The notes under the pieces: model-generated
What the model was told of the DNA's origin: nothing
Database searches by the model: none
What the model saw: only the letters and a program-made list of their open reading frames with translations
Virus record (IMG/VR): IMGVR_UViG_3300031162_001603
Coordinates: 253 to 64,252 of that record
Length of the DNA stretch: 64,000 nucleotides
Reading direction: 5' to 3' (one strand)
DNA from: a virus
Part shown: positions 1 to 64,000 of the stretch, piece by piece
Layout of the letters: each line of letters opens with the position of its first letter
Position numbering within the stretch: the first letter of the stretch is position 1
Position numbers and translations under genes: made by a program

Positions 1-44
1 TTATCAATAGTATCTTTAACGAGGGTGATTTTTTCTTTTGCCAT
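1..44 (-). CDS. 5' end of a gene running off the left edge (MAKEKITLVKDTID...), possibly a DegT/DnrJ-family sugar aminotransferase/dehydrase
   Basis: Manual translation; ATG at 44 directly downstream of the fcl gene; N-terminus resembles the 'IxLVxDTID' start of DegT-like enzymes in glycan loci. Confidence 0.3.
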   Translation of the reverse strand, partial: MAKEKITLVKDTID

Positions 45-88
45 GTTTCATATTGTTTTTATAATAATATGAAAACTAAAGCATATAA

Positions 89-1012
89 TCAAGTGGTTTG
101 CTTCCAGGTTTCTTGTAAGATAGAATACGTTGAGCTTATCCCATGATAAAGCCTTGTTGCTTTAAATTCTGGAAGTATTCTTTTCATTTTTTCAATAGAT
201 ACATCCTTTCTAAATTGACCATCTGGCTTTGTTGAATCGTATTCTATTTTCATCCCATCAGCCTTGCATGCTCTAAGAGCGGTTCTGGCTATATCATCAA
301 TTGATACATTTTGCTCTGTTGCAACATTAAAGCTATCGTAAATTTCATCATCTAAACACGTTTTAATAACCCTTGCAAGGTCGCTTGAGTGCATAAACTG
401 CCTAAGAGGGGTTCCAGTTCCGAATAGAGTTATCTTATCTTCTCCAGTAGACTTAGCCTGGTGTATCTTTTTGATTAAGGCTGCAACAAAATGACTATTC
501 TCACCAAACTTATCATGCTCCCCATAAAGATTACAAGGAGTAAGGTATTGATAATTAGTTCCATGCTCCTTATTGCATGCGTCTATTTGTACTGCCAAGC
601 AGCGCTTAGCATATCCATAAGAAAAATTAGTTGGAGTTGGTGGTCCTGCATGAAGCATTTCTTCAGTCATCGGATATTCTTCAACTTTATCTGGGAAAAT
701 GCAAGTGCTAAGTATTCCAATAAACCTTTCTACTCCATTATATCGAGCATATTCAACAAGAAGCGTATTCATCAAAACATTATCTGTAAAATAATTACAC
801 GGCTTATTAATGTTATCAATTATTCCCCCTACCTTTGCAGCAAGGTGAATAACAGTATCTGGCTTAAGGTCATGATACATTTGAGCTACACCTCTTTCTG
901 TAGTTAGGTTATAATCTGATGATGATAAATAAATTGCATTTGGCATAATCTTCTTAAGAGATTTTCCAACCATTCCACTACCGCCTGTTACTACTGTTTT
1001 ATTTTCTTTCAT
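89..1012 (-). CDS. fcl: GDP-L-fucose synthase (copy 1)
   Basis: VTGGSGMVG Rossmann motif, HLAAKVGGI, YGYAKR (YxxxK), PCNLYG, DGQFRK. Confidence 0.9.
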   Translation of the reverse strand: MKENKTVVTGGSGMVGKSLKKIMPNAIYLSSSDYNLTTERGVAQMYHDLKPDTVIHLAAKVGGIIDNINKPCNYFTDNVLMNTLLVEYARYNGVERFIGILSTCIFPDKVEEYPMTEEMLHAGPPTPTNFSYGYAKRCLAVQIDACNKEHGTNYQYLTPCNLYGEHDKFGENSHFVAALIKKIHQAKSTGEDKITLFGTGTPLRQFMHSSDLARVIKTCLDDEIYDSFNVATEQNVSIDDIARTALRACKADGMKIEYDSTKPDGQFRKDVSIEKMKRILPEFKATRLYHGISSTYSILQETWKQTT

Positions 1013-1586
1013 TTTTTATTTTATTGTATAATTCTAAATCTTCACTGTAAATATCTAAAATCAAACTCCTAATTTCTTCATCATTTTGGGCCATTTCTAA
1101 ATATGAAGTATGATTACTTTTTAACTGATGTATCAAACTAACGTTAATGCAAAGCTCTTGTTTCATTTTATCAAAATCTTCAGAAAGCGTATCAAACAAA
1201 AGAACATAATCTGCAGTAAAAATATTCCCTTCTGAATCTAATATAGAGTCAACTTGCCTTGTTGTATGAATGTCAAAAAACCCTCTGTTTATTTCTTTTA
1301 AAAACTCTATAAACTTTTCTCTACTACCTTCCTCCATGTTAAAAAAACCCTTACTCCTGGTTAATTCACTTTTTCTTTTCATAACCTCATTGTATTGAGA
1401 CGATATTCTATCCAGAGGGTTTCTTATAACAATAACGGTCCTATATTTTTCATAGTCTTTTAGGTTTTTTAAATTAGAGTGTTCAAACGCACCTAAAGAA
1501 GCTCTAACAGATGTTGAAGCGTTTTTAGGTATATTTATTACCATTATTTTTGTTTCATCATTATAAAATCCAACAACATCTTGCAT
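999..1586 (-). CDS. Sulfotransferase (Sulfotransfer_2-like)
   Basis: INIPKNASTSVR 5'-PSB-like motif, VIRNPLDRISS 3'-PB-like motif, IYSEDLELY C-terminus. Confidence 0.75.
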   Translation of the reverse strand: MQDVVGFYNDETKIMVINIPKNASTSVRASLGAFEHSNLKNLKDYEKYRTVIVIRNPLDRISSQYNEVMKRKSELTRSKGFFNMEEGSREKFIEFLKEINRGFFDIHTTRQVDSILDSEGNIFTADYVLLFDTLSEDFDKMKQELCINVSLIHQLKSNHTSYLEMAQNDEEIRSLILDIYSEDLELYNKIKNERK

Positions 1587-1588
1587 AA

Positions 1589-2374
1589 CTATATTTTAAT
1601 CCACCCTTCACAATAAAGGTCTTCTGTATTATTACCTTCAAGCTCTGGTCCAAACCAAACAGATGGTGCTACAGTAATTTTGTTTTCATTTTTATTAAGC
1701 CAAGCTGCCCACCAACTAAATGTTGAGTTGCAGATTATGTTATTTTTACAATGACTCATTATGTATAAATCTTCATAATCTTTGTTTCCTTCTATGAATC
1801 TAAACTTCTCTGGCATATCTGGGAAGTTTTCTTTGCACCACTGAATGTCATCAGAAAAAATCAAGAAAACAGAATCCTTTGGCATCTTCTTAATTGCCTT
1901 CATATAATAATTCATATTCTGAGTTGGATGATGATTTGGGAACTTAAGATAATCCCCTCTCCTAACGTGAATTGAACATGTGTTATCGTTTTGAAGTAAC
2001 TCTTTTATTTCATCATCCATTTCAATGTCATATGACATAAATATTTTTCTTATATCTTCTTCACAATCTTTAAAGTATTTCTCAGACTGGAAGTATCCAT
2101 ATAGAAGGGTGTTTTTTTTTGGAAAATCTGGAATTTTTTGATAATGAAATCCGTCTTCATTAAATTGATTTCTATCTGCTCCTGATACGTGATACAAATC
2201 AACATCCTTAAAAATATTTTTATCATAAGTAGATAAATGCTGATGCTGACCCATTGACTCTGCTATATTAAATACAGCTTTCTTGCTATGTTTCTTTCCA
2301 TACGCATATGCTGCAGCAACTTGGAACATATAATTTCCAACTCCACCCATTAATATTGATGATACTTCTTTCAT
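1589..2374 (-). CDS. Alpha-1,2-fucosyltransferase (GT11)
   Basis: GGVGNYMFQ, GYFQSEKYF, HVRRGDYL, FSDDIQWCK, NSTFSWWAAWL motifs. Confidence 0.92.
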   Translation of the reverse strand: MKEVSSILMGGVGNYMFQVAAAYAYGKKHSKKAVFNIAESMGQHQHLSTYDKNIFKDVDLYHVSGADRNQFNEDGFHYQKIPDFPKKNTLLYGYFQSEKYFKDCEEDIRKIFMSYDIEMDDEIKELLQNDNTCSIHVRRGDYLKFPNHHPTQNMNYYMKAIKKMPKDSVFLIFSDDIQWCKENFPDMPEKFRFIEGNKDYEDLYIMSHCKNNIICNSTFSWWAAWLNKNENKITVAPSVWFGPELEGNNTEDLYCEGWIKI

Positions 2375-2377
2375 AAT

Positions 2378-3382
2378 TTATAATCTTTTTAATATACTTT
2401 TAACACTATCATCCAAAGCTCTCTCTGGTACCCAATCTAATATCATTTCAGCCTTAGAAATATCTCCATAAATACTTTCTATGTCTCCATCTCTTCTTGG
2501 GTTTATTTCATATTTAACAGGACTACCATTTCTTTCAAATGATTCAATCACTTCCATTACAGTATACCCACTTCCAGAGCCAACGTTAAAAACATCATAT
2601 CCAATACCATCTACAATGCCAAGAGCTTTTACGTGGGCATTTGCCAGGTCATTCACATCTATATAATCTCTAACTGCAGTTCCATCTTTTGTATCATAAT
2701 CATCCCCAAACACTTTTAAGTGTGGATATTGTCCTGATATTACTCCAGTTATATATGGCATAAGGTTCTCTGGGGTTCCTTTTGGGTTCTCATATAATAT
2801 TCCGCTTTCGTGTGCTCCAATTGGATTGAAATATCTTAAGGCAATTGCGTTAATCCCACTATATTTACAGCATGCCTCAATTACTTGCTCACACATTCTT
2901 TTAGTTTCACCATAAGGGCTTTCTGCTGGTTTTATGGGAGTTGTTTCTGTAACTGGATAACTGTCTGGCTGACCATAAACAACACATGAAGATGAAAAGA
3001 TTAGATTCTTAACATTATGATATTTCATAAGTTCCAGAAGTCTTATGGTACTATTGATGTTGTTGTTATAATATTTAAGAGGCTCTCTTGTGGATTCTGA
3101 TACTGATTTATATGCAGCAAAATGTATTACAGCATAAATGTCATAATTTTTAAATATATGAATAATATTATTTCTACCATCTATATCTCTTATATCACCC
3201 TGGAGAAAGAATACTTCTTCTCCAGTAATTTCTTTAACCTTGTCAATAACATTCAGGCTTGAGTTTGAAAGATTGTCAATAACAAAAGGAGTGTATCCGC
3301 ACTCAATTAATTTAACAAGCGTATGACTACCTATGTATCCAAGACCTCCAGTTACCAATATGTTTTTTGTATTATTTTTCAC
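2378..3382 (-). CDS. galE: UDP-glucose 4-epimerase
   Basis: VTGGLGYIGSH, HFAAYKSVSES, YGETK, LRYFNPIGAH, VRDYIDV, RRDGD. Confidence 0.93.
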   Translation of the reverse strand: MKNNTKNILVTGGLGYIGSHTLVKLIECGYTPFVIDNLSNSSLNVIDKVKEITGEEVFFLQGDIRDIDGRNNIIHIFKNYDIYAVIHFAAYKSVSESTREPLKYYNNNINSTIRLLELMKYHNVKNLIFSSSCVVYGQPDSYPVTETTPIKPAESPYGETKRMCEQVIEACCKYSGINAIALRYFNPIGAHESGILYENPKGTPENLMPYITGVISGQYPHLKVFGDDYDTKDGTAVRDYIDVNDLANAHVKALGIVDGIGYDVFNVGSGSGYTVMEVIESFERNGSPVKYEINPRRDGDIESIYGDISKAEMILDWVPERALDDSVKSILKRL

Positions 3383-4289
3383 TTTCTAATTTATAAAAAT
3401 TATAAAAAGATTTAATACCATCGTGTAGTGATGTGAATTTATATCCTGGATTTAGTATTTTCATTTTAGATACATCCAAATCTTTTCTTATCTGCCCATT
3501 TGGCATATTTGAGTCAAATTCAATACCTAAATGCTGAGAGTTAGATGAAACAAGAGCTGTTCTTGCTATGCTTTCTATACTAACGACTTCTTCTGGAGCT
3601 ACATTAAATGATTCTGTAATATCCTTATCAATTACTATTTTAATAATTTCAGCCATATCTTTTGCGTGCATAAACTGTCTCAGAGGAGTTCCGTCTCCAT
3701 ATAAAACAATTTTGTCATCACCGTCAGCGTTGGCATCATATATCTTTTTAACCAATGCTGTAACGTAATGACTTTTGTTCTCATCAATCTTATTGCTTTC
3801 TCCATATAAATTACATGGAATTAGATATTGATAATTGGTTCCATACTGTCTGTTGTATGCTTCAATTTGAACTGCGAAAGACCTTTTGGATATTCCATAT
3901 GAAAATTGAGATTCATTAGGAGGACCCTCATGTAAAGACTCTTCTTTAATAGGAAACTCTTGTGCTTCATCTGGAAATGCGCAGCTGCTTAACATTCCAA
4001 TAAACTTTTTAACCTTGTGTTTGTGTGCAGTTTTTAATGTATTCGTGTTCATCAGGATATTATCATCATAATAATCTGCTGGAAACTCTATATTATCAAT
4101 GAGACCGCCAACTTTAGCTGCAAGGTGAACCACAACGTCTGGCTTATGTATATCAAACATCATTTCAACCTCTTTAATTGAAGTTAAATCAAAATCTTTT
4201 GATGATACATAAACTGCGTTAGGTATTATTTTTTTTAAATAATTCCCAACTAACCCGCTTCCTCCTGTGACTAAAATTTTACTTTCCAT
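3372..4289 (-). CDS. fcl: GDP-L-fucose synthase (copy 2)
   Basis: VTGGSGLVG, HLAAKVGGL, YGISKR, PCNLYG, GDGTPLRQFMH; clear paralogue of 89..1012. Confidence 0.88.
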   Translation of the reverse strand: MESKILVTGGSGLVGNYLKKIIPNAVYVSSKDFDLTSIKEVEMMFDIHKPDVVVHLAAKVGGLIDNIEFPADYYDDNILMNTNTLKTAHKHKVKKFIGMLSSCAFPDEAQEFPIKEESLHEGPPNESQFSYGISKRSFAVQIEAYNRQYGTNYQYLIPCNLYGESNKIDENKSHYVTALVKKIYDANADGDDKIVLYGDGTPLRQFMHAKDMAEIIKIVIDKDITESFNVAPEEVVSIESIARTALVSSNSQHLGIEFDSNMPNGQIRKDLDVSKMKILNPGYKFTSLHDGIKSFYNFYKLESEK

Positions 4290-4292
4290 TAA

Positions 4293-5558
4293 TTAAAATA
4301 TTTTGAAGTAATTGAAATCATCTTCATCTTCAAAAAAATCAAGAACCTGCTTAATACATTGGTCCGTGTTAAAATATTGCCACTGTCCCCAACGACCTAA
4401 ACCGTAAAGCCCATAGTCTTTTGAAAAACTTAAAATACTTTTCATTGATTCCTTGTAAACCTTAGTTGGTAAAGGGTATGAATAAATATTTTCATGTTCA
4501 TACAAAGGAGTTCCAGCTTTCCATTTTTTATCATTTTCAATCCACCTCTTTCTGTTTATGTCAGTCATTACTCCTCCAGGCTTGCTGTGAGGTGCAAAGT
4601 TATGAATATAAAACTCTCTATGTTGCTCAACATCAGGGTTAGGGATATACTTCCAATGAGCACCGTGCTCATATGGTTCTCTCTCCCAAAGAGAAATAAC
4701 ATCACTCAAATATTCTAAGTTTTCAAATTCCTTCTCATAATCAAATCCATCAATCTCTATATCTAAAAGAGTCCAGGGGATGGTGCAAATTATTTTTTTG
4801 GTTTTATATTTACCATCAATAATCCAAACCTCATTTTCTTTATCGTATTTCAAGTTTTTAACCCTTACACCTAATTCAACATGCGATTCAACATGCTTGT
4901 ATATAGAATCAAATATAGTTTGGAATCCTCCTTTTTTAGGATAATAAAAAGACTTGTGACTAACTACTTCTTCAGTAAAATTAGATTTCTTTTCAATAAT
5001 GGTTTTTAATATAAGCTTAATGTCTGTTTTTGGTATTTTACTAAGCCAATCAGTATTTAGAGTTGATATGTCTAGGCACCATAGTTTCTTGTTATAAGGA
5101 ATCATATAGTTATCCGCTATCTTGTCTCCTAAGTAGTTTCTAATCCAATCTTCAAAGTTTTCATATTCTACAGCCTCATTACTTGCGGCCTGGATGTATG
5201 AATGCAAATACTCTATTTGCATTTCGGTTGGCAATTGCCATAGATTTAATTCTATTGGAAATTCTATAGGATGCCCCTCAAGGTCAATTAAAACCTTTGT
5301 GTCGAATTTATTAAAATCATCTATTGAAATGTGTTCAAAAATCCAATCTAACACCTCTTGGTATTTAGAGTGCAATACGTGACCGCCTCCAATATCAAAT
5401 TGATGTCCGTCTACTTCTTTGGTTCTACATAATCCTCCTGGCTCATCTTCACCTTCAAGTAATACAAAATTATCGTTACCTTTTTGCTGTAATCTTCTTG
5501 CAGCTGCAACTCCTGTTACTCCTCCTCCGAGTATTACGTAATCATAAGTGTTATCCAT
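4293..5558 (-). CDS. FAD-dependent oxidoreductase (UDP-galactopyranose mutase/amine oxidase-like) of glycan loci
   Basis: GGGVTG FAD motif, EPGGLCR, DIGGGH, GRWGQWQYFNTDQ. Confidence 0.7.
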   Translation of the reverse strand: MDNTYDYVILGGGVTGVAAARRLQQKGNDNFVLLEGEDEPGGLCRTKEVDGHQFDIGGGHVLHSKYQEVLDWIFEHISIDDFNKFDTKVLIDLEGHPIEFPIELNLWQLPTEMQIEYLHSYIQAASNEAVEYENFEDWIRNYLGDKIADNYMIPYNKKLWCLDISTLNTDWLSKIPKTDIKLILKTIIEKKSNFTEEVVSHKSFYYPKKGGFQTIFDSIYKHVESHVELGVRVKNLKYDKENEVWIIDGKYKTKKIICTIPWTLLDIEIDGFDYEKEFENLEYLSDVISLWEREPYEHGAHWKYIPNPDVEQHREFYIHNFAPHSKPGGVMTDINRKRWIENDKKWKAGTPLYEHENIYSYPLPTKVYKESMKSILSFSKDYGLYGLGRWGQWQYFNTDQCIKQVLDFFEDEDDFNYFKIF

Positions 5559-6427
5559 TATATTTCATTTAATAATTGTTCAACTTTAATTAAGCTATCA
5601 TCTATAATATTATCAAGAAAAGATACATAAACAATGGGGGATTTTGAAAAATTCATTGCTTCATTGTGGTAAAAAACCTTGTATGCGTAATCTGTCTTGT
5701 ATTCTTTATATGTTTGCTCATCTGTTATAATAACGTAGTTTGTGCAATTTATGTTAGAAAACGTTTGAGCTACTAAAGTACCTCCAGACATACTTCCAAT
5801 CAAGTACTTACAATTGTTATTATTAAGTAACGAAGCGTATTCGTCAAGGTTTACATGAAAAATATTAACTCCATTAGCAAAATCTTTAGCTTCTTTTCCA
5901 AAAATATAAATATTAAAACCAGATAATTCAATCTTTTTTATTAGTTCTTCCCAAAACTCTTTGGATAGATTTCTAAACTCAGCCCATTTTCTATATCTTA
6001 AATGTAAACAGCAATACGGTTTACTTGTATCGAAATGACTTATGTCTACGTATTTTATATTTTTAATAACTTCTATATCACTATCAAAAAAAGAGTACTT
6101 TCCTCCTTCTATTTTTGGCAAATAGTGTTCTCGTTTTTTCTCAATTTGTTCACAAACATCAATAACATTTTCTGTAATGTCTATTTTTGAAAAACTCTCA
6201 AAAGAAATTACGTTAGGCCAAAACCCCTGGTATAGAAACATCCTGTCTTTAAGAGTTACAATAACATCATCTTCATCAAGAGCTCCTGTTGAATATAGAT
6301 GTTTTATATGAAGATGAGAAACCATGTACTCCCAACCCAATTCAAAATATTCAGTTAGAACACCTTTCTCGGAATCGCTTTCAAGATTGCCTTCTTTCGT
6401 TTTTTTACCAACAATATAATACTTCAT
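5558..6427 (-). CDS. Hypothetical protein, possible GT-B glycosyltransferase
   Basis: CCLHLRYRKW resembles the HxR motif of GT-B fucosyltransferase-like folds; operon context. Confidence 0.35.
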   Translation of the reverse strand: MKYYIVGKKTKEGNLESDSEKGVLTEYFELGWEYMVSHLHIKHLYSTGALDEDDVIVTLKDRMFLYQGFWPNVISFESFSKIDITENVIDVCEQIEKKREHYLPKIEGGKYSFFDSDIEVIKNIKYVDISHFDTSKPYCCLHLRYRKWAEFRNLSKEFWEELIKKIELSGFNIYIFGKEAKDFANGVNIFHVNLDEYASLLNNNNCKYLIGSMSGGTLVAQTFSNINCTNYVIITDEQTYKEYKTDYAYKVFYHNEAMNFSKSPIVYVSFLDNIIDDSLIKVEQLLNEI

Positions 6428-7461
6428 TTCAATAGTCCTTTTTTTCTAAAATCCTCAAGAGAATCTTCATATTTATTATCTTCTAAATCTCCTTGAGATT
6501 CTACCCACTCTACAAATTTACCTATTCCTTCTTCAAAAGAAACCTTTGGCTCATAACCAAGTGACTTTATTAATGAGATGTCTGCAAAATTATGTCTAAT
6601 GTCACCAACCATTTTCTCTCCAGTGATATTTATGCTTACGTCTGAATTATATTTTTTCTTTAATGTCTCTGCTACTTCAATAACTGTAGTTGCAATTCCA
6701 GAACCAACATTTAAAGCTCCCACTGCTCTATCGTCTTCAATTGCTAAAACTATACTATCAACAACATCGTCAATGTAAACAAAGTCTCTGCTCATTAAGC
6801 CATCATCAAAAATTTGAATATCATTCTTATTATTAATTGCTGTTGAGAATATTGAAAGTATTCCAGTGTAGGGATTCTTAAGCGATTGGCCTGGGCCATA
6901 TACGTTTTGGAATCTTAATGCACAAACTGGAGTATCTGGAAATCCTGTGAATAAAATTTGTTCTTGTGCCAATTTAGTAACAGCATATATTGATTTAGGG
7001 TCTTTAGGGTCATTTTCTCTTGTTGCAAGAGGGTTTCCGTCTAAGTCTACACCCGCATCTCCATAGATAGCCCTTGATGATGCTAAAATTACTTTACCAC
7101 ATTCTATATCACCACTTACTATTAAATCATTTAATATAGCTATTGAGTTTATGTTTGATGAGCAATAAGAATCAGCCTTCATCATAGATTGACCAGTCCC
7201 TGTTTCTGCTGCTAAACATACAATCGCATCAAAATAACCATAAAAATATCTTTTCCAAGAATCAACATCTTCAGCATTTCCAAAAGAAAGTTCACTATAC
7301 TTTGTTGCTCTAATTAGAGTCTCAGAGTTTACAAAAGGATTGTCGCCATGAACTTGCTCTAATAGATTATCTATTATAGTTAAGCTATGTCCATCTTCGG
7401 CTAATTTTTCACATAATCTTGAACCTATAAAACCAGCTCCTCCTGTAATTAATATTCTCAT
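6424..7461 (-). CDS. NAD-dependent nucleotide-sugar epimerase/dehydratase
   Basis: ITGGAGFIGS, LAAETGTGQSM, YAVTK, RFQNVYGPGQ, RDFVYIDD. Confidence 0.88.
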   Translation of the reverse strand: MRILITGGAGFIGSRLCEKLAEDGHSLTIIDNLLEQVHGDNPFVNSETLIRATKYSELSFGNAEDVDSWKRYFYGYFDAIVCLAAETGTGQSMMKADSYCSSNINSIAILNDLIVSGDIECGKVILASSRAIYGDAGVDLDGNPLATRENDPKDPKSIYAVTKLAQEQILFTGFPDTPVCALRFQNVYGPGQSLKNPYTGILSIFSTAINNKNDIQIFDDGLMSRDFVYIDDVVDSIVLAIEDDRAVGALNVGSGIATTVIEVAETLKKKYNSDVSINITGEKMVGDIRHNFADISLIKSLGYEPKVSFEEGIGKFVEWVESQGDLEDNKYEDSLEDFRKKGLLK

Positions 7462-7472
7462 TATTTAATCAG

Positions 7473-8159
7473 TTATTTTTTTATATAACAAAGTTTATTT
7501 ACTCCCCAGTGAGATTTTGGTAATTCAAACATTTTCATATCAACTATATTTTCATTTAAATAATCAGTTTCTTTTTTAGTCATAAAAGGGCTTTTCATTT
7601 TTTTAGTGTCAATATAGTCCTCTAAAACTTCAACTGTTGATTCACCTTCTTTGATAGACATATCATATCCATACAATTCTTTTCCTTGCCAAACTTCTCT
7701 GTCAGATGTGTGTAAATCTTCAAGCCAATATTGCCCACCCTTTTTCACATATTGAAATAGGAAGCCAAGACTTATTTGTTGATGTGCCACTACGTGAGAA
7801 CCATCGTCAATAAGAATGTCAACTTCTCCAATTTGTTCCATTAACTTAAACATCGCAATTCTATCTGATTGGTCACAGATATGTGTAGTAACTCTATCGT
7901 TATTTCTTGGAGAATGATTATCTACGTCAATAGCATGTATCGTTGCGTTTGGAAAATAGTCATACCACATCTTAAGAGATGGGCCAGAGCCTATTCCTAT
8001 TTCTAATATAGTTATTTTTTCATTTCTAATTGATTCCATGTATTTGCTGTACATAGTTGTAAAATGAAGTCTTGGTCCGTGATTACCTGTTTCTGGCGCT
8101 ATAGTCCCTTTGTCAGATGCATATTTATTTGCTATTTGACTTAATAAATCTTCTTTCAT
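7473..8159 (-). CDS. Class I SAM-dependent (sugar O-)methyltransferase
   Basis: ILEIGIGSG, DQSDR, IDDGSH, GGQYWLEDL; pattern of MycE/ElmM-like sugar O-methyltransferases. Confidence 0.8.
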   Translation of the reverse strand: MKEDLLSQIANKYASDKGTIAPETGNHGPRLHFTTMYSKYMESIRNEKITILEIGIGSGPSLKMWYDYFPNATIHAIDVDNHSPRNNDRVTTHICDQSDRIAMFKLMEQIGEVDILIDDGSHVVAHQQISLGFLFQYVKKGGQYWLEDLHTSDREVWQGKELYGYDMSIKEGESTVEVLEDYIDTKKMKSPFMTKKETDYLNENIVDMKMFELPKSHWGVNKLCYIKK

Positions 8160-8863
8160 TATTGTTGATTTTTTGTTTTAAAATAATTCATTTCTTCTGT
8201 TTCTTTTTCTTGATATGTAGATAGTGAATTTGTCACTTGGTCTGCATGCATTCTAACGGTAACAGAAATGTCTGAAATAACCATTGGTTCTCCATACTTT
8301 TGATTTAACCTAAAGTGCATATCAAAGTCGTTTATAATTATCATCTCTTCATCAAATAAATTTGTCTTATCATTTATGAAAAAAGATACACTTGGACAAC
8401 CTATCAAACTACTTGCTGCCATCCCTATATTATTGTAAAGAGATGGGATTATTTCTCTTTTAATTTCATTCTGAGGTTCATATAAGTGATTAAACCCAAA
8501 CGCTCCCCACTTAATGTTTTCATCTTCAGATATTCTTGAAGCCATTAATTCAAGAGCGTTGTCATTGCAAAACTGGTCATCCATATGCATTATCTTTATG
8601 TAGTCTCCAGTTGATGCTTTGATGCCTTCATTCATGTTTATTGAACTATTACCACGACCCTTCTCTGTACGAATATAGACCATACTCATCCTATCTTCCC
8701 AGGTTGTGCAATATTCTTTTATTACATCATCTATAGAGTGGTCTGAAACCACAACTTCAAAATCCTTGTAGGTTTGTGAATTTATAGAATTAAACAAATC
8801 GCCTAACAGACTAACACCCTTACCGTTTGCTTCATATGCCGCTACTACTATTGATATTTTCAT
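8159..8863 (-). CDS. Glycosyltransferase family 2
   Basis: ISIVVAAY, VVSDHS, NMNEGIK, HMDD, NDFDM. Confidence 0.85.
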   Translation of the reverse strand: MKISIVVAAYEANGKGVSLLGDLFNSINSQTYKDFEVVVSDHSIDDVIKEYCTTWEDRMSMVYIRTEKGRGNSSINMNEGIKASTGDYIKIMHMDDQFCNDNALELMASRISEDENIKWGAFGFNHLYEPQNEIKREIIPSLYNNIGMAASSLIGCPSVSFFINDKTNLFDEEMIIINDFDMHFRLNQKYGEPMVISDISVTVRMHADQVTNSLSTYQEKETEEMNYFKTKNQQ

Positions 8864-9663
8864 TTGTCTTTTAGTATTTCTTTAATAACTATTTCTAACC
8901 TATCAATAATAGTAATGTATTTTTGTGATAATTCAAAATTCTTCTCTATAAACTTTAGTTTATCTTGATAGGTGTTTTCATCTAATGAGTTACATATTTT
9001 AACAATATCCTTAACATCTTTTGCTATAAAAAATCCGTTAATATCAAAAAATTTTTCGATATTCTCACAACCCCAAAATATAGGAATTGTCTTGGTCACA
9101 AGACAATCAATTAGTTTTTCTGTGAAGAAATTCTTTTGCTGAGAGTTTTCTATGCAAATATGGAATTGAGATTCGAATAAAGGATTTTTACTATCTCCAA
9201 GATGTTTGTTACCAAAAGAATCTTCTACTCCACCATGGCGGCTAATGTAAAAATCTTTTGGAGAACTTATCTTACCTTGTTTGTAGTGAACCTTCTTTCT
9301 CATTATGTGACCTTTAGTCATTTCTTTAAACCCAGTTAAATGAGATATTTGAAATTTCTTTGGAGCTGTGTTATCAAAATCACTAATCCAGGCTGTGCCG
9401 AATTCCATGAAATATGCATTATCACATTGATTCAATACATCTTCATCATAGGTAATTAAAGCATCAAATTTTTTATGATTTTCAATAGCATGAGATTTGA
9501 ACTTACTTATCTCTTCAGACTCTTTAATCCAAAGTATTTTAAAAGTATCTTTATGAGAATTATAGCCAGTAAAATTATCTACAAACAATTCTATTGGACG
9601 ATTAAACTCAACCTCTATACTTGGCCAAGATGGCTCGCTTGTGCTATTTACTAGTTGTTTCAC
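8860..9663 (-). CDS. GT10-like alpha-1,3/4-fucosyltransferase
   Basis: FHICIENSQQKNFFTEKLIDCL..TIPIFWG matches the GT10 alpha3-FucT motif. Confidence 0.75.
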   Translation of the reverse strand: MKQLVNSTSEPSWPSIEVEFNRPIELFVDNFTGYNSHKDTFKILWIKESEEISKFKSHAIENHKKFDALITYDEDVLNQCDNAYFMEFGTAWISDFDNTAPKKFQISHLTGFKEMTKGHIMRKKVHYKQGKISSPKDFYISRHGGVEDSFGNKHLGDSKNPLFESQFHICIENSQQKNFFTEKLIDCLVTKTIPIFWGCENIEKFFDINGFFIAKDVKDIVKICNSLDENTYQDKLKFIEKNFELSQKYITIIDRLEIVIKEILKDK

Positions 9664-10534
9664 CTAATTCTTCTTTTAGTAATTCATAGACTTCAGGATT
9701 TACTTCAATTCCATCCAATTCCCCTTCGAACAATAACTTATGATATAATCCATATCTTTTCATTGCCCAGTCAACATAACCCTTAGCGGCTTGTCCAGGC
9801 CCTTGTGTATAAAACTTCATTCCAGACCCGACTCCAGCAAAATGCATTAAGTTGTTTCCAAAGTCCATATCATCATTTAATTTCGGATGACTATTATTCC
9901 TATTTCCTTCTGGAGTTAATCCTCCAACATCATCTGGAGATAAGAAGAAAATCTTTCCTCCATTGTTTAATATGTCAAAACAAACTGGGTCAAAATAATC
10001 AAGAATAGGATGGTTTAACGGGTTATGATAACCAACAACCATTTGCCTTAATGTTGGAAACTCAAAATCGCTTATCTTAGCCTTATTGAATGCGTAGAAA
10101 TAAGTTTGAGAGACATCTTCTAAACCTACAAGGTCAGTCTTTCCATTCATATTATTCTCATAACATCTTCTTGGACCAACTATGTCATATCCTTCATCTA
10201 TCTTATCTGTAAGTAAAGAGATTGATTCTTTTCTAAAAATAACATCACTATCAAAATGAATAACATAATCATATCCATTTGAAAATTCTTTTATAACTCT
10301 TGCTCCTATATGAGCTGTGCCCATATGTCCATGATTAAAGCATTCCTTTAATTCCTGGTCATCGCTAAGCTCCATGTATTCTACATTTTTGAACTTGCCT
10401 AATTCTTTAAAATCTTTGTGTGTTCCGAATACGTGAACTTTTGTCTCAGGGTGGTGTTCAAAAAAGGACTCAAGGCACTTTTTTAAAATTAAACCACAAC
10501 CATAGGCTTCTGTAAATATAAATGCTTTATTCAT
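9644..10534 (-). CDS. Putative GT-A glycosyltransferase
   Basis: IHFDSDVIF DxD motif, HFAGVG; operon context. Confidence 0.5.
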   Translation of the reverse strand: MNKAFIFTEAYGCGLILKKCLESFFEHHPETKVHVFGTHKDFKELGKFKNVEYMELSDDQELKECFNHGHMGTAHIGARVIKEFSNGYDYVIHFDSDVIFRKESISLLTDKIDEGYDIVGPRRCYENNMNGKTDLVGLEDVSQTYFYAFNKAKISDFEFPTLRQMVVGYHNPLNHPILDYFDPVCFDILNNGGKIFFLSPDDVGGLTPEGNRNNSHPKLNDDMDFGNNLMHFAGVGSGMKFYTQGPGQAAKGYVDWAMKRYGLYHKLLFEGELDGIEVNPEVYELLKEELGETTSK

Positions 10535-11429
10535 CTTTAAATGCGTTTTTTTGAATTTCTAAATATCTAAACCTGTCTTTCTTTTTCATACCATTATATT
10601 GGTGCATATAACTTTCCATTTCATGAACTAACGGGTTTGTATTACTTGTTGGCGGATGCCACATATGAAAAATATCTATTGGTGGATTATCTGCATAGCT
10701 AACTTCTCCAAGAATAGTTGCTGCCTTATTCCAAAACATTTGGTCTTCAGCTGCATATCCCCAGAAAAGCTCTGGGTCAAATCCTCCTATTTGATAATAC
10801 ATTTCTCTTTCAACAACTATTGAGCCTCCTTTAGAGCCAAGCGCAGGCTTTCCTGCAAACATAGGTAAGCTTACATCTGGAGTGTTCTCATCGAACGTAC
10901 TGAAATCAACTTCTTTTGCTATTACCTTTGGAGTAAGTTCTTGTGATAGATACAGTACACGTCTTTTTCCGTATGTCTGCATACACTTTGAGTCTTTTAA
11001 ATTCTTATACAGTTCTTCAAAGAAATTCTCTTTAACAAGAATATCTATATCGTGTAACACATAATGTCTTGCTTTGTTTGAATATTTTACTCCGAAATTA
11101 TATGCAAAACTTCTGCTATATTTTTCAGAAACATTCCCTGGAGTCCAAATGTAGTTAACCTTATCTTCTAATAAATGTTTGCTATTTGGAAATTGGTCGT
11201 GTTCAACAAAGGTGAAGCAAAACGTCTTGGAACTGTCGATACCTTTATAATATTCAAATGCCCTTTCAAACGATTCTATAAGCGGAGCAAAGAATTCTTG
11301 TCTACCTTGGAATCCGATAATAACATTCATATCATATTCATTTTCATCAATTAAAGAAATATCTGATTTGTCTCTTATTTCTTTATAGCTGAACTTATTA
11401 CTCTCTAATGTTTCAAATATATTTTTCAT
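10527..11429 (-). CDS. GT7-like galactosyltransferase / GT-A
   Basis: SRSFAYNFG, LHDIDIL, IGGFDPELFWGYAAED (GT7 C-terminal GWGxEDD-like). Confidence 0.7.
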   Translation of the reverse strand: MKNIFETLESNKFSYKEIRDKSDISLIDENEYDMNVIIGFQGRQEFFAPLIESFERAFEYYKGIDSSKTFCFTFVEHDQFPNSKHLLEDKVNYIWTPGNVSEKYSRSFAYNFGVKYSNKARHYVLHDIDILVKENFFEELYKNLKDSKCMQTYGKRRVLYLSQELTPKVIAKEVDFSTFDENTPDVSLPMFAGKPALGSKGGSIVVEREMYYQIGGFDPELFWGYAAEDQMFWNKAATILGEVSYADNPPIDIFHMWHPPTSNTNPLVHEMESYMHQYNGMKKKDRFRYLEIQKNAFKDE

Positions 11430-12119
11430 TTAACTTAGATATTTTTTTAATAATTCATAATTGTAACTACTTGGGTTATTAAATCTCCCTGATACACCAG
11501 ACATACTTAGGTAGTCAATAAAGAATCTACTATCAACATTATAACTAGAGCCTTTTTCTTTATATTCTTTTTTAACTTTATTATCTAAAATGCCCTCCAT
11601 GATTTCAACTATATCACTCACGAGCATTTTATTGTCAATGGCAACGTTTATAATTTTTGAACTTGGTCCATTATCTATTAAATCTGATAACATACCATCT
11701 AAATCATCAGCGTCTATGAGATACCTGGTAGCAAGCTTATCTATTGTTAAATCAAGGTTTTTAGATATTTTATCCCTAAAGTAATTAAATAGAGTGTTTG
11801 GGTTATTATTAGTTCCAACTACAATTGGTAGTCTAAATATAATGTTGTTAGGAAAGTTTTCTAAAATGTAACCCTCCATTTCCCTCTTATGTAATACATA
11901 AGGAGAATCATGAAGGCTCATATCACTAAGACTGCAGGTGCTAAAATAAACAAGCCTACCTTTTTTATTTAAATAAGATTTAAGCTTATTTTTTTCTCGT
12001 TCAAACTCAGATTTATCTACCTCCTTGGAGTTAGAAACTCCTGAGGCAAAAATTATCACATCATTAGATTTTTCATATCTTTTTAGAGCATTAGCTATTA
12101 ATCCATTTCCTACTATCAT
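11430..12119 (-). CDS. NAD-dependent epimerase-like protein
   Basis: IVGNGLIA, FASGVSNS, YFSTCS, YVLHK, FRLPIVVG. Confidence 0.7.
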   Translation of the reverse strand: MIVGNGLIANALKRYEKSNDVIIFASGVSNSKEVDKSEFEREKNKLKSYLNKKGRLVYFSTCSLSDMSLHDSPYVLHKREMEGYILENFPNNIIFRLPIVVGTNNNPNTLFNYFRDKISKNLDLTIDKLATRYLIDADDLDGMLSDLIDNGPSSKIINVAIDNKMLVSDIVEIMEGILDNKVKKEYKEKGSSYNVDSRFFIDYLSMSGVSGRFNNPSSYNYELLKKYLS

Positions 12120-12121
12120 GA

Positions 12122-12862
12122 TTATAATTCATTTAAAGTTGTATATTTTTCTTTAGCACGAATATAATTTGATAACTCTACCTGCCTACTTTCGTTAATA
12201 GCTCCGTCTCTTGTAGTGTTAGATGCATTCCATATATAATGCACTTCTGATATGTGACGACTTCTATTACCACTTAATTCTAACATAGGTAGCATTACAG
12301 CTTGGTCTCCAGTTGTATCCAACCATTCTCCATCATCTCTTTTTAAATCTTTTTCATCAACCTTCAACAATAACTCTCTTCTCCAAGTTCTTAAGTGTGA
12401 TGCCAACCATCTGTGTTCTCTAAAAGAATTGCTATCAATAACCTCTTGTGGGTATGGCTGATAAATACTGGACACATCTCTGTAAGGAAACTCCTCGTAA
12501 GTCCCATATGTCATCCAGACTTCTCCAGAATTATATACATCATTTAACTTTTGTAACACCTTATTACTCTTAAGCCAATCATCCCCATCTATGGAAACGA
12601 TTATAGAACCTTCTTTTGCTTTTTTTGTAAGCCATAAGAAATTTGCAACCTGAGGTATTCTAACCTCATTTTGATAAACTTCTAAGTTATCAAAATCTTC
12701 AGCAAGTTTTTTAGAAATTTCAAAAGTATTGTCATCAGAAATAGCATCAACAAGAATTACATCAAAGTTGTCATACTTCTGAGTAACACAAGTACTTATG
12801 CATCTTTCAATCCAATCCTTGTGATTACAAGTATCTATTGCTATTGTAAAGTGATTGTTCAT
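12122..12862 (-). CDS. Glycosyltransferase family 2
   Basis: WIERCIST, IDGDDWL, SHLRTWR; paralogue of 12859..13605. Confidence 0.8.
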   Translation of the reverse strand: MNNHFTIAIDTCNHKDWIERCISTCVTQKYDNFDVILVDAISDDNTFEISKKLAEDFDNLEVYQNEVRIPQVANFLWLTKKAKEGSIIVSIDGDDWLKSNKVLQKLNDVYNSGEVWMTYGTYEEFPYRDVSSIYQPYPQEVIDSNSFREHRWLASHLRTWRRELLLKVDEKDLKRDDGEWLDTTGDQAVMLPMLELSGNRSRHISEVHYIWNASNTTRDGAINESRQVELSNYIRAKEKYTTLNEL

Positions 12863-13605
12863 TTATAGTCTTCTATTTGTTTCATTGGAGTTTTATTAGA
12901 CACATCCTTATGAACATCCCATTGAGCCTGTTGGTCAACTTTATCTTCAGAAATAGGATTATCTCTATTATAGATATAAAGAATCGTATCATTAAACTTT
13001 GTCTTTTCATGTCCAGCCATTTCCATAATTGTAAACATCATCGCTGTATCATATGACCAACGATAAAAATTACCTTCATCATCCTTAAGATGAGAAAAGT
13101 CTGGGTCTTGTTTTTCAATACTTTGATATAGACCAGCTCTGAAAGTTCTTAGGTGAGAAACTTTAAAACCTATAGTTCTTACATTCGCAAATTCCTCTGG
13201 AGTATAAGCTGATGCAAATCCTCTTCTACCATCTGTCCAACTTGCCTGACCATACATAATCCAACAATCAAGCTCTTTATATTGTTCATCAACATATTTA
13301 AGAACTTTCTTATTCGGGAACCAATCATCTCCATCTAATAAAACACAAATTGAATCTTCATTGCAATGATTCATTATAGCGTCATGTATATTCTCAAGAG
13401 CTGTTTTTCTAACTGTATTTTTTATACAAATAGCCCTATCATCATCATGAGGTAGTTTATCCCAAGAATCATCAGTAGACATATCATCAATAAATATCAT
13501 TTTGTAATTATCATACCTTTGAGATACTGCGGTTGCAATACATTGTTCCAAGAATTCTCCTGGGTTATAAAAAGGGATAATTATTACGATTTCATTATTT
13601 TCCAT
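12859..13605 (-). CDS. Glycosyltransferase family 2
   Basis: IIIPFYN, FIDDMSTD, LDGDDWF, SHLRTFR. Confidence 0.85.
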   Translation of the reverse strand: MENNEIVIIIPFYNPGEFLEQCIATAVSQRYDNYKMIFIDDMSTDDSWDKLPHDDDRAICIKNTVRKTALENIHDAIMNHCNEDSICVLLDGDDWFPNKKVLKYVDEQYKELDCWIMYGQASWTDGRRGFASAYTPEEFANVRTIGFKVSHLRTFRAGLYQSIEKQDPDFSHLKDDEGNFYRWSYDTAMMFTIMEMAGHEKTKFNDTILYIYNRDNPISEDKVDQQAQWDVHKDVSNKTPMKQIEDYK

Positions 13606-13616
13606 ATTTCCAAATT

Positions 13617-14228
13617 TTAACTTTGTTGTTCATCATCTTTATTTGTTAATTCATTAAGATATTCGCTTAGTCTGCTTATAACATTTTGACCTTCTTCATC
13701 AAGCTCTGCGCTAACTGGGTATACGCACTCTACCTTAGATTCGCTTTGTACTGGAATAAATAATATCTTGAATCCTGGTATTTTTCCAACAAATTTTTCA
13801 ACATCTTGTATAAATAATTCAATTTCCATGCGTTCCATGTTGTCGGTGTTTACATAAAACGCTAAAACAGCATTGTCAACATGATTTTGCTTAAGTAATT
13901 CTTTTTCTCCAAAAATAGCATATTTCAAAAAACCTTTTTCTGCTGCTGCTTCTAAAAGAAGACTTTCGAAGTCAAGCTTTAAATCTTGTTTTTCCCTGAC
14001 CCTTCCAAGGGTTTCCTTACAAAGAGCGTAGAAATATTTCTTTACCCACGAATCTTCTATATCACAAAACTTATCTTCTGACATATCTGACATGTTAGCA
14101 TATAATCTAAATGTTTCGTGAGCATCCTTAAGTAGAGACGTCATTTGTTCATCAAGAAGCTCTACAATTATAGTAGGAGCTCCTAACTTCCTTCTGGCAC
14201 GTTCTATTGTTTTTGTAGCATCAATCAT
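13617..14228 (-). CDS. Truncated gp13-like neck paralogue with a C-terminal portal-clip-like segment
   Basis: RRKLGAPTIIVELLDEQ and WVKKYFYALCKETLG align by eye with the N- and C-terminal blocks of 32351..33541. Confidence 0.7.
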   Translation of the reverse strand: MIDATKTIERARRKLGAPTIIVELLDEQMTSLLKDAHETFRLYANMSDMSEDKFCDIEDSWVKKYFYALCKETLGRVREKQDLKLDFESLLLEAAAEKGFLKYAIFGEKELLKQNHVDNAVLAFYVNTDNMERMEIELFIQDVEKFVGKIPGFKILFIPVQSESKVECVYPVSAELDEEGQNVISRLSEYLNELTNKDDEQQS

Positions 14229-15213
14229 TTTCTTCTTTTTGTTTTACTATTTCCTGAAATTTATCGAAAATTTCATCTATTTCATATTTTTCTTCTTCAG
14301 TAGCTTCATCCCATCTTTTTCCGAATTTCTTTATTGCAACTTTATCAAGAGCAGATGTTTCTACTGATAAGTTTCCAAAATCAAGTTTTTGATGACACCC
14401 TTCTATATTAGATAAATCTATTGAATCTAGGGTAGCAAATTTACCTTCCAAAAATTCTGCATTCATTATTTTTCTCCTAACTCTTGCTTCACTTTTCTTA
14501 TAAGCCATCTCCATATCATCTTCAATAGACTGCTGAACTCTTCCAGCAGGAGCATTTACTAAAGCGCTTCCCTTATAAGATATCATAAAGTTTCTTGGGA
14601 ATGATTCTGTAAAATCAAAAAGACCTACTTCAAGCTCTTCTACGTTTACAAATGTTGTTTTCCTAACAAGCTTATAAATATCCTTTCTTCTAAATATATG
14701 ACCATTCATTGAGAATGGGTATCCAAAATCAAGATAACGAAGTGTCCAATCCCACTTCATACAGTTGTTTCCGCAATATTCCATATCAAGTATTACATTC
14801 TCTGCACCAAGAGTATAGCACTTAGTAGTATTCTCTCCTAATCTAAGAGAAAAACAAACTACATCATCGTCTGATTCTATTTGATTGGTGATGTCTGCGA
14901 GTTTAACTTCTCTATATATAATGTCATCATCTAGAAAGAAGCATGAGTATTTATGGTCTGTTTTTAATAAACCAAGAACACGGTCTTTAAATTTAATATC
15001 ATCAATAATTAATTGAGATACAAACTTTACATCTTTATATAACGAATCGTTAATAACAAGACTGTACCCCTCAGCGTAACAATCTTCTGTATGACTAATT
15101 AATACAGTTAAATCAAATACATCTTTAGCATTTTTAATAGCACTATCAAGAAATATCTTAAGCTGTGCTGCATTGTCTTGTGAAAAAATAATTCCGTTAA
15201 TCTTTTGACTCAT
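14221..15213 (-). CDS. Putative GT-A glycosyltransferase
   Basis: IIFSQDNAAQL, FFLDDDIIY, FGYPFSMNGHIFR. Confidence 0.5.
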   Translation of the reverse strand: MSQKINGIIFSQDNAAQLKIFLDSAIKNAKDVFDLTVLISHTEDCYAEGYSLVINDSLYKDVKFVSQLIIDDIKFKDRVLGLLKTDHKYSCFFLDDDIIYREVKLADITNQIESDDDVVCFSLRLGENTTKCYTLGAENVILDMEYCGNNCMKWDWTLRYLDFGYPFSMNGHIFRRKDIYKLVRKTTFVNVEELEVGLFDFTESFPRNFMISYKGSALVNAPAGRVQQSIEDDMEMAYKKSEARVRRKIMNAEFLEGKFATLDSIDLSNIEGCHQKLDFGNLSVETSALDKVAIKKFGKRWDEATEEEKYEIDEIFDKFQEIVKQKEEND

Positions 15214-15214
15214 A

Positions 15215-15535
15215 TTACTTATTGTTTTTTTCTATTATTTCAATATAAGCATTTTTATCTTGAAGTCCAACAAGTTTACCAACTTCTTCTCCATTTTTTA
15301 TTGCAAATACAACTGGTATATTTCTCACACCATATTTAGCTGACAATTCTGGGTTATCATCAACATCTAATTTAGCTACAGTAACATCTGATTCTTCTGA
15401 CAAGTCTTCGAGAATAGGTCCAAGCGTTCTACATGGACCACACCATGGTGCTGAAAAATAAACAAGTACAACTCCTTTTTCTGATTCTATTATTTGATTA
15501 AACCCTTCTTGATTTGGATTAATTAACTTTCCCAT
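15215..15535 (-). CDS. trxA: Thioredoxin
   Basis: WCGPC active site, LDVDDNPELSAKYGVRNIP. Confidence 0.95.
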   Translation of the reverse strand: MGKLINPNQEGFNQIIESEKGVVLVYFSAPWCGPCRTLGPILEDLSEESDVTVAKLDVDDNPELSAKYGVRNIPVVFAIKNGEEVGKLVGLQDKNAYIEIIEKNNK

Positions 15536-15670
15536 GATTAAATTTTTAGTTTTTTATTGATTTATACATTTTCTTTCTATTTATATAAAAAAGCAATAGA
15601 AAGCTTTTGAAGATAAAAATAAATAATTGCTATAAGAAAATCAATTTTTTTGAATATTTATTAGAAACAA

Positions 15671-16042
15671 ATGAAAATGAACAAATCAAAAATTAGCCCA
15701 ATCGCTATTAAAAAAGCTGTTTTCGAAGAAGGTCTTAGAATCAAAAGAAAAGAAGAGCTTTACGAAGAAGTAAGAAGAATCAATAAAGAACTTGGTACAA
15801 TTAACGAAGCAAGCGTAGGTATGGCTGGTTCTTTCGGATTTGTAGGAGACCAGTCTGATAACCATAAACATGGTTTTGTAGATGATTCTTTCCAGAACAT
15901 TTCAAACATCGCAAGATTAGAAAAAGAATTCGAAGCATCTGATGCTAAAGAGTCAATCAATGAAGATATCATTGATGAAAACTCTCAACTTAAAGCTGAA
16001 ATTGAAGAGCTTAAGAAAAAACTTGAAGAATCAAAAAAATAA
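15671..16042 (+). CDS. Hypothetical coiled-coil protein, putative head-core protein
   Basis: Shares the RINKELGT block with 16070..16765; TATTTAT motif at 15655. Confidence 0.6.
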   Translation: MKMNKSKISPIAIKKAVFEEGLRIKRKEELYEEVRRINKELGTINEASVGMAGSFGFVGDQSDNHKHGFVDDSFQNISNIARLEKEFEASDAKESINEDIIDENSQLKAEIEELKKKLEESKK

Positions 16043-16069
16043 ACATAAAGAAAAAAAACACTATAAGTC

Positions 16070-16765
16070 ATGAAAGATAAATTTCAAATAACACAAGCGC
16101 AGTTGCAACAAATCATTAAAGAGGAGTATGCTTCTATGTCTAAAGAAAATGCAAGAGCTGGAGAAATTAACTCAAGAATCTCTGCTATTAACAAAGAATT
16201 AGGAACTTTACCTGAAACTCTTTCAGAGGTTGAAGCTGGTGGTCTTAAAGGGGTTAAATCAACTGGATGGACTGGAGATGGAGAATCTGATAAGAAATAC
16301 GATGAAAAGTTCGAAAAAATTGGAAGTCACTTGAAAGAGGATGAAGAGTTAGAAGGAGAGCTTGAAGTTGGCGGTGACGAAGAAGAAATGGAAGTTGAAG
16401 ATGAAGGTGGATACTTTGAAATGAAGTTTGCTGAACTTGGAAAAGAACTTGACGCTAAAATGGGTGGAGAATCTGAAGAAGAATCTAGTGAGGAGATTAT
16501 TGCTGACATGGGATTAGAAATGAGCGATGAAAATGACTCTGAGGAATCGGAAGTTGAGGAAATCGGAGCTGATGTTGATTCTGATGATTCTGATGATTCT
16601 GAAGAGCTTAATGAAGACCTTGAGGAGCCAATTGAAAAAGATAAGCATGTTAAAGAGAGTGTAAATGCTCCTGGTGCTGGAGTTTTAAGTGAAGGATTTA
16701 CTTCAAACAAAAAAACAGCTCTTAATTCTGAACTTGAAAGAATGAAAAGGCTTGCTAAACTATAA
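16070..16765 (+). CDS. Acidic scaffold-like head protein
   Basis: QLQQIIKEE N-terminal motif, Glu-rich core, C-terminal ELERMKRLAKL resembling the scaffold terminus EVSRMKQLAGI. Confidence 0.6.
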   Translation: MKDKFQITQAQLQQIIKEEYASMSKENARAGEINSRISAINKELGTLPETLSEVEAGGLKGVKSTGWTGDGESDKKYDEKFEKIGSHLKEDEELEGELEVGGDEEEMEVEDEGGYFEMKFAELGKELDAKMGGESEEESSEEIIADMGLEMSDENDSEESEVEEIGADVDSDDSDDSEELNEDLEEPIEKDKHVKESVNAPGAGVLSEGFTSNKKTALNSELERMKRLAKL

Positions 16766-16776
16766 TAGAGTTATCA

Positions 16777-17445
16777 ATGAATGATAAAGAAAAAATAATT
16801 AGAGATATAATTAGAAAAGAGAGCCTGAGAATGATAAAAGAATCTCAGGCTTCTTTTTTAGTGGAGTCTTCTGAATTGGAAAGCGATACTAAGATTAGAA
16901 TGAAAAAGATTAATGAGTATATTAATCTTTTAGAAAAAAATCTTGATAAACTTAACAGCGAAGAAAAGTCTGCTATGGATAAAGAAGATTATCTTGCTTT
17001 AAGAGATATTAAAAAAAATCAATTAAGTGAGTTATCATCTATGATTAAAAGTTACACACAAAAAATGGAGCTTTTAAATATGCAGAAATCTGAATTAGAA
17101 ACTGAATTTACAGATGTTGACACAAAGGGAGCTGGTATCTTTAAAAATCAAGAAATAAATGAGTTTAACGCTGAAAGTTTTCAAAAAGACTGGGGACTTA
17201 GAATAGAAACTCAAAACTATTATCTAGATTTAGTTAAACAAATGGAGGATACTAATAATTTCAAGGTTATGGATTCAAATATACCTGGATTAAAATCTGG
17301 ATTTGTATTAAGAGTTCCAACACTTTCTATAGGAGGAGAGGGTACCTTAAATGTTTATAGACACGCTGGTGGAAATAAATATGAAGAAATTGAAAAACCT
17401 CTAGTCCTTAGGAATATAAAGAAAATGTATAAAAATCCTCAATAA
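16777..17445 (+). CDS. Hypothetical protein
   Basis: 222-aa ORF, IIRDIIRKE N-terminal motif, operon context. Confidence 0.7.
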   Translation: MNDKEKIIRDIIRKESLRMIKESQASFLVESSELESDTKIRMKKINEYINLLEKNLDKLNSEEKSAMDKEDYLALRDIKKNQLSELSSMIKSYTQKMELLNMQKSELETEFTDVDTKGAGIFKNQEINEFNAESFQKDWGLRIETQNYYLDLVKQMEDTNNFKVMDSNIPGLKSGFVLRVPTLSIGGEGTLNVYRHAGGNKYEEIEKPLVLRNIKKMYKNPQ

Positions 17446-17452
17446 GGAATTA

Positions 17453-17499
17453 TATAACAAAAAAAAGCTCACTAAATTAGTGAGCTTTTTTTTGTTATA
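17453..17499. terminator. Bidirectional intrinsic terminator (perfect 23-bp inverted repeat)
   Basis: tataacaaaaaaaagctcactaa-a-ttagtgagcttttttttgttata between convergent genes. Confidence 0.9.
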
Positions 17500-17506
17500 A
17501 TAGTTT

Positions 17507-17668
17507 TTATTTAAGAAGCTGCCTTCCATCTTCTACCTTAATATCTCCACCTCTTTCTACGATATCATTTTTAAGGCTAAGCTTTTTTCTCTCAACTTTT
17601 TTTGCTGGAGTTTTTATGTCTTCAGGATTAATTAGCCCTTTTTCTATTGGATTTTTATTTTCTTTCAT
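17507..17668 (-). CDS. Small hypothetical protein (53 aa, not in the ORF track): MKENKNPIEKG...IKVEDGRQLLK
   Basis: Manual translation; starts 4 nt after the stop of 17672..17881 and shares its C-terminal DGR motif. Confidence 0.7.
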   Translation of the reverse strand: MKENKNPIEKGLINPEDIKTPAKKVERKKLSLKNDIVERGGDIKVEDGRQLLK

Positions 17669-17671
17669 AAT

Positions 17672-17881
17672 TTATTTGTTTTCGTTGAATATTTCTCTAC
17701 CGTCATCTGTTAATAATTTTCCTTCATTCTTAGACATAAGACCATTATTTTTAGAATTAGCTATCTTTTTAGCTTTTTCCTTAGAGTTTTCCATAAGCTG
17801 CTCACGACTTAAAAGACCTTTATCAGACTTTTTTTTATTATCGTCTCCAGGTAATTCTGGATTAAAATACTGTATATTCAT
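17672..17881 (-). CDS. Small hypothetical protein
   Basis: 69 aa ending KLLTDDGREIFNENK; TATTTAT motif on minus strand at 17897-17903. Confidence 0.7.
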   Translation of the reverse strand: MNIQYFNPELPGDDNKKKSDKGLLSREQLMENSKEKAKKIANSKNNGLMSKNEGKLLTDDGREIFNENK

Positions 17882-17929
17882 AATTTCTACTTTATTATAA
17901 ATAGGGGTAAAAAACAGAAACTATATAGT

Positions 17930-18718
17930 TTAAGTATTTCTTATAGTTCCAGGCATTTTCCCTTCATCTTCGAATTTTTCAAACCTATCAATAATATCAA
18001 TAAGTATCTGCTCACGAACAATATCTTCTTTTTCAAACTTGAATGTTTCACAACCATCTATCGTACTTATAATTTGATTGAAGATGTCAACTGCAACATG
18101 TTTTTTGTTAATATCATTTTGTCTAGTATCTCCCATGAAAACAATTTTACTATTTCTACCAAGACGAGTAACTATACTTTTCAAAGCTTTAATATCAAAA
18201 TTTTGGAACTCGTCAATTATAATAAAAGAGTCTTTTAATGAACGTCCTCTTAAAAATTGTGCTGGTTTAAATTCAATTAGTTTTTCATCCCAAAGATGCT
18301 TGAAATCTTTTGGAGATAAAAATTCTTCAAAAGAATCAATAAACGATTCTGCATAAACAGCCATTTTTTCTTCAAGTGTACCTGGGAGTGCTCCTGGGTC
18401 TTTTGTTCCAGATAAAACTTCTGTTGGTTTTGAAAGTATTATCTTTTTACACTTACCTGCAAGAAGAGCTTGAACAGCTGAATGACATGCGATAAACGTC
18501 TTTGAGGTTCCAGGAGGGCCAGTTATAGTTACAATTTTATTCTTATTAAGAATCTCTAAAACAGAATTTTGTTTTTTAGTAAGTTTAAAATCTAACTTCC
18601 TTACTTTTACAAATTCATTTGTTGTTTTTACAGAGTTTTTATAATCATCAATTTCTTCCTGAGCGTACTTAGGAATTTTCTTATTCTCTCTTCTTGGTTT
18701 GTTTCCGTTTTTAGCCAT
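17930..18718 (-). CDS. phoH: PhoH-like ATPase
   Basis: ITGPPGTSKT Walker A, FLRGRSL, IIIDEFQN, VTRLG, GDTRQND, VREQI. Confidence 0.92.
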   Translation of the reverse strand: MAKNGNKPRRENKKIPKYAQEEIDDYKNSVKTTNEFVKVRKLDFKLTKKQNSVLEILNKNKIVTITGPPGTSKTFIACHSAVQALLAGKCKKIILSKPTEVLSGTKDPGALPGTLEEKMAVYAESFIDSFEEFLSPKDFKHLWDEKLIEFKPAQFLRGRSLKDSFIIIDEFQNFDIKALKSIVTRLGRNSKIVFMGDTRQNDINKKHVAVDIFNQIISTIDGCETFKFEKEDIVREQILIDIIDRFEKFEDEGKMPGTIRNT

Positions 18719-18817
18719 ATGTTTTATATATATAACAATAAATAAGCATTTTTTTAATGAATAGCAAGTATTATTGGTTTAATAAAAAACTTAATATTTA
18801 TATAAAAAAGAACTGCT

Positions 18818-19924
18818 ATGGCTAAACAAATGAATATTGAAGAGTTAAAAGCTTTAATTGCTAACGGAATTAGGGAACAAAATTTACATGAAGCTCTCCC
18901 TGAAGGTGCTGTTGAGATTATAAAAGAAAAAATATTATCTATGAGAGATAAGGACTCTGCAGAGCAAATCCCTGAAGTAGTTTCAGAAGCTAGTCCTAAT
19001 TATGGGGCTGGACAAGAAGAGGGGATGCCCGATGCAAGAGAATTAGTAGCATCACCAGAACAACAGGTAAATATATCTGGAAGTACTCAACCAGAAGTTT
19101 TTGTAGATGCTGGTGCAGTTACGACAGATACTTCAGTTGAGCCGACCATGGGATATACCCCAGAACTTCCAGAAATACTTAAAAAATCAGCTCCTGCAGA
19201 GTTATTCGTATTTCAGTACAATGATATAGGTGAAAGTGGAGAGAATCTTAGCTATAAGCCTATGAGACTTATGGATGACCCTGATGTTAAACAGTCAATG
19301 CAAGACCTGTGGGTTAAAGAAGGGAAAACTAAGGCTAAAGTTTATGTGGCTAAATTCGAAGAGATAGGGGATATAGACTTTAACTACGCAGACGGTACAA
19401 GTAAATTTACAGAAAAAGCTTCACTCCCAGATTACGCAGGAGGAGTTGAATATAAAGATAACCCTTATGCTGCAGAATCAACACCTCAAATAGATGCATC
19501 TACACAGAATGAGCTTGAGACTTATATAAAGAGCTCTATAGACCTTGAGAAAGTGGTTAATGATATTGTTATGGGAATTGTAAAAGATTCTTTATTGACA
19601 AACACAGAACAAGCTGCAAATTCTGAACCAATAGCTGAGGACATAGCTCCAGTTGCAGATAGATTTGGGAATTCTACAGATAATGCTCAATCTATGAAGC
19701 CAATGGAAGAAGGTTCTTTAAATATGACAATGGAGGATATTGTCAAAGATGATGCATATGAAAAAATAATACTTCCTGATGGACTTAGTGAAAGTGTTTC
19801 TTCTGGAAATAAATCTATGATTGTTCTTGAAAACAAGGAGATTCAGATTTGGAATTTTGAAGGTAAGGAATATTATTTGCCGATTGGAAGGATTTCAAAA
19901 AACAAAGGATATACAAAAGTATAA
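18818..19924 (+). CDS. Acidic hypothetical protein, putative head-internal protein
   Basis: N-terminal ELKALIANGIRE; many xLxE sites; late motif at 18795. Confidence 0.65.
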   Translation: MAKQMNIEELKALIANGIREQNLHEALPEGAVEIIKEKILSMRDKDSAEQIPEVVSEASPNYGAGQEEGMPDARELVASPEQQVNISGSTQPEVFVDAGAVTTDTSVEPTMGYTPELPEILKKSAPAELFVFQYNDIGESGENLSYKPMRLMDDPDVKQSMQDLWVKEGKTKAKVYVAKFEEIGDIDFNYADGTSKFTEKASLPDYAGGVEYKDNPYAAESTPQIDASTQNELETYIKSSIDLEKVVNDIVMGIVKDSLLTNTEQAANSEPIAEDIAPVADRFGNSTDNAQSMKPMEEGSLNMTMEDIVKDDAYEKIILPDGLSESVSSGNKSMIVLENKEIQIWNFEGKEYYLPIGRISKNKGYTKV

Positions 19925-19974
19925 AATAACTTTACTTTAGTGTATAAAATTATTATATTTTAAAAAAAAATATT

Positions 19975-20247
19975 ATGACTACTTGGAAAATAAAAAACGT
20001 ATCAGGAGAACCAGTTAAGGTTTCTGTTGCACTTGGTGCAAATAATAACCCTGGAATTATATTGAATCCTGGAGATATGGTTTTATCAATTGATAGACTT
20101 ACTGCTCCGTTAGATGCACAGGAAAGAAGAAAAAAAATAGAGGTTGATAGAGATTTTGATAATACAGAACTAAACTTACCTCTCGGTAAAACAATGAAAG
20201 ATATTGATTCAGCTATAGAGGATATGGAAAACTATTCTAGAGAATAA
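19975..20247 (+). CDS. Hypothetical protein
   Basis: 90-aa ORF followed by a terminator. Confidence 0.7.
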   Translation: MTTWKIKNVSGEPVKVSVALGANNNPGIILNPGDMVLSIDRLTAPLDAQERRKKIEVDRDFDNTELNLPLGKTMKDIDSAIEDMENYSRE

Positions 20248-20272
20248 TAAATACTAAAACAAACGTATTAAT

Positions 20273-20303
20273 AAAAAAGAGGGCATTAATTGTCCTCTTT
20301 TTT
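20273..20303 (+). terminator. Intrinsic terminator
   Basis: aaaaaagagggc-attaatt-gtcctctttttt. Confidence 0.8.
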
Positions 20304-20381
20304 GTTTTTGTGCTATTAAGTGTTGATTTTGTAAAAGACAAAGTTTATATTTTTAAAAATCTAATTAAGCTTTAAATAAGG

Positions 20382-21713
20382 ATGAGTAAGAAAAAAATAA
20401 AAGTTCTAATGATACCAAGCGATACACAAGGTGTCGGTCACTTCAGAACAATATGGCCAGCGTTGTCAATAGAAAAAAATTTTAATGATGAGGTTGAAGT
20501 TGAGATAAATCATCAACCAAATTTCGAGAATGTAGATTATTTTAAAGAATTTGATATAATACATTTTCATAGACACATTGGGCCTTATGAAGGTTCTGCA
20601 GAGTTGTTTCCTAAATTACAGGCAAATGGTTCTATATTGGTGATGGATATTGATGATTTCTGGGAGCCACCTACTACTCACCCTTTATATGAGGTTGTTA
20701 AGCAAGATAAGTTAGCTGAAAAAATAACTGGAAATCTTAAATTAGCTGACCACATAACTACAACTACTTCTGTTTTTGCAAAAGAAATTGAGAAGTTCAA
20801 CAAAAATGTTCATGTTATTCCAAATGCAATAAACATGGAACATAAGATGTGGACTGGAGACCTTAATGAAAATAAATCAGATAAGTGTAGAATATCTTGG
20901 ATTGGAGGCTCTTCTCACTTACATGACCTTGAACTTATGAGACCAGGGTTTCAAAAGCTTTGGGGAAATAATGATTTGAAAGATAAATTTCAAGTTGTTA
21001 TGTGCGGATTTGATACAAGAGGTACTATTACGGAAATAGCTAGAAATGGAGAAAGAAAAACAAGACCTATAAAACCTCATGAAACGGTTTGGTGTAAGTT
21101 TGAAGATATATTTACAAATGGACACAAAGATAAGGAGAATGATGAGGATTATTTTAAATGGTTAGACAAAATTCAGAAACCTAAGTCAAGCGACTATAAA
21201 TATGAGCAATATGATAAGAATTATATTAGAAGATGGACTCTTCCATTAACTAAATATGGAACACATTATGATTACACAGATGTATGTCTCGCCCCTCTTA
21301 TTGATACTTTTAAAGAGCAAATAAAACACCCTAAGCCAGATGGTAGTTTCAGAATTCAAGAAATAAACAGAAGACATGTTTTTAATGAAGTTAAATCTGA
21401 GCTTAAAATAATTGAAGCTGGAATGAAGAAAAAAGTTCTTATTGCCCAGGATTTTGGAATATATTCAGAATTACTTAAGGATGGCGAAACTGGATTACTT
21501 GTGAAGAATGATAAGAAAGATTGGTATAAGCATATGAAAAAGGTTATTGAAGATGTTGACTATAGAGATATGTTAGCAAGCAATCTTCATGATTTTGTGA
21601 AAGATAAATATGATATCAAAAATGTAACTGCAGATAGAGTTAGATTCTATAAAGATATTTTACAGGCTTCTAAAGAAAAAGGTAAAGAAAAAACCTTAGA
21701 AGAAGTTAAATAA
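20382..21713 (+). CDS. GT-B (GT4-like) glycosyltransferase
   Basis: GVGHFR, MDIDDFW, ITTTT, IPNAI, WIGGSSHLHDL, KSELKIIEAG, DGETGLLV. Confidence 0.8.
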   Translation: MSKKKIKVLMIPSDTQGVGHFRTIWPALSIEKNFNDEVEVEINHQPNFENVDYFKEFDIIHFHRHIGPYEGSAELFPKLQANGSILVMDIDDFWEPPTTHPLYEVVKQDKLAEKITGNLKLADHITTTTSVFAKEIEKFNKNVHVIPNAINMEHKMWTGDLNENKSDKCRISWIGGSSHLHDLELMRPGFQKLWGNNDLKDKFQVVMCGFDTRGTITEIARNGERKTRPIKPHETVWCKFEDIFTNGHKDKENDEDYFKWLDKIQKPKSSDYKYEQYDKNYIRRWTLPLTKYGTHYDYTDVCLAPLIDTFKEQIKHPKPDGSFRIQEINRRHVFNEVKSELKIIEAGMKKKVLIAQDFGIYSELLKDGETGLLVKNDKKDWYKHMKKVIEDVDYRDMLASNLHDFVKDKYDIKNVTADRVRFYKDILQASKEKGKEKTLEEVK

Positions 21714-21753
21714 AACAAAAAAAAGAGAGCTAAAACGAGCTCTCTTTTTTGTT
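21714..21753 (+). terminator. Intrinsic terminator
   Basis: agagagct-aaaacg-agctctct followed by a T-run. Confidence 0.8.
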
Positions 21754-22099
21754 CTATATAGAATATATTAAAGCCGAATGGATACTTGAAATGTATTTAT
21801 GCTATTTATTGGTAGGATTCGATATAAGGCATTTTATTTCATAATAAAGCACATTAACCTATGTTTAATTATTTGCACCATCTATAGCTACCTTAAAGCT
21901 GTTAGGTTTAGTTATATTAGGTATTAGTTCAATTTACAGGGTTTATATACCAATATTTAAATATTTTGACATAATTATTTTGGTTTTTAAATTAGAGATA
22001 ATTACTATTGAAGTGGGAAAATGTATATAAAAATAACTTATTCAAAAATAATCTTGATAAATATTCTTTTTTAATGTATTTATTAATAAACGAATTCGT

Positions 22100-22921
22100 A
22101 TGAAAGATATTAGTTATAATTTTGGTGCAATAAGAGATAGTGTTGCAAAATTGTCTTCAATTGAGTTAATGAAAGAAAACAAAAGCTTAACACTAGATAG
22201 CTTTGTTGAAAGTGTTAACTCTAGTCCAAATTTAAAAAAACAACAATTAATTTTTAAAAACATCCAGGAATGTAAACCATTTTCAAAAGAAAGGCTTGCA
22301 GAAAGATTTATCAATCAAAACCTTAGTATGTTCAGTAATTCTAATTGGCAAGATATGTTAAGAGAAAATATGTCTATTAGAAAGGCTCTCTTAGGAAATC
22401 CAGACATTAGTCATGTTCAAGCTAAATCAGATGGAAGGATATTTGAAGCTATAAATACTCTTATAGAATCTGTTACGAATAAAGCATTTTCTAATTTTGA
22501 AGGTGAAGCAGAAGCTTATGAGATGATTGTATCTCACCTTACTAGAGAAGTTGTGAAAGAGAGCACTTCTACTGAAGTAGATGATGCTCCCTCAATAAAC
22601 AATGCTTGGAAGTATATTACAAAATCAGCTGTTAACAACTTCAATGAAAGATACGAGCACTTAAATGAATCTGAAAAAGAAGTTCTTACAGTTTTATTAT
22701 CTGGAGAGAATGGTAAAATTGAATACTTTGAAGATATTAGAAACGAAAACATTAAAATAATTAACTCTCTACTTGAAGGTGATGTTGATAAGTTGAATCA
22801 TGATATTTTAATAGATTTTAAAAGTAAAATTGAAGGTATGAAATCTATTCCTTTAAATGAAATGGATGATTGTATTCTTGAATGTATTGACCTTAAGCAA
22901 ACACTTGAAGATTTAAAATAA
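22100..22921 (+). CDS. Hypothetical protein (head module)
   Basis: 273-aa ORF with late motif at 22077. Confidence 0.7.
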   Translation: MKDISYNFGAIRDSVAKLSSIELMKENKSLTLDSFVESVNSSPNLKKQQLIFKNIQECKPFSKERLAERFINQNLSMFSNSNWQDMLRENMSIRKALLGNPDISHVQAKSDGRIFEAINTLIESVTNKAFSNFEGEAEAYEMIVSHLTREVVKESTSTEVDDAPSINNAWKYITKSAVNNFNERYEHLNESEKEVLTVLLSGENGKIEYFEDIRNENIKIINSLLEGDVDKLNHDILIDFKSKIEGMKSIPLNEMDDCILECIDLKQTLEDLK

Positions 22922-23035
22922 GTCATATAGCTATTATTTAAATAGTATGCAAGAAAAAGTGGGATTATTTCCCGCTTTTTTTGTTTTGGAACTTTTCTTT
23001 GCTTATATTTATTTAGTTAAAACAACGAAGATAAG

Positions 23036-23548
23036 ATGGAAGTGAAGACAAAAAGAACTGCAAGAGAAATTAAAGTAAATGAAGATTTACTTAACAATAA
23101 AGATATTACTGTAAAAATAGGGACTGTTGAGAATAGAGATGCTCCAGAGACAATTTATATTTTTATAAGTTTCTGGGCAAAACCAGTTGGAGAATTAGAA
23201 AACGAATCACAAGATTGTTTAAAAGAAATATTAAATATTAACTTAAGTAATTTATATAGAAAGGATTTAAAAAATATTTTAAATAACAATAGGTATTTTA
23301 CAAACGAAGAAAACAATATCTATTTAAAGAATATACCAGAGAATATAAACTACAATAATAAGCGAAATTTTATATCTTTGGAGCTATATCTTCATACTTC
23401 AAATATCAACGAAGAAGCTAAAATACCTTTAAGTAATAAGAAGAATACCCAGATTTTCGATGAGGCTATTAAAATAGCAAACATAATAGGAGACTCTAAA
23501 ATACTATCCGATAAAACTCAATTTAATATTTTTAACAAATCAATGTAA
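23036..23548 (+). CDS. Hypothetical protein
   Basis: 170-aa ORF flanked by terminators. Confidence 0.7.
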   Translation: MEVKTKRTAREIKVNEDLLNNKDITVKIGTVENRDAPETIYIFISFWAKPVGELENESQDCLKEILNINLSNLYRKDLKNILNNNRYFTNEENNIYLKNIPENINYNNKRNFISLELYLHTSNINEEAKIPLSNKKNTQIFDEAIKIANIIGDSKILSDKTQFNIFNKSM

Positions 23549-23630
23549 TAATTTTTTTTTACACTTTTTTAGGCCTCCTTTTTAAGGGGGCTTTTTTTTT
23601 GCTATTTATTAGAAACAAATACTTTTAAAA

Positions 23631-24869
23631 ATGTCAGAAGAAGAATTAAGAAATCTAATTAGTGAAAGCTTAAAAGAGGGAGCACTAGATGAATCATTTA
23701 ATATAGATAAAGAAGTTAGTCACATATATGATTACGCTTATGTTGATTTTAATGGTGAAGAACTTGAGGTTGATTTAGAGGCTGCTATATCTTGGGATGA
23801 AGGTCATCCAATAGTTGATGAGGTAAAAGCTATTAACTTAGAAAATTTTTCAGAAGAACAAAAAAACGCTATAAATAACTATATTAATTCAGATGAATTT
23901 AATAATGAAAAAGAAAGGATTAGTGAGGTTGCAAGCGAGGTTGCAAGAGAAGCTTATCTTGAATATTTAGATGATAAAGCAGGGATACGTGAAGGTTTTT
24001 CTGAAGAAGACCAAGAAATTAATACAGATGAATTTGAAGATTCAATTGGAAGTGGTTTAGATGATTACGAAGGTGATATGAATCTTGATTTAGAGACAAT
24101 GCCTATGTCTGCTGTAGATATGCCAATTCAAGATAAAGCTTATCTAAAGTTAGGGGGAGAAGAGTCTTATGATGATGAATTTTCTGATGTTGATGGGTAC
24201 ACAAACAATGGTGATAATTACGAGGGTGATTACCAAGATGATAATTCTGTTTCTCCTGGATATTTCAATGAAAGCGATGATGAGAATTATATAGACGACA
24301 TTGGAATGGCTAAAAATCAAGCGCTAGGTGATTATAATCCTATAGAAGATGCTCTTCACTATGTTGGAGGGATAGAAGTATGGGATAGCTTATCTAGGTT
24401 AGACAAAGATGCTATATTAGCTGATTTGGAAAGAGATTTCGAATCTTCTTTACATGAAAATAATAAGACCGTTAAAGTAACTGTTGACGAACTACAGAAA
24501 ATAATCAAAGAGGGTGTTGCTAAATTACATAAGCAATCTCTTATTGAAAATAGAATTGAACAGATTAACAATGAATTAAATAATCTTAGTAACCCACAAG
24601 CTTGGCAAGATGCTCGTGAAGATGCTCTTTCTCAAAGAGCGAAACAAAATTTAAATTGGGAACATGTAACTACAAGAGAAAAACTACAAGAAGTAAGTTT
24701 TAAAGATGTAGCTTCAATGATTCCAGTGAGTACGCCAAAAGATACAGCAACTATAGAGGCAAATACACAATGGGAAAAAGTTCAGAAAGAAAGTGTTTCA
24801 GATATAATGGGACGTGCTTCAGATTTAATGGCGGAAGCTAAGGAAAAATACAATAAAATTTCAAAATAA
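23631..24869 (+). CDS. Very acidic hypothetical protein, putative head-core protein
   Basis: ELRNLISESLKE and ELQKIIKEGV...RIEQINNEL motifs; directly upstream of the protease. Confidence 0.65.
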   Translation: MSEEELRNLISESLKEGALDESFNIDKEVSHIYDYAYVDFNGEELEVDLEAAISWDEGHPIVDEVKAINLENFSEEQKNAINNYINSDEFNNEKERISEVASEVAREAYLEYLDDKAGIREGFSEEDQEINTDEFEDSIGSGLDDYEGDMNLDLETMPMSAVDMPIQDKAYLKLGGEESYDDEFSDVDGYTNNGDNYEGDYQDDNSVSPGYFNESDDENYIDDIGMAKNQALGDYNPIEDALHYVGGIEVWDSLSRLDKDAILADLERDFESSLHENNKTVKVTVDELQKIIKEGVAKLHKQSLIENRIEQINNELNNLSNPQAWQDAREDALSQRAKQNLNWEHVTTREKLQEVSFKDVASMIPVSTPKDTATIEANTQWEKVQKESVSDIMGRASDLMAEAKEKYNKISK

Positions 24870-24962
24870 CAATTTTTAATTTAAAAACCCTTCTTATGGG
24901 TTTTTTTGTTAATACACATAGATTTTGAAAAAAAAATAATATTTATAATAAAGAAACACACT

Positions 24963-25631
24963 ATGATAGCTAATAATGATAAATACATAATTTCAGAATT
25001 CTATGAGTTTAAGGTTGATAAAGACTTAATCACAGAATCAGAAAAAGCAGGGAAACATCTTGTTATGACTGGTATATTACAAAAGGCTGACCAACTTAAT
25101 AGAAACGGGAGAGTGTATCCTTATGACATCCTTAAGAGAGAAGCAGATAAGTACATGGAACTTGTTGAGAATAACACTGCTGGTGGAGAACTTGACCATC
25201 CAGACTCTGCTGTTGTATCTCTTGCAAATGTTTCACATAGAGTAACTGAAATGTGGTGGCAAGGAAAAGACCTTTATGGAAAGGTTTTAATTGCAGAAGA
25301 TACTCCAGCTGGAAAAATCCTTAAAGGATTACTTAAGGCGGGATTCATGTTAGGTATTTCTTCAAGAGGTGTTGGTTCTGTAAAAAATAGTAATGACCAA
25401 GATGTGGTTCAAGAAGACTTTGAATTGATAGCTTTTGATTTTGTTTCTTCTCCATCTACACCAGGAGCATACTTATTTAAAGAAGGAAAAGGACATAAAA
25501 TGTTAGGAGCTGGAATGGTTCCATTATCAAAAGCATCTGGGGTTCTTACCACAGAAAACGTACAAGAAAAACTTTCTAAATTTCAAAAAATTCACGTTTT
25601 ATCAAACAGTGATTTTTGGAAAAATAAATAA
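24963..25631 (+). CDS. Prohead core protease (T4 gp21-like)
   Basis: GILQKADQLNRNGRVYP, GELDHP, GISSRGVGS, DFVSSPSTPGAY; start moved to ATG 24963 behind TATTTAT at 24940. Confidence 0.95.
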   Translation: MIANNDKYIISEFYEFKVDKDLITESEKAGKHLVMTGILQKADQLNRNGRVYPYDILKREADKYMELVENNTAGGELDHPDSAVVSLANVSHRVTEMWWQGKDLYGKVLIAEDTPAGKILKGLLKAGFMLGISSRGVGSVKNSNDQDVVQEDFELIAFDFVSSPSTPGAYLFKEGKGHKMLGAGMVPLSKASGVLTTENVQEKLSKFQKIHVLSNSDFWKNK

Positions 25632-25707
25632 AAAAAATACATAGAATTAGTTTTTAGAAAATTTAGTAATATTTATTAAAAAATCAACAGCAATTAAACA
25701 ATTAGTT

Positions 25708-27072
25708 ATGAGTGATAATAAGATTAACAAATCATCATTAAAAGAAGCGAAAGCAAATTTTGAAGAAATTCAAAACTTCGCTATCGAGCAAGCTACAAAA
25801 AACTTACAAGAAGACGTTAGCAAAAAAGTTATCGATATCATGAATAAGTCACTTGAAGAAGAAGCAATTAATGAAGATGTTACTATTAATATTGATAGTG
25901 AAGGTAATGTTGAGGTTAGTACTGAAGGAGATGTTGAAGGTGGTAAGGAAGATATGAATGTTCCTGTTGACTTAGAAGATATGGATTCAGAAATTATAGT
26001 TTCTGATGAAGATGACGAAATAGAAATTGATAACTCAGAAATAGAAGAAATGGGAAATATAGAAGAAATGAAGTTTGAAGAGCAAGAAGCAATGACTGCA
26101 GCTGCTCCAGAAGCTGCACCTGCACCTGCACCTGCAGCTGCTCCAGAAGCTGCTCCAGAGGAAGTGGCTGCTGAGGAAATGCCAATGGATGATTTACCTG
26201 CTGAAGAAGCGGCTGAAGTTAATCCATTAATACAACCTCTGATGGATAAGATGGAACAGCTTATGAGTATGATGGGTGGAGATGCCGCTGTCGCTGTTGA
26301 TGGTGAGGAAATTGACATCATTGATGATACTGAGGCTATGCCATCAGAACCTACTATAGCGCCTGAACCAGCTCCAGAAGCTGCGCCAGTTTCTGAAGAG
26401 ATTACGTTTGAGGTTGTTAACAACGAAATGGATATTCCAGAAATGGAAGATGATATTCTTGAAATAGTTGGTGATGAACTTGATTTTGGTGATGAAATAG
26501 ATTTCACTAATGACCCTATTGACGAGCCTATCGAAGAAATGCAAGGTGGTGGTCATAACTTAAGACATGACAATACAAATGCTAAAACTCCTAGACAAGG
26601 TGTTAATCACAGAAAAGGATTAAAAGAAAATAAAGAAAATAAAGCTCAATATGAGGCTAAAATAGCTGAGCTCATTAAGGAAAACGAAAGTTTACAATCG
26701 GAAAGAAATGGATTAGAATCAGAACTTATTAAGTTCGAAAACGGATTCATTAAACTCCAAGAAAATTTTGGTGAAATGCAAGATTACAACGCTAAGTTGG
26801 TTATGGCCTACAAAGTTGCGATGTCAGGTGGTCTTACAACAGATGAAAAAGTTCAGATTTCTGAGCAGTTCGACAAGTGCGATACTGTTAAAGATGCTGA
26901 AAAACTTTACAAGTCTATTGTAAATGAACACAAAATCAAGGTTAATAAAAACCCTGAAAAAAGCATCAAGGCGACTTCTATAAAGTCAACACCTGCTAAG
27001 AGTATTTCTCAACCACTATACGAGAGTAGAGAGGTTTCGAGAATGAAACAACTTGCTGGAATCAGAAAGTAA
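25708..27072 (+). CDS. Prohead scaffolding protein (T4 gp22-like)
   Basis: Acidic coiled coil between protease and capsid; NAKLVMAYK..LTTDEKVQISEQFDK, C-terminal RMKQLAGI. Confidence 0.8.
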   Translation: MSDNKINKSSLKEAKANFEEIQNFAIEQATKNLQEDVSKKVIDIMNKSLEEEAINEDVTINIDSEGNVEVSTEGDVEGGKEDMNVPVDLEDMDSEIIVSDEDDEIEIDNSEIEEMGNIEEMKFEEQEAMTAAAPEAAPAPAPAAAPEAAPEEVAAEEMPMDDLPAEEAAEVNPLIQPLMDKMEQLMSMMGGDAAVAVDGEEIDIIDDTEAMPSEPTIAPEPAPEAAPVSEEITFEVVNNEMDIPEMEDDILEIVGDELDFGDEIDFTNDPIDEPIEEMQGGGHNLRHDNTNAKTPRQGVNHRKGLKENKENKAQYEAKIAELIKENESLQSERNGLESELIKFENGFIKLQENFGEMQDYNAKLVMAYKVAMSGGLTTDEKVQISEQFDKCDTVKDAEKLYKSIVNEHKIKVNKNPEKSIKATSIKSTPAKSISQPLYESREVSRMKQLAGIRK

Positions 27073-27139
27073 AATTAAATTAAAGATATGTTTTTCGCAA
27101 GAAAAAGTGAATAAAAATTAAAAACACTTTTTTTGAACA

Positions 27140-27146
27140 TATTTAT
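27140..27146 (+). promoter_or_regulatory. Putative phage late promoter element TATTTAT (representative copy before the capsid gene)
   Basis: Same heptamer lies 5-45 nt upstream of about 20 virion-gene starts (see findings). Confidence 0.7.
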
Positions 27147-27172
27147 TGTTAAACAAATTAAAACTTAAAAAA

Positions 27173-28858
27173 ATGAGCGAATTATTGAACAGTGGTAAAG
27201 TTGGACTTACAGTCTTTAAAAACTTAGCTGAACAAAGAAAAGCGATTGTTGACAGTTGGTCAGACTCTGGACTTCTTGATGAAGGATATGACATGAACGG
27301 TACACCAATCAGAATGAAAGGAATTAAAGCTACAAACGTAGCACAACTTTTGGAAAATCAAGCTGCGGCAATGTTGAACGAGGTAACTCTTGATTCTTCT
27401 GCAGGAAGATTTGATACAGTTGCATTTCCAATCGTAAGAAGAGTATTCTCAAGATTACTTGCAAACGAAATAGTATCTGTACAACCATTAGCGTTGCCAT
27501 CAGGTCTTTTATTTTACATGGATGCTAGAGTTTCTTATAACGGACAAGATACGTCTTTTAACGCTAACCCTCCAGGAATAGTTGACGGAACAGGTACTAG
27601 AGATATTACTGCTCCACAAAACACTGCAAACGGACAACCTGGTCCTAACTTTGCATCAACAACTGCTTACGAGCGTTTCTATAACAACCAAGGTTTTGAT
27701 ATGTCTTTCGGGACAGGTGAAACTGTACAAGGAACTGCTAACGGAGCAATACACACTGCATTTGTAGGTGGTCTTAATAACTTATCATTCGACCTTAACG
27801 TAGGTGGTAACGGACAATTCGATGTGTCTAAGCAACAATCTTCTGCTACAGTAAGATTCGCAGCTTTAACTGACATCTATTACTCTGGTGCTTCAGGAAA
27901 CGTATTAGTAGTTGCTTCTGGTAGCTCTATTCCTTTCTTCTCGTCTGTACAGACTTGGGCGCAAGACCAATTCGAAGGTGGTATTTCAAGAGTAGTTCTT
28001 GACCTTAGACCTTCAGGTGTATATGGTGCAGATTTTGACCCAGCTAACCTTAATAGTGGTACAACTTCAGCTACATTTGCTGTAAACGCATTACCAACAT
28101 TTGAAATCTTCAATGATTTAGAGGCTAAGTCTGAAATGGCTGAACTTACTATCAGATTCTCTTCTGTAACAGTTAACACTGTAACAAGAAAATTAAGAGC
28201 TCACTGGACTCCAGAATTAGCTCAAGATTTAGAAGCGTATCACTCTATTGATGCTGAGGCTGAATTAACAGCTTTATTATCAGAGCACGTAGCTGCAGAG
28301 ATTGATAGAGAAATCATCATCGACCTTATTAACGGAGCACCGTTCAGAGCAAGATGGGATTATAACGGACTTTCTTCTAACGCTAACTTCTTCGGAACGC
28401 AGAAAGATTGGAATCAAACGTTGATTACAAGAATTAACGAGCTTTCAGCTCAAATTCATAAAGCAACACTTAGAGGTGGAGCGAACTGGATTGTATGTTC
28501 TGCTGAGGCAGGAGCAATCTTTGATGACTTAGAATACTTCCACGTTGACGGTAGCGCAGCTCCAGAAAGCGAAAAGTATAACTTAGGAGTTGAAAAAATT
28601 GGTAACTTAGGTTCTAGATACGTAGTATACAAAGACCCTTATTTACCAGCGAACATTGTTCTTCTTGGACATAAAGGTAACACTTTCTTAGAAGCAGGAT
28701 ATATCTACGCACCGTACATTCCTCTTCAGTTGACACAAACTATCACTGACCCTAACGATTTCACGCCAAGAAAAGGTATTATGACACGTTATGCTAAGAA
28801 AATGGTTAACAACAGATTCTACGGAGTTGTATACATTGATAACATTAACACTTACTAA
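27173..28858 (+). CDS. Major capsid protein (T4 gp23-like)
   Basis: AFPIVRRVF, VSVQPL..PSGLLFY, TRKLRAHWTPELAQDLEAYHSIDAEAEL, YAPYIPLQ, PRKGIMTRY; start moved to ATG 27173. Confidence 0.97.
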   Translation: MSELLNSGKVGLTVFKNLAEQRKAIVDSWSDSGLLDEGYDMNGTPIRMKGIKATNVAQLLENQAAAMLNEVTLDSSAGRFDTVAFPIVRRVFSRLLANEIVSVQPLALPSGLLFYMDARVSYNGQDTSFNANPPGIVDGTGTRDITAPQNTANGQPGPNFASTTAYERFYNNQGFDMSFGTGETVQGTANGAIHTAFVGGLNNLSFDLNVGGNGQFDVSKQQSSATVRFAALTDIYYSGASGNVLVVASGSSIPFFSSVQTWAQDQFEGGISRVVLDLRPSGVYGADFDPANLNSGTTSATFAVNALPTFEIFNDLEAKSEMAELTIRFSSVTVNTVTRKLRAHWTPELAQDLEAYHSIDAEAELTALLSEHVAAEIDREIIIDLINGAPFRARWDYNGLSSNANFFGTQKDWNQTLITRINELSAQIHKATLRGGANWIVCSAEAGAIFDDLEYFHVDGSAAPESEKYNLGVEKIGNLGSRYVVYKDPYLPANIVLLGHKGNTFLEAGYIYAPYIPLQLTQTITDPNDFTPRKGIMTRYAKKMVNNRFYGVVYIDNINTY

Positions 28859-28895
28859 ACCGAAAGGAATAGAAAGAGTTTATCATAAACTTAAG

Positions 28896-28925
28896 AAAGG
28901 AGATTCGAAAGAATCTCCTTTTTTT
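28896..28925 (+). terminator. Intrinsic terminator with GAAA tetraloop
   Basis: aaaggagattc-gaaa-gaatctccttt after the capsid gene. Confidence 0.85.
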
Positions 28926-28954
28926 GTTACTATAAGATTTTATACCTACATTTG
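28923..28954 (+). promoter_or_regulatory. Bacteroidota sigma70-type promoter
   Basis: TTTG (28923-26), 20-nt spacer, TACATTTG (28947-54). Confidence 0.65.
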
Positions 28955-28992
28955 CAGGAATGAAGTCGGCTTTTAATAAAAATTAATAAATT

Positions 28993-30681
28993 ATGATAGA
29001 TAATATTTTAAAAGAAATAGAAGAATTATATGTTAGCGATAATAGTATTAGGTCAATTTCTATTAAAACTAAAAAAAGCACAACTTTTATAAGTGACCAT
29101 CTTAAAAAAGTTGGTTTATTCGTAAATAATAATAAACAAAAATACAACCCAGATTTAAATAGATTTAAAACCGAAGATGAATATGAATTTAAAATTGTGT
29201 GTAAAAAAACAGAAAAAGTTTTTAAAGACTATACAAATAAAAGTGGAGTATTAACAAATCATCTGCTTGAGTTATATCCAGATATTGTATTAATGTCTCC
29301 ATTTAAACGTAGGGAGCAATTAAGGAGAACAGGGGTTTATTGGTTTGAAGAGTTTTTTACTATTAAGAAATTCAAAAAAGAGGAATTTGAAAGGAAACAG
29401 TGTAAATATTGTGATTGGACAACAGTTGATGTGCAAAATAAATCAGGTTGGTATAGTACACATTTAAAAAAAGAGCATAATATCTCTATAGAACAGTATG
29501 TAGAAGAATTTCCAGAGGAAAAAGAGTTATTTAGTACCTACTTACAAAAATATGAGCTTAGAAAATTTATAGAATCAGATAAAAAAAATCATATAGAATG
29601 CAAATTGTGTAATAAGAAATTTCTTAAAATAACAAACTCTCATTTGCTACATAAACATGGCATTTCTCTAGAAGAATATAAAATGGAATATTCTACAAAT
29701 ACATTAAGTAAAAAAACACTAGAAGTGCAAAGAGAAATTTATGAGAAGGGGTTGAGGCTTTATGAACCGAAATTTACATCTAAAGGACATACTGAAATAA
29801 TAGACTTATTAAACAGCTATAATATACAATTTAGCGTAAATGATAAAAAAGTTTTAAATGGAGTAGAATTAGACATATATATCCCAGATAAAAAAATTGC
29901 CATAGAATATAATGGACTATATTATCATTCAGAGGTAACTGGTAAAAAGAAGAGAAGCTTTCATCTATCAAAAACTAAATTATGCGAAAAAGAAGGTATT
30001 CAGTTATTGCATATATTTGAAGATGAATGGTTGTTAAAAAAAGAAATAGTTATTTCTAAAATTAAACATATAATTAACATTAATGATTCTGATATTATTC
30101 ATGCTAGGAAGTGTGAAATTAAAGAATCTACAAAACAAGAAAAAGATAATTTTTTAGAAAAAAATCATATACAAGGTGCAGATAATTCAAATTTATGTAT
30201 AGGAGCCTATTATGAAGATAAACTAGTTGCTGTTATGACTTTTGACAATAAAAGAAATATGGTTGTAAATCATAAAAATAATAGCCTAGATTATGAATTA
30301 AAAAGATTTTCTTCAGATATAAACTACAGAATATCAGGAATATCAAGTAGACTTATAAAATATTTTATAAAACAATATAGTCCTAATAAAATAATTAGCT
30401 TTGCAGATAGATGCTGGTCAACCAACTCTTTAGATAATAGTTTGTATATAAAACTTGGATTCTATTTAAACAAAACCCTAGGCCCAGACTACAAGTATTT
30501 TAATCCTAAAATAGCTAGAAATAAAAGATTACATAAATTTTCATTTGGAAAATCTTCTCTTAAAATAAAATTTAAAGATATATATTCAGACAAAAAAACA
30601 GAATGGGAAATGATGCAAGAAATGGGATATGATAGAATATGGGATTGCGGTAAATTTAAATTTGTATTAGATTTGCTGTAA
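28993..30681 (+). CDS. Free-standing Hef-like homing endonuclease (Zn-finger N-terminus, PD-(D/E)xK/DUF559-like nuclease, GNAT-like C-terminus)
   Basis: CKYC/CKLC-H-H fingers, ELDIYIPDKKIAIEYNGLYYHSE, HIFEDEW, ARKCEIK, ISFADRCWS, YDRIWDCG. Confidence 0.75.
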   Translation: MIDNILKEIEELYVSDNSIRSISIKTKKSTTFISDHLKKVGLFVNNNKQKYNPDLNRFKTEDEYEFKIVCKKTEKVFKDYTNKSGVLTNHLLELYPDIVLMSPFKRREQLRRTGVYWFEEFFTIKKFKKEEFERKQCKYCDWTTVDVQNKSGWYSTHLKKEHNISIEQYVEEFPEEKELFSTYLQKYELRKFIESDKKNHIECKLCNKKFLKITNSHLLHKHGISLEEYKMEYSTNTLSKKTLEVQREIYEKGLRLYEPKFTSKGHTEIIDLLNSYNIQFSVNDKKVLNGVELDIYIPDKKIAIEYNGLYYHSEVTGKKKRSFHLSKTKLCEKEGIQLLHIFEDEWLLKKEIVISKIKHIININDSDIIHARKCEIKESTKQEKDNFLEKNHIQGADNSNLCIGAYYEDKLVAVMTFDNKRNMVVNHKNNSLDYELKRFSSDINYRISGISSRLIKYFIKQYSPNKIISFADRCWSTNSLDNSLYIKLGFYLNKTLGPDYKYFNPKIARNKRLHKFSFGKSSLKIKFKDIYSDKKTEWEMMQEMGYDRIWDCGKFKFVLDLL

Positions 30682-30693
30682 ATATTTCCATTT

Positions 30694-31056
30694 TTATATA
30701 TTGATATCACTTACTGAGCCGAAAATATTCTTTCTAATATTTTTTTTAGATATTAACTAAGTATTTACATTTGCAGAATACAATATAACTCCTTCGCTTT
30801 TTAATTTCAGTATATTATTGACCTAATCTGACCTGTCTTTTTTATAATCATTCAATATCTCCTCACTTTCTTTAGAGTTTGGGTCAATTTTATTAAAGTT
30901 AATAAGTTTTTTTAATGAATCTAAAGGTATTTCGTTAACTATTCTTCTTGACATCTCTCTAAAAATATACTCTTCATCAACTTCTTTGTGTATAAATATC
31001 TCAGAAGTTACTTTAATCTAAACTTTGTGTTCCATTTTTTTAAATTCTTCTTTCAT
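30694..31056 (-). pseudogene. Amber-interrupted reading frame (pseudogene or TAG-readthrough gene)
   Basis: ATG 31056 to TAA 30694 with no TAA/TGA but in-frame TAG at 31020, 30825 and 30759; starts 12 nt after the upstream stop. Confidence 0.5.
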
Positions 31057-31068
31057 ACGGTAAATTAA

Positions 31069-31317
31069 TTAATATTTTCCTTTTAATTCAGATAATTTAG
31101 AAGGAAAACCTCCAAATTTCATTAAATATTCATCATCTTTTTCATTAACACAACAGCTTTTTACATCTTTAAGTTTAAAATTATACTCCTCAGACTTCTC
31201 CAGAAGATATGTATCAGCTCTTCCTTCTCCGAGAGTATGACCTTGGTCTATTAGATTCCCATCAATAAAAAGACCTTCCCAAGAATCTTCTTCAGAATTT
31301 AAAATAAGTACATTCAT
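31069..31317 (-). CDS. Hypothetical protein
   Basis: 82-aa ORF preceded by TTTG-N19-TATTTTTG on the minus strand (31371..31341). Confidence 0.7.
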   Translation of the reverse strand: MNVLILNSEEDSWEGLFIDGNLIDQGHTLGEGRADTYLLEKSEEYNFKLKDVKSCCVNEKDDEYLMKFGGFPSKLSELKGKY

Positions 31318-31361
31318 TTATTTGATTATATAATTACTTACAAAAATATATAAAAAAAGTA

Positions 31362-31961
31362 TTATTTCAAAATACTTTTTACAATTGACCTAATTTCGTT
31401 AAGTGTCTTGTGTGATTGATAATATCTTAAAGCCTCTGGTTTGAACATTGTGAATTCGCCAGGATTTGGAGATAAACCCATTCTAATTAATGTGTTAAGA
31501 TATTGTATTTGCTGTTTAGCATCAAGGTAATTGAGTTCCTCTGGAGTAAAAGTTACATCAATTGAGTACTTTATTTTCTCATCAACATAATACTTTCTAA
31601 GCTCATCATTACTTAGTAGATTAAATTCTTCAGGTGACATCTGAACTCCAGATGTAATTGTCTTTCTTATATATTGTTTCTGAAGTTCTGGTGATAATCT
31701 TTCTAATTCTGACTTGTCAAGAAATCTTTTATTCCAAATATAAATTTCTTTTTCTTTGTCAGATAATTCATTAAATTCATAATCATCAAACCAGTTTGAT
31801 GTTCTTACTCTATTATAAAAATATTTATCTCTATTTTCTGGAACCAGGTAATTAATTTCTTCTGGAGATAGCTTAACATTTTGAAGAACAAGATTATTTA
31901 CGAAAACATTTTTTTGCTCGGTATTCATATCTTGAAACCTATATCTATCAAAATTTATCAT
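31362..31961 (-). CDS. Helical-repeat hypothetical protein
   Basis: About six ~25-aa repeats (SPEEFNLLSxxxxxxY); C-terminal LNEIRSIVKSILK; late motif at 31983-31989. Confidence 0.7.
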   Translation of the reverse strand: MINFDRYRFQDMNTEQKNVFVNNLVLQNVKLSPEEINYLVPENRDKYFYNRVRTSNWFDDYEFNELSDKEKEIYIWNKRFLDKSELERLSPELQKQYIRKTITSGVQMSPEEFNLLSNDELRKYYVDEKIKYSIDVTFTPEELNYLDAKQQIQYLNTLIRMGLSPNPGEFTMFKPEALRYYQSHKTLNEIRSIVKSILK

Positions 31962-32045
31962 AAAAAACTCATTTTATCTACTATAAATAGTCTAAACAAA
32001 TAGGAATCAAGTTTTCTCAGCCTATTTATAATAAAAATTATAATT

Positions 32046-32330
32046 ATGGCTTTTCACAACACAAATTGGACCGTAGTTCCATTACCAATAGGTACTTACA
32101 CACTTGGCGACTTAGGAAACGGATTATCAGCTTCTACTGTACACGAGGTTTACTGTATCGCAGATGGTACAGCAACTATTACTGCTATGGGAGGAGGAAC
32201 ATTTGATTTTGCAGCAACTGCTGGTCAAAAAGTAAACGTAATGTGTTCTAATGTAGTGGTTGTTTCTGGGGATTTTGTAGGATTCAAAGCAAATCATCAG
32301 GCTAACTATAGACAACAGGTAGGACTTTAA
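32046..32330 (+). CDS. Small putative virion protein
   Basis: Beta-rich 94 aa; late motif at 32023; first gene of the neck operon. Confidence 0.65.
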   Translation: MAFHNTNWTVVPLPIGTYTLGDLGNGLSASTVHEVYCIADGTATITAMGGGTFDFAATAGQKVNVMCSNVVVVSGDFVGFKANHQANYRQQVGL

Positions 32331-32350
32331 AAATTAATAAAACTTAGAAC

Positions 32351-33541
32351 ATGAGTGTATTTTGCGCAGAGGGGTGTCTTACTGGTATGACCAGTACAGA
32401 GAAAAATCAGATTTTCCGAAGAATTAGGAGAAAGATTGGTGCGCCTGTTATGGGGGTGGAATTAGTTGATGAGCAGATAGAGGAATGTATCTGTGAAGCA
32501 ATAGAGGAGTATTCTTCATACATAAATGACTGGGTTCTTAGAAATAGGCTTGGAGAGATGCTTGGTCTGCCTTCAGAAGTGGATTTTACATTAAAATATG
32601 TTTCCAATAGTCTTTATTTCGAAAGGTCTTATGCGACTGATATAGGTGAGCAAATAGGTCTTGGAGCTAACGGAACAACGGAGGTTAAAACAACTTCTAT
32701 AAATTTAACTGCTGGTACTCAAGATTATAGTGTACCTGAGGGAAGAGAGATTTTAGACATTCTTTGGTTTACTCCTTCTTTCATAAATTTATTTGGACTT
32801 GACCCTTTTGCTAATTCAAATATCGCATTTAGTGAGTTTGGAGCTTCATTTGCAGGGCATTCTCTTTATTCAGTAATGCCTGTTTTTGATACAATAATGA
32901 CCGCTCAGGCTGCTGAACTTAGAAATAGAGTAAGGGGTTCTGAATATCATTACATAATCAGGCCTGGACCAGATGGCACAAAAACAGTTAAGTTATTTCC
33001 AGTACCTAGGTCAAGCGGAGCTGTTGCTGGAGGTAATAGTAATATGGGAATTGGTGGTGGAGCTGGTACTCCAGGTACTGTGTTTTATACATATAGAGAT
33101 AGGGTTGGATATTATGGTAATTCTAGTTTTAGTGGTATGAACGCTAATCCAGGGTATTCAGCAAGTACAGAGACAGAACAGGGTAATGGTTTGGTTTCAG
33201 GCCCAGGTGATGCTCAACTTAATTATATCAACTGGAATCAACTTAATTCTGTTGCTCAAACTTGGATTAAAAAATACGCCCAAGCACTTGCTAAAGAGTT
33301 ACTTGGTATTGGTATTAGAGGTAAGTTTAATGGACAGCTACCAATACCTGGGGCTGAATTAACATTAAATAAAGATGACCTTATTTCAACAGGTAGGGAG
33401 GACCAGCAAAGACTAATGGATAAGCTTGAAAAAGACCTTGAGGAGCTTTCTTATGATAGAATAATGGAAAAAAGAGCTGCAGTGCAAGAGGCTGTAAATA
33501 GAACTCTTATGTACGTTCCTATGAAAATATTTACATACTAA
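32351..33541 (+). CDS. Neck protein (T4 gp13-like)
   Basis: RRKIGAPVMGVELVDEQIEECI, WIKKYAQALAKELLG..RGKF...PIPGAELTLN. Confidence 0.85.
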   Translation: MSVFCAEGCLTGMTSTEKNQIFRRIRRKIGAPVMGVELVDEQIEECICEAIEEYSSYINDWVLRNRLGEMLGLPSEVDFTLKYVSNSLYFERSYATDIGEQIGLGANGTTEVKTTSINLTAGTQDYSVPEGREILDILWFTPSFINLFGLDPFANSNIAFSEFGASFAGHSLYSVMPVFDTIMTAQAAELRNRVRGSEYHYIIRPGPDGTKTVKLFPVPRSSGAVAGGNSNMGIGGGAGTPGTVFYTYRDRVGYYGNSSFSGMNANPGYSASTETEQGNGLVSGPGDAQLNYINWNQLNSVAQTWIKKYAQALAKELLGIGIRGKFNGQLPIPGAELTLNKDDLISTGREDQQRLMDKLEKDLEELSYDRIMEKRAAVQEAVNRTLMYVPMKIFTY

Positions 33542-33545
33542 TTAA

Positions 33546-34118
33546 ATGGCTGATTTAAACGAAATAGGTAGACAACCAGATGGATTCAATGAAGATGAAT
33601 CTAAACCAGATGGTGTTGGATTATTTTTTGGAGATAAAGAGCGTGCGTTTTTTAGCCAATCTGGAAGAGAAATGACTGAAAATATCCTTCAAGAGTCTAT
33701 GATGCTCTTCAGGATAGATTTAAAAAGAACTCAAACCCATGGGATATATGGTGAAGCTAAAGCCTTTCAGAAGAATTGGAAGCCAGAATTAAAGATACTA
33801 GGTCGTATTAACGTTGAGTCAGTGGAGCCTGAATATGCAGCTGACCAGGGTCTTGTAAAAAAAGGTTTTGGACAACTTACTGCTCATATCTACATGGAAC
33901 ATCTTGAGGAGCTTGGTATTGTTAAGTATGAGCAAAATCAAATTGTTGTTTTTGACCTTAATGATGGTGATTTTATTGGATTTAAAGACCAGTACTATAA
34001 GATTATTAATAATGGTCATGCTCAAATATCTAATGAATTCTCTTGGGGTGGTGATAGAAGGTTTTATATTACCATTAGCGCTATTGAAATAGATGAGGAT
34101 GTTTTTAAAGCTAGATAA
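33546..34118 (+). CDS. Neck/head-closure protein (T4 gp14-like)
   Basis: Follows gp13; FFGDKE, IYGEAK, FDLNDGDFI, QYYKI. Confidence 0.65.
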   Translation: MADLNEIGRQPDGFNEDESKPDGVGLFFGDKERAFFSQSGREMTENILQESMMLFRIDLKRTQTHGIYGEAKAFQKNWKPELKILGRINVESVEPEYAADQGLVKKGFGQLTAHIYMEHLEELGIVKYEQNQIVVFDLNDGDFIGFKDQYYKIINNGHAQISNEFSWGGDRRFYITISAIEIDEDVFKAR

Positions 34119-34130
34119 GATATAGGTATT

Positions 34131-34170
34131 CTATATCTTCTTATATCTTCTTATATAATCTTATATAGCT
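34131..34170. repeat. Four imperfect tandem 10-bp repeats
   Basis: ctatatcttc ttatatcttc ttatataatc ttatatagct. Confidence 0.85.
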
Positions 34171-34455
34171 ACCAGACTTAGGGAAAATTCCAAAAAGATA
34201 ACGCCCCCCCTATTATCCCCCCCTCTATAAAAAGGTATTAACCTTTTTTAAAAGAGTCCTATGTGAGAGGACGCTAAGTTAATTGTTATACTTAGACTTA
34301 CACCTGCAGTGACAGGAACCAAATTGCTTTGGCGGATAATAGAGAGTTTGTTTTCCAATAAATCTGGTAAAAACTACCATGCTCAGTGCAAAATCTCTGT
34401 GAAAGAAAGCAACGCCCCCAAAAATAAAACTCGTTCACAGAGCAAAACTATGGTA
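34168..34455 (-). ncRNA. Candidate structured non-coding RNA (~290 nt), antisense to the neck/tail operon
   Basis: Nested long-range helices whose mismatches become G-U pairs only on the minus strand; four or five internal hairpins; TATTTAT motif 6 nt upstream on the minus strand. Confidence 0.6.
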
Positions 34456-34461
34456 AATGTA

Positions 34462-34468
34462 ATAAATA
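34462..34468 (-). promoter_or_regulatory. Late-promoter motif TATTTAT pointing into the structured region
   Basis: Plus-strand ATAAATA at 34462-34468. Confidence 0.5.
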
Positions 34469-34518
34469 AAAACTACGATTTCAAGAAATCTTTTAACTAT
34501 TTATTAAAAAATAAACTA

Positions 34519-35232
34519 ATGGCAATAAATGATAATATAGGGAGGGAGCTTGATAAGGATTTTGAGAACTTTAATTATTTGCCTCAAAAGCTTGAGCTTG
34601 AAGACCTTGACCAAGGAATAAAAACTTTTATTGGAGACCTAGATATAAGTATGGTAAATGAAAATGGTATACTTGCAAAAGTTCCTATTATTTGGCTTGC
34701 TCAAGAGTTATGGGCAGAAAGAAAGCTTAATTGGAAAGAAATGAGAAGTGAAGTTGGGGAAGAAATAACAAGACCATTTATGACTATCTATAGAAACTCT
34801 GTTGTTCCTGGTACTTCTCCTCTTAAAAGAACTATACCAAAGAAGATGAGGTTTAGATTTGTTAAGGTCCCTGTTTTTGATGGAACTCTAAAGGGGTATG
34901 ATTTATATAAAATACCACAACCAGTTTGGGTAGACTCAACATACACACTAAGTTTATTTACACATTATATGGTTGATGTAAATACTTTTTATCAAATGAT
35001 ATTATCTGAAGGGTATTCAGACGGGCAAGGTTATATGAAAATTAATGGATACAACATAAGTTCAAAAATAAGCGACCCAAGTGAAAATAACAAAACAGAT
35101 ATAAATCAGGAGAAGGTTTATAGGATTGATGTTCCTATTACGGTTCATGGCAAATTGATTGACCCAACTAAATTTGAAAAAGTAAATACAATCACTAAGG
35201 TATTAATTAAAATTTCGGAGAAAAGAAGATAA
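34519..35232 (+). CDS. Tail terminator/completion protein (gp15-like)
   Basis: Position between neck and sheath; KVPIIW, RPFMTIYR, PQPVWVDSTY; start moved to ATG 34519 behind TATTTAT at 34498. Confidence 0.6.
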   Translation: MAINDNIGRELDKDFENFNYLPQKLELEDLDQGIKTFIGDLDISMVNENGILAKVPIIWLAQELWAERKLNWKEMRSEVGEEITRPFMTIYRNSVVPGTSPLKRTIPKKMRFRFVKVPVFDGTLKGYDLYKIPQPVWVDSTYTLSLFTHYMVDVNTFYQMILSEGYSDGQGYMKINGYNISSKISDPSENNKTDINQEKVYRIDVPITVHGKLIDPTKFEKVNTITKVLIKISEKRR

Positions 35233-35282
35233 ATCAATAATGTTTTATCTTTTTTCTTCTATTTATAATAAAGTTTGAATAG

Positions 35283-35612
35283 ATGGATATTAGGAACAAA
35301 AAGAATATGGCTAATTATGTAAATTATAAGATAGCTGGAATTGCAAAAAAAACTATAATCCCTGCTGGTAAAACAGTAACTATACCCGCATTGACTAGTA
35401 AAGTGCAAATAACAAATTTCGGAGATTTTCAGAGAGGATTTTTTGAAATAGTAGCTGGGAAAATAGAAGAGAAAGAAGTAATAGAAACTAAAGAGCCGAA
35501 AGTATCTTTAAAAAATGTTTCAAAAAAAACCTCTAAAAAGAAGCTTAAAGAAGATTCTTTGGGCAAAGTAAAAAAAGAGGTAAAAGATTATACTGAAAAG
35601 GATAAAAAATAA
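35283..35612 (+). CDS. Small basic hypothetical protein
   Basis: Lys-rich C-terminus; late motif at 35260. Confidence 0.65.
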   Translation: MDIRNKKNMANYVNYKIAGIAKKTIIPAGKTVTIPALTSKVQITNFGDFQRGFFEIVAGKIEEKEVIETKEPKVSLKNVSKKTSKKKLKEDSLGKVKKEVKDYTEKDKK

Positions 35613-35651
35613 CAGAAAAAAAAGTAACTAACAAAAATTAATAATAGAGAT

Positions 35652-38342
35652 ATGGCAACAATATTTGTTTCACCTGGTGTATTTACAAGAGAGCAAGATT
35701 TCACAATCTTTGCATCAAGAATAGGTATTACAAGGTTGGGAGTAGTTGGTAAGACCTTAAAAGGGCCTGCCTTCGAACCAATTAAAATAAGAACTACAGA
35801 CGACTACTTGGCAAGATTTGGGTCTACAGACCCTAATTACCCTCTTCCTTATGTAGCTAATTCATTCTTAGCACAATCAAACGAACTAACTGTAACGAGA
35901 GTTTTAGGAAGTGATGGATTTACAAACTCACCAGCATGGATAATCATGGCTGATGTTTCTACGACTTATTCAGGAAACACAACTCAATCAGGTATGACAC
36001 TTACTGTGTCAGAACAAGCTGCTGGTAGCAACTGGACATTCACTACATCTGGAAATACTGTAAACCCTTCAAAGTTATCAGCATCAACTGTTGGTACTGA
36101 TATATTCGTAGACTACAATACAAACAGTGGTAGTACCTCAACTGTAGAGTGGTTAGCAGCATTAAACGCAACTGCTTTTAGCGGAATGGGTATTAGTGTT
36201 TCAGGGACGGACTCTACTTCATATCTTGGAGGAAACATTACATTCAATCTTTCGGGAGATACAATTGAAGCTAATGGCTCTAAGTCAGGTTCTACACTTG
36301 CGGTAATTAGAAGTAAGAGAAATCAGCTTGATAACTCATTTTACTTCGATGAAGAAAGTGATATTACAATTGGAGCACTTACATCTACACTTGGAAGCTT
36401 TATTCTTAGTGGTGCAACTGGGCCTCTTACTGCTCAAACAAATAGCGGATTTACAGTTTCACTTGATGAAACAAGAGAAGATTATATAACTAAAATACTT
36501 GGACAAAATCCAGAGATTATAGAAGGAGCGCCTCAGCTTTACGTTGAAAGCATCTACCCTCATTTTGTTAGAGAAGCAAGTGCTAGAGGTGATATAGAAT
36601 CTCTTAATCCAACACTAGCCTATACAAATGAAGCATCTTATACAGATTATGCTGATGGTTATACAAATGCAATTACTCCATGGGTTGTGTCAAGAGTAAT
36701 TGGTGGTGATGTTAAAAACTTATTTAGAGTACAAACTATAGCTGATGGTGACGCTTCAAATAGAGAAGTAAAAATCTCTATAGCGAACATTGACATCAAC
36801 AATTATACATTCGATATCATCGTAAGAAGATTTGAAGATACAGATGCAACAGCATCATCTACAGCTATTGAAAGATGGTCAAACCTCTCTCTTAGAGAAG
36901 AAGATGCAAATTATATTGCTAAGGTAATTGGTACAACTGATGAAACTTTCCCAAGAAAGTCAAGTTTCATTACAATTGACCTTGCGCCTTCATTCCCAAG
37001 GAATACAGTTCCTGCAGGATTTAGAGGATATGACTTAAGGGATTCTGGAATTTCAGGTTCTACTTCTGCTGGTGTATATTACAAAACTGATTACTTATCA
37101 GGAGATTCAACATTCAAAACATACCTTGGTATTTCTGAGCTTGGATATGAAAACTTTACAACTGACCAAGTATCATCAAGAACTGCAATTAAAAGTATCG
37201 AAGCTGATTTATTTAATTATGCAGGTGGTGTAACTACAGATATAACTACTGTTAAAGGTTTCCACATGGAAAACACAGCTGATTCAACAGCATTCGTTAG
37301 TGGTGATGAAAATTCACTTACTGGATATACAAATGCAGCTGGAACATTAATTGATAGAAATAAACTTAAATTTACACTTGTACCTTACGGAGGATTTGAT
37401 GGATGGGATAAGTACAAAACTTATACAGACCTTTACGAAGAGTTTACAGATTCTTACACAGAAAATGTTAATTCATTCAAAAATGCTCTTAACGAAATGG
37501 CAAACCCAGAAGTTGTAGACATTAACGTTCTTGCTACTCCAGGTGTTGACTACAGTAATAACTCAACAGTTGTTAAGTACGCACTTGATATTGTAGAAGA
37601 TAGAACTGATATAATCTACGTAATTGATGCGCCAAGACTTACAAGTGGTTCTGTAAAAGGAACTCCAGAAGAGATAGTCTCAAGACTTGAAGCAACTGGT
37701 ATTGATAGCAACTATGCTGCAACATACTGGCCTTGGATTCAAATTGAAGACCCTAACTCAGGTAAGTATACTTATCAATCGCCTACAATGATGGCAGTAC
37801 AAGCTTACGCACTTACAGATAATGTAGCTGCACCATGGTTTGCTCCTGCAGGACTTAATAGAGGTTTAGCTGGACCACAAGTTGTGAGAGCTGATGTTAG
37901 ATTGAACAACAGTGATAGGGACACACTTTATCAAGGTAGAGTTAATCCAATTGCAACGTTTGTACAACAAGGTGTTTGTATTTGGGGACAAAAAACTCTT
38001 CAAGTTAGACAATCATCTCTTGATAGAATTAATATCAGAAGATTATTACTTCAAGTTAGAAGATTAGTATCTGCTGCATCTCTTACATTATTGTTCGAAC
38101 AAAACGACCAAACATTGAGAGACCAGTTCTTAGCGAAAGTTGAGCCTTTACTTCTTCAAATTCAAAATCAAAGAGGTTTAACTGCCTTTAAGGTTGTGAT
38201 GGATGATAGTAATAATACTCCAGATACAATTGACAGAAACACGTTAGTTGGGAAGATTCAACTTCAGCCTACAAGAACTGCTGAATTTATTGACCTTACT
38301 TTTCAAGTTTTACCCACGGGAGCACGCTTTGAAGATTTTTGA
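35652..38342 (+). CDS. Tail sheath protein (gp18-like)
   Basis: FVSPGVFTREQD, GKTLKGPAFEP, DSNYAATYWPW, WFAPAGLNRG, RDTLYQGRVNPI, IWGQKTLQ, LDRINIRRLL, PTRTAEFI. Confidence 0.96.
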   Translation: MATIFVSPGVFTREQDFTIFASRIGITRLGVVGKTLKGPAFEPIKIRTTDDYLARFGSTDPNYPLPYVANSFLAQSNELTVTRVLGSDGFTNSPAWIIMADVSTTYSGNTTQSGMTLTVSEQAAGSNWTFTTSGNTVNPSKLSASTVGTDIFVDYNTNSGSTSTVEWLAALNATAFSGMGISVSGTDSTSYLGGNITFNLSGDTIEANGSKSGSTLAVIRSKRNQLDNSFYFDEESDITIGALTSTLGSFILSGATGPLTAQTNSGFTVSLDETREDYITKILGQNPEIIEGAPQLYVESIYPHFVREASARGDIESLNPTLAYTNEASYTDYADGYTNAITPWVVSRVIGGDVKNLFRVQTIADGDASNREVKISIANIDINNYTFDIIVRRFEDTDATASSTAIERWSNLSLREEDANYIAKVIGTTDETFPRKSSFITIDLAPSFPRNTVPAGFRGYDLRDSGISGSTSAGVYYKTDYLSGDSTFKTYLGISELGYENFTTDQVSSRTAIKSIEADLFNYAGGVTTDITTVKGFHMENTADSTAFVSGDENSLTGYTNAAGTLIDRNKLKFTLVPYGGFDGWDKYKTYTDLYEEFTDSYTENVNSFKNALNEMANPEVVDINVLATPGVDYSNNSTVVKYALDIVEDRTDIIYVIDAPRLTSGSVKGTPEEIVSRLEATGIDSNYAATYWPWIQIEDPNSGKYTYQSPTMMAVQAYALTDNVAAPWFAPAGLNRGLAGPQVVRADVRLNNSDRDTLYQGRVNPIATFVQQGVCIWGQKTLQVRQSSLDRINIRRLLLQVRRLVSAASLTLLFEQNDQTLRDQFLAKVEPLLLQIQNQRGLTAFKVVMDDSNNTPDTIDRNTLVGKIQLQPTRTAEFIDLTFQVLPTGARFEDF

Positions 38343-38382
38343 TAACTTACTGATAATCAGACAGTTACAAGATAAATTAAAG

Positions 38383-38414
38383 AAAAAAGAGATTCGAAAG
38401 AGTCTCTTTTTTTT
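38383..38414 (+). terminator. Intrinsic terminator with GAAA tetraloop
   Basis: aaaaaagagattc-gaaa-gagtctctttttt; near copy of the capsid terminator. Confidence 0.85.
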
Positions 38415-38484
38415 ATTTATATTTTTTTTGTATTTACTATGTATAAAATTGTTTTAGTTTCTATTTATATAAAAGCTGCATAAT

Positions 38485-38964
38485 ATGTCTGGTATATACT
38501 TCCATCCAATAAAAAGAATATTCTTAAACCTATCAGGTGGTACTGTAACAGGGGATACGATATTTACTGAAGGGGTTTATGCTACTCGTTTATCTGGAGG
38601 AACCATTTACTCAGGAGCAACAGAGCTTACAACTATAATTCAAAATGTAGCAACCTCTTTTTCAGGTATAACTGGAGCCTTTTTGCCAATTACTGGAGGA
38701 ACTGGAGGTGCGTATAAATTTACAGGAGGCACAACAGCTGATACAGTTACAGTTGTAACAACAATAGCACCATCAGTTGATAACACAGTAGACATAGGGA
38801 GCCCTATAAGGAGATTTAGGTCACTTAATACAGTAGAAGGTATATCAGTCAATTTTACAGCTTCAACGAGCGTTAAAACAGCTAAACTATATCTGGGAAC
38901 AAAAACAATTACTGACACTAACATTATTTTAACAGGACAATGTATTGATGGAGGAAGTTGGTAA
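38485..38964 (+). CDS. Small Thr/Gly-rich fibre or decoration protein
   Basis: SGGT/TGGT-rich; ends IDGGSW. Confidence 0.7.
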   Translation: MSGIYFHPIKRIFLNLSGGTVTGDTIFTEGVYATRLSGGTIYSGATELTTIIQNVATSFSGITGAFLPITGGTGGAYKFTGGTTADTVTVVTTIAPSVDNTVDIGSPIRRFRSLNTVEGISVNFTASTSVKTAKLYLGTKTITDTNIILTGQCIDGGSW

Positions 38965-39008
38965 TTACAATAAAAAAACTATTTATAACAAAGAAATAAC
39001 AAAAAATC

Positions 39009-40784
39009 ATGGGTGAAATTAGACAAGCAACTCTATTAATTAGAGATAAATTAACTACAGGTGGTGCATTGCCATCTAACACTTTAATGGCAGAGCCATT
39101 TGTAAACTTATACGATGGTGTATTACAGTTTTCAGGTGTAACTGGAGGCGGATACGAGCCATCTTCTGTGGCAAGTGTTTTTGAAGTAGGTTCTACACTT
39201 TATAATTCAAAAATAACAAACAGACTTAATATTAATGATAATTTTATTATCAGTGGTGATACTGGACTTATTTCAACTTATGGAGCAACTTCAGGAGCTG
39301 GGCTTGTAGGGAAATTTCTTTCAGGTACAACAAGTGGATTTGTTCTTGGAAATATAGTTGATATTCAAGGTGTAACTACAAGAGTTCAGCCAGGAACAAA
39401 TATAACAACTGGCGGCACAGCTGATAACCCAACTGTAAACCTTGTTGATTCTCCTTCTATAAATGGATTAACTGCATCTGGAACATCTAATTTCACTGGA
39501 GTAATTCAATCTGGCGGAACTGACCTTTATAATATTTTCCTTACATCAGGAGACCTCTCAGGAACAACAGTTAGCGCTGGTTCAAATGTTAGTGTAAATA
39601 ATGTAGGAAATGACTATGAGGTATCTGTTATTGATTCTCCTTCTTTTAATGATATTACATTCTCAGGAACTGCAACTGGCGGAGACGCAATTGTAGGGGA
39701 AATGTCTGCGACCACTTTCTATTCAGGAAGTACTGATGTAGAAACTATAATTTATAATATAGCTGAGTCTATTTCTGGAACTCATACATTTGTTCAAAAC
39801 GGAACAAACACATTAACTGGTGGAACAGATTTATTACCAACTGTAAACATTGTTGATTCTCCATCTTTTAACAACATTGAGTTCTCAGGAACCGCAACTG
39901 GAGGTAATGTTTTTGCAACTGAATTAAGCGGTGGAACAATATACTCTGGAAGTACAGATTTATATAGTATTTTCCAACAAGTAGGAGCTGATACTAATCA
40001 TACATATGTCCAAAATGGAACAAATATAATAACTGGAGGAACTACTGCAGAGCCAACAATTAATCTTGTTGATTCTCCTTCTATAAATGGATTAACTGCG
40101 TCTGGAACATCTAATTTCACAGGAGTTATTCAATCGGGCGGAACTGACCTTTATAGCATATTTGCTACAGAAGATACAGTAGATGTTGTAAGGGTTCAAG
40201 GTGGAACAAATATTACAACTGGAGGTACAGATAATTTCCCTGTTGTAAACGTTATAGATTCTCCAGTATTTGCAGGACTCGTTTCTGCTACTGGATTCAC
40301 AGACTCAAGTTTAACAGCAGGAAGAGTTACTTACGCAGGAGTTGGAGGAAGACTTACGGACGAAGCGTTATTTGAATATGATGCAGTAGCTGATTTACTT
40401 AAGACACAAAATATTCAAATAGGTAATCCAGGAGATACTGGAACTACAACTACAATATTTGGAGACCTCCTCATAATGGGTGAAGGAATAAGTGGGTTTA
40501 CATCTGAGCTTTACATTGAAGATAATTTAATTGAACTTAATTATAATCCAACAGCATCTACAATTTCAACGTCTCTTGGAGCAGGTTGGTCAATTCAAGA
40601 TGGTTCTGGTGTAGGTGGTACAGATGTTTTTTGGGATATTAGAGGGGCAGCTACAGGGGTTGCAAATCGTGAATTTACAACCAACTTAGTAAACATTAGA
40701 GTGGCAGAAAGCGGAACAACAGCTTCTCCAAACGGATTGTATGTATTGAAATCCACAGATGTGATAGATGGAGGGTCATACTGA
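39009..40784 (+). CDS. Repeat-containing fibre/appendage protein
   Basis: About five VQ.GTN..TGGT...PT(V/I)N(L/I)VDSP modules; ends IDGGSY. Confidence 0.75.
   Translation: MGEIRQATLLIRDKLTTGGALPSNTLMAEPFVNLYDGVLQFSGVTGGGYEPSSVASVFEVGSTLYNSKITNRLNINDNFIISGDTGLISTYGATSGAGLVGKFLSGTTSGFVLGNIVDIQGVTTRVQPGTNITTGGTADNPTVNLVDSPSINGLTASGTSNFTGVIQSGGTDLYNIFLTSGDLSGTTVSAGSNVSVNNVGNDYEVSVIDSPSFNDITFSGTATGGDAIVGEMSATTFYSGSTDVETIIYNIAESISGTHTFVQNGTNTLTGGTDLLPTVNIVDSPSFNNIEFSGTATGGNVFATELSGGTIYSGSTDLYSIFQQVGADTNHTYVQNGTNIITGGTTAEPTINLVDSPSINGLTASGTSNFTGVIQSGGTDLYSIFATEDTVDVVRVQGGTNITTGGTDNFPVVNVIDSPVFAGLVSATGFTDSSLTAGRVTYAGVGGRLTDEALFEYDAVADLLKTQNIQIGNPGDTGTTTTIFGDLLIMGEGISGFTSELYIEDNLIELNYNPTASTISTSLGAGWSIQDGSGVGGTDVFWDIRGAATGVANREFTTNLVNIRVAESGTTASPNGLYVLKSTDVIDGGSY
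39441..40155 (+). repeat. Near-identical ~91-nt direct repeat (39441-39531 and 40065-40155)
   Basis: cttgttgattctccttctataaatggattaactgc...gacctttata occurs at both sites. Confidence 0.85.
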
Positions 40785-40812
40785 GACTAGGTGACACTTT
40801 AATAATTAATAC

Positions 40813-40847
40813 AAAAAAAGCCACTCTTAATTGAGTGGCTTTTTTTT
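40813..40847. terminator. Bidirectional terminator between convergent genes
   Basis: aaaaaaagccactc-ttaatt-gagtggctttttttt. Confidence 0.9.
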
Positions 40848-40884
40848 GTAATATAAATTATAATTCGCAGAATAATCTACAAAC

Positions 40885-41244
40885 TTAGTAAGGATTAACA
40901 TCTCCTGGGATGTCTATTTGAATTTGTCCGTTTTGAGGAATAGATAATTTATTCCCATCTGAATATAATAATTGAAACTCTCCTTTAAATCTTCCAGCTT
41001 CATTAGTATCTTCTGCGTCCCAATTATATTGTATTGTTCCTGCGGAGAAAGAAATTATCTGTGCTGACTTAGCAAAGATTTTATAATCCCCACAATCGTT
41101 GGCCATAGTAAAGGTAACACCAGTTACGCCCGTAAGATTAAATGATTCTTTACCTCCAAGACATCCTCTATCAATTAAGCAAAGCTGTAAAGCTGGTAGT
41201 GTATCGTTTCTTTTTATTATGAATTCGTTTTTATTTTGTGGCAT
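40885..41244 (-). CDS. BppU-like Ig-fold virion protein
   Basis: IIKRNDTLPAL, GTIQYNWDAEDT..GRFKGEFQLLYSDG..LSIP. Confidence 0.7.
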   Translation of the reverse strand: MPQNKNEFIIKRNDTLPALQLCLIDRGCLGGKESFNLTGVTGVTFTMANDCGDYKIFAKSAQIISFSAGTIQYNWDAEDTNEAGRFKGEFQLLYSDGNKLSIPQNGQIQIDIPGDVNPY

Positions 41245-41251
41245 AGCTTAA

Positions 41252-41641
41252 TTAATTATAGATTCCTAATATTTCGTATTCAATAGGTGTTGTATCACTT
41301 ATTTCATAATCCAGACCATTAGCTATATTGAAAGGTTTAATTCTAAATCTTGTATTTAGTTTTTTATCTAATGGAGCGTCTGTAGTATATTGAACGTAAA
41401 AAACTAAATCATATGTAACATCAGATGAATACAATTCTGGAGTTAGGTCTGCGTAAAAAATACCAGTTTCTTCTTCTGTTAAAGGAATTCCAGTTTCAAC
41501 CATAGTTGCTGACTCTGTCCCACCAGTTCCTGCTACAAAAGAGGATGCAGTAACCGAAATAGGTGTAATAAGCGTATAAGCATCTTCTGTTCCAGATGTT
41601 GATACACAATAGAATTTTCTATATAATCTTAATAGTCCCAT
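41252..41641 (-). CDS. Hypothetical virion protein (Ig-like)
   Basis: TGIFYADL...YDLVFYVQY; operon with the tube gene. Confidence 0.55.
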   Translation of the reverse strand: MGLLRLYRKFYCVSTSGTEDAYTLITPISVTASSFVAGTGGTESATMVETGIPLTEEETGIFYADLTPELYSSDVTYDLVFYVQYTTDAPLDKKLNTRFRIKPFNIANGLDYEISDTTPIEYEILGIYN

Positions 41642-41649
41642 GGTTACTT

Positions 41650-41690
41650 AAAAAAACAAACCTTGAACGCTCAATAGCACCCAAGGTTTG
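41650..41690 (-). terminator. Terminator hairpin downstream of the tail tube gene
   Basis: Minus strand caaaccuug...caagguuug followed by a U-run. Confidence 0.7.
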
Positions 41691-41719
41691 CGTTAATATT
41701 TATATAATATAATAATTAC

Positions 41720-42208
41720 TTATGCAGCAAGTAAACATCTGTCTGGTTGGACAGTAATGTTAACCATTGCAACATCATCAGCACTATAGTCATAATCATC
41801 AAATGAAGCATTTGTGATTTGACAACCGATAAGTGTCCATTTTTCAACTTCAACACCAGTCGGGTCAAGCGCCTTAAGCACAAGATTCTTTTTATATCCA
41901 ATTGCGTATCCCATTCTACCAGTTGCAGACTCGAAATGAAGTCTTACCCATTCCATAACTTTCTGTGTAGTAGATGGTCCTATTACATCAATAAATGAAA
42001 TATCAATTGTTGACCAAACAGAACGACCAGCAACCCAAGTTGACGTGTTCATATATTGAATTTCAGTGGAACCTATCTCAAGTGATGGTTTCCCTGAGGT
42101 CTGTACCAAGAATGATTCTATACCAAGTTCCGTTGGGAATTCCAGCACGAATCTATTTTTTCTTTTTGGTTCCTGTTCAATTGGAACAGGTCTAAACATA
42201 TCAGCCAT
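41720..42208 (-). CDS. Tail tube protein (gp19-like)
   Basis: EPKRKNRFVLEF, KPSLEI, WVAGRSVWSTIDISF, GYKKNLVLKALDPTGVEVEKWTL, TVQPDRC; start moved to ATG 42208. Confidence 0.92.
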   Translation of the reverse strand: MADMFRPVPIEQEPKRKNRFVLEFPTELGIESFLVQTSGKPSLEIGSTEIQYMNTSTWVAGRSVWSTIDISFIDVIGPSTTQKVMEWVRLHFESATGRMGYAIGYKKNLVLKALDPTGVEVEKWTLIGCQITNASFDDYDYSADDVAMVNITVQPDRCLLAA

Positions 42209-42311
42209 AATTTTTTGTTTTATTAGTTGTTTTCTATTAATAAATAATAAGAAAATTTTTTTTTGTTTATTTTTTTTTTCTATATTTACATAAACACAAC
42301 AACTTTGATAT

Positions 42312-44024
42312 ATGGAAAAGGAATGCATGGTTTGCAAAAACATTTTTGAAACAGGAAGACATAAGGGGACAAAGACTTGTGGAAAATTATGTCTAAAAAT
42401 TCACAGAGAAAATACTAAGGAAGATAGGATAAGAAAATCTAAGGAAGCTATGATTAAGAAATATGGAGTAGACCACCCATCAAAGATACCTGGATTTTCT
42501 GACAAAGTAAAGAAGACTAAAAAAGAAAACCATGGAAGTGAGACTTATAATAATAGAGATAAGGCAAAGAATACTATGAAAAAAGAGCATGGAGTAGATA
42601 ATCCCATGCAAATAGATTCAGTAAAAGATAAAGTAAAGAAAACTAAAAAAGAAAATCACGGAAGCGAGACCTATAATAATAGAGATAAGGCAAAGGAAAC
42701 TATTAAAAAAGAATATGGAGTAGACCATCATTTACAGTTGAAAGAATTTTTAGACAAACAAATAAAGACTAATAAAGAAAAGAACGGAGTTAGCTATAAT
42801 GTATTAACAGAAAAAAGTAAAGAAAATCTAATAAAGAAAAACAATATAAAATTTGGTTCAGATTATTATTTTTCTTCTTTAGAGTATTTAAAAGAATCAA
42901 AAGATGAAAAACTAGCAAGATTAAGAGAGATTTTAAAAGAAAGAAAGTTATCAATACCAAAAGAGTTTGATGAAAATTATAATGGAATAAGGGAGATACA
43001 AGAAGATGGGAAAATAAAATATAAAAAATATGAGATTAAGTGTGAGAAGTGTGAAAATAAATTCGAATCAAGAGTTGTCTCTACTGCACTAATTTGCAGA
43101 GTTTGTTATCCAATTGAGTCAGGGTCAATTATACAAAGAGAAATGAAAGCGTATATAGAATCAATAATTGGAAATAATTTTAAGGAAAATGATAGAGAAA
43201 AAATTAAACCACATGAATTAGATTTCTATATTGAAGATAAAAATGTAGCAATTGAATTAAATGGTAATTATTATCATTCAGAAATAAGTGGAAACAAAGA
43301 TAAAAAATATCATATTTCAAAAACAGAAAAATGTAATAGAGAGGGGGTTAATTTAATTCATGTTTTTGAAGATGAATGGCTTTTAAAAAATGACATAGTA
43401 AAATCAAGGTTAAAAAATGTTTTAGAAAAAACTGATAATAAAATATTCGCAAGGAAGTGTGTTGTAAGAGAAATAACTTCAAAAGAAAAAACTGATTTCA
43501 TGAAAGTCAATCATATGCAAGGTGATTGTGTAGATAAAATAAGGGTTGGAATGTTTTATAGGGAAGAGCTAGTTTCTGTGATGACTTTTGGAAAACCAAG
43601 ACTTGCTCTTGGAATAAGAGGGGATAAAAAAGACAAAGAAGGTCAATATGAATTAATAAGATTTTGTTCTTCATTAAACACTTCTGTAATAGGAGGTTTT
43701 GGTAAGGTGTTAAAATATTTTACAAGAACATACAGTCCAAAAAAAATTATAACCTATGCAGACTGTAGATGGTCTGGAATTGATTATGAAAAAACTGTTT
43801 ATTTTAATAACGGATTTAGTTTTATAAAAAGAACAGCTCCATCATATTATTATGTTAAAACTAGTAATTATTTAGAAAGAAAACATAGATTTTCATTAAA
43901 TAAAATTAAGTTATTAAAAATGTATGGTGGAGATAAAAATAAAACTGGACAAGAATTGGCAGTAGAAAATGGATACGATAGGATATGGGATTGTGGTGCT
44001 ATGTCATTTGAAATTATTTTATAA
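42312..44024 (+). CDS. Second Hef-like homing endonuclease (KYGVDHP repeats, PD-(D/E)xK nuclease, GNAT-like C-terminus)
   Basis: KYGVDHPSK/HGVDNPMQ repeats, CEKC..CRVC, ELDFYIEDKNVAIELNGNYYHSE, ITYADCRWS, YDRIWDCG. Confidence 0.75.
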   Translation: MEKECMVCKNIFETGRHKGTKTCGKLCLKIHRENTKEDRIRKSKEAMIKKYGVDHPSKIPGFSDKVKKTKKENHGSETYNNRDKAKNTMKKEHGVDNPMQIDSVKDKVKKTKKENHGSETYNNRDKAKETIKKEYGVDHHLQLKEFLDKQIKTNKEKNGVSYNVLTEKSKENLIKKNNIKFGSDYYFSSLEYLKESKDEKLARLREILKERKLSIPKEFDENYNGIREIQEDGKIKYKKYEIKCEKCENKFESRVVSTALICRVCYPIESGSIIQREMKAYIESIIGNNFKENDREKIKPHELDFYIEDKNVAIELNGNYYHSEISGNKDKKYHISKTEKCNREGVNLIHVFEDEWLLKNDIVKSRLKNVLEKTDNKIFARKCVVREITSKEKTDFMKVNHMQGDCVDKIRVGMFYREELVSVMTFGKPRLALGIRGDKKDKEGQYELIRFCSSLNTSVIGGFGKVLKYFTRTYSPKKIITYADCRWSGIDYEKTVYFNNGFSFIKRTAPSYYYVKTSNYLERKHRFSLNKIKLLKMYGGDKNKTGQELAVENGYDRIWDCGAMSFEIIL

Positions 44025-44093
44025 AACGAATTATTTATTTCTATTTATAGAAAGCCTATATAGGCTTTTTATTAAAGAATTATATAATTCAAC

Positions 44094-47000
44094 ATGGCAG
44101 ATAACAGAAGCGCTCGTTTAATAACAAAGAGAACTACTGTACCTGGCAAGATTCCATCTGGAACAACTGGAAATGAGACTAATCTAATCCAGTCTGGAGA
44201 ACTTGCATCTAACTTATCAGACAAGAAGCTGTGGGGTTATAACGGTACAAATGTGTTCGAATACGGTTCAAATTCATTTTTGGGACTAACAGGAGGTACG
44301 ATTACTGGTAACACGAGAGTGATTGGTAGTTTTAGTGCTGATACTCTATATTCAGGCTCTACCGATGTTGAAACAATCATAAGAAATTTAATTTCAACAG
44401 ACACTTATACGTTTGTTCAACCAGGCTCAAATATAATAACAGGAGGAACTACACAGCTTCCAGTAATTAGTACAGTTGACTCTCCATTCTTTAATAATAT
44501 TACTATATCTGGAGACACAAGTCTTCAAGGAACAACAGCGACAACAATATCTGCAACAACAATTGCTGTTGGAGATTATGTTGATTTTTATTCTGGAACA
44601 ACTGGTAGCACAGACCCAACTCCATTAGCTGGTAGAGTATATTATGATAATTCTGAAAATGCATTATCTTATTATCCGAATACTCCAAATATGGATGTGA
44701 CCATTAACTTAGGTCAAGAAGGTGTAGTTTTAGCTCACAATGGAACTGGGAGTATTATAACAAATGGTTCAGCTTGTCATATAAATGGTGTAAATGGAGA
44801 CGGGCATCCAACAGTTCAATTAGCAATAGCCAGCGGAGTAACAGTTGTTACGGACACAAAATTCCAAGTAACTGGTATAGCAACACATGATATAGCACCA
44901 GGTGATGATGGTTTTATAACAACTTATGGAATTGTAAGAGACCTTAATATAACTGGTGTTACACCAGGTTCTGATATTTTTCTTTCAGATACTATTGCTG
45001 GAGAATTTAATTATGATTTAAACTCAATAAGTGGCTCTTCGAGAGTGTCGAGGCTTGGGCATGTAATTTCTACTGGAACAACAACAGCATCAATTCTTGT
45101 TGAGATAGAAAACGAAGCAGCGTTAACTCTTTTATCAGCGAAGCAAGCGGAGATATTGACACAGAATAACGCATCAACAGGAGTAATTCAGGGTGGAGTT
45201 TTAACTACTGCAACAACAACAACATTTAATGTTACGTCTGGAAAGGGATATATTGCTAATAATATAGACCAATTTAATCCAATATTGAGTGAAGTAAATT
45301 GGGATGCATTTACGGGAGTTACAAGCACTTATGTTTCTGATACAGGAGAAACATTTTCTTATATTTATGTAGACATAAATGGGGGATTAGTTCAGATACC
45401 TGGTTCTACGCTGGTAACATCACAACAAAAAAGAGGGCAAATATTGCTTGGTGGTTTATTGCATGTAAGCGGACAATTGTTGCAAGCATGGGAGAGACCA
45501 GTTCCTTTAACAAATCCAATAAATCAACTTGAAGACTTATCATCAAGTATAGGTTCATTTTCTGTAACTGGAAATAGAATCTCTAAAATAACTGGAACTT
45601 TGAGTTTACAAAAATCATTGGGTACTTCTTTTTATCTTGGAGGTAATTATGATATAAATTCTCAAAACCCTAATATAATAACAGAGCCAATATTATCAGC
45701 AGATACATTCATGTATGCAGCTGGTACTGGTTTAATTGGGCTTAATGGAACAACAATAGATATTGATAATTATGACCCAAATGGTTTTGGAATTGTAACA
45801 GCATTAACGAGCAATAATTATACAGCACATAGAATATGGCATCAACCAAGTGAAAATCTTCTCATATTTCAATATGGTCAGAATGAGTATACTTCATTGG
45901 CTAGTGCAAAAGCAGATTTTTCAACATTTGATTATATTGCACCAGATTTTTTACTTAAAGAAGCTTATATTTTAGCTGTTATTATTTCTAGAAGTGGTGA
46001 ACCAGATTTAGATAACCCACTTAGGTCAATTATAGTCCCACAAGCAAAATTTGCTGGAACAGGGGGTGGTGGAACAACACCAGACACACTTCAAACAGCT
46101 TATGGGAATTCTACTAGTCCAGAAATTACTACAGATTCTTTAAGGGGCCCTGTAGATTTTAGAACTGGTGTTTTAGAAGAAAGTCAAGTTGTAACTTTTC
46201 AGAGCACTGGAGGCACTGTTAACGCATTTGTGCAGGGAGATGGTAATTCATCTTTTAAAAGCTTATCAGCAACAACGTTTTATTCGGGGTCAACAAACCT
46301 TTATGATATATTCGTTGACTCAGTGAGTGGTGGAACAAATGTAAATGTTTCTGGAACAGATGGAAATCCAACCATAAGCGTTGTTGATTCTCCTTCATTT
46401 AATAATGTATTGTTCTCAGGAACAGCAACTGGTGGAGACATTATTGCAAACTCTGTTTCTGCAACAACAATTAGTGGTTCTACAATTTATTCAGGAGGAA
46501 CAGATTTATCAAATATATTTCAAACAATACATGATATTGACCATACGCAGGTTCAACCTGGAGTAAACACATATACAGGTGGAACGATAAAGTTTCCAAC
46601 AATAAACGTTGTTGACTCACCAAGTTTTAATAATATTGAGTTCTCAGGAACAGCAACTGGTGGAGACATTATTGCAAACTCTGTTTCTGCAACAACAATA
46701 TATATCAACGGAACCAGTGTTGATAATATTTCTCACACAGGTCTTACTGAAATTGGACTTAGAACTCATCCAGAGCTTGATGACGTTTGGTCAACAATTG
46801 TTGGTTCTATTGTTGAAAATCCTAAAATTAATATTGTTGAATCTGGAGGTACTGTTAGTTTAGAATTAGAGCAAGATGGGGGCGGAGATTTGACTCTTAA
46901 TTTAACAGGAGGCTCGTATGTGTTTGATTCTACACCAGCTGTGAGTATCGCATTAACTAGCGGGACTGACACAGTTCCAGTCCTTAATTATATTTATATT

Positions 47001-48908
47001 GATGGAATTACAAAGCTACTAACAGCTTCGTTGGCACCCTTTCCAGAAACACAATACATTCCGATTGCTACAGTATTATTACAAAGTGCTTCAAGCGTTG
47101 CTTCAGATGGGCCATATAAAGTACATCAATGGTCTGACCACCTCTTAAAAGGAGGAGATAATGGTCACCTGTCTCATATAAACTATTGGATTAGGCTTCA
47201 GCAGGCAACATATGAAAGTGGAGTAGACCAGACACTTACTATAACACCAAGCGCTTCTACACTTGATGATGTAATATTCAATTCAACATCAGGAACCATT
47301 CTTCAATTGCATGAACACGCATTTCCAACATTCTCTGGAACACCAGATATGTATGTTGTAAACGATAGTGTAACACCATATAATAAAATTACAAACCTAA
47401 ATGAAATACTTACAGATTCACTTGGAAACTCTTTAGTGAATAGGAGATTTAGTGTTGTTATATGGGGAGCTGTGAATGAAGAATCTGGTGATTGTAAACT
47501 TTTTGTGAACTTACCATCTGGAGCATATGGGACAGATAATGGAGTGATAAGAGATGTAAATGGTTACGCTAACTTTTCTATTCCAAATGAATTTGTTGGA
47601 GTTGGGTTTATGATTTCTGAATATGATTTAAGACATCGCTCAGAAAGCGGAGGTACGTGGTCGTTGATTAAAGAAACGGACCTTAGAGGAGTGTTTCCAA
47701 TTAAGGGAGCTATAACTGGAAGCACGGTTAATGGTGAGTTTAGAGATAACTATGCGGTTATTGCTGCAATAGAAGATTTTCCAGAGGCTGTTAATGATGT
47801 AATTACCTTAGAGGATAATTATATATATGAAATTGTAGGTAATATAAATCTTGGAAATTCCAGGATTGAATTGGGAGATAAATCAAAGTTAGAAGGAAAA
47901 CTTAGAACAAATGATGGGATTATATACACAGGGACTAGCGCTGCGATTATATCAAATGGCGCTGACTTTAGTTTGAATACCATTTTTGTATCAGCCCCAC
48001 TTGGAACAGTGTTTGAATTTTCTGCCACAACTGGAAGTGAACAAACTAATTTTATTGCAATTGAGAACTGTATATTTAATAATATTAATAGTCTAGGGGT
48101 TGTTGAAAACGTAAGGCTTTTTGGGTTTGAAAATAATATAATAGAAAACGCAGCTAATGGATTAGCGTTTAACGGTTCACAAAACGGAACCTTCCTTATG
48201 TATGATAATATCATTCCATCTATGAGTGGGACATCTGTTCAGTTTAATAGTTCTGGATGGGATAATGTCACAATAGATAGAAACATAATTACTGTTATGT
48301 CTGGGCAAACAGGTATTTCTGGTTTAACTGCAAACGGAAACCTTAAAACAACAGGTAGGGGTCGTGTGACATCTAATGGGTTTATTGGAGGTGGAGCTTA
48401 CATCGAAGGGATAAATACAGGGGGAACAAGGTGGCAATTCCTTGGGAATGACGGAATTCCAGATGATACAGATGCAAACTCAAACATTGAGGTGTATATT
48501 ACTGATAATACATCAGCAACAACAATTACGACAATTGACACACCAACTCAAGTTACTTCTTTAAATTGGAATGTAGACTTTTTCTCAAGATTTACATACA
48601 CTGGGGGAACAGTTACTTATGCTGGAGCGGATGATACAAGAATATCTATGGATGCTACTGTGTATTTTACCTCAACAAACAATCAAGACCTTAATTACTA
48701 CTTTTCTATAGATTCTGGGGCTGGTTTTCAAGTACTAACATCAACAAAAGCTCCGTCAAGAACTCAAGGTGCTGATTCGACAACATTCGCAAATCCAAAA
48801 GGATTGCTAGATGTGTCTTTTGGAGATAAAATTGCTTTATTTGTTGAAAACACAACATCATCTAGTGACATTAAAGTAACAGATATGAACTGGACAATTA
48901 ATACATAA
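44094..48908 (+). CDS. Large tail fibre/appendage protein (1604 aa)
   Basis: Mtd_N-like start (RLITKRTTVPGKIP...GELASNLSDKKLW); shares VDSPxFN modules with 39009; beta-helix-like C-terminal region. Confidence 0.75.
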   Translation: MADNRSARLITKRTTVPGKIPSGTTGNETNLIQSGELASNLSDKKLWGYNGTNVFEYGSNSFLGLTGGTITGNTRVIGSFSADTLYSGSTDVETIIRNLISTDTYTFVQPGSNIITGGTTQLPVISTVDSPFFNNITISGDTSLQGTTATTISATTIAVGDYVDFYSGTTGSTDPTPLAGRVYYDNSENALSYYPNTPNMDVTINLGQEGVVLAHNGTGSIITNGSACHINGVNGDGHPTVQLAIASGVTVVTDTKFQVTGIATHDIAPGDDGFITTYGIVRDLNITGVTPGSDIFLSDTIAGEFNYDLNSISGSSRVSRLGHVISTGTTTASILVEIENEAALTLLSAKQAEILTQNNASTGVIQGGVLTTATTTTFNVTSGKGYIANNIDQFNPILSEVNWDAFTGVTSTYVSDTGETFSYIYVDINGGLVQIPGSTLVTSQQKRGQILLGGLLHVSGQLLQAWERPVPLTNPINQLEDLSSSIGSFSVTGNRISKITGTLSLQKSLGTSFYLGGNYDINSQNPNIITEPILSADTFMYAAGTGLIGLNGTTIDIDNYDPNGFGIVTALTSNNYTAHRIWHQPSENLLIFQYGQNEYTSLASAKADFSTFDYIAPDFLLKEAYILAVIISRSGEPDLDNPLRSIIVPQAKFAGTGGGGTTPDTLQTAYGNSTSPEITTDSLRGPVDFRTGVLEESQVVTFQSTGGTVNAFVQGDGNSSFKSLSATTFYSGSTNLYDIFVDSVSGGTNVNVSGTDGNPTISVVDSPSFNNVLFSGTATGGDIIANSVSATTISGSTIYSGGTDLSNIFQTIHDIDHTQVQPGVNTYTGGTIKFPTINVVDSPSFNNIEFSGTATGGDIIANSVSATTIYINGTSVDNISHTGLTEIGLRTHPELDDVWSTIVGSIVENPKINIVESGGTVSLELEQDGGGDLTLNLTGGSYVFDSTPAVSIALTSGTDTVPVLNYIYIDGITKLLTASLAPFPETQYIPIATVLLQSASSVASDGPYKVHQWSDHLLKGGDNGHLSHINYWIRLQQATYESGVDQTLTITPSASTLDDVIFNSTSGTILQLHEHAFPTFSGTPDMYVVNDSVTPYNKITNLNEILTDSLGNSLVNRRFSVVIWGAVNEESGDCKLFVNLPSGAYGTDNGVIRDVNGYANFSIPNEFVGVGFMISEYDLRHRSESGGTWSLIKETDLRGVFPIKGAITGSTVNGEFRDNYAVIAAIEDFPEAVNDVITLEDNYIYEIVGNINLGNSRIELGDKSKLEGKLRTNDGIIYTGTSAAIISNGADFSLNTIFVSAPLGTVFEFSATTGSEQTNFIAIENCIFNNINSLGVVENVRLFGFENNIIENAANGLAFNGSQNGTFLMYDNIIPSMSGTSVQFNSSGWDNVTIDRNIITVMSGQTGISGLTANGNLKTTGRGRVTSNGFIGGGAYIEGINTGGTRWQFLGNDGIPDDTDANSNIEVYITDNTSATTITTIDTPTQVTSLNWNVDFFSRFTYTGGTVTYAGADDTRISMDATVYFTSTNNQDLNYYFSIDSGAGFQVLTSTKAPSRTQGADSTTFANPKGLLDVSFGDKIALFVENTTSSSDIKVTDMNWTINT
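46413..46699 (+). repeat. Identical 59-nt direct repeat (46413-46471 and 46641-46699)
   Basis: ttctcaggaacagcaactggtggagacattattgcaaactctgtttctgcaacaacaat occurs twice. Confidence 0.9.
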
Positions 48909-48909
48909 T

Positions 48910-49743
48910 ATGAAGATAGCAAGATTAGATACATTAGCCAGGCAAGATGATATATTTTTTGGAGGAGAGCCAGATACTCGCTACAAGAAAAGGCAATTAA
49001 TAGTTGTTGAAGATGATTATGATTTTGGCGCAAACAATGCAACTGATGTTACCAATATTGATAACCTTAAGTTTGCTCATTCATCAAGTAAAATAAACTA
49101 CATTGAGTATAGAGATGCTTTAGTGTTATATGCTACAACGGTAACATTTTCAAATCTAACTACAGAGGAAAAAGAAGAGCTTTGTATAAATTTTGCTGTA
49201 GATAAAACATATAGGGATTCTATATTTTCTGGAGAAGAGCAGAAGAAATATGCAAAAGAAATGCAAAAACTTGTAGATAAAGCTAATGAGCAAGTTACTT
49301 TTGATAGCAATTCTTTGGGTATTTCAGATGAAACAGGTGTCCCAGATACAACAACTATAAATTTAAGCAATGCTTATGGTTCTTATGTTGCAGAGACTTC
49401 ATCTGAAGGAGAGACATCAACAAGTTCAAAAAATTCATATTCAACAAAAATCACATTAACTACTTCTAATATTACATCTGGAAAATATAGAATAGGATGG
49501 TACTATGAAACAAATGGCGCAACTAATAAGAGTCATCTAAGTACAGTGGTTCTTAATTCATCTTCTTCTTTATCTGATAATAATATAGAATATAAAGATA
49601 GTAATAGCTGGGAGCCTCATGGAGGTTTTAAGTATGAGGTTTTGGAAAAAGGGGTTCACACGGTTGATATTCAATTTAAACCATCTTCAAATATTACAGT
49701 TAAAATAAGAAGAGCAAGGATTGAAATACTAAAAATAACTTAA
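48910..49743 (+). CDS. Hypothetical fibre-associated protein
   Basis: Directly after the fibre gene; jelly-roll-like C-terminus; N-terminal domain shared with 49756. Confidence 0.6.
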   Translation: MKIARLDTLARQDDIFFGGEPDTRYKKRQLIVVEDDYDFGANNATDVTNIDNLKFAHSSSKINYIEYRDALVLYATTVTFSNLTTEEKEELCINFAVDKTYRDSIFSGEEQKKYAKEMQKLVDKANEQVTFDSNSLGISDETGVPDTTTINLSNAYGSYVAETSSEGETSTSSKNSYSTKITLTTSNITSGKYRIGWYYETNGATNKSHLSTVVLNSSSSLSDNNIEYKDSNSWEPHGGFKYEVLEKGVHTVDIQFKPSSNITVKIRRARIEILKIT

Positions 49744-49755
49744 TATTTATATATA

Positions 49756-50796
49756 ATGAACATATTTGCATATAATATTAGCGGCCAAACATTAGGGGTT
49801 GACCTTGTATCTTGGAATGATAGTGAATTGGGTGAAAACAGTCCTTTTATGACTTCCGCATCAACAACTCTTGATGGATACTCTAACATAACCTCAATAG
49901 AAAATTGGGATGAATTTGGTGATTCTGCTGGTTATAGACATTGTAAGACAAGAAAAGAAATAAAAGAAATTTATGACACTCAGACTGGAACAACTTGGAG
50001 TGCATATACTTTGAGTGACCAAAAAATTCTTTCTAAATACTTTATTGTAGATAAAGATAAAAGAGATGAGGTCTACACAGATGAAGAACAAGAAGGGTAT
50101 AATCACTATAAGCTTTATGATTTCTTGAGTGATGACATTTTTGAATCTATAGGAAGTATAAACCAAAAGAAAGCGCCAAAGTCAATCGACTATAAAAAAG
50201 ATTTGAGTCAAAGATTGCATCCAGACTTCAAGTTTGATAATTTTGGGCTCTTAACTGGTTGTACATATTATGAGAATTTAACGGTATCTTATGATTCATA
50301 TGGGTTTACGGTATTTACTTATGACAATCCAATCCTTAATTATGTTGCAGATTATACTTTTGCAGATAATGGGTATGTTACTACGAGAACTATAACCAGA
50401 AAATGGTACAAAATGGATGACACTCTATCTGATGATAGTAAAGTATCACTTAAGGTATATCCTCCAATGGTTGCAAGAGATGAGGCAAGGAGGAGGAGAA
50501 AGAATTTAATTAATGACCTGCTTGTTAAGACAGTTGGTTTGATTATTATGACATCTGTAGATTTAACTAATATTAATGATGCAGAAGCTGATGCTATTCC
50601 CTTCTTGAAGGACATTAGTTCATCTATATCTGCTTATTATGAGTATGGAACTAAACAGGATTCTAATGGAAATCTCTGCGAACTAATACAAGACATATCA
50701 ACACACACATATTCAAGATTAGATAATTTTGTTCCAGGAACAAGCGATACAGTTACGATAAGAATGTTTATTATTAGCTCTCTCGACCCTCAATAA
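49756..50796 (+). CDS. Hypothetical virion-associated protein
   Basis: Late motif at 49744; FIVDKDKRDEVYTDEEQ block shared with 48910. Confidence 0.6.
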   Translation: MNIFAYNISGQTLGVDLVSWNDSELGENSPFMTSASTTLDGYSNITSIENWDEFGDSAGYRHCKTRKEIKEIYDTQTGTTWSAYTLSDQKILSKYFIVDKDKRDEVYTDEEQEGYNHYKLYDFLSDDIFESIGSINQKKAPKSIDYKKDLSQRLHPDFKFDNFGLLTGCTYYENLTVSYDSYGFTVFTYDNPILNYVADYTFADNGYVTTRTITRKWYKMDDTLSDDSKVSLKVYPPMVARDEARRRRKNLINDLLVKTVGLIIMTSVDLTNINDAEADAIPFLKDISSSISAYYEYGTKQDSNGNLCELIQDISTHTYSRLDNFVPGTSDTVTIRMFIISSLDPQ

Positions 50797-50824
50797 ATTT
50801 AATTATATTTATAAACAAAAAACT

Positions 50825-51364
50825 ATGAACACATTACTTATATTATTGGCAATTTTTACTGTACTTGGCTTAATTGTATCTAAAGAATTTAGAAATGGAT
50901 TAATTACTATATTAGGTTCAGCCTTGGTATTTACACCAGTTATTATTATTGGAATATTATATAGTATTCCTTATTCTTTGTATATGCCATTTAAAGAAAA
51001 AGATTGGAAAGTTTTTTTTAAAATTTGGTGGAGACTTATTGATGGTACTTACGCTTTTTTAGGAGATGTAATGTACCAAGGATTCTCAGTAAGGTATGAT
51101 GAATTAGGTAATGTTTGGGGAGAGTGGCTTGAAGATGTGGTAGCAGTGAGAGAGAAAACAAGTTTTGGAGATAAGAGAACAACAATATCAGCATCAATAG
51201 GTTTTTTAGAGTACTATAAGATATTTATGTATAAGAGAGGTCATAGTTTAAGTAAAGTTTTAAATTGGGCATTTAGACAAGAAAGGCATGCAATCGGTTC
51301 TTGGGAAACTAAGTTAGCATTAAAAGAATTAAAAGATAAAAACTTAAGTGGAAATATAAAATAA
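50825..51364 (+). CDS. Membrane protein of unknown function
   Basis: Two N-terminal hydrophobic segments; DELGNV..TISASIG block. Confidence 0.6.
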   Translation: MNTLLILLAIFTVLGLIVSKEFRNGLITILGSALVFTPVIIIGILYSIPYSLYMPFKEKDWKVFFKIWWRLIDGTYAFLGDVMYQGFSVRYDELGNVWGEWLEDVVAVREKTSFGDKRTTISASIGFLEYYKIFMYKRGHSLSKVLNWAFRQERHAIGSWETKLALKELKDKNLSGNIK

Positions 51365-51422
51365 AAATCAAATATTGATTTTGTCAAAAAAAGGAGCTAT
51401 ATTTTGTATAACTCCTTTTTTT

Positions 51423-52388
51423 ATGTCAGAAGATAATAGTGTACCAAGCAAGCTCAAAAATAAACCCTTCAAAGGTAAGAAGAGTTTGTGTATTTCAGGC
51501 GGAGGAGCAAAAGGCGCTTGGGCTGGAGGAGTTATTCAACATCTTGTAGAAGACCAAGGAAAAGATTATGACTTATATGTAGGAACATCTACTGGAAGTC
51601 TTTTAGCTCCTCTCACGTCTATTCGTGAACTTAATCTTTTAAAAGAGGGTTATACAAATATTACATCTGATGATATTTTTTCTGTAAATCCATTTGATAG
51701 TGAAGGAAATGTTAAAACATGGAATGCACTTAAAAGAGTGGTTACTCTTAAGAAAACTCTTGGAGAAACGCATAATCTTAGAAATTTAATAAAAGAGTAT
51801 TTTAAAGAAAAGCATTTTGATAGACTGTATAGGTCAGATAAAGAAGTTATTGCAGTGGTTTCAAATTTAACAGATAAAAGGCCAGAGTTTAAATCATCAA
51901 ATGACAATAAATATGAGGACTTCATTGATTGGCTTTGGGCATCTTGCAATGCGCCTATTGTTACAAGTATTGTTGAGAAAGATGGAAATCAATATGCAGA
52001 TGGAGCTATATATGAGCACATTCCAATTCAAGTGGCTATAGAAAATGGTGCCACTGAGATTGATGTTATTGTTCTTAGCCCAGAAGGTTTTGGGGTTGTT
52101 AAGAGAGGGAGGATTGAAAATTTACTTCAACATTTCTTCAGGCTTATGGATATAATGCAAAGAAAAACTGCTAAAGATAATATAGATTTAGGTAAGTTAA
52201 ACTCACATGGGAGAGAAATTTCAATTAACATATATTATACTCCATATAGTCTTACAGATAATTCTCTTGTGTTTAAAAAAGAGCAGATGTTAAAGTGGTG
52301 GGAAGAAGGTTATATCAATGCAAAGTCTGGAAATGTAAAAAAATATAAGATTACAAGGTCAAATGTTTTCAAAAAAGTGGAAGAATAA
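51423..52388 (+). CDS. Patatin-like phospholipase
   Basis: SGGGAKG oxyanion motif, GTSTG nucleophile, ADGA; start moved to ATG 51423. Confidence 0.9.
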   Translation: MSEDNSVPSKLKNKPFKGKKSLCISGGGAKGAWAGGVIQHLVEDQGKDYDLYVGTSTGSLLAPLTSIRELNLLKEGYTNITSDDIFSVNPFDSEGNVKTWNALKRVVTLKKTLGETHNLRNLIKEYFKEKHFDRLYRSDKEVIAVVSNLTDKRPEFKSSNDNKYEDFIDWLWASCNAPIVTSIVEKDGNQYADGAIYEHIPIQVAIENGATEIDVIVLSPEGFGVVKRGRIENLLQHFFRLMDIMQRKTAKDNIDLGKLNSHGREISINIYYTPYSLTDNSLVFKKEQMLKWWEEGYINAKSGNVKKYKITRSNVFKKVEE

Positions 52389-52420
52389 TCTTTTAAAGCT
52401 ATTTATTAAAAAGCTTAGAG

Positions 52421-52729
52421 ATGAATATTACAACTGGAGTAACCGTATACGAACAAATTATTTCTGTAAATGAAGATAATAACCCTGTTACTGGGGTCAC
52501 TTTCGACACTGTAATGTATAGAGATGGTATTGATTATACTGGAATAACCGTCAGTACTTCTTTATCAGACGCTTCAAGAGGCGTATATACGGCTGAATGG
52601 TCTGCTTCTACTGTAGGAGATTATCAACTTTATGCAAAAAATAATATTACTTCTGTAATATTTATATCAGACAATGTAGCTGTTAAGTCTGATGAAGAAC
52701 TATCAACAAACGTATATATAGGACTTTAA
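52421..52729 (+). CDS. Small Ig-like virion protein
   Basis: NNPVTGVTF, GVYTAEWS..VGDYQL; late motif at 52400. Confidence 0.6.
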   Translation: MNITTGVTVYEQIISVNEDNNPVTGVTFDTVMYRDGIDYTGITVSTSLSDASRGVYTAEWSASTVGDYQLYAKNNITSVIFISDNVAVKSDEELSTNVYIGL

Positions 52730-52775
52730 ATGTCGGAAATGTCTTTTTACCCCTATTTATTATAAATAATTAGGA

Positions 52776-54515
52776 ATGATAGATAAAAAAATGCTTGAGT
52801 ACGCTAAGTGTGCTAAAGACCCTGTGTATTATATGAACACTTATGGTTTTGTATTTGATGCGAGTAAGAAGACGGTAGCGCAAATGACATGTTTTGAGTA
52901 TCAAAATAATTGTTTAAGAAATTTCCACGAACATCAAAATAATATAATTCTTAAATCAAGACAAACTGGTCTTTCTGTTATTACGGCTGGATATGTTGCT
53001 TGGAGGCTTATGTTTAGGTATGATGAGAAGATTCTTATTATTGCCAATGACGGAGCTGGAGCTATGAGATTCCTTGAAACTGTTAAACAGTTTATAGAGC
53101 ATACTCCAATTTGGCTTAAGCCAGATGCAATTGAATCCGATAACACAAAGAAAATATCTTTCTCTAACAACTCGTATGCAGAAGCTAAGGCATCGAGTCC
53201 AAATGCTGGTCGTGGAGATTCTCTTACAATGCTTGTTCTTGATGAAACAGCCTTTATTAAAGATGATGAGGCGATTTGGATGGGAGCTGGTATGGCGCTT
53301 TCTGCTACTGGCGGTAAATGTATAATGATTTCCACCCCTAATGGTACAGGTAATCTTTACTATAAGACTTGGGTGGACGCTGTTGCAAATGATAACGATT
53401 TCCATGGAGAAACAGTTCACTGGAAAGAAAACCCAAATAGTGCCGTAGGTCTTGAGATGAAAGTGGGCCCTTCTGGAGAAGAGTTGCCTTGGAGTCCATG
53501 GTATGAATCTCAATGTAAGAGATTGAATTGGGATTCAGTTAAAATAGCTCAAGAGCTTGACCTTTCATTCGAAGGCTCTAAGAGGCTTGCGATTGACCCT
53601 CAGTTGGTATCCAAATATCACGCAAGAGTTCAAGGAGACCATAAGGCTGAAGGATATATTAGGTTTAACTATCTTGAAAAAGAAAATTTAGAAAAATTTG
53701 CAGAATTTATACAAGATGTTGCAAATATGACAATATATAAAAAACCTGAAGAGGGAAAACAGTATATAGTTGGAGGAGATGTTGCCAGAGGTGATGGGAA
53801 GGATTTCTCCACACTTCAGATTATTGATGTAGATACACTTGAGCAAGTGGCTGAGTTTAGGGAAAAGATTTCTCCAGACCTATTTCCTTTTGTAATAAAT
53901 TACATAGCAAAAATGTATAATATGGCCTATATCGTAATTGAGGCAAATTCATTCGGTCTTGGCGTTTGTTTTGACATTAGAGATAAATTCAATTGGCCAA
54001 AAAATAGACAATTCTACTCAAAGAATATAAAAGATATTCACGTTAGACATCATAACTATAAGATAAGTGAAGGCACAGAAATACCAGGTTTTCAGACTTC
54101 AAGGAAAAACAGAGTCCTTCTTGTAAAAGCAATAATAGAGCATATGAGGGAAAATGCTCTTATTCTCCACTCAAAGAGGCTTATGTCTGAATTTCAAACA
54201 TTTGTAATGAACGGAGACAAGCCAGAGCACGAGCCAGGGTTTAATGATGATTTAATTTTAGCTCTTGGTATCGCTCTTTATATTAGAGATACGGAATTTG
54301 AAAATGTCACATCTTCAAATGAAATGCAAAAAAGTATACTTCAAGCAATGATGCTTAGCACTAACTCAAGCGTAGGTAGTTCGCAGGCCTCAGGAAAAAA
54401 AACAGACACATCAAAAAGCGGTGGTGGTGGATTATACATATTTAACGGTGAAGGTAATCAATCTTTTGATGGAGATATATCAGATGAAGACGATACAAGT
54501 TGGTTAATGGGATAA
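52776..54515 (+). CDS. Terminase large subunit (gp17-like)
   Basis: KSRQTGLS Walker A, LVLDETAF Walker B, ISTPNG, VGGDVARGDGKDFST, IEANSFG, FNDDLILAL. Confidence 0.96.
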   Translation: MIDKKMLEYAKCAKDPVYYMNTYGFVFDASKKTVAQMTCFEYQNNCLRNFHEHQNNIILKSRQTGLSVITAGYVAWRLMFRYDEKILIIANDGAGAMRFLETVKQFIEHTPIWLKPDAIESDNTKKISFSNNSYAEAKASSPNAGRGDSLTMLVLDETAFIKDDEAIWMGAGMALSATGGKCIMISTPNGTGNLYYKTWVDAVANDNDFHGETVHWKENPNSAVGLEMKVGPSGEELPWSPWYESQCKRLNWDSVKIAQELDLSFEGSKRLAIDPQLVSKYHARVQGDHKAEGYIRFNYLEKENLEKFAEFIQDVANMTIYKKPEEGKQYIVGGDVARGDGKDFSTLQIIDVDTLEQVAEFREKISPDLFPFVINYIAKMYNMAYIVIEANSFGLGVCFDIRDKFNWPKNRQFYSKNIKDIHVRHHNYKISEGTEIPGFQTSRKNRVLLVKAIIEHMRENALILHSKRLMSEFQTFVMNGDKPEHEPGFNDDLILALGIALYIRDTEFENVTSSNEMQKSILQAMMLSTNSSVGSSQASGKKTDTSKSGGGGLYIFNGEGNQSFDGDISDEDDTSWLMG

Positions 54516-54566
54516 ATATTTGTTTTTAACAGATTAAATAATTATATTTTATAAAATAAAACATAG

Positions 54567-57500
54567 ATGGCAGAAGAACAAGAAAATTTCAGCATATTTG
54601 GAGGCGTTAAAGACGCAATAAATAAGAATAAAAAAAGAACCCCAATTACAACCGACCCTGGTGTTGTGCAACATAGAGGTGGTGGAGATAATCTTATTCG
54701 CCCTGGAAGTAATATTGAAAATGTACAACAGCAATTTCTAGACTGGCAGGTTAATAAAATTGCACATGACCTTTATACAAGAACTATTTATTATGATACC
54801 GATAGGATAAATGCCTACCAGGATTTTAGAGCCATGGATATGTCTCCTGAAATCGCTGCTGCTCTTAATATTATGAGAGATGAATGTATCACTAGAGGAG
54901 ATAAGGGTAAGATACTTGATATTTTTTCAGAAAACTCAAGAGTTAAGGATTTGCTTGAAGATTTATTTTACAATAGACTTGATATAGATTTTGCATTAAA
55001 ACTTTGGATTAGAGATTTATTAAAATACGGAGATTTCTTCCTTCAATTACACATTGATAAAGATGAAGGTATTTATGACGTTATGGCTCTTCCTTCAGAG
55101 GAAATTCATAGAGAAGAAGGTTATGAGGGTAGGACTGATGATGTAAGGTTTAGATGGGAAACTACTGGAGATTATTTTGAAGATTGGCAAGTTGCTCACT
55201 TTAGATTATTAGAAGATACAAGAAAGCTTCCGTATGGACGTTCTATATTAGACCCAGCAAGAAAGCTTTGGAAACAACTACAGCTCGCTGAAGATTCAAT
55301 GCTTGTATATCGTATTACAAGAGCTCCAGAAAGAAGGGTATTCTATATTGATGTTGGTAACTTAGAGCATGCTGATGTTGGACAATTCATCCAACAGTTC
55401 CAGATGCAACTTAAGAAACAACCTATTGTTGACCAGAAAACTGGTAACATAAATATGAAGTACAATCCAATGAACGTAACAGAGGATTATTTCATTCCAA
55501 TGAGAGCCGATAGGTCATCAAGAATTGAAACACTTCCAGGAGCATGTCTTGCACTTGATACAAAAATTGATTTACTTGATGGTAGAAGTCTTGAGCTTAA
55601 TGATATTATTAAAGAACATGAGGAAGGTAAAGAGTTGTGGAGTTATTCAATAAATCCAGATACAGGAAAAGTAGTTCCAGGAAAAATAACTTGGGCTGGA
55701 GTTACAAGGAAAGACGCAAAGGTTGTTAAAATTACCTTGGATAATGGAGAAACTATAACTACAACTCCTGACCATAAGTTTCCAACTAGATTTAATGGAA
55801 TTAAAGAAGCAAAAGACCTTGTTGAAGGGGAGTCTATGTGGGCTTTTAACAAAAAGTTTGAGAAAATTAAAGGAGCAGGTAAAAAGAGAAAGAGAAACAC
55901 TTATGAGATGATATATGACCATTCAGAAAATAAATGGTTATATACTCATAGAATTATCGCAAATTATTTTAGAGACTTAAACTTACATGAGGAATTTGTT
56001 CATTTAAAAGAAGCTAGAGAAGAATTGAAAAACACTATTCATCATAAAAATTTTAATAGATATGATAATAGTCCAGATAATCTATGTTTCATGAATTCAA
56101 GGGACCATTTTTATTATCATCAAGATAACATGAAAAGGTTAGAGGAATTTTTTGGTGTTGAAAAAGTTGAAGAATGGAAGGCTCTTAGGAGAGAGGGGAT
56201 AAAGGAATATTGGAATAATATATCTGAAGAAGAATTGAATAATAAAATAGAAATAGCAAAAATAAACTTCAAAAAAGGTTCAGATAAATTGCAAGAATTA
56301 CTTTTAGACCCAGAATACAAAAAGGAGTTTTACAAAAAAACCAGCAAAACTCTTAAAATAGTTAGAGGGACAGATAAGGCAAGAAACAAGCAAAGTGAAA
56401 TTACTAAAGAGCAATGGAAAGGTGAAGGTTTAAGAAATGCTATAATTGAGAAACAAACAATTAAGTATTCTGATAAAATGCTTCAATTTGTATCAAATAG
56501 ATTTAAAGATGGAATGTCGGCTGGAGAAATATTGATAGATATAAATTCAGAAAACTCTTTATTTATGTCTGAATTTGATTCTTTGAATAAAGGAAATGCT
56601 CAACTTAAAAAGATGAAAAATGGGTTTACTCATAATAACCTTGTTAAGATGATGAAATCATTTGGATATTCTAACTGGAGTGACTTCAAAAATAAAGCTG
56701 AATATTTTAATCATAAAATAGTTTCTGTAGAATTTTTATCAGACACTCAGGACACTGGAACCATTACAATTGATGGCAATGAAATGTATCATGATTATCA
56801 CAATTTTGCCCTTTCAGTTGGTGTGTTTACAAACAATTCTAATCTAGGTGATATTCAGGATATAGAGTACTTCCAGAATAAATTATTTGCTTCACTTCAA
56901 GTTCCTAAGAATTATTTAAACTACGGTGAGAGTCTTCCAGGGGGTTCAACATTATCGCAACAAGACCTTAGGTTCTCAAGAACTATTAACACAATACAAC
57001 AAGCAGTTCTTGCTGAGCTTAAAAGAATAGCAAACATTCATCTTTACTTCAATGGATTTAAAGATGAGATAGATAACTTTACGCTTACGCTTGCAAATCC
57101 ATCTACACAACAAGAATTGTTGAAGTTGGAAACAATGAAAGCACGTATTGAGGTATTTAAGGAAATGTTCTCTGCGGAGGCAACATCTCCAGTATCTTAT
57201 GTTTGGGCAATGGAAAATATTCTTGGTTTCTCTAAAAATGAAATTAAACTTATTCTTAAACAGAAAAAAGTTGAGAAGAAAATATTTGCTGAAATTGACT
57301 CATCTATTGAAATGTACAAGAAAATTGGACTTTTCAAAGAACTTGATGAGAAGTTTGAGATTGAAGGTGCTGAAGAAATGATGGCAGCTGAACAAGGCGG
57401 TGAAGAAGGTGGAGATGAAGGTGGTGACATGGGCGGAGGCGGAGGCGGCTTCGGTGGTGGAATGGACATGGGTGGAGACCTTGATATGGGAGGTGAAGAC

Positions 57501-57890
57501 TTTGGAGAAGAAGGTGGAGAAGAAGCGCCAGCTGAAGAGGCTCCTCTTGCAGAAAACAAATTCAACAAAGCTATGAACATATCTGATAGGTATACTTCTG
57601 GTTTAATTAACGAGTTGCTAGGGGCAGATGAGTCTCCTAAAAAGAATAATATTGAAGATAATGCCTTAATAAAAAGAGGGAGTCAGATGAGGCTTGAATC
57701 TGAGAAGCTAATGAAGAGGATGAATAATAGCGACATTATCAATAGAGGGGTTGGAAAATCTGTAATTCAAGAAGAAGTTAAAAAAACTAGCTCATTAATT
57801 CAAGGTTCAGAAAAACTTGGTCAAGATAGTGATAGTTTAATGAGTGAAGTTGAGAAATATTTAAGAACTAGAAAGAAAGGCGATGTTTGA
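54567..57890 (+). CDS. Portal protein (gp20-like) containing an intein
   Basis: YGRSILDPARK.WKQL.LAEDSMLVYRITRAPERRVFYIDVGN, EDYFIP, IETLPG, DIEYFQNKLF..L.VP. Confidence 0.95.
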   Translation: MAEEQENFSIFGGVKDAINKNKKRTPITTDPGVVQHRGGGDNLIRPGSNIENVQQQFLDWQVNKIAHDLYTRTIYYDTDRINAYQDFRAMDMSPEIAAALNIMRDECITRGDKGKILDIFSENSRVKDLLEDLFYNRLDIDFALKLWIRDLLKYGDFFLQLHIDKDEGIYDVMALPSEEIHREEGYEGRTDDVRFRWETTGDYFEDWQVAHFRLLEDTRKLPYGRSILDPARKLWKQLQLAEDSMLVYRITRAPERRVFYIDVGNLEHADVGQFIQQFQMQLKKQPIVDQKTGNINMKYNPMNVTEDYFIPMRADRSSRIETLPGACLALDTKIDLLDGRSLELNDIIKEHEEGKELWSYSINPDTGKVVPGKITWAGVTRKDAKVVKITLDNGETITTTPDHKFPTRFNGIKEAKDLVEGESMWAFNKKFEKIKGAGKKRKRNTYEMIYDHSENKWLYTHRIIANYFRDLNLHEEFVHLKEAREELKNTIHHKNFNRYDNSPDNLCFMNSRDHFYYHQDNMKRLEEFFGVEKVEEWKALRREGIKEYWNNISEEELNNKIEIAKINFKKGSDKLQELLLDPEYKKEFYKKTSKTLKIVRGTDKARNKQSEITKEQWKGEGLRNAIIEKQTIKYSDKMLQFVSNRFKDGMSAGEILIDINSENSLFMSEFDSLNKGNAQLKKMKNGFTHNNLVKMMKSFGYSNWSDFKNKAEYFNHKIVSVEFLSDTQDTGTITIDGNEMYHDYHNFALSVGVFTNNSNLGDIQDIEYFQNKLFASLQVPKNYLNYGESLPGGSTLSQQDLRFSRTINTIQQAVLAELKRIANIHLYFNGFKDEIDNFTLTLANPSTQQELLKLETMKARIEVFKEMFSAEATSPVSYVWAMENILGFSKNEIKLILKQKKVEKKIFAEIDSSIEMYKKIGLFKELDEKFEIEGAEEMMAAEQGGEEGGDEGGDMGGGGGGFGGGMDMGGDLDMGGEDFGEEGGEEAPAEEAPLAENKFNKAMNISDRYTSGLINELLGADESPKKNNIEDNALIKRGSQMRLESEKLMKRMNNSDIINRGVGKSVIQEEVKKTSSLIQGSEKLGQDSDSLMSEVEKYLRTRKKGDV
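55545..56837 (+). mobile_element. Contiguous 431-aa intein with HNH-type endonuclease in the portal gene
   Basis: TLPGA|CLALDT...TTPDHKF (block B)...HHKNFNRYDNSPDNL (HNH)...HNFALSVGVFTNN|SNLGD. Confidence 0.92.
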
Positions 57891-58134
57891 TAGAGACTAT
57901 TATGGTGGCTGGAACAAAAACGATGAGTATGGAGTTAGGGAGGATGTTTCAAATCTTCTTGACGAACTCGAAGGAGATTTTGATAAGAGATTGAAAAAGT
58001 TTTTTGGACCACAAAAAGTAAAAAGCGCTGCAGTAGATATCAGGCGTAGTTGTAGGATTATGATTGGAATTCTTGAAGGAATTAAAGGTAAAGTCCAAAA
58101 GACAAAAGAGGATTACGAAGGTGATTATTCTTAA
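57883..58134 (+). CDS. Small protein, possible histone H1-like (Hc1-type) nucleoid protein
   Basis: EGDFDK..KFFG..VKSAAVDIRRS resembles the Bacteroidota Hc1-like 'KFY.KGN.AAG.R.RK' pattern. Confidence 0.4.
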   Translation: MFDRDYYGGWNKNDEYGVREDVSNLLDELEGDFDKRLKKFFGPQKVKSAAVDIRRSCRIMIGILEGIKGKVQKTKEDYEGDYS

Positions 58135-58136
58135 AG

Positions 58137-58168
58137 AAAATCCACTCTAATTTAGAGTGGATTTTTTT
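58137..58168 (+). terminator. Intrinsic terminator
   Basis: aaaatccactcta-att-tagagtggatttt. Confidence 0.85.
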
Positions 58169-58171
58169 ATT

Positions 58172-58205
58172 TTTGAAACTTTATTATTAATTTATCGTAT
58201 ATTTG
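58172..58205 (+). promoter_or_regulatory. Bacteroidota sigma70-type promoter for dnaE-N
   Basis: TTTG (58172-75), 22-nt spacer, TATATTTG (58198-205). Confidence 0.6.
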
Positions 58206-58219
58206 TAAAAACAATTATA

Positions 58220-60475
58220 ATGTATATAGTATTCGATACCGAGACAACTGGAATGGCACTTAGTTTTAGTGCGCCAATAACAGATTTCAATAACTGGCCA
58301 AGAATGGTTCAGATAGCTTGGAAAGTATTTGATGCCAATGGCATAGAGACAGATTCGCAAAATTTAATAATAAAACCTAATGGCTATGTTATTCCAGATG
58401 AAGTTATAAAAATCCATAGAATTTCTAATGAAAGAGCAAAAGCTGAAGGGATACCTTTAAGGCAGGCTCTTGATTTGTTTTCAATAGCAGTTAAAAACAA
58501 TAAATATTTAATTGCACATAATATTACATTTGATGAGAATGTTGTTGGTTGTGAATTATTGAGAGAAGAGATGCACAATTACGTGCAAGATATTCAACAT
58601 ATTGATACAATGAAGTTGACTACAGAGTTTGTAGCAATTCCAAATGCAAGAGGTAGAAGTGGATTTAAGTACCCAAGTCAAACAGAGCTTCATACTAAAT
58701 TATTTGATAAAGGATTTGAGGATGCGCATGATGCACTTGCAGATGTTACAGCTCTTTCTAAGTGTTTCTTCGAACTTCAAAGAAGGAATATTCTTGGGTT
58801 TAAAGAAAAAGAGGAAATTGTTACTACAGAATCTCTCTCAGACTTTGCGCAAGAAAATCCAGCAGAAATAAATACAGAATCTCTATCAGACTTCGTACAA
58901 GAAAAGTCAATAGAGATACAAGTACAAAAAAATCAAACAAATTTAGCTCCACTTGGACTTCATACGTTTCACTCAATACTTGATGGAGCTGGTTCAGTTG
59001 ATGTATATATAGATAAGGCTCAATCCTTAGGTCACACATCAATGGCAATAACAGATAATGCAACTTTATCTGGTACATTTGAATTCTTTCAGAAGTGTAA
59101 TAAAAAAGGTATTAAGCCAGTTTTTGGTATTGAAATATTCTTGAATGATAACATTGGGTTATTTGAAGAGAAAGCATTGGAGGGAGATAATTTTAAGGTA
59201 AAGATTTTCATTAAAGACAAAATAGGATATAGCAATCTTAATCACTTGTTGTATCTTGCAAATACAGAAGGTTACTTTAAAAAAGAGGGTAGGATAACTA
59301 CTGAGTGGCTTTTAAAGTATAAAGAAGGGCTTATCGTGTCTACTTCAGGATTGGATAGCAAATTAGCGAGTATGGCTCTTAGAGGGCGTGAAAAAGAAGC
59401 TGAGAACTATATAAACATGCTTAGGACTGAATTCGGAGAAGATTTGATAATAGAATTCAAATTTAGTAGATTCCCAACTCAAAAACAATACAATAATTTC
59501 CTTATTAAGATGATGAGGAAGTACAACATAATGCCTGTTGTTAGTAATGATACGTATTATCCAGAAAAAGATGATTCAATAATTCAAGATATAGTTACAT
59601 CAATAAAGCAACATAGGCCTATAGATAAATGTTTTCTTAAAGAGAATAGGGAGCTTTGGTATTTTGGTAGTGAAGATTATAGGACAATGAACGTTAGGCA
59701 TAACTTCAATTATCCAGATAATTTTCTTGAACTTTGTATGGCAAATACTTTAAAGGTTGCTGACAAGTGTAATTTTGAATTTGAAACAGGTGAGGAGAAG
59801 TATCCGAGATATGAGCCAACACAAGATATAGTTGATTATTTTAAGACTGATAAGCCAGATGAAATAATCGTAAAACTTGCATTTGCTAAGCTAAAGCAAA
59901 AGATAAATAAGTATAAAGAAAATGGCATAGTCAATATGACTGATGAAAAAGTTAAAGAATATGTTGACCGACTTAATTATGAGTTAAAAGTAATTGAATC
60001 AAAGAAGATGCTTGATTACTTTCTTGTAAACTGGGAGATAGTAAATTATTATAGAGGAACTGGTCATGACATCGGGCCTGCTAGGGGAAGCGCTGCTGGA
60101 AGTTTGCTCTCTTATTGCCTCGACATTACTAAAATTGACCCGATAAGGTTTGACCTTTATTTTGAGCGTTTTCTAAATCCAGAGAGAAATTGTCTAACAA
60201 CAAGTTGTAATGTTATGCTTAAAGATGGTTCTTATAAAAACATAGTTGATGTTGAAGTTGGTGACCCAGTTCAGACTGAACATGGACTTGGAACCCTGGT
60301 TCAGAAGCATGAAAGAGAATTGAAGGAGGGAGAAAATGTTTTTGAGATAGAAAGCGAAGATGGCGCAAAAATTCAATTAACAGGTTGTCATATTGTTCCT
60401 GTGTTTAGGGGTGGGGAAAGAATCGAGGTTCGTGTTGATGAAATTATAGAAACAGACCAATTGTTTGTATTTTAA
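58220..60475 (+). CDS. dnaE: DNA polymerase III alpha, N-terminal half (DEDDh exonuclease, PHP, start of palm) fused to N-intein
   Basis: FDTETTG/AHNITFD/HDALADV; HTFHSILDG..AITD; GPARGSAAGSLLSYCLDITKIDP..YFERFLNPERN|CLTT. Confidence 0.93.
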   Translation: MYIVFDTETTGMALSFSAPITDFNNWPRMVQIAWKVFDANGIETDSQNLIIKPNGYVIPDEVIKIHRISNERAKAEGIPLRQALDLFSIAVKNNKYLIAHNITFDENVVGCELLREEMHNYVQDIQHIDTMKLTTEFVAIPNARGRSGFKYPSQTELHTKLFDKGFEDAHDALADVTALSKCFFELQRRNILGFKEKEEIVTTESLSDFAQENPAEINTESLSDFVQEKSIEIQVQKNQTNLAPLGLHTFHSILDGAGSVDVYIDKAQSLGHTSMAITDNATLSGTFEFFQKCNKKGIKPVFGIEIFLNDNIGLFEEKALEGDNFKVKIFIKDKIGYSNLNHLLYLANTEGYFKKEGRITTEWLLKYKEGLIVSTSGLDSKLASMALRGREKEAENYINMLRTEFGEDLIIEFKFSRFPTQKQYNNFLIKMMRKYNIMPVVSNDTYYPEKDDSIIQDIVTSIKQHRPIDKCFLKENRELWYFGSEDYRTMNVRHNFNYPDNFLELCMANTLKVADKCNFEFETGEEKYPRYEPTQDIVDYFKTDKPDEIIVKLAFAKLKQKINKYKENGIVNMTDEKVKEYVDRLNYELKVIESKKMLDYFLVNWEIVNYYRGTGHDIGPARGSAAGSLLSYCLDITKIDPIRFDLYFERFLNPERNCLTTSCNVMLKDGSYKNIVDVEVGDPVQTEHGLGTLVQKHERELKEGENVFEIESEDGAKIQLTGCHIVPVFRGGERIEVRVDEIIETDQLFVF
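60191..60472 (+). mobile_element. Split intein N-fragment (94 aa)
   Basis: CLTTSCNVML block A, LTGCHIV block B (TxxH), then stop. Confidence 0.9.
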
Positions 60476-60514
60476 AAGTTTTTATCTATATTTATAGATA
60501 TAGATTTTATAGTT

Positions 60515-61594
60515 ATGAAAAAAGAAGAATTATTAAATATTGAATTTGATGGACAAAGCGATTTGATTGCTGGTTTGTGTGATTTTTTTGAATTTAAGAA
60601 AGCAAGCAATAGTGAGAAAGAAAATTGGCCATATAATAATAAGCTAATCGTTTCTATTGATAATATAATTGGAAAGGAGTTATATAATAGAGGAGAGTTT
60701 ATTGGAATTGTTGAAGATTGTTATTTTGGAAAAGGGCCAAGAGGGCATAGTGCTGTTTTAATCAAATCTAAAGAGCAGGAATATTCTTTGACAGAATCTA
60801 AAGTTAAAGTATATAATAAATTTTCGGAAGAAGAAGAGTTAATTGACCTACACCCATCAAGAAAGGGAGTTAAGTTTTGGTCAAATGGACACATATTATC
60901 TGAAAAACACTATAAGTCCCTTTACTATAAAACAAGGGAATATAGAAGTCAATATGAAAAAACTTTGAATGAAAACTTAGGAACAACTGGCCTAACTGCG
61001 CCAATACAATCAAAGCAGATTAAAGATAAGATTTCTAATACAATGGAGGATAGGTATGGTGTTAATTGGTTTTTAGAAAGAGGTAGTCATTATTCCGCTG
61101 TAACAATGACAATGCAAGATAAGTTTGGAGTAGATAATTTATTTTATTCATATGAATGGCAATTACAGAATTCTAAAAATGTAAATAAAAATCTTGGAGA
61201 ATCTTCTAAATTAGAAAGAGAGATTATATCAGAATTAGAAGAGGTAGGGTTAAGTAAGTCTTTTCATTATAATTCTGATAGTGGTCAAAAAATAATAGTT
61301 GTAAATAAAAGAAAGTTCTACAAGCTTGATTATTATAATGAAGAAAGTAATGTGGTTATTGAGATAATGGGAGACTATTGGCATTGTAATCCAAATATTT
61401 ATAGTCATGATTTTTATCATAAAAATAAGAAAAAATTAGCCTCAAAAATTTGGATAGATGATAGAAAAAGGAAAAATGAAATAATTAATATCATTAATTG
61501 TAGTTATATAGAGGTATGGGAGAGTGATTGGAAAAACAATAAGGAAAATGTGTTAAAATATATAAAAAGTCAAATAGAAGCAAATAAATTATGA
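60515..61594 (+). CDS. Free-standing Vsr/DUF559-like homing endonuclease between the split dnaE halves
   Basis: RYGVNW/KFGVDN repeats, LDYYNEESNVVIEIMGDYWHCNP, IWIDDRKR, IEVWESDW; late motif at 60491. Confidence 0.8.
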   Translation: MKKEELLNIEFDGQSDLIAGLCDFFEFKKASNSEKENWPYNNKLIVSIDNIIGKELYNRGEFIGIVEDCYFGKGPRGHSAVLIKSKEQEYSLTESKVKVYNKFSEEEELIDLHPSRKGVKFWSNGHILSEKHYKSLYYKTREYRSQYEKTLNENLGTTGLTAPIQSKQIKDKISNTMEDRYGVNWFLERGSHYSAVTMTMQDKFGVDNLFYSYEWQLQNSKNVNKNLGESSKLEREIISELEEVGLSKSFHYNSDSGQKIIVVNKRKFYKLDYYNEESNVVIEIMGDYWHCNPNIYSHDFYHKNKKKLASKIWIDDRKRKNEIINIINCSYIEVWESDWKNNKENVLKYIKSQIEANKL

Positions 61595-61743
61595 AGCTAT
61601 CAAAAATTAAATCAATAAATAAAATTGAATACAACAATAGAGTTTATGACCTATCTTTTGATAAAGATAATCTTTTCTTCTGCTCAAGTAATTCTTTAGA
61701 TAAATGCTGTAACTCATTGATTTCCAGTGTTTTAATACACAAT
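61591..61743 (+). mobile_element. Split intein C-fragment (51 aa)
   Basis: MKLSKIKSI...RVYDLSFD..NLFF...VLIHN|S. Confidence 0.9.
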
Positions 61744-63921
61744 TCTCCTCCCGATATTGACATTGACTTTATGAATGGGACTGATGATATAACTGATAAT
61801 TTTTTATATGAGAAGTATGGAAAAGAGCGTGTAATGTCTGTTGGTACTTTCGGTACTTTTTCTGAAAAGAATACAATTAAAGATGTTGTTCGAGCATATC
61901 AAGGAAAAGAAGCTACTGGATTTGGTTCTGATGTTTTTGAGCTTACCAAAGAGATGCCAGACTTTTTAAAGTATAACGACACTCTTAGGCATTGGTTTGA
62001 AACATGGCCAGATAAGCCAGAGTGTACTCCAAGGGTTAGAAATTGGATTAGAGACCCAAGGAACAAGGAAATGATTGAAGTAGCTTTAAAGTTACATGGC
62101 AATATTAGGGGAGTTGGTCAGCATGCAGCTGGAGTTGTAATTACTCCAGGTCCATCTTGGGATTATGTTCCAACAAACGTTATTGCATCTAATGGAAATG
62201 TTGTATCAGCATTTCAAGAGGCTGATAAGTCAGGTAAGGATTTATCTGCTATTGGTATTTTGAAGTTAGATAGGTTGAAATTAATGACTTTGAATGTAAT
62301 CAAGGAAACAATTGAAATTGTAAAAACAACAAAAGGAGAGGATATAACTGGTAAAGTGGATTATGTTGACCTTGAAGATGAGAATCTTTTTATTGAACTT
62401 AGGCTTGGATTAAATCACGGTATATTTCAATTTGAGAGTAGTGGGATGAATAATCTTATTAGAGGAATGCAGGTTGAGAAATTTGAAGAACTTGTTGCTT
62501 GTAATGCATTGTATAGGCCAGGTCCAATGGGTATTGGAGCTCACGAAGAGTTTATAGCGAATAAGTTTAATCCAGAGAAGATTAACTTGGTTCATCCAGC
62601 TCTTGAACCTATATTAAGAGAAACGAATGGAGTACTTGTATTTCAGGAACAGCTTATGTTTATCGCTGATAGGATTGGTGGAATGGGTCTTGGTAAGGGA
62701 GATAATCTCCGTAGGTACATGGATAAGGCAAGTAAGATTATTGCCAGACATTCTGCAGGAGAAAAGCTAACAGAGAGTGAATTAAATAATCCAAACTGGA
62801 AAGGTTTTCAAGAGTACTGGAATATGTTCCTTGATGGAGCGGCTGCTCAAGGGTATGATAAAAGCGAGGTTGACAAGATTAAAGATTGGGTAATTCAGTA
62901 TCTTGGATATTCGTTCAACAAGAGTCACAGTCTGAGTTACAGTTACTTAGCTATGCAAACCCTGTATTTAAAGCATTATTATCCTACTGAATTTTATACT
63001 GCTTTATTGAATCATCCAAAGTCTGGGCCAAAAGAGAAACAGCAGATTTGGATTGCCTCAGCAATTGCATCTGCAATGTCAAAAGGTATTGTTATAAAGA
63101 GGCCTTCAAGAAAGTCTGGATGGGAATGGACAATGACAGGAGGCCGTGAAATATCTATGGGATTTTCTGGAATTAATGGATTTGGTGAAATTGCATATGA
63201 AGAGATGTGTTCTCTTGTTAATGGAGTCCAAGTGAAAGAGGGGGAAGATAAGAAGACTCTTGAGACAATAAGTATGAGTGTGTTTTTAAGGCTTCCATTT
63301 AGTAAGTTTAACAAGACAGCGTTTACCGCTTGTCTAAAGGCTGGCGTGTTTGATGATTGGGGAGATTCAAGAGAGCAGCTTATTGCTATTAAGGCGAAGA
63401 AAAAGAAGAAGAAAGAGATAGCTAATCAAACTATTTTGTTTGATATGAATGACCCTTCTTTTGATATACCAATAAAGAGTGATATTAAAAAGTTCCCTCC
63501 GACAACGGAAACAGAAAAGAGAGTGGACTTTATAGAAGTTTGTAATTTTGACCTTGAAAAGATTAAGTACATACTTGAGATAAAGAAAGATGTAAATGAA
63601 AGAGCTAAGAGAGATAAGATAGTAGAAACAATAGTTAATTTCGATGACGATGATTTTTATATATTTGTTGTTGAGTCATTTAAAATGATTCAAGGAAGAA
63701 CTGGAAAAGAATACTTAACAATGAAGGTTGGGGATGGGATTAGTTATTCTACTCTTAGAGCATTTGACCCTACTGCAAAAGAATTATATCCTTTACTTCA
63801 AGCTAATGGTATTTATGTAGCAGAATTTGAGAAAAACAATAAAGGATATATAAACTTCAAGAGAGGAACGAGAATCGTAAGAGTTGATAAAGACATGAGT
63901 AAAAAAGAGATAAATGAGTAA
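61591..63921 (+). CDS. dnaE: DNA polymerase III alpha, C-terminal half preceded by C-intein
   Basis: HN|SPPDIDIDF catalytic aspartates, GQHAAGVVI, ILKLDRLKL, GIFQFES, ALYRPGP, TNGVLVFQEQLM, YSFNKSHS..Y, YPTEFY. Confidence 0.93.
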   Translation: MKLSKIKSINKIEYNNRVYDLSFDKDNLFFCSSNSLDKCCNSLISSVLIHNSPPDIDIDFMNGTDDITDNFLYEKYGKERVMSVGTFGTFSEKNTIKDVVRAYQGKEATGFGSDVFELTKEMPDFLKYNDTLRHWFETWPDKPECTPRVRNWIRDPRNKEMIEVALKLHGNIRGVGQHAAGVVITPGPSWDYVPTNVIASNGNVVSAFQEADKSGKDLSAIGILKLDRLKLMTLNVIKETIEIVKTTKGEDITGKVDYVDLEDENLFIELRLGLNHGIFQFESSGMNNLIRGMQVEKFEELVACNALYRPGPMGIGAHEEFIANKFNPEKINLVHPALEPILRETNGVLVFQEQLMFIADRIGGMGLGKGDNLRRYMDKASKIIARHSAGEKLTESELNNPNWKGFQEYWNMFLDGAAAQGYDKSEVDKIKDWVIQYLGYSFNKSHSLSYSYLAMQTLYLKHYYPTEFYTALLNHPKSGPKEKQQIWIASAIASAMSKGIVIKRPSRKSGWEWTMTGGREISMGFSGINGFGEIAYEEMCSLVNGVQVKEGEDKKTLETISMSVFLRLPFSKFNKTAFTACLKAGVFDDWGDSREQLIAIKAKKKKKKEIANQTILFDMNDPSFDIPIKSDIKKFPPTTETEKRVDFIEVCNFDLEKIKYILEIKKDVNERAKRDKIVETIVNFDDDDFYIFVVESFKMIQGRTGKEYLTMKVGDGISYSTLRAFDPTAKELYPLLQANGIYVAEFEKNNKGYINFKRGTRIVRVDKDMSKKEINE

Positions 63922-64000
63922 AAAAAATAAAGAAAAGTTGTTTCATATTAAATATGTGACGGAAGAAGATAGAAAAAGAGAGTTAAAAGAAGCGATTTCA
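63914..64000 (+). CDS. Start of a gene running off the right edge (MSKKNKEKLFHIKYVTEEDRK...)
   Basis: Manual translation; ATG overlaps the dnaE-C stop region and the frame stays open to the window end. Confidence 0.5.
   Translation, partial: MSKKNKEKLFHIKYVTEEDRKRELKEAIS

Follow-up and report, generated by a model that had tools for sequence, protein, structure and literature searches.

The closest described counterpart of the gene reported here is the neck protein gp13 of phage T4 (Ad2; PF26809 Phage_T4_gp13, phrog_211; PDB 9lu4 and 9mkb). In that protein, helices 1 and 2 together with the final two make up domain I, domain II anchors the protein to capsid and portal, domain III provides the fibritin site, and a C-terminal arm goes in between the portal clips (PMC12929629). 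Domain I has been described as similar to the small single-domain adaptors (PMC12929629). Proteins of that kind, such as SPP1 gp15, HK97 gp6, the Mu neck subunit (5ydn) and the phiCD508 neck protein (9gb5), comprise a helical bundle of ~100 residues; they serve as the sole, essential adaptor, carry a portal-binding tail and are encoded in the head-neck cluster. Another point of reference is the clip of the T4-type portal protein gp20 (PF07230; PDB 3ja7 and 6uzc).

We analyzed a 64,000-nucleotide stretch of DNA (‘the window’) that represents most of a 64.8-kb fragment of an uncultured T4-like jumbo phage, with an estimated completeness of 24%. Its plus strand carries genes for the capsid (27146), neck (32351-33541), sheath (35652), terminase (52776) and an intein-bearing portal (54567), and its minus strand is occupied by a long glycan operon. 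The third gene of that operon (13617-14228, minus strand), preceded by genes for a thioredoxin and a GT-A-like protein, is intact, encodes 203 amino acids (including every motif quoted for it in the original prediction), and is composed, in this order and without an export signal, of a gp13 domain I, a linker, a minimal portal clip and a C-terminal helix. The upstream neighbor (14221-15213, minus strand), assigned as GT-A-like by a DDD motif and without a Pfam match, overlaps the chimeric gene by 8 nucleotides; the downstream neighbor, a GT2 glycosyltransferase (12859-13605, minus strand), follows after an 11-nucleotide gap, and the two are the fixed 5' and 3' neighbors of the gene in related phages. 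Paralogues of both halves of the chimera are encoded in the same window: the full-length neck/adaptor gene (plus strand; 396 amino acids, phrog_211), with domain I encoded at ~32402-32530 and 33239-33436, is the paralogue of the N-terminal half, and the clip segment of the portal (residues 258-324; 55338-55538, plus strand, within the intein-containing gene at 54567-57890) is the paralogue of the C-terminal half.

Relative to T4 gp13, the chimera has the domain I bundle and sequence motifs in common, lacks domains II and III and the portal arm, and carries a clip in the position of that arm; unlike T4 gp13, it is a second gene in addition to an intact, full-length neck gene. It shares the ~100-residue helical bundle with the small adaptors, but it is an extra paralogue bearing a clip that derives from a T4-type adaptor by internal deletion, and its gene lies apart from the structural cluster and on the opposite strand, in a phage that also has a full neck gene. 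A strand-GNL-helix unit and the next two strands of the gp20 clip align with the chimera at the profile level, whereas its clip comprises only ~52 residues, lacks the stem, wing, crown and hairpin, and is followed by an added C-terminal helix. The chimera can be described as a derived paralogue of gp13 whose architecture is new, and we are nearly certain of its anatomy: two trimmed virion-connector modules, joined long ago and kept under selection.

Two further features of the carrier phage were observed in passing. The intein of the portal gene, which contains an HNH nuclease, begins directly after the clip, and the region 58157-63921 encodes a DnaE-type polymerase split over two ORFs with intein pieces and with a 359-amino-acid gene in between. 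The core gene set of moraphages includes a family B polymerase and polymerase I (PMC12619734); the carrier fragment, ~24% complete, encodes the split DnaE-type polymerase, and we do not assign the carrier to that group.

The original prediction had matched residues ~8-45 to the neck protein N-terminus and the following block to its C-terminus, with a middle of ~250 residues missing. This part was borne out: residues 6-45 aligned to residues 20-59 of the window's own neck protein and residues 53-76 to residues 297-320 (phmmer E 8e-9 among 40 window proteins), with a 7-residue linker standing where the neck protein has ~237 residues. A profile of the family matched T4 gp13 at residues 18-45 and 238-294 (E 2e-6), and all members searched (29/29) matched phrog_211. 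An AlphaFold model of the chimera (mean pLDDT 81) superimposed on T4 gp13 (9lu4) with a Z score of 12.7 and an rmsd of 2.2 Å over 98 residues at 30% identity; the next row of the same search had a Z score of 8.3, and many phage neck and adaptor chains followed at Z 6-8, including those of Mu and phiCD508 at about 7. Pfam gave no match for the whole chimera and only scattered weak ones for members of the C-domain family, and a Foldseek search of the PDB with the whole model returned nothing at E <= 0.001.

The N-terminal half corresponds exactly to gp13 domain I, a four-helix bundle. Residues 4-46 (14091-14219, minus strand) form helices 1 and 2 and the first gp14-facing loop (T4 residues 17-31), and residues 53-106 (13911-14072, minus strand) form the last two helices. 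The swing/anchor domain II and the fibritin-binding domain III (T4 residues 54-239) are missing, with ~7 residues in their place, as is the C-terminal portal-binding arm (T4 residues 301-309): the likeness stops at helix 4, and the chain continues into the clip. The first gp14-facing loop retains its sequence motif and is among the best-conserved regions of the family (conservation 0.73). The second (T4 residues 266-279) is kept at 19-21 residues in 36 of 41 aligned members; it is 9 residues short in the window copy, between codons 80 and 81 (~13988/13989), and is also shortened in four others.

The C-terminal half contains a portal-clip-like strand-helix-strand-strand unit (residues 120-171; 13716-13871, minus strand), from which ~16 residues corresponding to a hairpin excursion of the portal are gone, followed by a helix (residues 183-200; 13629-13682, minus strand) that is common to stand-alone clip-like proteins and has no match in the portal. 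The tail (...FIPVQSESKVE) had been said to resemble the phage's own portal. On a single sequence that resemblance was borderline (blastp E 0.017, a score reached by 8 of 2000 shuffles), and we dropped the pairwise match as evidence, a spurious hit in the portal intein being equally good (E 0.024). The profile comparison that had been named beforehand as a refuting test found the similarity: an alignment of 30 C-domain sequences matched 22 portal clips in hhalign at 96.7-97% (E 1e-10 to 4e-10) over 48 columns, joining both originally noted blocks across the ~16-residue gap. Column-shuffled portal templates (60 in all) scored at most 5% and a reversed template 0.1%, and among 74 window ORFs the portal scored 91% and the next best about 2%.

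Searches in the opposite direction agreed. Among ~5000 ORFs, the C-domain profile matched the fetched portals at the clip with E values of 5e-7 to 8e-4, the best match outside the family and the portals being 0.035; in a six-frame search of the phage's own genome, the portal was the sole further match (E 1.3e-5); and a second profile covered the entire clip, with E values of 3e-9 to 7e-7 per genome. Against the PDB, the best natural match of the C-domain profile was T4 gp20 residues 284-310, which was weak (E 0.46-0.75). In structure searches, predicted portals recurred at TM scores of ~0.43-0.56, and VIA searches with the C-domain monomer gave Z scores of at most 4.5 with no solved portal among the matches. 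Clip strands of portals pair between subunits, which is probably why a search with a monomer did not retrieve solved portals. With family profiles, the C-terminal half is clearly a shortened portal clip, a homology that rests on sequence profiles.

The chimera cannot be a working neck or portal protein: the parts responsible for capsid, fiber and portal attachment and the DNA channel are gone (the match to the portal is limited to the clip, and a protein of 203 residues has no portal stem, wing or crown), and intact genes for both proteins are present. It is predicted to self-assemble. Prediction with four copies gave a score of 0.66, against 0.01 for the best control, with contact agreement between runs of at least 57% and pLDDT of at least 70; the threshold had been calibrated with two copies only, not four, and 20 of 30 proteins solved as one-chain pairs reached it, as did 1 of 23 single chains. 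Each copy used two opposite faces, chiefly of the gp13 bundle together with some clip-strand contacts, as would be expected of a ring. The copies are predicted to pack head to tail like adaptor rings, such as the dodecamer of T4 gp13, and the result may itself come from the likeness to solved adaptor rings.

Thirty proteins of the family are 50-100% identical, and more were found down to about 30%. We collected 86 proteins in total, of which 44 have both modules, 35 the gp13 core only (mostly 109-143 amino acids, several of them fragments) and 7 the clip only. In 12 loci, at identities down to 30%, the fusion lies between a GT-A-like and a GT2 gene as it does in the window; the whole 20-kb block around it, which includes unrelated genes, is equally syntenic. 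Four genomes carry a full-length neck gene (396-398 amino acids) on the same contig as the chimera, and no copy of the chimera was found in two near-complete genomes whose necks belong to a more distant lineage. In one locus, the slot between the two retained neighbors is taken by a fusion of the clip with an unrelated domain and has no gp13 part (P0086; L266:6001-6648). The slot accepts small accessory genes.

Several other small genes and domains were noted around this slot. The C-terminal part of P0086 is homologous to a 137-amino-acid ORF located directly behind the chimera in another locus (L140:5699-6112; E 2e-16), and near-identical genes for GIY-YIG-like endonucleases (211-213 amino acids, assigned by eye) lie between the chimera and the GT2 gene at L140:6109-6744 and L143:1655-2296. 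Eight members (P0010, P0019, P0023-P0025, P0029, P0030 and P0032; for example L002:10001-10810) have an extra C-terminal domain of ~60 residues. Neither this tail nor the P0086 C-terminal part matched a structural protein, and the tail had no PHROG match. At the end of the glycan operon in a further locus, an ORF that runs off the sequence (L142:16034-16624, plus strand) starts with a copy of major capsid residues ~399-479 (phmmer E 5e-16) and continues in frame into a GDP-mannose-dehydratase-like N-terminus; this is either another virion-fragment gene or read-through. A 200-amino-acid ORF elsewhere (L136:3419-4021, minus strand) includes a 62-residue piece resembling capsid residues 242-304 (E 6e-7).

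Both modules also occur alone. Stand-alone clips were found in tandem among non-glycan genes (L138:9717-10279) and in two uncultured huge phages of 735 and 635 kb (LR756501 and LR745206; at about L221:4000-4290 and L223:5000-5230), and the Atlas contains several viral clusters of clip-like shape with lengths of 81-133 amino acids. These small portal-clip-like genes constitute a family in its own right, and a search for longer clip fusions returned the gp13 fusions and one other only. Stand-alone gp13 cores (L222:544-879, L084:10001-10348 and L264:129-512) have differing contexts, either immediately downstream of a major capsid gene or upstream of a gene of ~255 residues (HAD-like by eye), and the L084 copy is near glycan genes. 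In a tblastn search of a phage collection, no cultured phage contained the fusion or a mini-gp13; full-length necks were found, as were clips in the two huge phages. A tree of domain I (118 columns) placed all 21 full-length necks on one side of a single branch (97/91) and the free and fused short forms, intermixed and with unsettled branching, on the other; being an unrooted tree of few columns with spliced rows, it suggests that the short forms are an old lineage. Small free genes exist for either module, and the modules are re-joined.

A sequence motif, TATTTAT, that may bear on when the chimera is made is present ~90 nucleotides above the first gene of the operon (15619-15625, minus strand). 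A sense-strand copy lies ahead of 19 of the 29 leading genes, including those for capsid, protease, tube and terminase, and an antisense copy ahead of three; the copy above the glycan operon is kept in 8 of 10 relatives. A sigma-70 scan gave no excess over shuffled sequence. TATTTAT is probably the late promoter of the carrier lineage, the copy above the operon being a putative one, and we infer that the chimera is expressed late, together with the glycan operon. Two additional observations concern the motif itself: in the window between 15671 and 61594 it is located on the sense strand, 12-47 nucleotides above the starts of many genes, and its reverse complement is the T4 late-promoter core.

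The original prediction had allowed that the gene might be decayed in relatives. It is conserved and intact there, and its substitution pattern indicates purifying selection, with a dN/dS of 0.13-0.29 for unsaturated pairs (0.29-0.67 for the clip part), as compared to 0.07-0.16 for the GT2 neighbor and 0.11-0.28 for the GT-A-like neighbor. Against two relatives (G001 and G013), the chimera is only 35% and 43% identical overall (40-54% in the gp13 core and 35-40% in the clip), whereas the core of the real neck is 81-97%, the neck 87-89%, the real clip 92-94%, the gp14-like protein 76-77% and the capsid 88% identical. It is among the most divergent of the shared genes, and every identified structural gene diverges far more slowly; the flanking GT2 gene, at 65-86% identity, is much more conserved. 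The clip helix is its least conserved element (0.34). Against L139 and L140, dS of the chimera (0.40-0.43) is under half that of its neighbors (0.9-1.05), which hints at allele exchange. A 412-amino-acid gene before the prohead protease (23631-24869) was seen to be highly divergent among close relatives as well (33-49% identity).

We tentatively prefer the possibility that the chimera is a late-made connector mimic used in conflict, since it retains the core folds, turns over quickly, shuffles its modules and has a patchy presence. Made late with the glycan operon, and not as a load-bearing part of the virion, it would keep the junction itself (an adaptor core with the clip above it, in one chain) and mimic the portal-neck junction in conflicts with host sensors or rival phages. 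It might titrate host receptors for the core folds of portal and portal adaptor, or it might join the portal/neck assembly of a co-infecting phage and poison it, having diverged from the parts of its own phage. That the conserved cores alone are kept while every virion-anchoring element is lost agrees with such a role, as does the failure to find the gene in the two near-complete, more distant relatives. The persisting purifying selection, the hint of allele exchange and the predicted self-assembly are counted in its favor as well, as is the existence of bacterial receptors for the portal (Avs4 and Avs11) and for the portal adaptor (Avs12) that bind the core folds (PMC13581612). A precedent by role, and not by homology, is DSAD1, a small phage inhibitor of DSR2 that competes at the sensor's binding site and is a known form of counter-defense (PMC11087589); there, too, a small phage protein is set against a virion protein for a host sensor. 

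Several points weigh against this reading. Isolated core folds usually activate the Avs receptors and are bound as monomers (PMC13581612), so that it is not evident how a self-assembling copy would inhibit them. Loosely constrained evolution of a repurposed scaffold would also explain fast divergence around conserved core residues, dN/dS of the GT-A-like gene upstream is similar when larger distances are compared (0.21-0.28), and the chimera resides in one fixed operon slot, not among variable anti-defense genes. The chimeric portal/neck mimic of the original prediction is upheld in its anatomy, by the profiles and the superposition on T4 gp13; a role as an assembly decoy or regulator would be plausible. 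A broader version, in which the lineage builds dedicated connector mimics from a two-module kit, free or fused, as decoys of STAND receptors or poisons of rivals' head completion, we regard as doubtful.

The alternative that survives best, although we consider it somewhat unlikely, is a scaffold for the glycan pathway, in which an oligomer of the chimera organizes the neighboring glycosyltransferases or presents them to virion substrates, and the connector likeness reflects ancestry only. The invariable pair of flanking genes at 12 loci, the translational coupling to both (the 8-nucleotide overlap and 11-nucleotide gap), the gp13 core near glycan genes in L084 and the late-type motif on the operon are what such a scaffold would lead one to expect. 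Against it, unrelated genes over 20 kb are equally syntenic, and the flanking GT2 gene is much more conserved than the chimera. Furthermore, stand-alone clips reside among non-glycan genes (L138), and the L266 slot has dispensed with the gp13 half while retaining both neighbors. The related proposal of an adaptor that brings glycosyltransferases to the particle is argued from gene position only, and is weakened by loss of the portal-docking arm.

A role in the phage's own neck assembly, as a chaperone or timing factor that blocks premature or wrong docking at the portal, is in our judgment unlikely. The chimera might hold gp14 through the gp13 loops, or its clip might occupy the C-terminal arms of gp13 and gp14, or both. 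In its favor, the arms of both proteins insert between the clip helices in T4, where the host protein Hfq plays such a role and necks assemble wrongly in its absence (PMC12929587); the well-conserved first gp14-facing loop, the second loop kept in 36 of 41 members and the late-type motif are likewise compatible with it. The clip helix, which is the arm-binding element in T4, is however the least conserved part of the chimera, the second loop is 9 residues short in the window copy, and the gene was not found in two near-complete relatives. Regulation of the phage's own assembly, as originally suggested, is a poor fit to the rates of divergence, the chimera having drifted to 35-43% identity between relatives whose supposed partners stay at 76-94%.

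An accessory virion ring, such as an extra collar or a second connector-like ring made from recycled modules, would make direct use of the predicted head-to-tail self-assembly and of late expression. Paralogues do serve as components of the particle in T4-like phages, as illustrated by gp23 and gp24. We nevertheless think it quite improbable: the chimera diverges faster than every identified structural gene, is located outside the structural cluster on the opposite strand, and varies in domain content among close relatives. The idea that it is the functionless debris of a decaying duplicate, to which the loop deletion here, the shortened loops in four others, the highest divergence and the variable tails might point, is largely refuted and very improbable in light of dozens of intact full-length members down to ~30% identity, a dN/dS well below 1, the retained fold (Z 12.7) and the separation of the short forms from full necks in the tree (97/91).

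The literature searched (with most subscription papers outside its scope) contained no description of the chimera and no report of phage counter-measures built from portal or adaptor core folds, and the host receptors that sense portal and portal adaptor by those folds have only just been described. Genes of this type are an annotation trap, being labeled ‘neck protein gp13’. The free gp13 core, the free clip and their fusion provide small, well-folded and naturally diverse candidates for assays of receptor toxicity and of portal-neck assembly. Should the chimera be a decoy or poison, the very folds that are sensed would have been turned into a class of counter-defense. Whether or not it acts in this way, its existence shows that the core of an adaptor and the clip of a portal can be cut out of their parent proteins, kept under selection and re-joined.

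Follow-up and report, generated by a model that had tools for sequence, protein, structure and literature searches.

Does a short motif that recurs in the tail proteins of an uncultured jumbo phage, available as metagenomic contigs only, mark those proteins for glycosylation by enzymes that the phage itself encodes? The window, the whole 64,000-nucleotide stretch of DNA that was analyzed, holds virion genes together with glycosyltransferase (GT) genes (Table 1; proteins are named by the lower coordinate of their genes). In this phage and its close relatives, tail, neck, and fibre proteins that face outward contain [Ser/Thr]-[Gly/Ala]-x-Thr, or [ST]-[GA]-x-T, at ∼5 times the frequency expected by chance: 94 copies occur in eight such proteins against 17-21 expected from shuffle nulls (z 16-19). 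The counts of an initial annotation of this DNA were reproduced for the sheath, where the 10 copies reported in a ∼175-aa stretch were found as identical tetrapeptides at residues 107-268 (12 in the whole protein), and for the 38485 (9), 52421 (4), neck (3), and BppU-like 40885 (3) proteins. The "more than 30" copies of the 1604-aa fibre came to 39 and the "many" of the 39009 protein to 19, and the low values given for DnaE (∼1) and the terminase (none) agree with our 0 and 1 for the two DnaE halves and 0 for the terminase. The 49756 protein does bear the motif, but with 5 copies rather than the 3-4 reported.

Table 1. Features of the window that bear on the motif and its possible glycosylation
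Feature	Coordinates	Strand	Motifs, observed vs expected	Basis or remark
Glycan operon, 19 genes	89..15535	-		Pfam; continues past contig end
GT2 glycosyltransferase	12859..13605	-		Best-conserved operon gene of the motif-bearing clade
Operon gene, N-terminus paralogous to neck N-terminus	13617..14228	-		BLASTP vs 32351 protein
Soluble GT-B (GT4-like)	20382..21713	+		Between phoH and head genes; PHROG 7162, weak Pfam GT1/GT4 matches
Major capsid protein	27146..28858	+	2 vs 1.0	PHROG 138; no enrichment
Neck/head-tail adaptor, gp13-like	32351..33541	+	3 vs 0.6	PHROG 211
T4 gp18-like tail sheath, 896 aa	35652..38342	+	12 vs 2.9	PHROG 23, Pfam sheath domains
Sheath protruding outer domain(s), residues 90-300	35919..36551	+	10 of the 12 sheath motifs	AF2 model, pLDDT 80
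Fibre-module protein, 159 aa	38485..38964	+	9 vs 1.5	
Fibre protein with repeated modules, 591 aa	39009..40784	+	19 vs 4.0	
BppU_N-like small tail protein, 119 aa	40885..41244	-	3 vs 0.1	
Tail tube protein	41720..42343	-	0	PHROG 4542; negative control
Long fibre, 1604 aa	44094..48908	+	39 vs 7.2	Repeat modules common to 39009
Tail-module protein, 346 aa	49756..50796	+	5 vs 0.5	No family
Small tail-module protein, 102 aa	52421..52729	+	4 vs 0.4	

The high Ser, Thr, and Gly content of the proteins and the paralogy of three of them could suggest that the excess arises artefactually from composition, paralogy, or DNA-level signals, an explanation that we consider highly improbable. Composition alone, a doubt already raised with the initial counts, does not account for the excess, which survives shuffling of whole proteins (91 copies vs 16.7 in seven proteins, z 19.4) as well as shuffling within local blocks of 12-40 aa (94 vs 18.7-21.4, z 16-18). 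The paralogous repeated-module fibre proteins (38485, 39009, and 44094) hold 67 of the 94 copies, but the five proteins outside this group remain enriched ∼5-fold (27 vs 5.4, z 9.7 in the block-shuffle analysis). Control motifs stay near chance (reversed motif, 1.7x; [ST][GA]xS, 1.2x; NxS/T, 1.0x), and an unbiased scan of three-residue patterns ranked SG.T first, TG.T second, and SA.T fourth. Synonymous codon usage at the motif positions is mixed, which points to selection on the protein and not on the DNA. The artefact was rejected on the block shuffles, the nonparalogous set, the control motifs, and the codon mix. A complete relative of 388 kb has ∼21 enriched ORFs among 485, and they fall in a few clusters, the largest being the sheath-neck-fibre module. 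Its 424 non-virion ORFs are marginally depleted (42 motifs vs 58.8, 0.71x, P 0.013) with control motifs at 0.94-1.24x, a weak extra signal for a tag; its marginal size, and the lack of such depletion in the non-virion ORFs of the window (8 vs 6.4, 1.25x), were counted against one.

Enrichment marks tail, neck, and fibre surfaces but is not seen in the capsid, the portal, the tail tube, or the inner neck proteins. The term "virion-wide" used in the initial annotation therefore holds for tail, neck, and fibre proteins but not for the capsid, the portal, the tail tube, or the 33546 and 34309 proteins. The portal, 33546, and 34309 proteins of the window have no copy, and neither do the 19 tail tube orthologues; across the tube, 33546, and 34309 families, the count is zero in 16-20 orthologues each. 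Location and fold class are confounded, because beta-rich folds characterize the outer tail proteins but not the untagged inner ones.

The sheath is assigned by PF17482 and PF04984 (C-terminal and subtilisin-like domains), both above their cut-offs, and by matches to T4 gp18 in the PDB (E 3e-32) and by Foldseek (E 4e-23). We compared a near clade of 25 relatives with sheath identity of at least 52% and a sister clade of 55 loci. In near-clade orthologues, the outer domain averages 8.07 motifs where 1.54 are expected (5.2x), compared with 0.3x for the C-terminal inner domain and none in residues 1-89; together with the AF2 model, these counts bear out the proposed surface location, as the motif lies in the protruding domains and is missing from the inner domains at either terminus. 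The sister-clade outer domain is at 1.3x. Lineage-specific motifs in the outer domain average 2.4 per sequence vs 1.5 expected for the whole domain, and most of the sheath excess lies at semi-conserved columns. In the AF2 model, motifs occupy strand interior, hairpin, loop, and helix, several of them within predicted strands or hairpins. We counted the semi-conserved positions, the hydrophobic residue that tends to precede the motif, and the strand and hairpin sites against a glycosylation tag.

Such features would suit a purely structural beta-motif, in which a small hydroxyl residue, a small residue, any residue, and Thr would stabilize hairpins, bulges, or beta-helix rungs of tail-surface modules that spread through the lineage's tail proteins by duplication and shuffling; nothing would be attached, and the glycan operon would work elsewhere, e.g., on the host envelope. 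We consider this possibility nearly as likely as a glycosylation tag: conservation and hydrophobic flanks are common among the sites, and two of the motif-bearing modules are widespread tail elements. The preferred context is hydrophobic-[S/T]-[G/A]-x-T-hydrophobic, a hydrophobic residue preceding ∼66% of motifs and succeeding 45%, and this, like the semi-conserved sheath columns and the beta-rich nature of the outer proteins, favors structure. The range of secondary-structure settings in the sheath model does not, nor do the rules at the sites themselves. The position after [ST][GA]x shows a 3.9x enrichment of Thr and a depletion of Ser, Val, and Ile; position 0 is enriched in Ser (4.1x) and Thr (2.5x) and depleted in Asp and Asn, unlike in ordinary Asx/ST turns. 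Neither Asp/Asn at position 0 nor Val/Ile/Ser at +3 stands in for the motif residues. The 26 conserved motif columns, drawn from four protein families, show S 54%/T 38%, G 62%/A 25%, x, and T 84% (S 3%), and selection retains exactly S/T, G/A, x, and T. Exchanges of S with T and of G with A are seen at individual orthologous sites; the latter indicate that a special glycine backbone conformation is unnecessary. Sheath columns aligned through a conserved aromatic residue read TGYT, TAYT, or SAYT and SGYT or SGFT in the near clade, and the homologous columns of the sister clade read DTYS, STYS, or PLYV and GSYS, RTYA, or TGYS. On these alignments, the sheath fold does not require the motif, since both the fold and the aromatic anchor persist in sister-clade sheaths that lack it.

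Motif columns are conserved in other families as well, and the conservation in the 38485 family, the repetition in the fibres, and the resemblances to PTR, BppU_N, and the LSGGTMTG element favor a structural role. The 14 neck orthologues average 3.3 motifs with four columns conserved, the motif columns of the 40885 protein are conserved in 15 orthologues, and four motif columns of the 52421 protein are conserved in five. In an alignment of 34 sequences of the 38485 family, which starts with L-S-G-G-T-V-T-G-D-T at the N-terminus, the invariant columns are the motif residues. The fibres consist of short repeated modules, each with a motif, and the 39009 protein, which is paralogous to 38485 and 44094, found no match in Pfam, PHROG, or PDB searches. 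Pfam matches, PTR (PF12789) included, were likewise absent for 38485 and 44094, but fibres of a close relative match PTR (81.9 and 47.3 bits, cut-off 27). The 40885 protein resembles BppU_N (PF10651) at 20.8 bits, below the cut-off of 23.1; the 52421 protein has no BppU_N match in Pfam. The element L-[ST]-G-G-T-M-T-G-x-L occurs in at least 120 viral contigs and is widespread among fibres of unrelated phages, and T4 gp36 contains S-G-D-T-M-T-G. The share of the fibre paralogues in the total, the spread of LSGGTMTG, and the untagged capsid were also counted against a glycosylation tag. Against a structural origin, however, unrelated fibres reach just 1.58x (n = 80; 1.35-1.58x for those with the LSGGTMTG element), T4 virion proteins are at 1.0x (26 motifs vs 25.5), and the 5-fold excess persists in the five nonparalogous proteins.

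The motif excess is clade-specific: near-clade loci are enriched 2.4-5.6x, single sister-clade loci range from 0.3x to 2.3x, and the comparison groups (the 55 sister-clade loci, T4 virion proteins, and the 80 unrelated fibres) lie at 1.0-1.6x. The genes for glycosyltransferases follow the same division. In the near clade, genes for GT-B, GT2-12859, GT-A, GT10-like, and GT11 are retained upstream of the sheath gene, at distances of 15-35 kb; GT-B orthologues (54-74% identity) occur in six near-clade contigs, including all five of the large ones, and GT2-12859 (59-79%) in 5/5. Sister-clade contigs (∼530 kb) lack GT-B (0/5), GT2-12859 (0/10), and GT11 (0/10) and show one weak GT10-like match (1/10); two of them span the capsid-to-sheath region plus at least 20 kb upstream. 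Relatives without the conserved transferase set are unenriched, so that the motif survives the comparison with GT clusters suggested in the initial annotation, but this co-occurrence is one phylogenetic split between two clades and not a series of repeated events, which we counted against a glycosylation tag.

The very large glycan operon announced for this window is indeed present. Besides GT11, a GT10-like enzyme, three GT2, and additional GT-A candidates, its genes encode NAD-dependent epimerase/dehydratase-family enzymes, GDP-mannose 4,6-dehydratase, a sulfotransferase, and a thioredoxin. It lies upstream of both the capsid gene (by 11.6 kb) and the sheath gene (by ∼20 kb), and the arrangement of GT genes next to virion genes is kept in five relatives. 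All of its products are predicted to be soluble: no membrane segment is predicted in any of the 19 proteins, and a flippase, polymerase, or polyprenyl-phosphate transferase is absent from the operon, which makes cytoplasmic assembly plausible. The paralogy of the 13617 product with the neck protein (39.5% identity over 43 aa, E 1e-5) was counted toward cytoplasmic assembly as well. A late-promoter-like motif, CTATTTATW, precedes virion genes but has no site within the operon. The AF2 model of GT-B 20382, a candidate protein glycosyltransferase, matches GT4 enzymes such as MshA, PimA, PglA, and BshA, a generic fold that is uninformative on the acceptor. Coliphages, Campylobacter phages, and a megaphage encode relatives of it at 24-34% identity, and complete 33-kb phages with 27% relatives show no motif enrichment, although function may differ at such distance. 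The operon without a late-type promoter motif, the generic GT4 fold, and the distant GT-B relatives were counted against a glycosylation tag.

Taken together, the leading explanation, to which we give somewhat less than even confidence, is that the motif may tag tail surfaces, as an acceptor or recognition site, for phage-encoded O-glycosylation in the cytoplasm. The tag would overlie exposed beta-rich surfaces of outer sheath domains, neck, small baseplate- or fibre-associated proteins, and fibres, and soluble phage-encoded glycosyltransferases would act in the cytoplasm of the host, either ahead of tail assembly or while it proceeds. A conserved transferase, for which GT-B 20382 and GT2 12859 are candidates, would add the first sugar to Ser/Thr or Thr; the conserved GT-A (10527), GT10-like (8860), and GT11 (1589) enzymes would lengthen the glycan, probably with fucose; and lineage-specific tailoring would follow, in the source phage by the sulfotransferase and a weakly supported possible methyltransferase. 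Motif statistics, motif location, clade distribution, and gene content are observed, whereas sugar attachment, the chain-starting enzyme, and the role of a coat are inferred. The excess, its location, and its co-occurrence with GT genes lend partial support to the reading of an acceptor motif under a glycan coat first put forward in the initial annotation; the untagged capsid and the operon without a late-type promoter motif do not. Its "fucosylated/sulfated" glycan fits at most the source phage, since the sulfotransferase and GDP-mannose dehydratase are not conserved among motif-bearing relatives. A tag could also have another reader, serving a different Ser/Thr modification or the docking of a decoration protein, assembly chaperone, or host surface ligand. 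The residue rules and sheath comparison that speak for a recognition tag are silent on its reader, and both the promoter pattern and the distant GT-B relatives without the motif would fit, but we find this unlikely: family searches of the window ORFs returned no kinase or other Ser/Thr-modifying enzyme, and the clade-specific genes adjoining the virion module are glycosyltransferases.

Some motif copies lie in widespread fibre elements (LSGGTMTG, PTR, and BppU_N), but the sheath, neck, and 49756 proteins lie outside these families. A homologue is binned in a Bacteroidia MAG, so the host phylum is likely Bacteroidota. General O-glycosylation in Bacteroidota is extracytoplasmic, acts on exported proteins, and yields glycans that contain fucose. 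Its sequon, reportedly described by Fletcher et al. in 2009, is D-[S/T]-[A/I/L/V/M/T], which is unenriched in these virion proteins (25 vs 23.0 expected, 1.09x).

A precedent for the proposed system is found in mycobacteriophages, which glycosylate capsid and tail tube using their own transferases (Freeman et al. 2023, Cell Host Microbe, as summarized in PMC12619734 and PMC12691614). Like them, this tailed phage has GT genes of its own next to structural genes, and its virion proteins would be modified in the cytoplasm. Mycobacteriophage glycans are attached at the C-termini of the subunits of capsid and tail tube, according to the summary in PMC12619734; here, capsid and tube are untagged, and a defined tetrapeptide that recurs across sheath outer domains, neck, and fibres provides the candidate sites. 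Mycobacteriophage glycosylation is demonstrated, whereas glycosylation here is a proposal, with a far larger gene set that includes a fucose pathway, GT10/GT11, and a sulfotransferase. Chlorovirus glycosylation enzymes are soluble and cytoplasmic. The N-linked system of the chlorovirus PBCV-1 acts on Asn in the capsid of a eukaryotic virus, and here the motif is a Ser/Thr tail motif; NTxT is unenriched in these virion proteins (0.5x). As a second precedent, the review PMC9614988 describes autonomous glycosylation of the PBCV-1 capsid protein Vp54 at the atypical sequon N-T-x-T with a fucose-rich glycan. That sequon has Thr at +3, as does the motif here, a likeness in spacing that serves as a lead only, and PBCV-1 resembles the proposed system in that virus-encoded glycosylation is independent of the typical sequon of the host.

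The tetrapeptide [S/T]-[G/A]-x-T, with the Ser/Thr at position 0 and the Thr at +3, is far more frequent in the tail proteins listed in the table (named by their start coordinates) than in composition shuffles of each protein, from which the expected counts were taken. The pooled z-score is 19, and it stays at 16–18 when shuffling is confined to 12–40-residue blocks that keep local composition; the excess reported in the initial annotation thus survives the shuffle comparison proposed there and proves stronger and more specific than described, with composition, whole-protein or local, ruled out as its source. The earlier counts were likewise reproduced, except for the 49756 protein, which had been credited with 3–4 copies and on recount holds 5. 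Control motifs are much weaker (reversed, 1.7-fold; [ST][GA]xS, 1.2-fold; other spacings, 1.4–2.2-fold; NxS/T, 1.0-fold), and when all patterns of three residues in six templates are scanned without bias, SG.T ranks first, TG.T second, and SA.T fourth. A DNA-level motif can be eliminated: at the motif positions, Ser, Gly, and Thr are each encoded by a mix of synonymous codons in roughly background proportions, which places the signal in the protein. We regard an artefact as very improbable; 67 of the 94 copies lie in three paralogous fibres of short repeated modules, which counts against glycosylation, and the five proteins without fibre paralogues hold 27 motifs where 5.4 are expected.

Table. 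Gene order of the contig, motif counts per protein, and motif-rich regions of the complete 388-kb relative (G001)
Feature	Coordinates	Strand	Motifs observed	Motifs expected	Remarks
Glycan operon	89-15535	-			15.5 kb
phoH					between operon and GT-B
Soluble GT-B glycosyltransferase	20382-21713				after phoH
Head genes					after GT-B; major capsid protein at 27146
Tail module	32046-52729				gp13-like neck, 896-aa gp18-like sheath, tail tube, several fibres, small unknown-family proteins
Neck	32351		3	0.6	
Sheath	35652		12	2.9	
38485 protein	38485		9	1.5	
39009 protein	39009		19	4.0	
40885 protein	40885		3	0.1	
44094 protein	44094		39	7.2	
49756 protein	49756		5	0.5	
52421 protein	52421		4	0.4	
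Terminase, portal, split DnaE					remainder of contig
G001 motif-rich cluster	57.9-96.3 kb				fibres, sheath, neck
G001 motif-rich cluster	135-160 kb				large unannotated proteins, possibly baseplate
G001 motif-rich single ORF	near 188 kb				YadA-head repeats

The motif had been called virion-wide, which holds for the sheath, neck, fibres, and small tail proteins and fails for the capsid protein, portal, tail tube, and the 33546 and 34309 proteins (small proteins of the neck/tail-terminator region), none of which is enriched; the tube, 33546, and 34309 families hold zero motifs among 16–20 orthologues each. Modelled with AlphaFold (pLDDT 80), the sheath matches T4 gp18; 10 of its 12 motifs fall in residues 107–268, a segment inserted where gp18 has its protruding domains. 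Among 14 long-form orthologues, residues 90–300 carry 8.07 motifs against 1.54 expected (5.2-fold) and residues 301–600 are enriched 3.0-fold, with zero motifs in residues 1–89 and 0.3-fold in the inner C-terminal domain. In the model, the motifs sit in strand interiors, hairpins, loops, and once in a helix, and their surface exposure is argued by domain rather than by residue. Most of the excess lies at semi-conserved positions, and lineage-specific copies in the sheath outer domain average 2.4 per sequence, where 1.5 are expected for the domain as a whole; both observations count against glycosylation.

The same confinement is seen genome-wide in G001, where 367 motifs are found against 128 expected and the excess is restricted to ∼21 of 485 ORFs, which are clustered. 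The motif-rich ORFs at 135–160 kb are mostly without a match in PHROG and Pfam, one CarboxypepD_reg domain apart. Non-virion ORFs of G001 are mildly depleted in the motif (0.71-fold, P 0.013; control motifs 0.94–1.24-fold), a suggestive result that is not repeated in the window. IMG/VR labels this genome (L082-L101, 388,594 bp) a provirus, yet its GC content is uniform, at 0.31–0.37 per 20-kb bin.

The residue preferences extend to a consensus of hydrophobic-[S/T]-[G/A]-x-T-[V/I/D]. Hydrophobic residues precede 66% of the copies, and flanking hydrophobics at many sites count against the glycosylation reading. Thr occupies 45% of the positions following [ST][GA]x (3.9-fold), where Ser, Val, and Ile are depleted; preceding [GA]xT, Ser (4.1-fold) and Thr (2.5-fold) are favored, and Asp and Asn depleted. 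Across 26 conserved motif columns from four families (sheath, 38485, 52421, and 40885), position 0 is S in 54% and T in 38%, followed by G (62%) or A (25%), a free position, and T (84%; S 3%), and single orthologous sites show S-T and G-A exchanges. Selection therefore keeps, site by site, the degenerate [ST][GA]xT pattern given in the initial annotation. That the motif is a tag read by something other than a glycosylation system seems to us improbable. Known sequons do not explain the pattern, as D[ST][AILVMT] (Bacteroidota), NxS/T, SGxG, and NTxT (chlorovirus) are none of them enriched.

Sheath searches gave 80 IMG/VR loci. In the near clade (25 loci, sheath identity 52–80%), the motif is enriched 2.4–5.6-fold per locus; in the sister clade (55 loci, 30–37%), the range is 0.3–2.3-fold, or 1.31-fold pooled. 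Twenty-six T4 virion proteins contain 26 motifs against 25.5 expected (1.0-fold), and 80 unrelated ORFs that encode fibres and contain the element L-[ST]-G-G-T-M-T-G-x-L reach 1.58-fold, or 1.35-fold minus the anchor copy. These values rule out a property shared in general by T4-like virions or by fibres. The element itself is widespread (at least 120 viral contigs); the 38485 family has a similar, invariant N-terminus. In the sister clade, enriched ORFs are few and are collagen-like G-X-Y repeats. Two sister-clade fibre ORFs, L034:1010-2623 and L060:166-3423, have long collagen-like repeats, with G-P-T triplets and G-x-T-G-S-T-G-A-T-G-P-Q-G as units, reminiscent of the glycosylated G-P-T repeats of Bacillus BclA. 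Across loci L002-L081, [ST]-G-S is ∼2.4–2.6-fold enriched in both clades, [ST][GA]xT in the near clade only, and D-G-Y stands at 1.9-fold in the sister clade and 0.8-fold in the near clade.

Where an aromatic at +2 is conserved in the sheath, near-clade columns read TGYT, TAYT, or SAYT in one case and SGYT or SGFT in another; at the same alignable columns, the sister clade has DTYS, STYS, or PLYV and GSYS, RTYA, or TGYS. The fold can therefore do without the motif, which is an overlay specific to one clade. We favor the view that it is selected for its own sake on the exposed tail surfaces of that clade. A clade-specific structural beta-motif is nonetheless a serious possibility, which we rank a close second. 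Some fibre modules in a relative match PTR, a known tail-repeat family, and the 40885 protein resembles BppU_N; these likenesses count against glycosylation, as does the fact that the clade split is one evolutionary contrast only. PDB sequence searches with the fibre proteins and a 38485 family profile returned nothing.

The window covers nearly all of a 64.8-kb IMG/VR viral contig (GC ∼32%) with a CheckV completeness of 24%, which makes the contig a piece of a jumbo myophage with a genome of some 270 kb. A Bacteroidia MAG includes one homologue of 38485, the 159-aa fibre protein, and several glycosyltransferase families also belong to the core of a published lineage of aquatic Bacteroidota jumbo phages (PMC12619734). 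Against isolated phages, megablast of the whole region gave a single 64-bp match at chance level, and tblastn of the 38485 N-terminus gave none. Two HNH homing-endonuclease genes, paralogues of each other with 31% identity over 554 aa, lie at 28993-30681 (+), beside the capsid gene, and at 42312-44024 (+), beside the tail tube gene; the second runs 32 nt into the start of the tube gene, which is on the minus strand. The near-clade relatives examined have no counterpart of either. A patatin-like phospholipase (51375-52388, +; Pfam E 9e-30) lies in the tail module amid motif-bearing small proteins.

The glycan operon encodes NAD-dependent epimerase/dehydratase-family enzymes, GDP-mannose 4,6-dehydratase, a sulfotransferase, GT11, a GT10-like transferase, three GT2, more GT-A candidates, and a thioredoxin. 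None of its 19 proteins has a predicted membrane segment, and it lacks a flippase, polymerase, and polyprenyl-phosphate transferase; this fits assembly on a soluble acceptor, although peripheral O-antigen transferases look no different. The N-terminus of one operon gene (13617-14228, -), present in 3 of 5 relatives, is paralogous to that of the gp13-like neck protein (39.5% identity/43 aa, E 1e-5) and may physically link the operon to the virion. All five large near-clade contigs carry GT-B (54–74% identical) and GT2 (12859; 59–79%), four have the GT-A (10527) and GT10-like (8860) genes, and three GT11 and the epimerase, the absences falling at contig ends. The relatives examined yielded no orthologue of the sulfotransferase, GDP-mannose dehydratase, amine oxidase, or possible methyltransferase. 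The sister-clade sample of ten contigs (∼530 kb), two of which span the capsid-to-sheath region plus at least 20 kb upstream, yielded GT-B in 0/5, GT2-12859 and GT11 in 0/10 each, and a weak GT10-like match in 1/10; some other GT2 is present in 4/5.

Further observations on these genes count against glycosylation. A fold search with the GT-B model returned generic GT4 enzymes only and is thus uninformative as to the acceptor. Distant GT-B relatives occur in coliphages, Campylobacter phages, and a 735-kb megaphage, and two complete 33-kb phages (L243+L244, G016; L245+L246, G018; ∼33% GC) with a GT-B relative at 27–28% show neither [ST][GA]xT enrichment nor a match to the window sheath. The sequence CTATTTATW, found 14 times against 5.2 expected (15577-54792; 12 on the + strand), mostly ∼20–50 nt (once ∼90 nt) upstream of virion, terminase, and other late-region start codons, is absent from the 15.5-kb operon; GT-B could be transcribed from such a promoter-like site before 18818. 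As for the possibility that GT-B is a DNA glycosyltransferase, no obvious hydroxymethyl-pyrimidine route was seen in G001, whose one ThyA-family gene (303 bits) looks like an ordinary thymidylate synthase.

Our tentative first choice, drawn from sequence, is that the motif is an acceptor or recognition site for phage-encoded O-glycosylation. Soluble phage-encoded glycosyltransferases would read [S/T]-[G/A]-x-T in the cytoplasm, and the tail exterior (sheath, neck, baseplate proteins, and fibres), not the head, would be coated with a fucose-containing glycan tailored differently by lineage. That such a cytoplasmic, sequon-directed tail coat is common to a large clade of jumbo phages, uncultured and aquatic, whose hosts are probably Bacteroidota, is possible, though less likely than not. 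The hypothesis is easily tested, since the predicted sites are exact and lie on abundant proteins, the sheath among them. Should the motif prove structural, it would still be an unusual clade-wide beta-motif, and a warning not to take an excess of some motif in tail proteins for a sign of modification.

Were the glycosylation reading true, tailed phages would have a sequon-based means to sugar-coat their tails, with bearing on protease resistance, avoidance of sticking to wrong surfaces, adhesion to mucus or algal polysaccharides, and recognition by hosts and immune systems; glyco-engineering would also gain an acceptor tag that is short and portable and a compact set of soluble enzymes. Among tailed phages, it would be the first described case of protein glycosylation directed by a sequon. 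The chlorovirus sequon, given as N-T-x-T in PMC9614988, shares the Thr at +3, a resemblance only. Of the systems described, virion glycosylation in mycobacteriophages comes nearest; its target proteins, type of site, and set of genes are different from those proposed here.

What the first reader, a model, noticed from the sequence alone, without database searches (positions are those of the whole stretch)
34168..34468. Candidate novel ~290-nt structured RNA, antisense within the neck-tail operon, with its own late promoter
Seen: the 400-nt gp14-gp15 gap is GC-richer than other spacers and folds by eye into nested helices. These are 34170-34180 with 34359-34369 (11 bp), 34182-87 with 34351-56 (6 bp) and 34206-34218 with 34334-34346 (13 bp), enclosing hairpins aaaaagg/ccttttt, gtcct/aggac, ctaagt/acttag, cctg/cagg and ccaaa/tttgg. 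A second domain has taccat/atggta (34375-80 with 34450-55) and ctctgtgaa/ttcacagag (34395-403 with 34434-42). The three C-A mismatches in the long helices become G-U wobbles only on the minus strand, which orients the RNA. A minus-strand TATTTAT (34468-62) lies 6 nt before the first paired base, and a 9-bp hairpin (34117-34139) lies downstream. GGGGGCGUU occurs once in each domain. I could not match it to tmRNA, RNase P, SRP, 6S, group I/II introns or common riboswitches. Inference: an undescribed late-expressed phage ncRNA, possibly a packaging/assembly RNA, antisense regulator or replication primer.
Basis: partly seen in the sequence, partly recalled or inferred. Interest (0 to 1): 0.85.

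Follow-up and report, generated by a model that had tools for sequence, protein, structure and literature searches.

The report
New structured RNA in T4-like phages
The gap between two neck genes of this uncultured T4-like phage holds a real, previously undescribed folded non-coding RNA gene of about 285 bases. It reads against the flanking genes, is conserved with many compensating base-pair changes across a whole clade of environmental phages, and its function is still unknown.

Summary
Homologous spacers from 42 distinct environmental phage contigs preserve them through compensatory changes. In the 18 closest relatives, 62 pairs are 94% paired and 33 show double changes (0 of 500 shuffles reach this).

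The folded strand is the minus strand. G-U pairs outnumber A-C pairs 156 to 7 and 71 to 7, and the main helices disappear when the plus strand is folded. No Rfam family, tRNA or tmRNA matches.

The "late promoter" reading is not supported. What is conserved upstream is a housekeeping promoter of the Bacteroidota type: TTG, a 20-21 nt spacer, then TAnnTTTG, exact in 37 of 41 sequences. It predicts a start near 34449.

The RNA carries two copies of a two-part motif, GGGGCGUUG followed about 30-38 nt later by UGGUAGU. The two copies change together in divergent lineages. My best guess, which is inference only, is a trans-acting RNA with two equivalent binding sites for one partner, plus an alternative-pairing switch.

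The main rivals are an R-loop or primer RNA and a cis-antisense role. The 3' end, expression and function remain untested.

The parts
34479..34485 (-). Upstream promoter element: minus-strand CTTGAAA (the -33 TTG, or a -35-like TTGAAA)
   Evidence: The sigma-70 scan reports TTGAAA, 17 nt, TACATT on the minus strand at 34484..34456. In relatives a TTG lies 20-21 nt upstream of the -7 box in 38 of 41, and by eye also in the window.
34454..34461 (-). The -7 box: minus-strand TACATTTA, homologous to TAnnTTTG in relatives
   Evidence: TAnnTTTG is exact at the homologous position in 37 of 41 relatives and near-exact in the rest. The Flavobacterium sigma-A box sits at -12 to -5 (PMC9723704), which predicts +1 near 34449.
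34395..34442 (-). 5' hairpin PA. The stem is 34434-34442 with 34395-34403; its large conserved loop carries G motif 1
   Evidence: All 7 stem pairs tested show double changes in 42 sequences. Cells are 90.9% paired against 30-63% when the partner is slid, and 0 of 500 shuffles reach this.
34410..34419 (-). G motif 1: GGGGGCGUUG, unpaired in the PA loop
   Evidence: Invariant or nearly invariant columns. It co-varies with G motif 2 in L022, L046 and L079.
34374..34394 (-). Conserved linker UUUUGCACUGAGC followed by U motif 1 (AUGGUAG, 34380->34374)
   Evidence: Nearly invariant columns. U1 lies a fixed 37-41 nt after G1.
34359..34369 (-). P1 5' strand, UACCAGAUUUA. It can pair either with U motif 1 (local hairpin) or with the 3' tail (P1)
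   Evidence: P1 is 90.6% paired. The alternative hairpin with U1 is 97.5% paired. Only wobble-compatible changes occur.
34351..34356 (-). P1b 5' strand, GGAAAA
   Evidence: Pairs with 34182-34187 and is 77.8% paired in the close group.
34334..34346 (-). P2 5' strand, the pyrimidine-rich CUCUCUAUUAUCC
   Evidence: P2 is found in every lineage examined. At least 12 different spacer sequences between the G runs are each matched by the complementary change. Cells are 94.9% paired, with many U-G/C-G exchanges.
34221..34332 (-). Variable multiloop: H1 (34319-34332), the long irregular hairpin H2 (34258-34316) and H3 (34221-34256)
   Evidence: H1 has 5 of 5 pairs with double changes, and H2 has 11 of 16 across its three segments. 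H3 varies mainly by U-G/C-G exchange, with one double change. The domain is shortened or replaced in distant groups and largely absent in L027/L013.
34200..34223 (-). P2 3' strand (G7, AUAAUA, G7) running into G motif 2 (GGGGCGUU; plus-strand aacgccccccc at 34200-34210)
   Evidence: The last G residues and CGUU stay unpaired in the consensus.
34168..34187 (-). 3' tail: UUUUCC (P1b 3' strand), CUAAGU, then U motif 2 (CUGGUAGC, 34175->34168), which is also the P1 3' strand
   Evidence: Nearly invariant. U2 lies a fixed 31-37 nt after G2. U1 and U2 change together in L038, L041, L045, L046, L047, L074 and L079.
34117..34167 (.). AT-rich stretch: four CTTATAT repeats with a 10-nt period, and a 9-bp hairpin (34117-34139) abutting the gp14 stop. 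It may hold the 3' end of the RNA and/or the gp14 terminator
   Evidence: The sequence is not conserved; relatives carry other AT-rich palindromes here. A canonical minus-strand hairpin plus U-run was found in only 3 of 42.
33546..34118 (+). Upstream neighbour, the 'gp14'-like neck gene (190 aa), used to collect homologous loci
34497..35232 (+). Downstream neighbour: the sense late motif CTATTTAT (34497-34504) and the 'gp15'-like gene (ATG at 34519). It diverges from the RNA promoter

Best explanation
SHOWN
- The spacer encodes an independent non-coding RNA gene on the minus strand, from about 34449 to at least 34168 (at least 282 nt).
- It has a conserved architecture. A 5' hairpin (PA) displays GGGGGCGUUG in its loop. 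A conserved single-stranded linker ends in AUGGUAG. A large domain is closed by P1/P1b and by P2, in which two G runs pair with a C/U strand. P2 encloses 1-4 variable hairpins. An unpaired GGGGCGUU and a tail ...CCCUAAGUCUGGUAG follow.
- A conserved housekeeping-type promoter (TTG, 20-21 nt, TAnnTTTG) lies upstream, back to back with the late promoter of gp15.

INFERRED
- (a) The RNA is made by unmodified host RNA polymerase of a Bacteroidota host. It would therefore be made early or throughout infection, not late.
- (b) It acts in trans as a bivalent ligand-binding RNA. Its two modules (G motif, about 30-38 nt including the descending strand of a helix, then the U motif) are duplicates that evolve in concert. 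They offer two equivalent sites for one partner, most likely a protein dimer or two protein copies, so the RNA works as a scaffold or decoy.
- (c) Because U1 and U2 are both complementary to the single UACCA-type strand, the RNA can switch between two pairings. That switch could expose or hide one site.
For: The gene is real.
- 42 distinct homologues occupy the same gp14-gp15 slot, down to about 55% gp14 identity.
- PA has 7 of 7 pairs with double changes.
- In the close group, 62 pairs are 94.2% paired against 41-54% when slid, and 33 pairs show double changes against 17.4 expected, with 0 of 500 shuffles reaching this.
- In the distant group, 30 pairs are predicted and 15 are compensated.
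- P2 is compensated in at least 12 spacer variants.

The strand is minus.
- G-U versus A-C pairs: 156 to 7 and 71 to 7. Plus-sense consensus folding drops from 60 to 39 pairs and from 30 to 13 pairs.
- The minus-strand MFE is lower in 42 of 42 sequences.

Promoter: with box position from PMC9723704.

Weak expression hint: in a marine metatranscriptome, two 151-nt unitigs of relatives cover the 5' half and end at 34444-34451, within about 5 nt of the predicted +1.

Two modules.
- Spacing is fixed: U1 lies 37-41 nt after G1 and U2 lies 31-37 nt after G2.
- The copies change together. L022 has GAGGGCGUUAG twice, L079 has GGGGCAUU twice, and L046 has GGGG(A/G)UUUGA twice. The U motif is UGCAA twice in L038 and L047, UGCUGA twice in L045, and GCAAUAU(AUC) twice in L041 and L074.

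Alternative pairing.

A covariance model of the 5' domain finds exactly one copy per locus and none elsewhere in 239 kb.
Against: - No partner is identified.
- The concerted change of the U motif looks free in sequence, which fits base pairing with a common complement at least as well as protein recognition.
- No conserved canonical terminator follows the RNA on the minus strand (3 of 42), so a discrete 3' end is not shown.
- Expression and strand are not shown by reads. Only contigs were available, and DNA carry-over in the RNA library cannot be excluded.
- The host assignment rests on the promoter motif alone. The same sequence also fits a generic sigma-70 promoter at 9 of 12 positions.
- The full Bacteroidota-type promoter pattern is not enriched in the window: 4 found against 4.2 expected.
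Confidence: 0.45

Rival explanations
1. Primer or R-loop RNA of a replication origin. Host RNA polymerase transcribes the element early. The twin G runs and the repeated G motif hold the transcript on the C-rich template, as in ColE1 RNA II or mitochondrial CSBII. The RNA 3' end then primes DNA synthesis in the adjacent AT-rich DNA, and RNA folding, including the alternative pairing, decides whether the hybrid forms.
For: - Two G5-7 runs separated by 1-10 nt are conserved on the RNA-like strand in an approximately 30% GC genome.
- The upstream copy of the G and U motifs is identical to the downstream copy, so it is complementary to the downstream template.
- The promoter is of the host type.
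- AT-rich DNA follows, and there is no canonical minus-strand terminator.
- R-loop origins are established knowledge for T4 (oriF/oriG).
Against: - The G runs are under selection to pair inside the RNA. The P2 spacer is compensated in at least 12 variants, and the pyrimidine strand drifts between C and U opposite invariant G.
- Variable peripheral hairpins are more typical of a free folded RNA.
- The window's cumulative GC skew has its minimum at about 15.5 kb, not here, and shows no inflection at 34.2 kb.
- The AT-rich repeats downstream are not conserved in sequence.
Confidence: 0.2
2. Cis-acting antisense or insulator element of the neck operon. The transcript converges on gp14 and pairs with read-through late mRNA, or collides with late transcription, to uncouple or time gp14 and gp15 expression. 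On the plus strand, the C-rich, G-poor sequence could also serve as a Rho loading site.
For: - The position is fixed between gp14 and gp15 in all relatives.
- The orientation is opposite to both neighbours.
- Without a clear minus-strand terminator, the RNA may run into gp14 antisense.
- gp15 has its own late motif downstream of the element.
Against: - A cis-antisense RNA needs neither invariant loop sequences nor duplicated co-varying motifs, since it is complementary by construction.
- Many relatives have a plus-strand hairpin plus U-run right after gp14. By eye this would stop sense transcripts before the element.
- Synteny alone explains the fixed position.
Confidence: 0.12
3. The conserved repeats work at the DNA level, for example as binding sites for an initiator, a terminase small subunit (pac) or a regulator. 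On this view the RNA structure is secondary.
For: Two direct repeats of a two-part motif evolve in concert, as iterons and operators do.
Against: - The substitution pattern is RNA-like and strand-specific.
- The nucleotides flanking U motif 1 covary to keep a small hairpin, for example GAUAU/AUAUC against AAUAU/AUAUU.
- The spacing between the two repeats ranges from 107 to 234 bp.
Confidence: 0.05
4. The structure belongs to the plus-strand late mRNA, as a 3' UTR of gp14 or 5' UTR of gp15.
For: The plus strand also folds better than shuffles, with z = -4.4.
Against: - In plus sense, P2 and H3 are lost and only 4-5 G-U pairs remain.
- C/U drift opposite invariant G would give A-C mismatches on the plus strand.
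- The conserved promoter reads the minus strand.
Confidence: 0.03

Closest known systems
ColE1 RNA II, T4 oriF/oriG R-loop primers and the mitochondrial CSBII transcript
   Same: A promoter-driven transcript with G-rich segments on the RNA-like strand. An upstream G-rich RNA segment matches a downstream C-rich template. Alternative RNA folds are possible. AT-rich DNA lies downstream.
   Different: No sequence or Rfam similarity. The G runs are held in a covarying RNA helix. There is no skew or other origin signal at the locus. No origin function has been tested. The comparison rests on established knowledge and recall, not on a tool result.
Large ornate phage-associated RNAs of unknown function (GOLLD, ROOL, HEARO) and other metagenome-derived candidate motifs
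   Same: Carried by phages, strongly supported by covariation, with variable peripheral hairpins around a conserved core, no coding potential needed, and function unknown.
   Different: No Rfam 15 model matches, either at gathering score or at E up to 10. This RNA is smaller, at about 230-320 nt. It is restricted to one clade of T4-like phages and to one genomic slot. It is built from two co-evolving two-part modules.
phi29-type packaging RNA (pRNA)
   Same: A structured RNA encoded by a phage, from a host-type promoter, next to head and neck genes.
   Different: No match to the Rfam pRNA model. The loops are not inter-molecularly complementary; the repeated motifs are identical, not complementary. 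T4-type packaging motors are not known to use RNA.
Protein-titrating RNAs with repeated motifs (CsrB/RsmZ type, 6S RNA)
   Same: Repeated short motifs exposed in loops or single strands of a stable structured RNA. This is what I think it most likely works like.
   Different: There are only two copies of a long two-part motif. It has no GGA-type CsrA sites and no 6S-like central bubble. No partner is known.

Membership tests
Any Rfam 15 family (including tmRNA, RNase P, SRP, 6S, group I/II introns, riboswitches, ribozymes, pRNA, GOLLD, ROOL) | A covariance-model score at or above the family's gathering score | tested here: not met
   No hits in the whole window at gathering score. In 33900-34700 only noise appears at E up to 10, with 9.6-18 bits against cut-offs of 65-113. 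No hit over the element in 11 relatives at E up to 0.1.
tRNA / tmRNA | Cloverleaf or tRNA-like domain detectable by ARAGORN | tested here: not met
   No genes found in the window.
Late-promoter-driven gene of this phage | The sense motif (C/A)TATTTAT(A/T)A upstream of the start, conserved among relatives | tested here: not met
   The window has tTATTTATtac on the minus strand. The distant group has no such motif upstream of the RNA, yet keeps it upstream of gp15.
Bacteroidota sigma-A promoter | A -7 box TAnnTTTG at -12 to -5, with TTTG/TTG about 19-21 nt upstream | tested here: met
   The box is exact in 37 of 41 relatives at the homologous place. The window has TACATTTA. TTG lies 20-21 nt upstream in 38 of 41. 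Consensus and position come from PMC9723704. This is a sequence match only; use by the polymerase is untested.
R-loop or primer RNA origin (ColE1 / T4 ori type) | A persistent RNA:DNA hybrid, and DNA synthesis starting at the RNA 3' end | not testable with these tools
   Only indirect features are available. G runs and an upstream promoter are present. There is no skew inflection at the locus.
Cis-antisense RNA | Overlap with a sense transcript whose fate it changes | tested here: inconclusive
   The element lies between the gp14 stop and the gp15 late motif. Sense read-through is unknown, and the only RNA data are unstranded contigs.
Independent ncRNA gene | Its own promoter, a discrete 3' end, and structure conserved by covariation | tested here: inconclusive
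   Promoter and covariation criteria are met. The 3' end is not defined: a canonical terminator is present in 3 of 42.

The most novel reading that the evidence does not exclude
The RNA is a fold-controlled replication primer. Its twin G runs and the duplicated G and U motifs let the upstream module anchor the transcript to the downstream C-rich template. This would be a phage counterpart of ColE1 RNA II or mitochondrial CSBII priming. The UACCA switch would decide between a free RNA and a persistent R-loop that starts DNA synthesis in a large Bacteroidota phage.
Probability: 0.15. Interest if true: 0.85.

Novelty: categorically new. Interest (0 to 1): 0.68.

Why it matters
This is a well-supported new RNA family with no detectable relative in Rfam. 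It is confined to a deep, uncultured clade of large T4-like phages that probably infect Bacteroidota, and it is kept in one genomic slot across about 50% protein divergence.

Its design is unusual: two co-evolving copies of a two-part motif, a helix built from twin G runs, and a built-in alternative pairing. That design gives concrete, testable handles for finding its partner.

Either outcome would add a new RNA-based mechanism to phage biology. One outcome is a bivalent decoy or scaffold made early by host polymerase. The other is a fold-controlled R-loop primer. It would also be an example from a host phylum whose RNA biology is poorly known.

Tried and rejected
- **Known families.** Rfam at gathering and permissive thresholds, on the window and on 11 relatives, found no family for the element. 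ARAGORN found none.
- **GenBank phages.** BLASTN with the spacer and TBLASTN with gp14 found no cultured relative. The tail sheath gives only distant hits, about 34% to a Microcystis phage and 41% over the C-terminus to Flavobacterium phages.
- **Cellular genomes.** A 26-base motif pattern and the gp14 profile found nothing in one genome per species for 185,579 species. No cellular homologue or prophage copy was seen.
- **Whole-family RNAalifold on a raw MAFFT alignment.** It failed, giving only 4 pairs, because the middle of the element is not alignable. I replaced it with per-group alignments and anchored duplex analysis.
- **Targets in the window.** Looking for sites sharing 10-12-mers with the element gave only chance AT-rich matches.
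- **Promoter enrichment in the window.** The full TTTG-N17-21-TAnnTTTG pattern is not enriched, 4 found against 4.2 expected.
- **Host inference.** One auxiliary gene examined in the protein atlas gave no clear phylum.
- **Canonical minus-strand terminator.** Present in only 3 of 42.
- **GC skew as an origin signal.** The minimum is at about 15.5 kb, not here.
- **Sequencing runs.** Only the probable source DNA run holds the stretch. The RNA-library data were unstranded contigs of relatives, so they give no strand or level.
- **Ideas from recalled similarity.** I considered a mimic of a CRISPR repeat, of the tRNA 5' half or D-loop, and of 16S helix 24 (CUGGUAGU). I dropped them. The interiors of the two modules differ, the spacing does not fit, and the U motif varies in divergent lineages. 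None of these ideas was tested against sequence databases.
- **Literature.** Searches found no description of this RNA. A 2025 paper on large aquatic 'moraphages' predicted to infect Bacteroidota (PMC12619734) may concern related phages. Membership was not tested.

Full report
**Observation**

The window is a low-GC phage fragment with T4-like morphogenesis genes on the plus strand:
- an Ad2/gp13-like gene at 32351-33541;
- a 190-aa 'gp14' at 33546-34118;
- a 'gp15' whose conserved start is the ATG at 34519;
- a tail sheath at 35652-38342.

The record is an IMG/VR virus contig of 64.8 kb, estimated 24% complete. AACGCCCC occurs only twice in 64 kb, both times in this gap. The segment 34160-34470 folds to -89.1 kcal/mol on the minus strand (z = -4.5) and -67.9 kcal/mol on the plus strand (z = -4.4). 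Folding energy therefore says 'structured' but does not choose a strand.

**Relatives**

There is no cultured relative. The spacer and gp14 find nothing among 50,697 GenBank phage records, and the sheath finds only distant myoviruses.

Searching IMG/VR and JGI metagenomes with gp14 and with a gp14 profile gave about 60 loci. After removing duplicates and truncated contigs, 42 distinct spacers carry a recognisably homologous element. They span a close group (gp14 74-97% identical, RNA about 290 nt) and distant groups (gp14 about 52-58% identical, RNA about 225-330 nt).

A motif scan of IMG/VR found the element only in this clade. Neither the motif nor gp14 occurs in representative genomes of 185,579 prokaryote species. 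A covariance model of the 5' domain finds exactly one copy per locus and none elsewhere.

Some spacers hold more divergent G-run RNAs behind the same promoter: L035, L037, L046 and L077. A few loci have a different arrangement altogether: L039, L052 and L078.

**Structure and strand**

- **5' hairpin PA.** All 7 tested pairs show double changes across 42 sequences. Cells are 90.9% paired against 30-63% with slid partners, and 0 of 500 shuffles reach this.
- **Close group (18 sequences).** RNAalifold gives 60 pairs, 30 of them compensated. With P1 and P1b added, 62 pairs are 94.2% paired against 41-54% when slid. Of these, 33 have double changes against 17.4 expected, and 0 of 500 shuffles reach this.
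- **Distant group (13 sequences).** 30 pairs, 15 compensated.
- **Helix P2.** It pairs two G runs and the spacer between them with a pyrimidine strand, and it is present in every lineage examined. At least 12 different spacers (AUAAUA, CUAUA, CUACA, UAA, AUGAGA, AAAGA, AUUCA, AGUAAGA and others) are each matched by the complementary change, always about 66-82 nt after the first G motif.

The strand is settled by the substitution pattern. Opposite invariant G, the partner drifts freely between C and U. Counted on the consensus structures, G-U cells outnumber A-C cells 156 to 7 and 71 to 7. Folding the same alignments in plus sense loses P2 and H3 (60 to 39 pairs and 30 to 13 pairs) and leaves 4-5 G-U cells. 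The minus-strand MFE is lower in 42 of 42 homologues, although G+U richness contributes to that.

**Promoter, ends and expression**

The phage's late motif is (C/A)TATTTAT(A/T)A about 20 nt before late-gene starts, in sense orientation. One copy at 34497 serves gp15. The minus-strand TATTTAT at 34468-62 is an imperfect copy, is conserved only in the close group, and is absent in the distant groups.

What is conserved family-wide is an A-rich stretch, then TTG, a 20-21 nt spacer, then TAnnTTTG.
- The box is exact in 37 of 41 at the homologous place. The window has TACATTTA at 34461->34454.
- TTG sits at the right spacing in 38 of 41.
- The generic sigma-70 scan sees the same site as TTGAAA, 17 nt, TACATT.

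TAnnTTTG at -12 to -5 is the sigma-A box of Flavobacterium (PMC9723704). This puts +1 near 34449 and suggests a Bacteroidota host and transcription by unmodified host polymerase. Both points are inferences.

One marine metatranscriptome holds 151-nt unitigs of relatives over 34304-34448 and 34404-34444. Their ends fall within about 5 nt of that +1. These are unstranded contigs, and DNA carry-over cannot be excluded.

The 3' end is open. The conserved tail ends at 34168, AT-rich DNA and a hairpin follow, and a canonical minus-strand terminator is seen in only 3 of 42 relatives.

**Anatomy that hints at mechanism**

The RNA contains two homologous modules:
- Module 1: G1 (GGGGCGUUG, in the PA loop), the descending strand of PA, UUUU-ACACUG, then U1 (AUGGUAGU).
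- Module 2: G2 (GGGGCGUU, unpaired after P2), the descending U-rich strand, CCCUAA, then U2 (CUGGUAGU).

The G-to-U distance is fixed at 37-41 nt in module 1 and 31-37 nt in module 2. In divergent lineages both copies change together:
- G motif: GAGGGCGUUAG twice (L022), GGGGCAUU twice (L079), GGGG(A/G)UUUGA twice (L046).
- U motif: UGCAA twice (L038, L047), UGCUGA twice (L045), GCAAUAU(AUC) twice (L041, L074).

Both U motifs are complementary to the single UACCA-type strand. In the close group this strand pairs either locally with U1 (97.5% paired) or at long range with U2 as P1 (90.6% paired). Only wobble-compatible changes occur.

A natural variant, L027/L013, lacks most of the multiloop yet keeps PA, the linker, the G runs and the tail. 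The core is therefore the two modules plus P2.

**Interpretation**

I commit to a trans-acting RNA that offers two equivalent two-part sites to one partner, as a scaffold or decoy, with a pairing switch. My confidence is 0.45; only the gene, its fold, its strand and its promoter sequence are shown. The rivals are:
- **R-loop or primer RNA (0.2).** The twin G runs, the identity of upstream RNA and downstream template, the host-type promoter and the lack of a terminator fit it. The selected intramolecular pairing of the G runs argues against it, as does the absence of any skew inflection here; the window's minimum is at about 15.5 kb.
- **Cis-antisense or insulator role (0.12).**
- **DNA-level repeats (0.05).**
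- **Plus-strand mRNA element (0.03).**

**Comparison and novelty**

No Rfam family, tRNA or tmRNA fits. Literature searches found no description of this RNA. In kind it resembles the ornate phage-borne RNAs of unknown function. In possible mechanism it resembles protein-titrating RNAs or ColE1/CSBII-type primers. It is a member of none of these. I therefore rate it as a new RNA family. The main limits are that nothing here shows transcription, the 3' end, the host or the partner.

Noticed in passing
L039:2218-2277 (-): In one relative whose post-gp14 region is different, a near-threshold match to RAGATH-18 RNA (RF03064) appears: 42 bits against a gathering score of 44.9, E = 6e-5.
   Followed up: no
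L037 (= L008), about 560 nt after gp14; also L035, L046, L077: The same slot holds larger or strongly divergent minus-strand G-run elements behind a TAnnTTTG box. For example, L077 has GGGGAUAGGGGGAACU...CCCUAAAAAG, and L046 has GGGG(A/G)UUUGA twice and GCAAG twice. The 5'-domain model does not detect them. They are probably distant members of the family.
   Followed up: partly
L027 / L013:7100-7330: A natural short variant. The two G motifs are 117 nt apart instead of about 210, and hairpins H1-H3 are missing, while the 5' hairpin, linker, G runs and tail are intact.
   Followed up: partly
window 34131-34169: Four CTTATAT-type repeats with a 10-nt period lie between the RNA tail and the hairpin after gp14. 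The sequence is not conserved. Relatives carry other AT-rich palindromes there, such as AAGTTAATATTAACTT or TTACTAnTAGTAA.
   Followed up: partly
window 34443-34450 (-): A second exact TAnnTTTG (TAGTTTTG) lies 11 nt downstream of the homologous but degenerate box TACATTTA. If it were used, transcription would start inside the 5' hairpin stem.
   Followed up: no
window, e.g. 32022, 34497, 35259, 38461, 38979, 44041, 52399, 52753 (+): The sense motif (C/A)TATTTAT(A/T)A lies about 15-30 nt before many late-gene starts. It is the reverse complement of the T4 late box. CTATTTAT occurs 14 times against 7.8 expected.
   Followed up: partly
window about 15500-15700: The cumulative GC skew of the window has its minimum at the point where the minus-strand glycan gene block and the plus-strand block diverge. 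If skew marks an origin anywhere in this fragment, it is there.
   Followed up: no
window 34200-34225 (+): On the plus strand the element is C-rich and G-poor (C7, TATTAT, C7). If late sense transcripts cross the spacer, it would look like a Rho loading site.
   Followed up: no

Follow-up and report, generated by a model that had tools for sequence, protein, structure and literature searches.

How a phage assembles its replicative DNA polymerase when the gene is interrupted next to the catalytic residues, and what kind of element interrupts it, are the questions raised by this locus. The stretch analysed (the window) comprises 64,000 nt of a viral record (IMG/VR IMGVR_UViG_3300031162_001603), and a first-pass annotation made from its letters had read the locus as dnaE split by a naturally split intein around a Vsr-like endonuclease gene. 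The features needed for the argument are listed below.

58134 to 58168, plus strand: terminator-like hairpin closing the upstream gene, just ahead of the dnaE-N promoter region (16-pair stem, then a T-run).
58172 to 58205, plus strand: candidate host-RNA-polymerase promoter of dnaE-N, composed of TTTG, 22 nt and TATATTTG (conservation in relatives).
58220 to 60190, plus strand: dnaE N-extein, 657 aa, with a DnaQ-like 3'-5' exonuclease, a PHP domain and the beginning of the palm of Pol III alpha (Pfam RNase_T, PHP, DNA_pol3_alpha; NCBIfam DnaE).
60191 to 60475, plus strand: IntN, 94 aa and stop, with Cys1, block B T64-G-C-H67 and a net charge of -10 (Pfam Hint, TIGR01445, AF2/HINT).
60475 to 60508, plus strand: spacer hairpin (spacer length 39 nt) that carries TATTTAT in its apex and stops 6 nt short of the endonuclease ATG (dG, shuffles).
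60515 to 61594, plus strand: free-standing homing endonuclease, 359 aa (PHROG homing-endonuclease families, conserved motifs, AF2, structure matches).
61591 to 61743, plus strand: IntC, 51 aa, with block F VYDLSF, block G ending in VLIHN and a basic N-terminal stretch (Pfam Intein_splicing).
61744 to 63921, plus strand: dnaE C-extein, 725 aa and stop, with Ser+1, the catalytic PDIDIDF, the remaining palm, the fingers and HhH (Pfam DNA_pol3_alpha, finger, HHH_6; NCBIfam DnaE).

The first gene, dnaE-N (58220-60475), encodes a polypeptide of 751 aa. Its listed ORF opens at an upstream GTG (58157), and the start was set at the ATG at 58220 because relatives keep MYIVFDTETTG as the conserved beginning of the protein. 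Its extein part ends with FERFLNPERN, whose last residue is N657 (60190), followed directly by IntN (Cys1 codon 60191-60193, last codon ending at 60472, stop 60473-60475). The third gene, dnaE-C (61591-63921, 776 aa), opens with IntC, which ends in H50-N51 and is followed by Ser+1 (61744) and PPDIDIDF. Pfam DNA_pol3_alpha was matched by the first ORF over profile positions 4-99 and by the third over 99-259, and the NCBIfam model of the E. coli-type DnaE over 6-398 and 400-1048, respectively; since the DnaE profile stops at 398 and resumes at 400, both ORFs are parts of one gene. One conserved gene is therefore present as two adjacent ORFs on the same strand, broken within a conserved motif, 2-3 residues ahead of the PDxDxDF catalytic aspartates. 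The upstream ORF closes with IntN and the downstream ORF opens with IntC, and between them lies the free-standing endonuclease ORF, with a hairpin upstream and a 3' overlap in which its stop shares ATGA with the dnaE-C start. The three genes run head to tail on one strand. This anatomy is established, and the earlier reading of both gene halves, both intein halves, the 359-aa endonuclease, the HN-S junction and the ATGA overlap held at every coordinate.

The site was also correctly said to be unlike the cyanobacterial DnaE split. The intein of Ssp and Npu DnaE likewise lies in DnaE and is naturally split, and there, as is inferred here, an essential polymerase needs trans-splicing. However, the cyanobacterial site lies in the fingers (GYxFNKSH), ~390 residues downstream as mapped via PRK07373 and PRK09532, its halves are encoded at separate loci in most genomes, and its +1 residue is Cys. 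Membership in the cyanobacterial family (..EY|CFNKSH..) was rejected, because the C-half model PRK07373 aligned only from dnaE-C residue 441 and no sequence match to the Npu chains was obtained.

The two halves contain the residues of a class 1 intein, namely Cys1, the TxxH of block B, the C-terminal His-Asn and the Ser+1 nucleophile. Conservation of the splicing residues is established: Cys1, T64, H67, H50, N51 and Ser+1 did not vary among 11 IntN and 7 IntC sequences sharing 43-88% identity. The histidine that some alleles have in block F (DHLF) is Asn here (DNLF), and IntC carries a variable insert of 10-20 residues between blocks F and G. The net charge is -10 for IntN and +3 for the start of IntC; natural split inteins likewise pair an acidic IntN with a basic IntC start. 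Every intein-model match of both halves fell under the curated threshold (Pfam Hint on IntN, E 6.8e-6 and 26.3 bits against a cut-off of 29.7; Intein_splicing, 18.1 against 35.8 bits; TIGR01445, 15.9 against 24.5 bits), while the TIGR01445 alignment began exactly at Cys1 and Intein_splicing positions 120-148 were matched by all seven alleles. Among the IntN homologues with E < 1e-13, 12 of 12 have the match at the extreme C-terminus and are therefore split too. The AF2 model of IntN (pLDDT 76) has a HINT fold: the top 12 Foldseek rows were all Hint or intein structures (probability 0.9-1.0, with E values of only 7.5e-3 to 0.3), the best being the hedgehog Hint domain and the gp41-1, MchDnaB and Npu DnaE inteins. 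Judged by these motifs and the model, the proposed split intein is borne out, as a divergent member of the class 1/HINT superfamily.

The sub-threshold scores would also suit halves that no longer splice and serve only to hold the two parts of the polymerase in a non-covalent clamp, the arrangement seen in the fragmented NrdA of phage Aeh1; that products of genes fractured by endonucleases can assemble non-covalently is documented (PMC3045599). We regard such a clamp as improbable. Both halves are of full length (94 and 51 aa), no nucleophile or catalytic residue changes even between alleles that are only about 45% identical, and Ser+1 is fixed in occupied alleles only, whereas in a pure clamp Cys1, Asn51 and Ser+1 would be unconstrained.

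The Vsr-like character ascribed to the endonuclease was upheld by both fold and motif. In the AF2 model (pLDDT 86), the N-terminal half consists of a beta-barrel and DUF7487-type helical repeats, which probably bind DNA, and the C-terminal domain (residues 229-359) is a Vsr/EDxHD nuclease domain. It matched E. coli Vsr (1cw0_A, Z 11.8, rmsd 2.9, 114 residues aligned; 1vsr, Z 10.8) and I-Bth0305I, the EDxHD prototype (PMC3239194; 3r3p_A, Z 11.3, 97/97 aligned). The conserved residues are D272, E283, G286-D-Y-W-H290 and W335-E; in 30 homologues D272, G286, W289 and H290 were invariant and E283 was at least 90% conserved. Motif alignment gave the composite EDxHD motif as E234, D272, E283, H290 and D316. 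E283, D272, H290 and Y288-W289 align with motif residues of I-Bth0305I and Vsr, E283 being a Glu at the position of Vsr Phe62 and Y288-W289 lying at those of F67-W68; this residue mapping was made by hand from published motifs. I-Bth0305I differs in having NUMOD/HTH elements instead of the barrel and DUF7487 repeats, and its gene lies inside a group I intron, while the present one is free-standing within an intein.

Since group I introns, too, can harbour Vsr-like endonucleases (PMC2677866), and the window consists of one metagenomic contig, the break might be an assembly error, a pseudogene or an intron joined at the RNA level. This is hardly credible. Dozens of contigs show the same architecture, with samples and assemblers independent of one another, the stretch is found at full word share in a run index, in possibly the source sample, and the break is bordered, precisely where the exteins end, by Hint motifs in frame with them. 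A group I intron as carrier of the endonuclease was rejected, as the flanks are in-frame intein halves and a search of 57800-64000 gave no Rfam intron match up to E = 1. Two of the three outcomes that the first-pass annotation had named as fatal to its reading, joining by a group I intron at the RNA level and misassembly, are thus very unlikely.

Presence or absence of the insertion was judged on 39 related phage loci, in which the polymorphism is established. The fractured IntN-endonuclease-IntC layout occupies the identical site in seven divergent allele types, and dnaE is uninterrupted exactly at N|S in the closest relative (L023, extein identity 90-92%) and in about 25 other loci. Further IntC-bearing dnaE-C clusters all end in HN|S (23/23), and position +1 in 38 uninterrupted alleles is S in 23, G in 11, A in 2 and T in 2. 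Occupied loci lie scattered across the tree of the exteins, with seven changes, at least five of them forced by well-supported branches. One locus (L038) has a clean 1011-bp deletion in the endonuclease with both intein halves unchanged; the intein is therefore needed and the endonuclease dispensable. No co-conversion tract was visible beside the junction, and the divergence of intein and endonuclease roughly tracks that of the exteins, so repeated precise loss would account for the scattered occupancy just as well as recent homing.

Taken with the anatomy, these alleles make a fractured gene the highly probable explanation: the replicative polymerase gene would harbour a selfish cassette for which trans-splicing, homing and hairpin control are predicted. 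The cassette would consist of IntN, a regulatory hairpin, a Vsr/EDxHD-type homing endonuclease gene and IntC. The 751- and 776-aa polypeptides would meet through oppositely charged intein parts, the acidic IntN and the basic IntC start, to form a HINT domain, and class-1 trans-splicing (Cys1 thioester, attack by Ser+1, cyclisation of Asn51) would yield a 1382-aa protein (exonuclease-PHP-Pol III alpha) joined at FLNPERN-SPPDIDIDF. The endonuclease would cut the intein-less dnaE of co-infecting relatives at or near the junction, and repair would copy the whole cassette in; the empty-site sequences of the uninterrupted alleles offer candidate substrates for such cleavage.

A host-type promoter had been assigned to dnaE-N. 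The match to sigma-70 is poor, but the element TTTG-N22-TATATTTG is conserved in relatives, where TTTG and TAnnTTTG are kept upstream of dnaE-N with a spacer of N20 (eight relatives) or N22 (the window and L029) whose sequence diverges. The element showed no enrichment across the window, and we take it to be a candidate promoter of the Bacteroidota-type -33/-7 consensus. The late motif reported at the endonuclease is present: TATTTAT lies at 60489-60495, 26 nt upstream of the ATG, and is found upstream of 18 of 60 genes, many structural genes among them. The spacer hairpin (dG -8.7 kcal/mol, z -2.98; equally stable in 1 of 200 shuffles) precedes the endonuclease in five of six alleles and keeps adjoining it where other ORFs intervene. 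Its stem is AT-rich, has no G-C pairs and is followed by a U-run, and it could be a weak terminator instead of a regulatory hairpin. By analogy with Aeh1 mobE, from which our regulatory model of the endonuclease is drawn, read-through transcripts from the dnaE-N promoter would hold the full hairpin and damp endonuclease translation, whereas transcripts begun at TATTTAT in the apex would be missing the 5' arm, so that late expression becomes possible.

The same elements could be read as a device that gates the polymerase in time, the hairpin terminating early transcripts and dnaE-C being made only from the late motif. A hairpin with a U-run downstream of dnaE-N, TATTTAT ahead of many structural genes and the failure to find any separate promoter or promoter-like element close to dnaE-C would fit. 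We consider this very unlikely, as a replicative polymerase is needed earlier than late genes, a stem without G-C pairs is a poor terminator, the gene is uninterrupted in close relatives, and the split layout is kept both in L005, where the spacer hairpin is absent, and in L038, where the endonuclease is largely deleted. A tolerated selfish element fits better, because the genes run head to tail on one strand, no promoter of its own was found for dnaE-C, relatives work with an unbroken gene and L038 has lost the endonuclease but retains the intein; the earlier suggestion that expression of both halves gates the polymerase found no support.

This kind of locus is already known, and its novelty had been overstated. 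Dassa et al. 2009 (NAR 37:2560; PMC2677866) described three cases of DnaE broken in this way, with Vsr-like endonucleases, upstream hairpins, late-promoter motifs and overlaps, none of them at the cyanobacterial site. The first-pass annotation had already named the layout as one described from metagenomes, and it agrees with that work point for point: a hairpin with a late-promoter-like motif ahead of the endonuclease, a 3' end overlapping the downstream ORF, phage origin in a marine or aquatic environment, and an endonuclease-less variant (their gp41-7; here L038). The overlap is 4 bp here versus 6-69 bp there, the hairpin motif is TATTTAT versus TATAAATA, and the present locus lies on a contig of a jumbo T4-like phage, for which numerous occupied and empty alleles can be compared. 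In Aeh1 (nrdA-a/mobE/nrdA-b, Gibb and Edgell), as cited in PMC2677866, a free-standing endonuclease likewise splits an essential phage gene and a hairpin with a late promoter precedes its start, but the halves assemble non-covalently and there is no intein, in contrast to the complete split intein here.

The gp41-1, NrdJ-1 and IMPDH-1 inteins of the 2009 data set share with the present one Cys1 with Ser+1, sizes of about 90 and 40-50 aa, an acidic IntN and a basic IntC, and gp41-1 (6QAZ/6RIZ) shares the HINT fold, 6riz being among the top structural matches of IntN. They differ in lacking a match at the sequence level and in the variable IntC insert between blocks F and G; structural alignments of IntN with solved inteins reach only 22-23% identity. 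Orthogonality to gp41-1, Npu and other solved split inteins is plausible, because no sequence match to any of them was obtained. Somewhat short of an even chance, in our judgement, is the wider reading that this is a new split-intein sequence family, efficient and orthogonal to gp41-1, Npu DnaE and NrdJ-1, and one of three coexisting in dnaE of relatives such as L029, at GPARG|S, PERN|S (the site in the window) and SFNK|S. If so, four polypeptides would have to be joined to make the L029 polymerase, one of them contributing a middle extein of roughly 34 residues, and a natural, mutually orthogonal three-intein set would be available for ordered four-piece protein assembly.

The locus leaves the understanding of the biology unchanged, and is a clean, well-populated case of the fractured-gene stage of intein/endonuclease evolution. 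Occupied, empty and endonuclease-deleted alleles within one phage clade provide material to test the gene-breaking model of Dassa and the homing cycle. Protein engineers could gain from it a split intein of the Cys1/Ser+1 type whose native flanks are ERN/SPP and whose sequence is unrelated to those now in the toolbox. Two further predicted split inteins stand alongside it in relatives and would already have to be mutually orthogonal in vivo. A neighbouring dnaE site in the same phage clade carries a contiguous mini-intein in some phages and a split intein in others.

The dnaE gene of the phage contig was found to be broken into two parts separated by an endonuclease gene, and the coordinates given for these elements by the first-pass annotation were all correct:

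58220-63921, plus strand: three ORFs, head to tail (ORF listing)
58220-60475, plus strand: dnaE-N, with DnaQ-like exonuclease, PHP domain and positions 4-99 of Pfam DNA_pol3_alpha
60475-60508, plus strand: hairpin in the 39-nt spacer 5' of the endonuclease gene (dG -8.7 kcal/mol, z -2.98)
60515-61594, plus strand: endonuclease ORF of 359 aa, whose TGA stop overlaps the dnaE-C ATG (ATGA)
61591-63921, plus strand: dnaE-C, with positions 99-259 of DNA_pol3_alpha, finger domain and HhH

In a profile search, the E. coli-type DnaE model was matched at 6-398 in the first ORF and at 400-1048 in the third. The N-extein ends with ...FERFLNPERN and is followed by a 94-residue tail (IntN) that begins with Cys (60191), contains LTGCH (T64 and H67) and is closed by a TAA stop. 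The dnaE-C ORF starts with 51 residues (IntC), the last ones being VLIHN, and continues with SPPDIDIDF. We infer from this arrangement that the two halves would be joined by trans-splicing. Joining at the RNA level by a group I intron, which had been named as one refuting alternative, was looked for and no such intron was detected at the locus. IntN and the endonuclease ORF are in the same frame with a single TAA between them in the window and in the related locus L002, and not in another relative, L003. The shared frame was judged a coincidence and not a sign of a read-through fusion of IntN and endonuclease.

Database models matched both halves below their curated thresholds: the Pfam Hint model in IntN (E 6.8e-6), TIGR01445 with an alignment beginning exactly at Cys1, and Intein_splicing positions 120-148 in seven of seven IntC alleles. 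These matches were weak yet correctly placed; the comparative evidence for an intein is stronger. Cys1, T64 and H67 were invariant among 11 IntN sequences (52-88% identity to that of the window), and D20, H50, N51 and Ser+1 among seven IntC sequences. The HN|S ending was present in all 23 further dnaE-C protein clusters bearing the same IntC at the start, whereas the +1 position in 38 uninterrupted alleles was Ser (23), Gly (11), Ala (2) or Thr (2); thus, the +1 nucleophile is constrained only where an intein is present. The net charge was -10 for IntN and +3 for the first 25 residues of IntC, a polarity typical of natural split inteins. The AlphaFold model of IntN (pLDDT 76) had its best structural matches in hedgehog Hint and in the gp41-1, MchDnaB-1, Msm DnaB and Npu DnaE inteins, with probabilities of 0.9-1.0 and modest E values. 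An exhaustive search with IntN returned 12 homologues with E <1e-13, all matched at their extreme C-terminus, which indicates that these are split too, and neither this search nor that with dnaE-C found a contiguous intein at the PERN|S site.

Alleles were compared among 39 viral-contig loci with C-extein relatives and six more reached via the endonuclease. The IntN-endonuclease-IntC arrangement was present at the same residue in seven distinct allele types (window, L002-type, L029, L030-type, L003-type, L005-type and L041), while in about 25 loci the gene was uninterrupted, the N- and C-extein matches meeting to the base. One of these uninterrupted loci is that of L023, which is closest to the window (90-92% identity in the exteins); its empty site lies at 5965-6036. 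Anatomy and comparison of alleles both fit the proposed reading of a fractured gene, which is thereby supported. On the extein tree, the occupied state required seven changes, at least five of them forced by well-supported branches, and its clustering was no greater than with shuffled labels. Intein and endonuclease identities roughly paralleled extein identities, and no co-conversion tract was visible in 60-nt bins around the junction. The pattern of alleles is read as a long-standing insertion polymorphism, which repeated homing and repeated precise loss would explain equally well; homing by the window's endonuclease is what we infer. One locus, L038 (5470-5860), equals L005 (4673-6070) except for a clean 1011-bp deletion, by which a 110-aa ORF has lost its end and the endonuclease gene most of its length, IntN and IntC being identical. 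This fractured dnaE without endonuclease represents the stage at which, in the Dassa model, the endonuclease is lost. Some alleles (L005:4672-5004, L030:4350-4770) have one more ORF, of about 110-140 aa, after IntN and before the endonuclease. In L023, a TAG (6301-6303) replaces the conserved Trp TGG of the window and others, the rest of its uninterrupted dnaE being intact; either an error of sequencing or a genuine nonsense variant may explain it.

The endonuclease had only a weak DUF7487 match in Pfam and matched homing-endonuclease families in PHROGs. It had 90 homologues; about 38 of them were related over the full length, with 31-80% identity, and were encoded on large contigs of phages. 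A tblastn search found only distant C-terminal matches, in Lak megaphages. The motifs of the alignment (D272, E283-x-x-G-D-Y-W-H290 and W335-E-x-D) correspond to the Vsr-like motifs that Dassa et al. and Taylor et al. defined; the Glu that is specific to the family and takes the place of Vsr Phe62 is among them. Neither Vsr nor I-Bth0305I came up when the PDB was searched by sequence and by profile, and the link to both came from fold comparison alone. Within residues 229-359, the AlphaFold model (pLDDT 86) matched Vsr 1cw0 (Z 11.8, rmsd 2.9, 114 aligned), I-Bth0305I 3r3p (Z 11.3, 97/97 aligned) and 1vsr (Z 10.8). Motifs and fold matches at Z 11-12 thus bear out the earlier description of the enzyme as Vsr-like. 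Residues 1-228 (60515-61200) gave a confident model, a small beta-barrel (55-111) followed by helical DUF7487-type repeats, which matched no known structure clearly, Tudor/KOW-like barrels being the best at Z about 4-5. This N-terminal half is probably the DNA-binding part and probably a new module for EDxHD endonucleases.

In metagenomes from the ocean, Dassa et al. (2009) described 26 fractured loci, of which three were in DnaE at non-cyanobacterial sites, with Vsr-like endonucleases in half of the loci, upstream hairpins in 15/16, late-promoter motifs in ten and endonuclease/IntC overlaps in 15 (PMC2677866). The window's locus matched this description in every respect; a dnaE fractured by a split intein with a Vsr-like endonuclease is therefore of a kind already known, to which the locus adds a member. 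No description of its insertion site, which may be one of the DnaE-1 to DnaE-3 sites of Dassa et al., was found in a literature search. The site differs, as had been claimed, from the cyanobacterial DnaE split, for which the C-half model first matches at dnaE-C residue 441. Orthogonality to the solved split inteins is plausible, because none of them has a sequence match to the window's intein.

The hairpin, found in five of six alleles, ends 6 nt from the endonuclease ATG and carries TATTTAT at its apex (60489-60495). The hairpin/TATTTAT-like element adjoins the endonuclease even where the extra ORF follows IntN. TATTTAT occurs within 60 nt upstream of 18/60 window genes, mostly structural and at about -23, compared with 2/60 for TATAAATA, which makes the late motif assigned to the endonuclease reasonable. 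Between 15600 and 54600, most structural genes start about 20-30 nt downstream of a sense-strand TATTTAT(A/T), which is a candidate for the late promoter in this clade of phages. If the locus works like Aeh1 mobE (as described in PMC2677866), the endonuclease start would be masked by the hairpin in read-through transcripts and left unmasked in late transcripts.

A strong terminator precedes the dnaE-N upstream region. For the host-type promoter proposed for dnaE-N, no good sigma-70 match was found upstream, scan sites being no more than in shuffles. TTTG-N22-TATATTTG is present (58172-58205) and TTTG-N20-TAnnTTTG is conserved, with differing spacer sequences, in the 95 nt upstream of dnaE-N of eight relatives (L002, L003, L009, L012, L014, L015, L032 and L034). 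We take this element to be the Bacteroidota -33/-7 consensus. TAnnTTTG was not enriched across the window (104 vs 95 expected), and the element is a candidate promoter whose support is its conservation among relatives. Together with the absence of Shine-Dalgarno sequences, it suggests that a host RNA polymerase of the Bacteroidota type starts transcription here, and it hints at Bacteroidota as the host phylum. No TTTG-type element was found close to dnaE-C, so read-through is the simplest route for its expression. The proposal that polymerase activity is gated by expression of both halves was unsupported.

The window (GC about 32%) constitutes nearly the whole of a 64.8-kb IMG/VR viral contig from a marine metagenome; since its completeness was 24% (CheckV), the contig is a jumbo phage fragment. 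No GenBank phage matched the dnaE locus by blastn. Just 5' of the locus lies a T4-type portal gene, which carries an intein in contiguous form (55545-56837; Pfam Intein_splicing E 1.2e-10) that is about 431 aa long and includes an HNH motif. No significant similarity of the dnaE intein halves to this intein was detected by hhalign. The portal of the close relative L002 (671 aa) is without this intein, and in that of L005 there are two matches to inteins.

Beyond the window, the four-piece dnaE of relatives such as L029 and the two states of the GPGRG|S site are of most interest. In L029 (2128-9012), dnaE is carried by four ORFs (701, 164, 535 and 362 aa), and the three split inteins between them, each different from the others, sit at GPARG|S, at PERN|S as in the window, and at YSFNK|S. 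The 164-aa piece consists of IntC, a 34-residue extein and IntN, and small or degraded ORFs occupy the gaps where a full endonuclease is expected. The intein at GPGRG|S, the neighbour of PERN|S, is split in L029 and about 12 protein clusters, and is a contiguous mini-intein (CF.P.SR.KM...VHN|SAAGS) in the dnaE proteins P0190 and P0176 of some phages; in the IntN and dnaE-C searches, contiguous mini-inteins were found at this site only. Thus, both stages of the gene-breaking model of Dassa et al. exist there. At their C-terminus, P0190 and P0176 both carry an IntN, that of the SFNK|S site.
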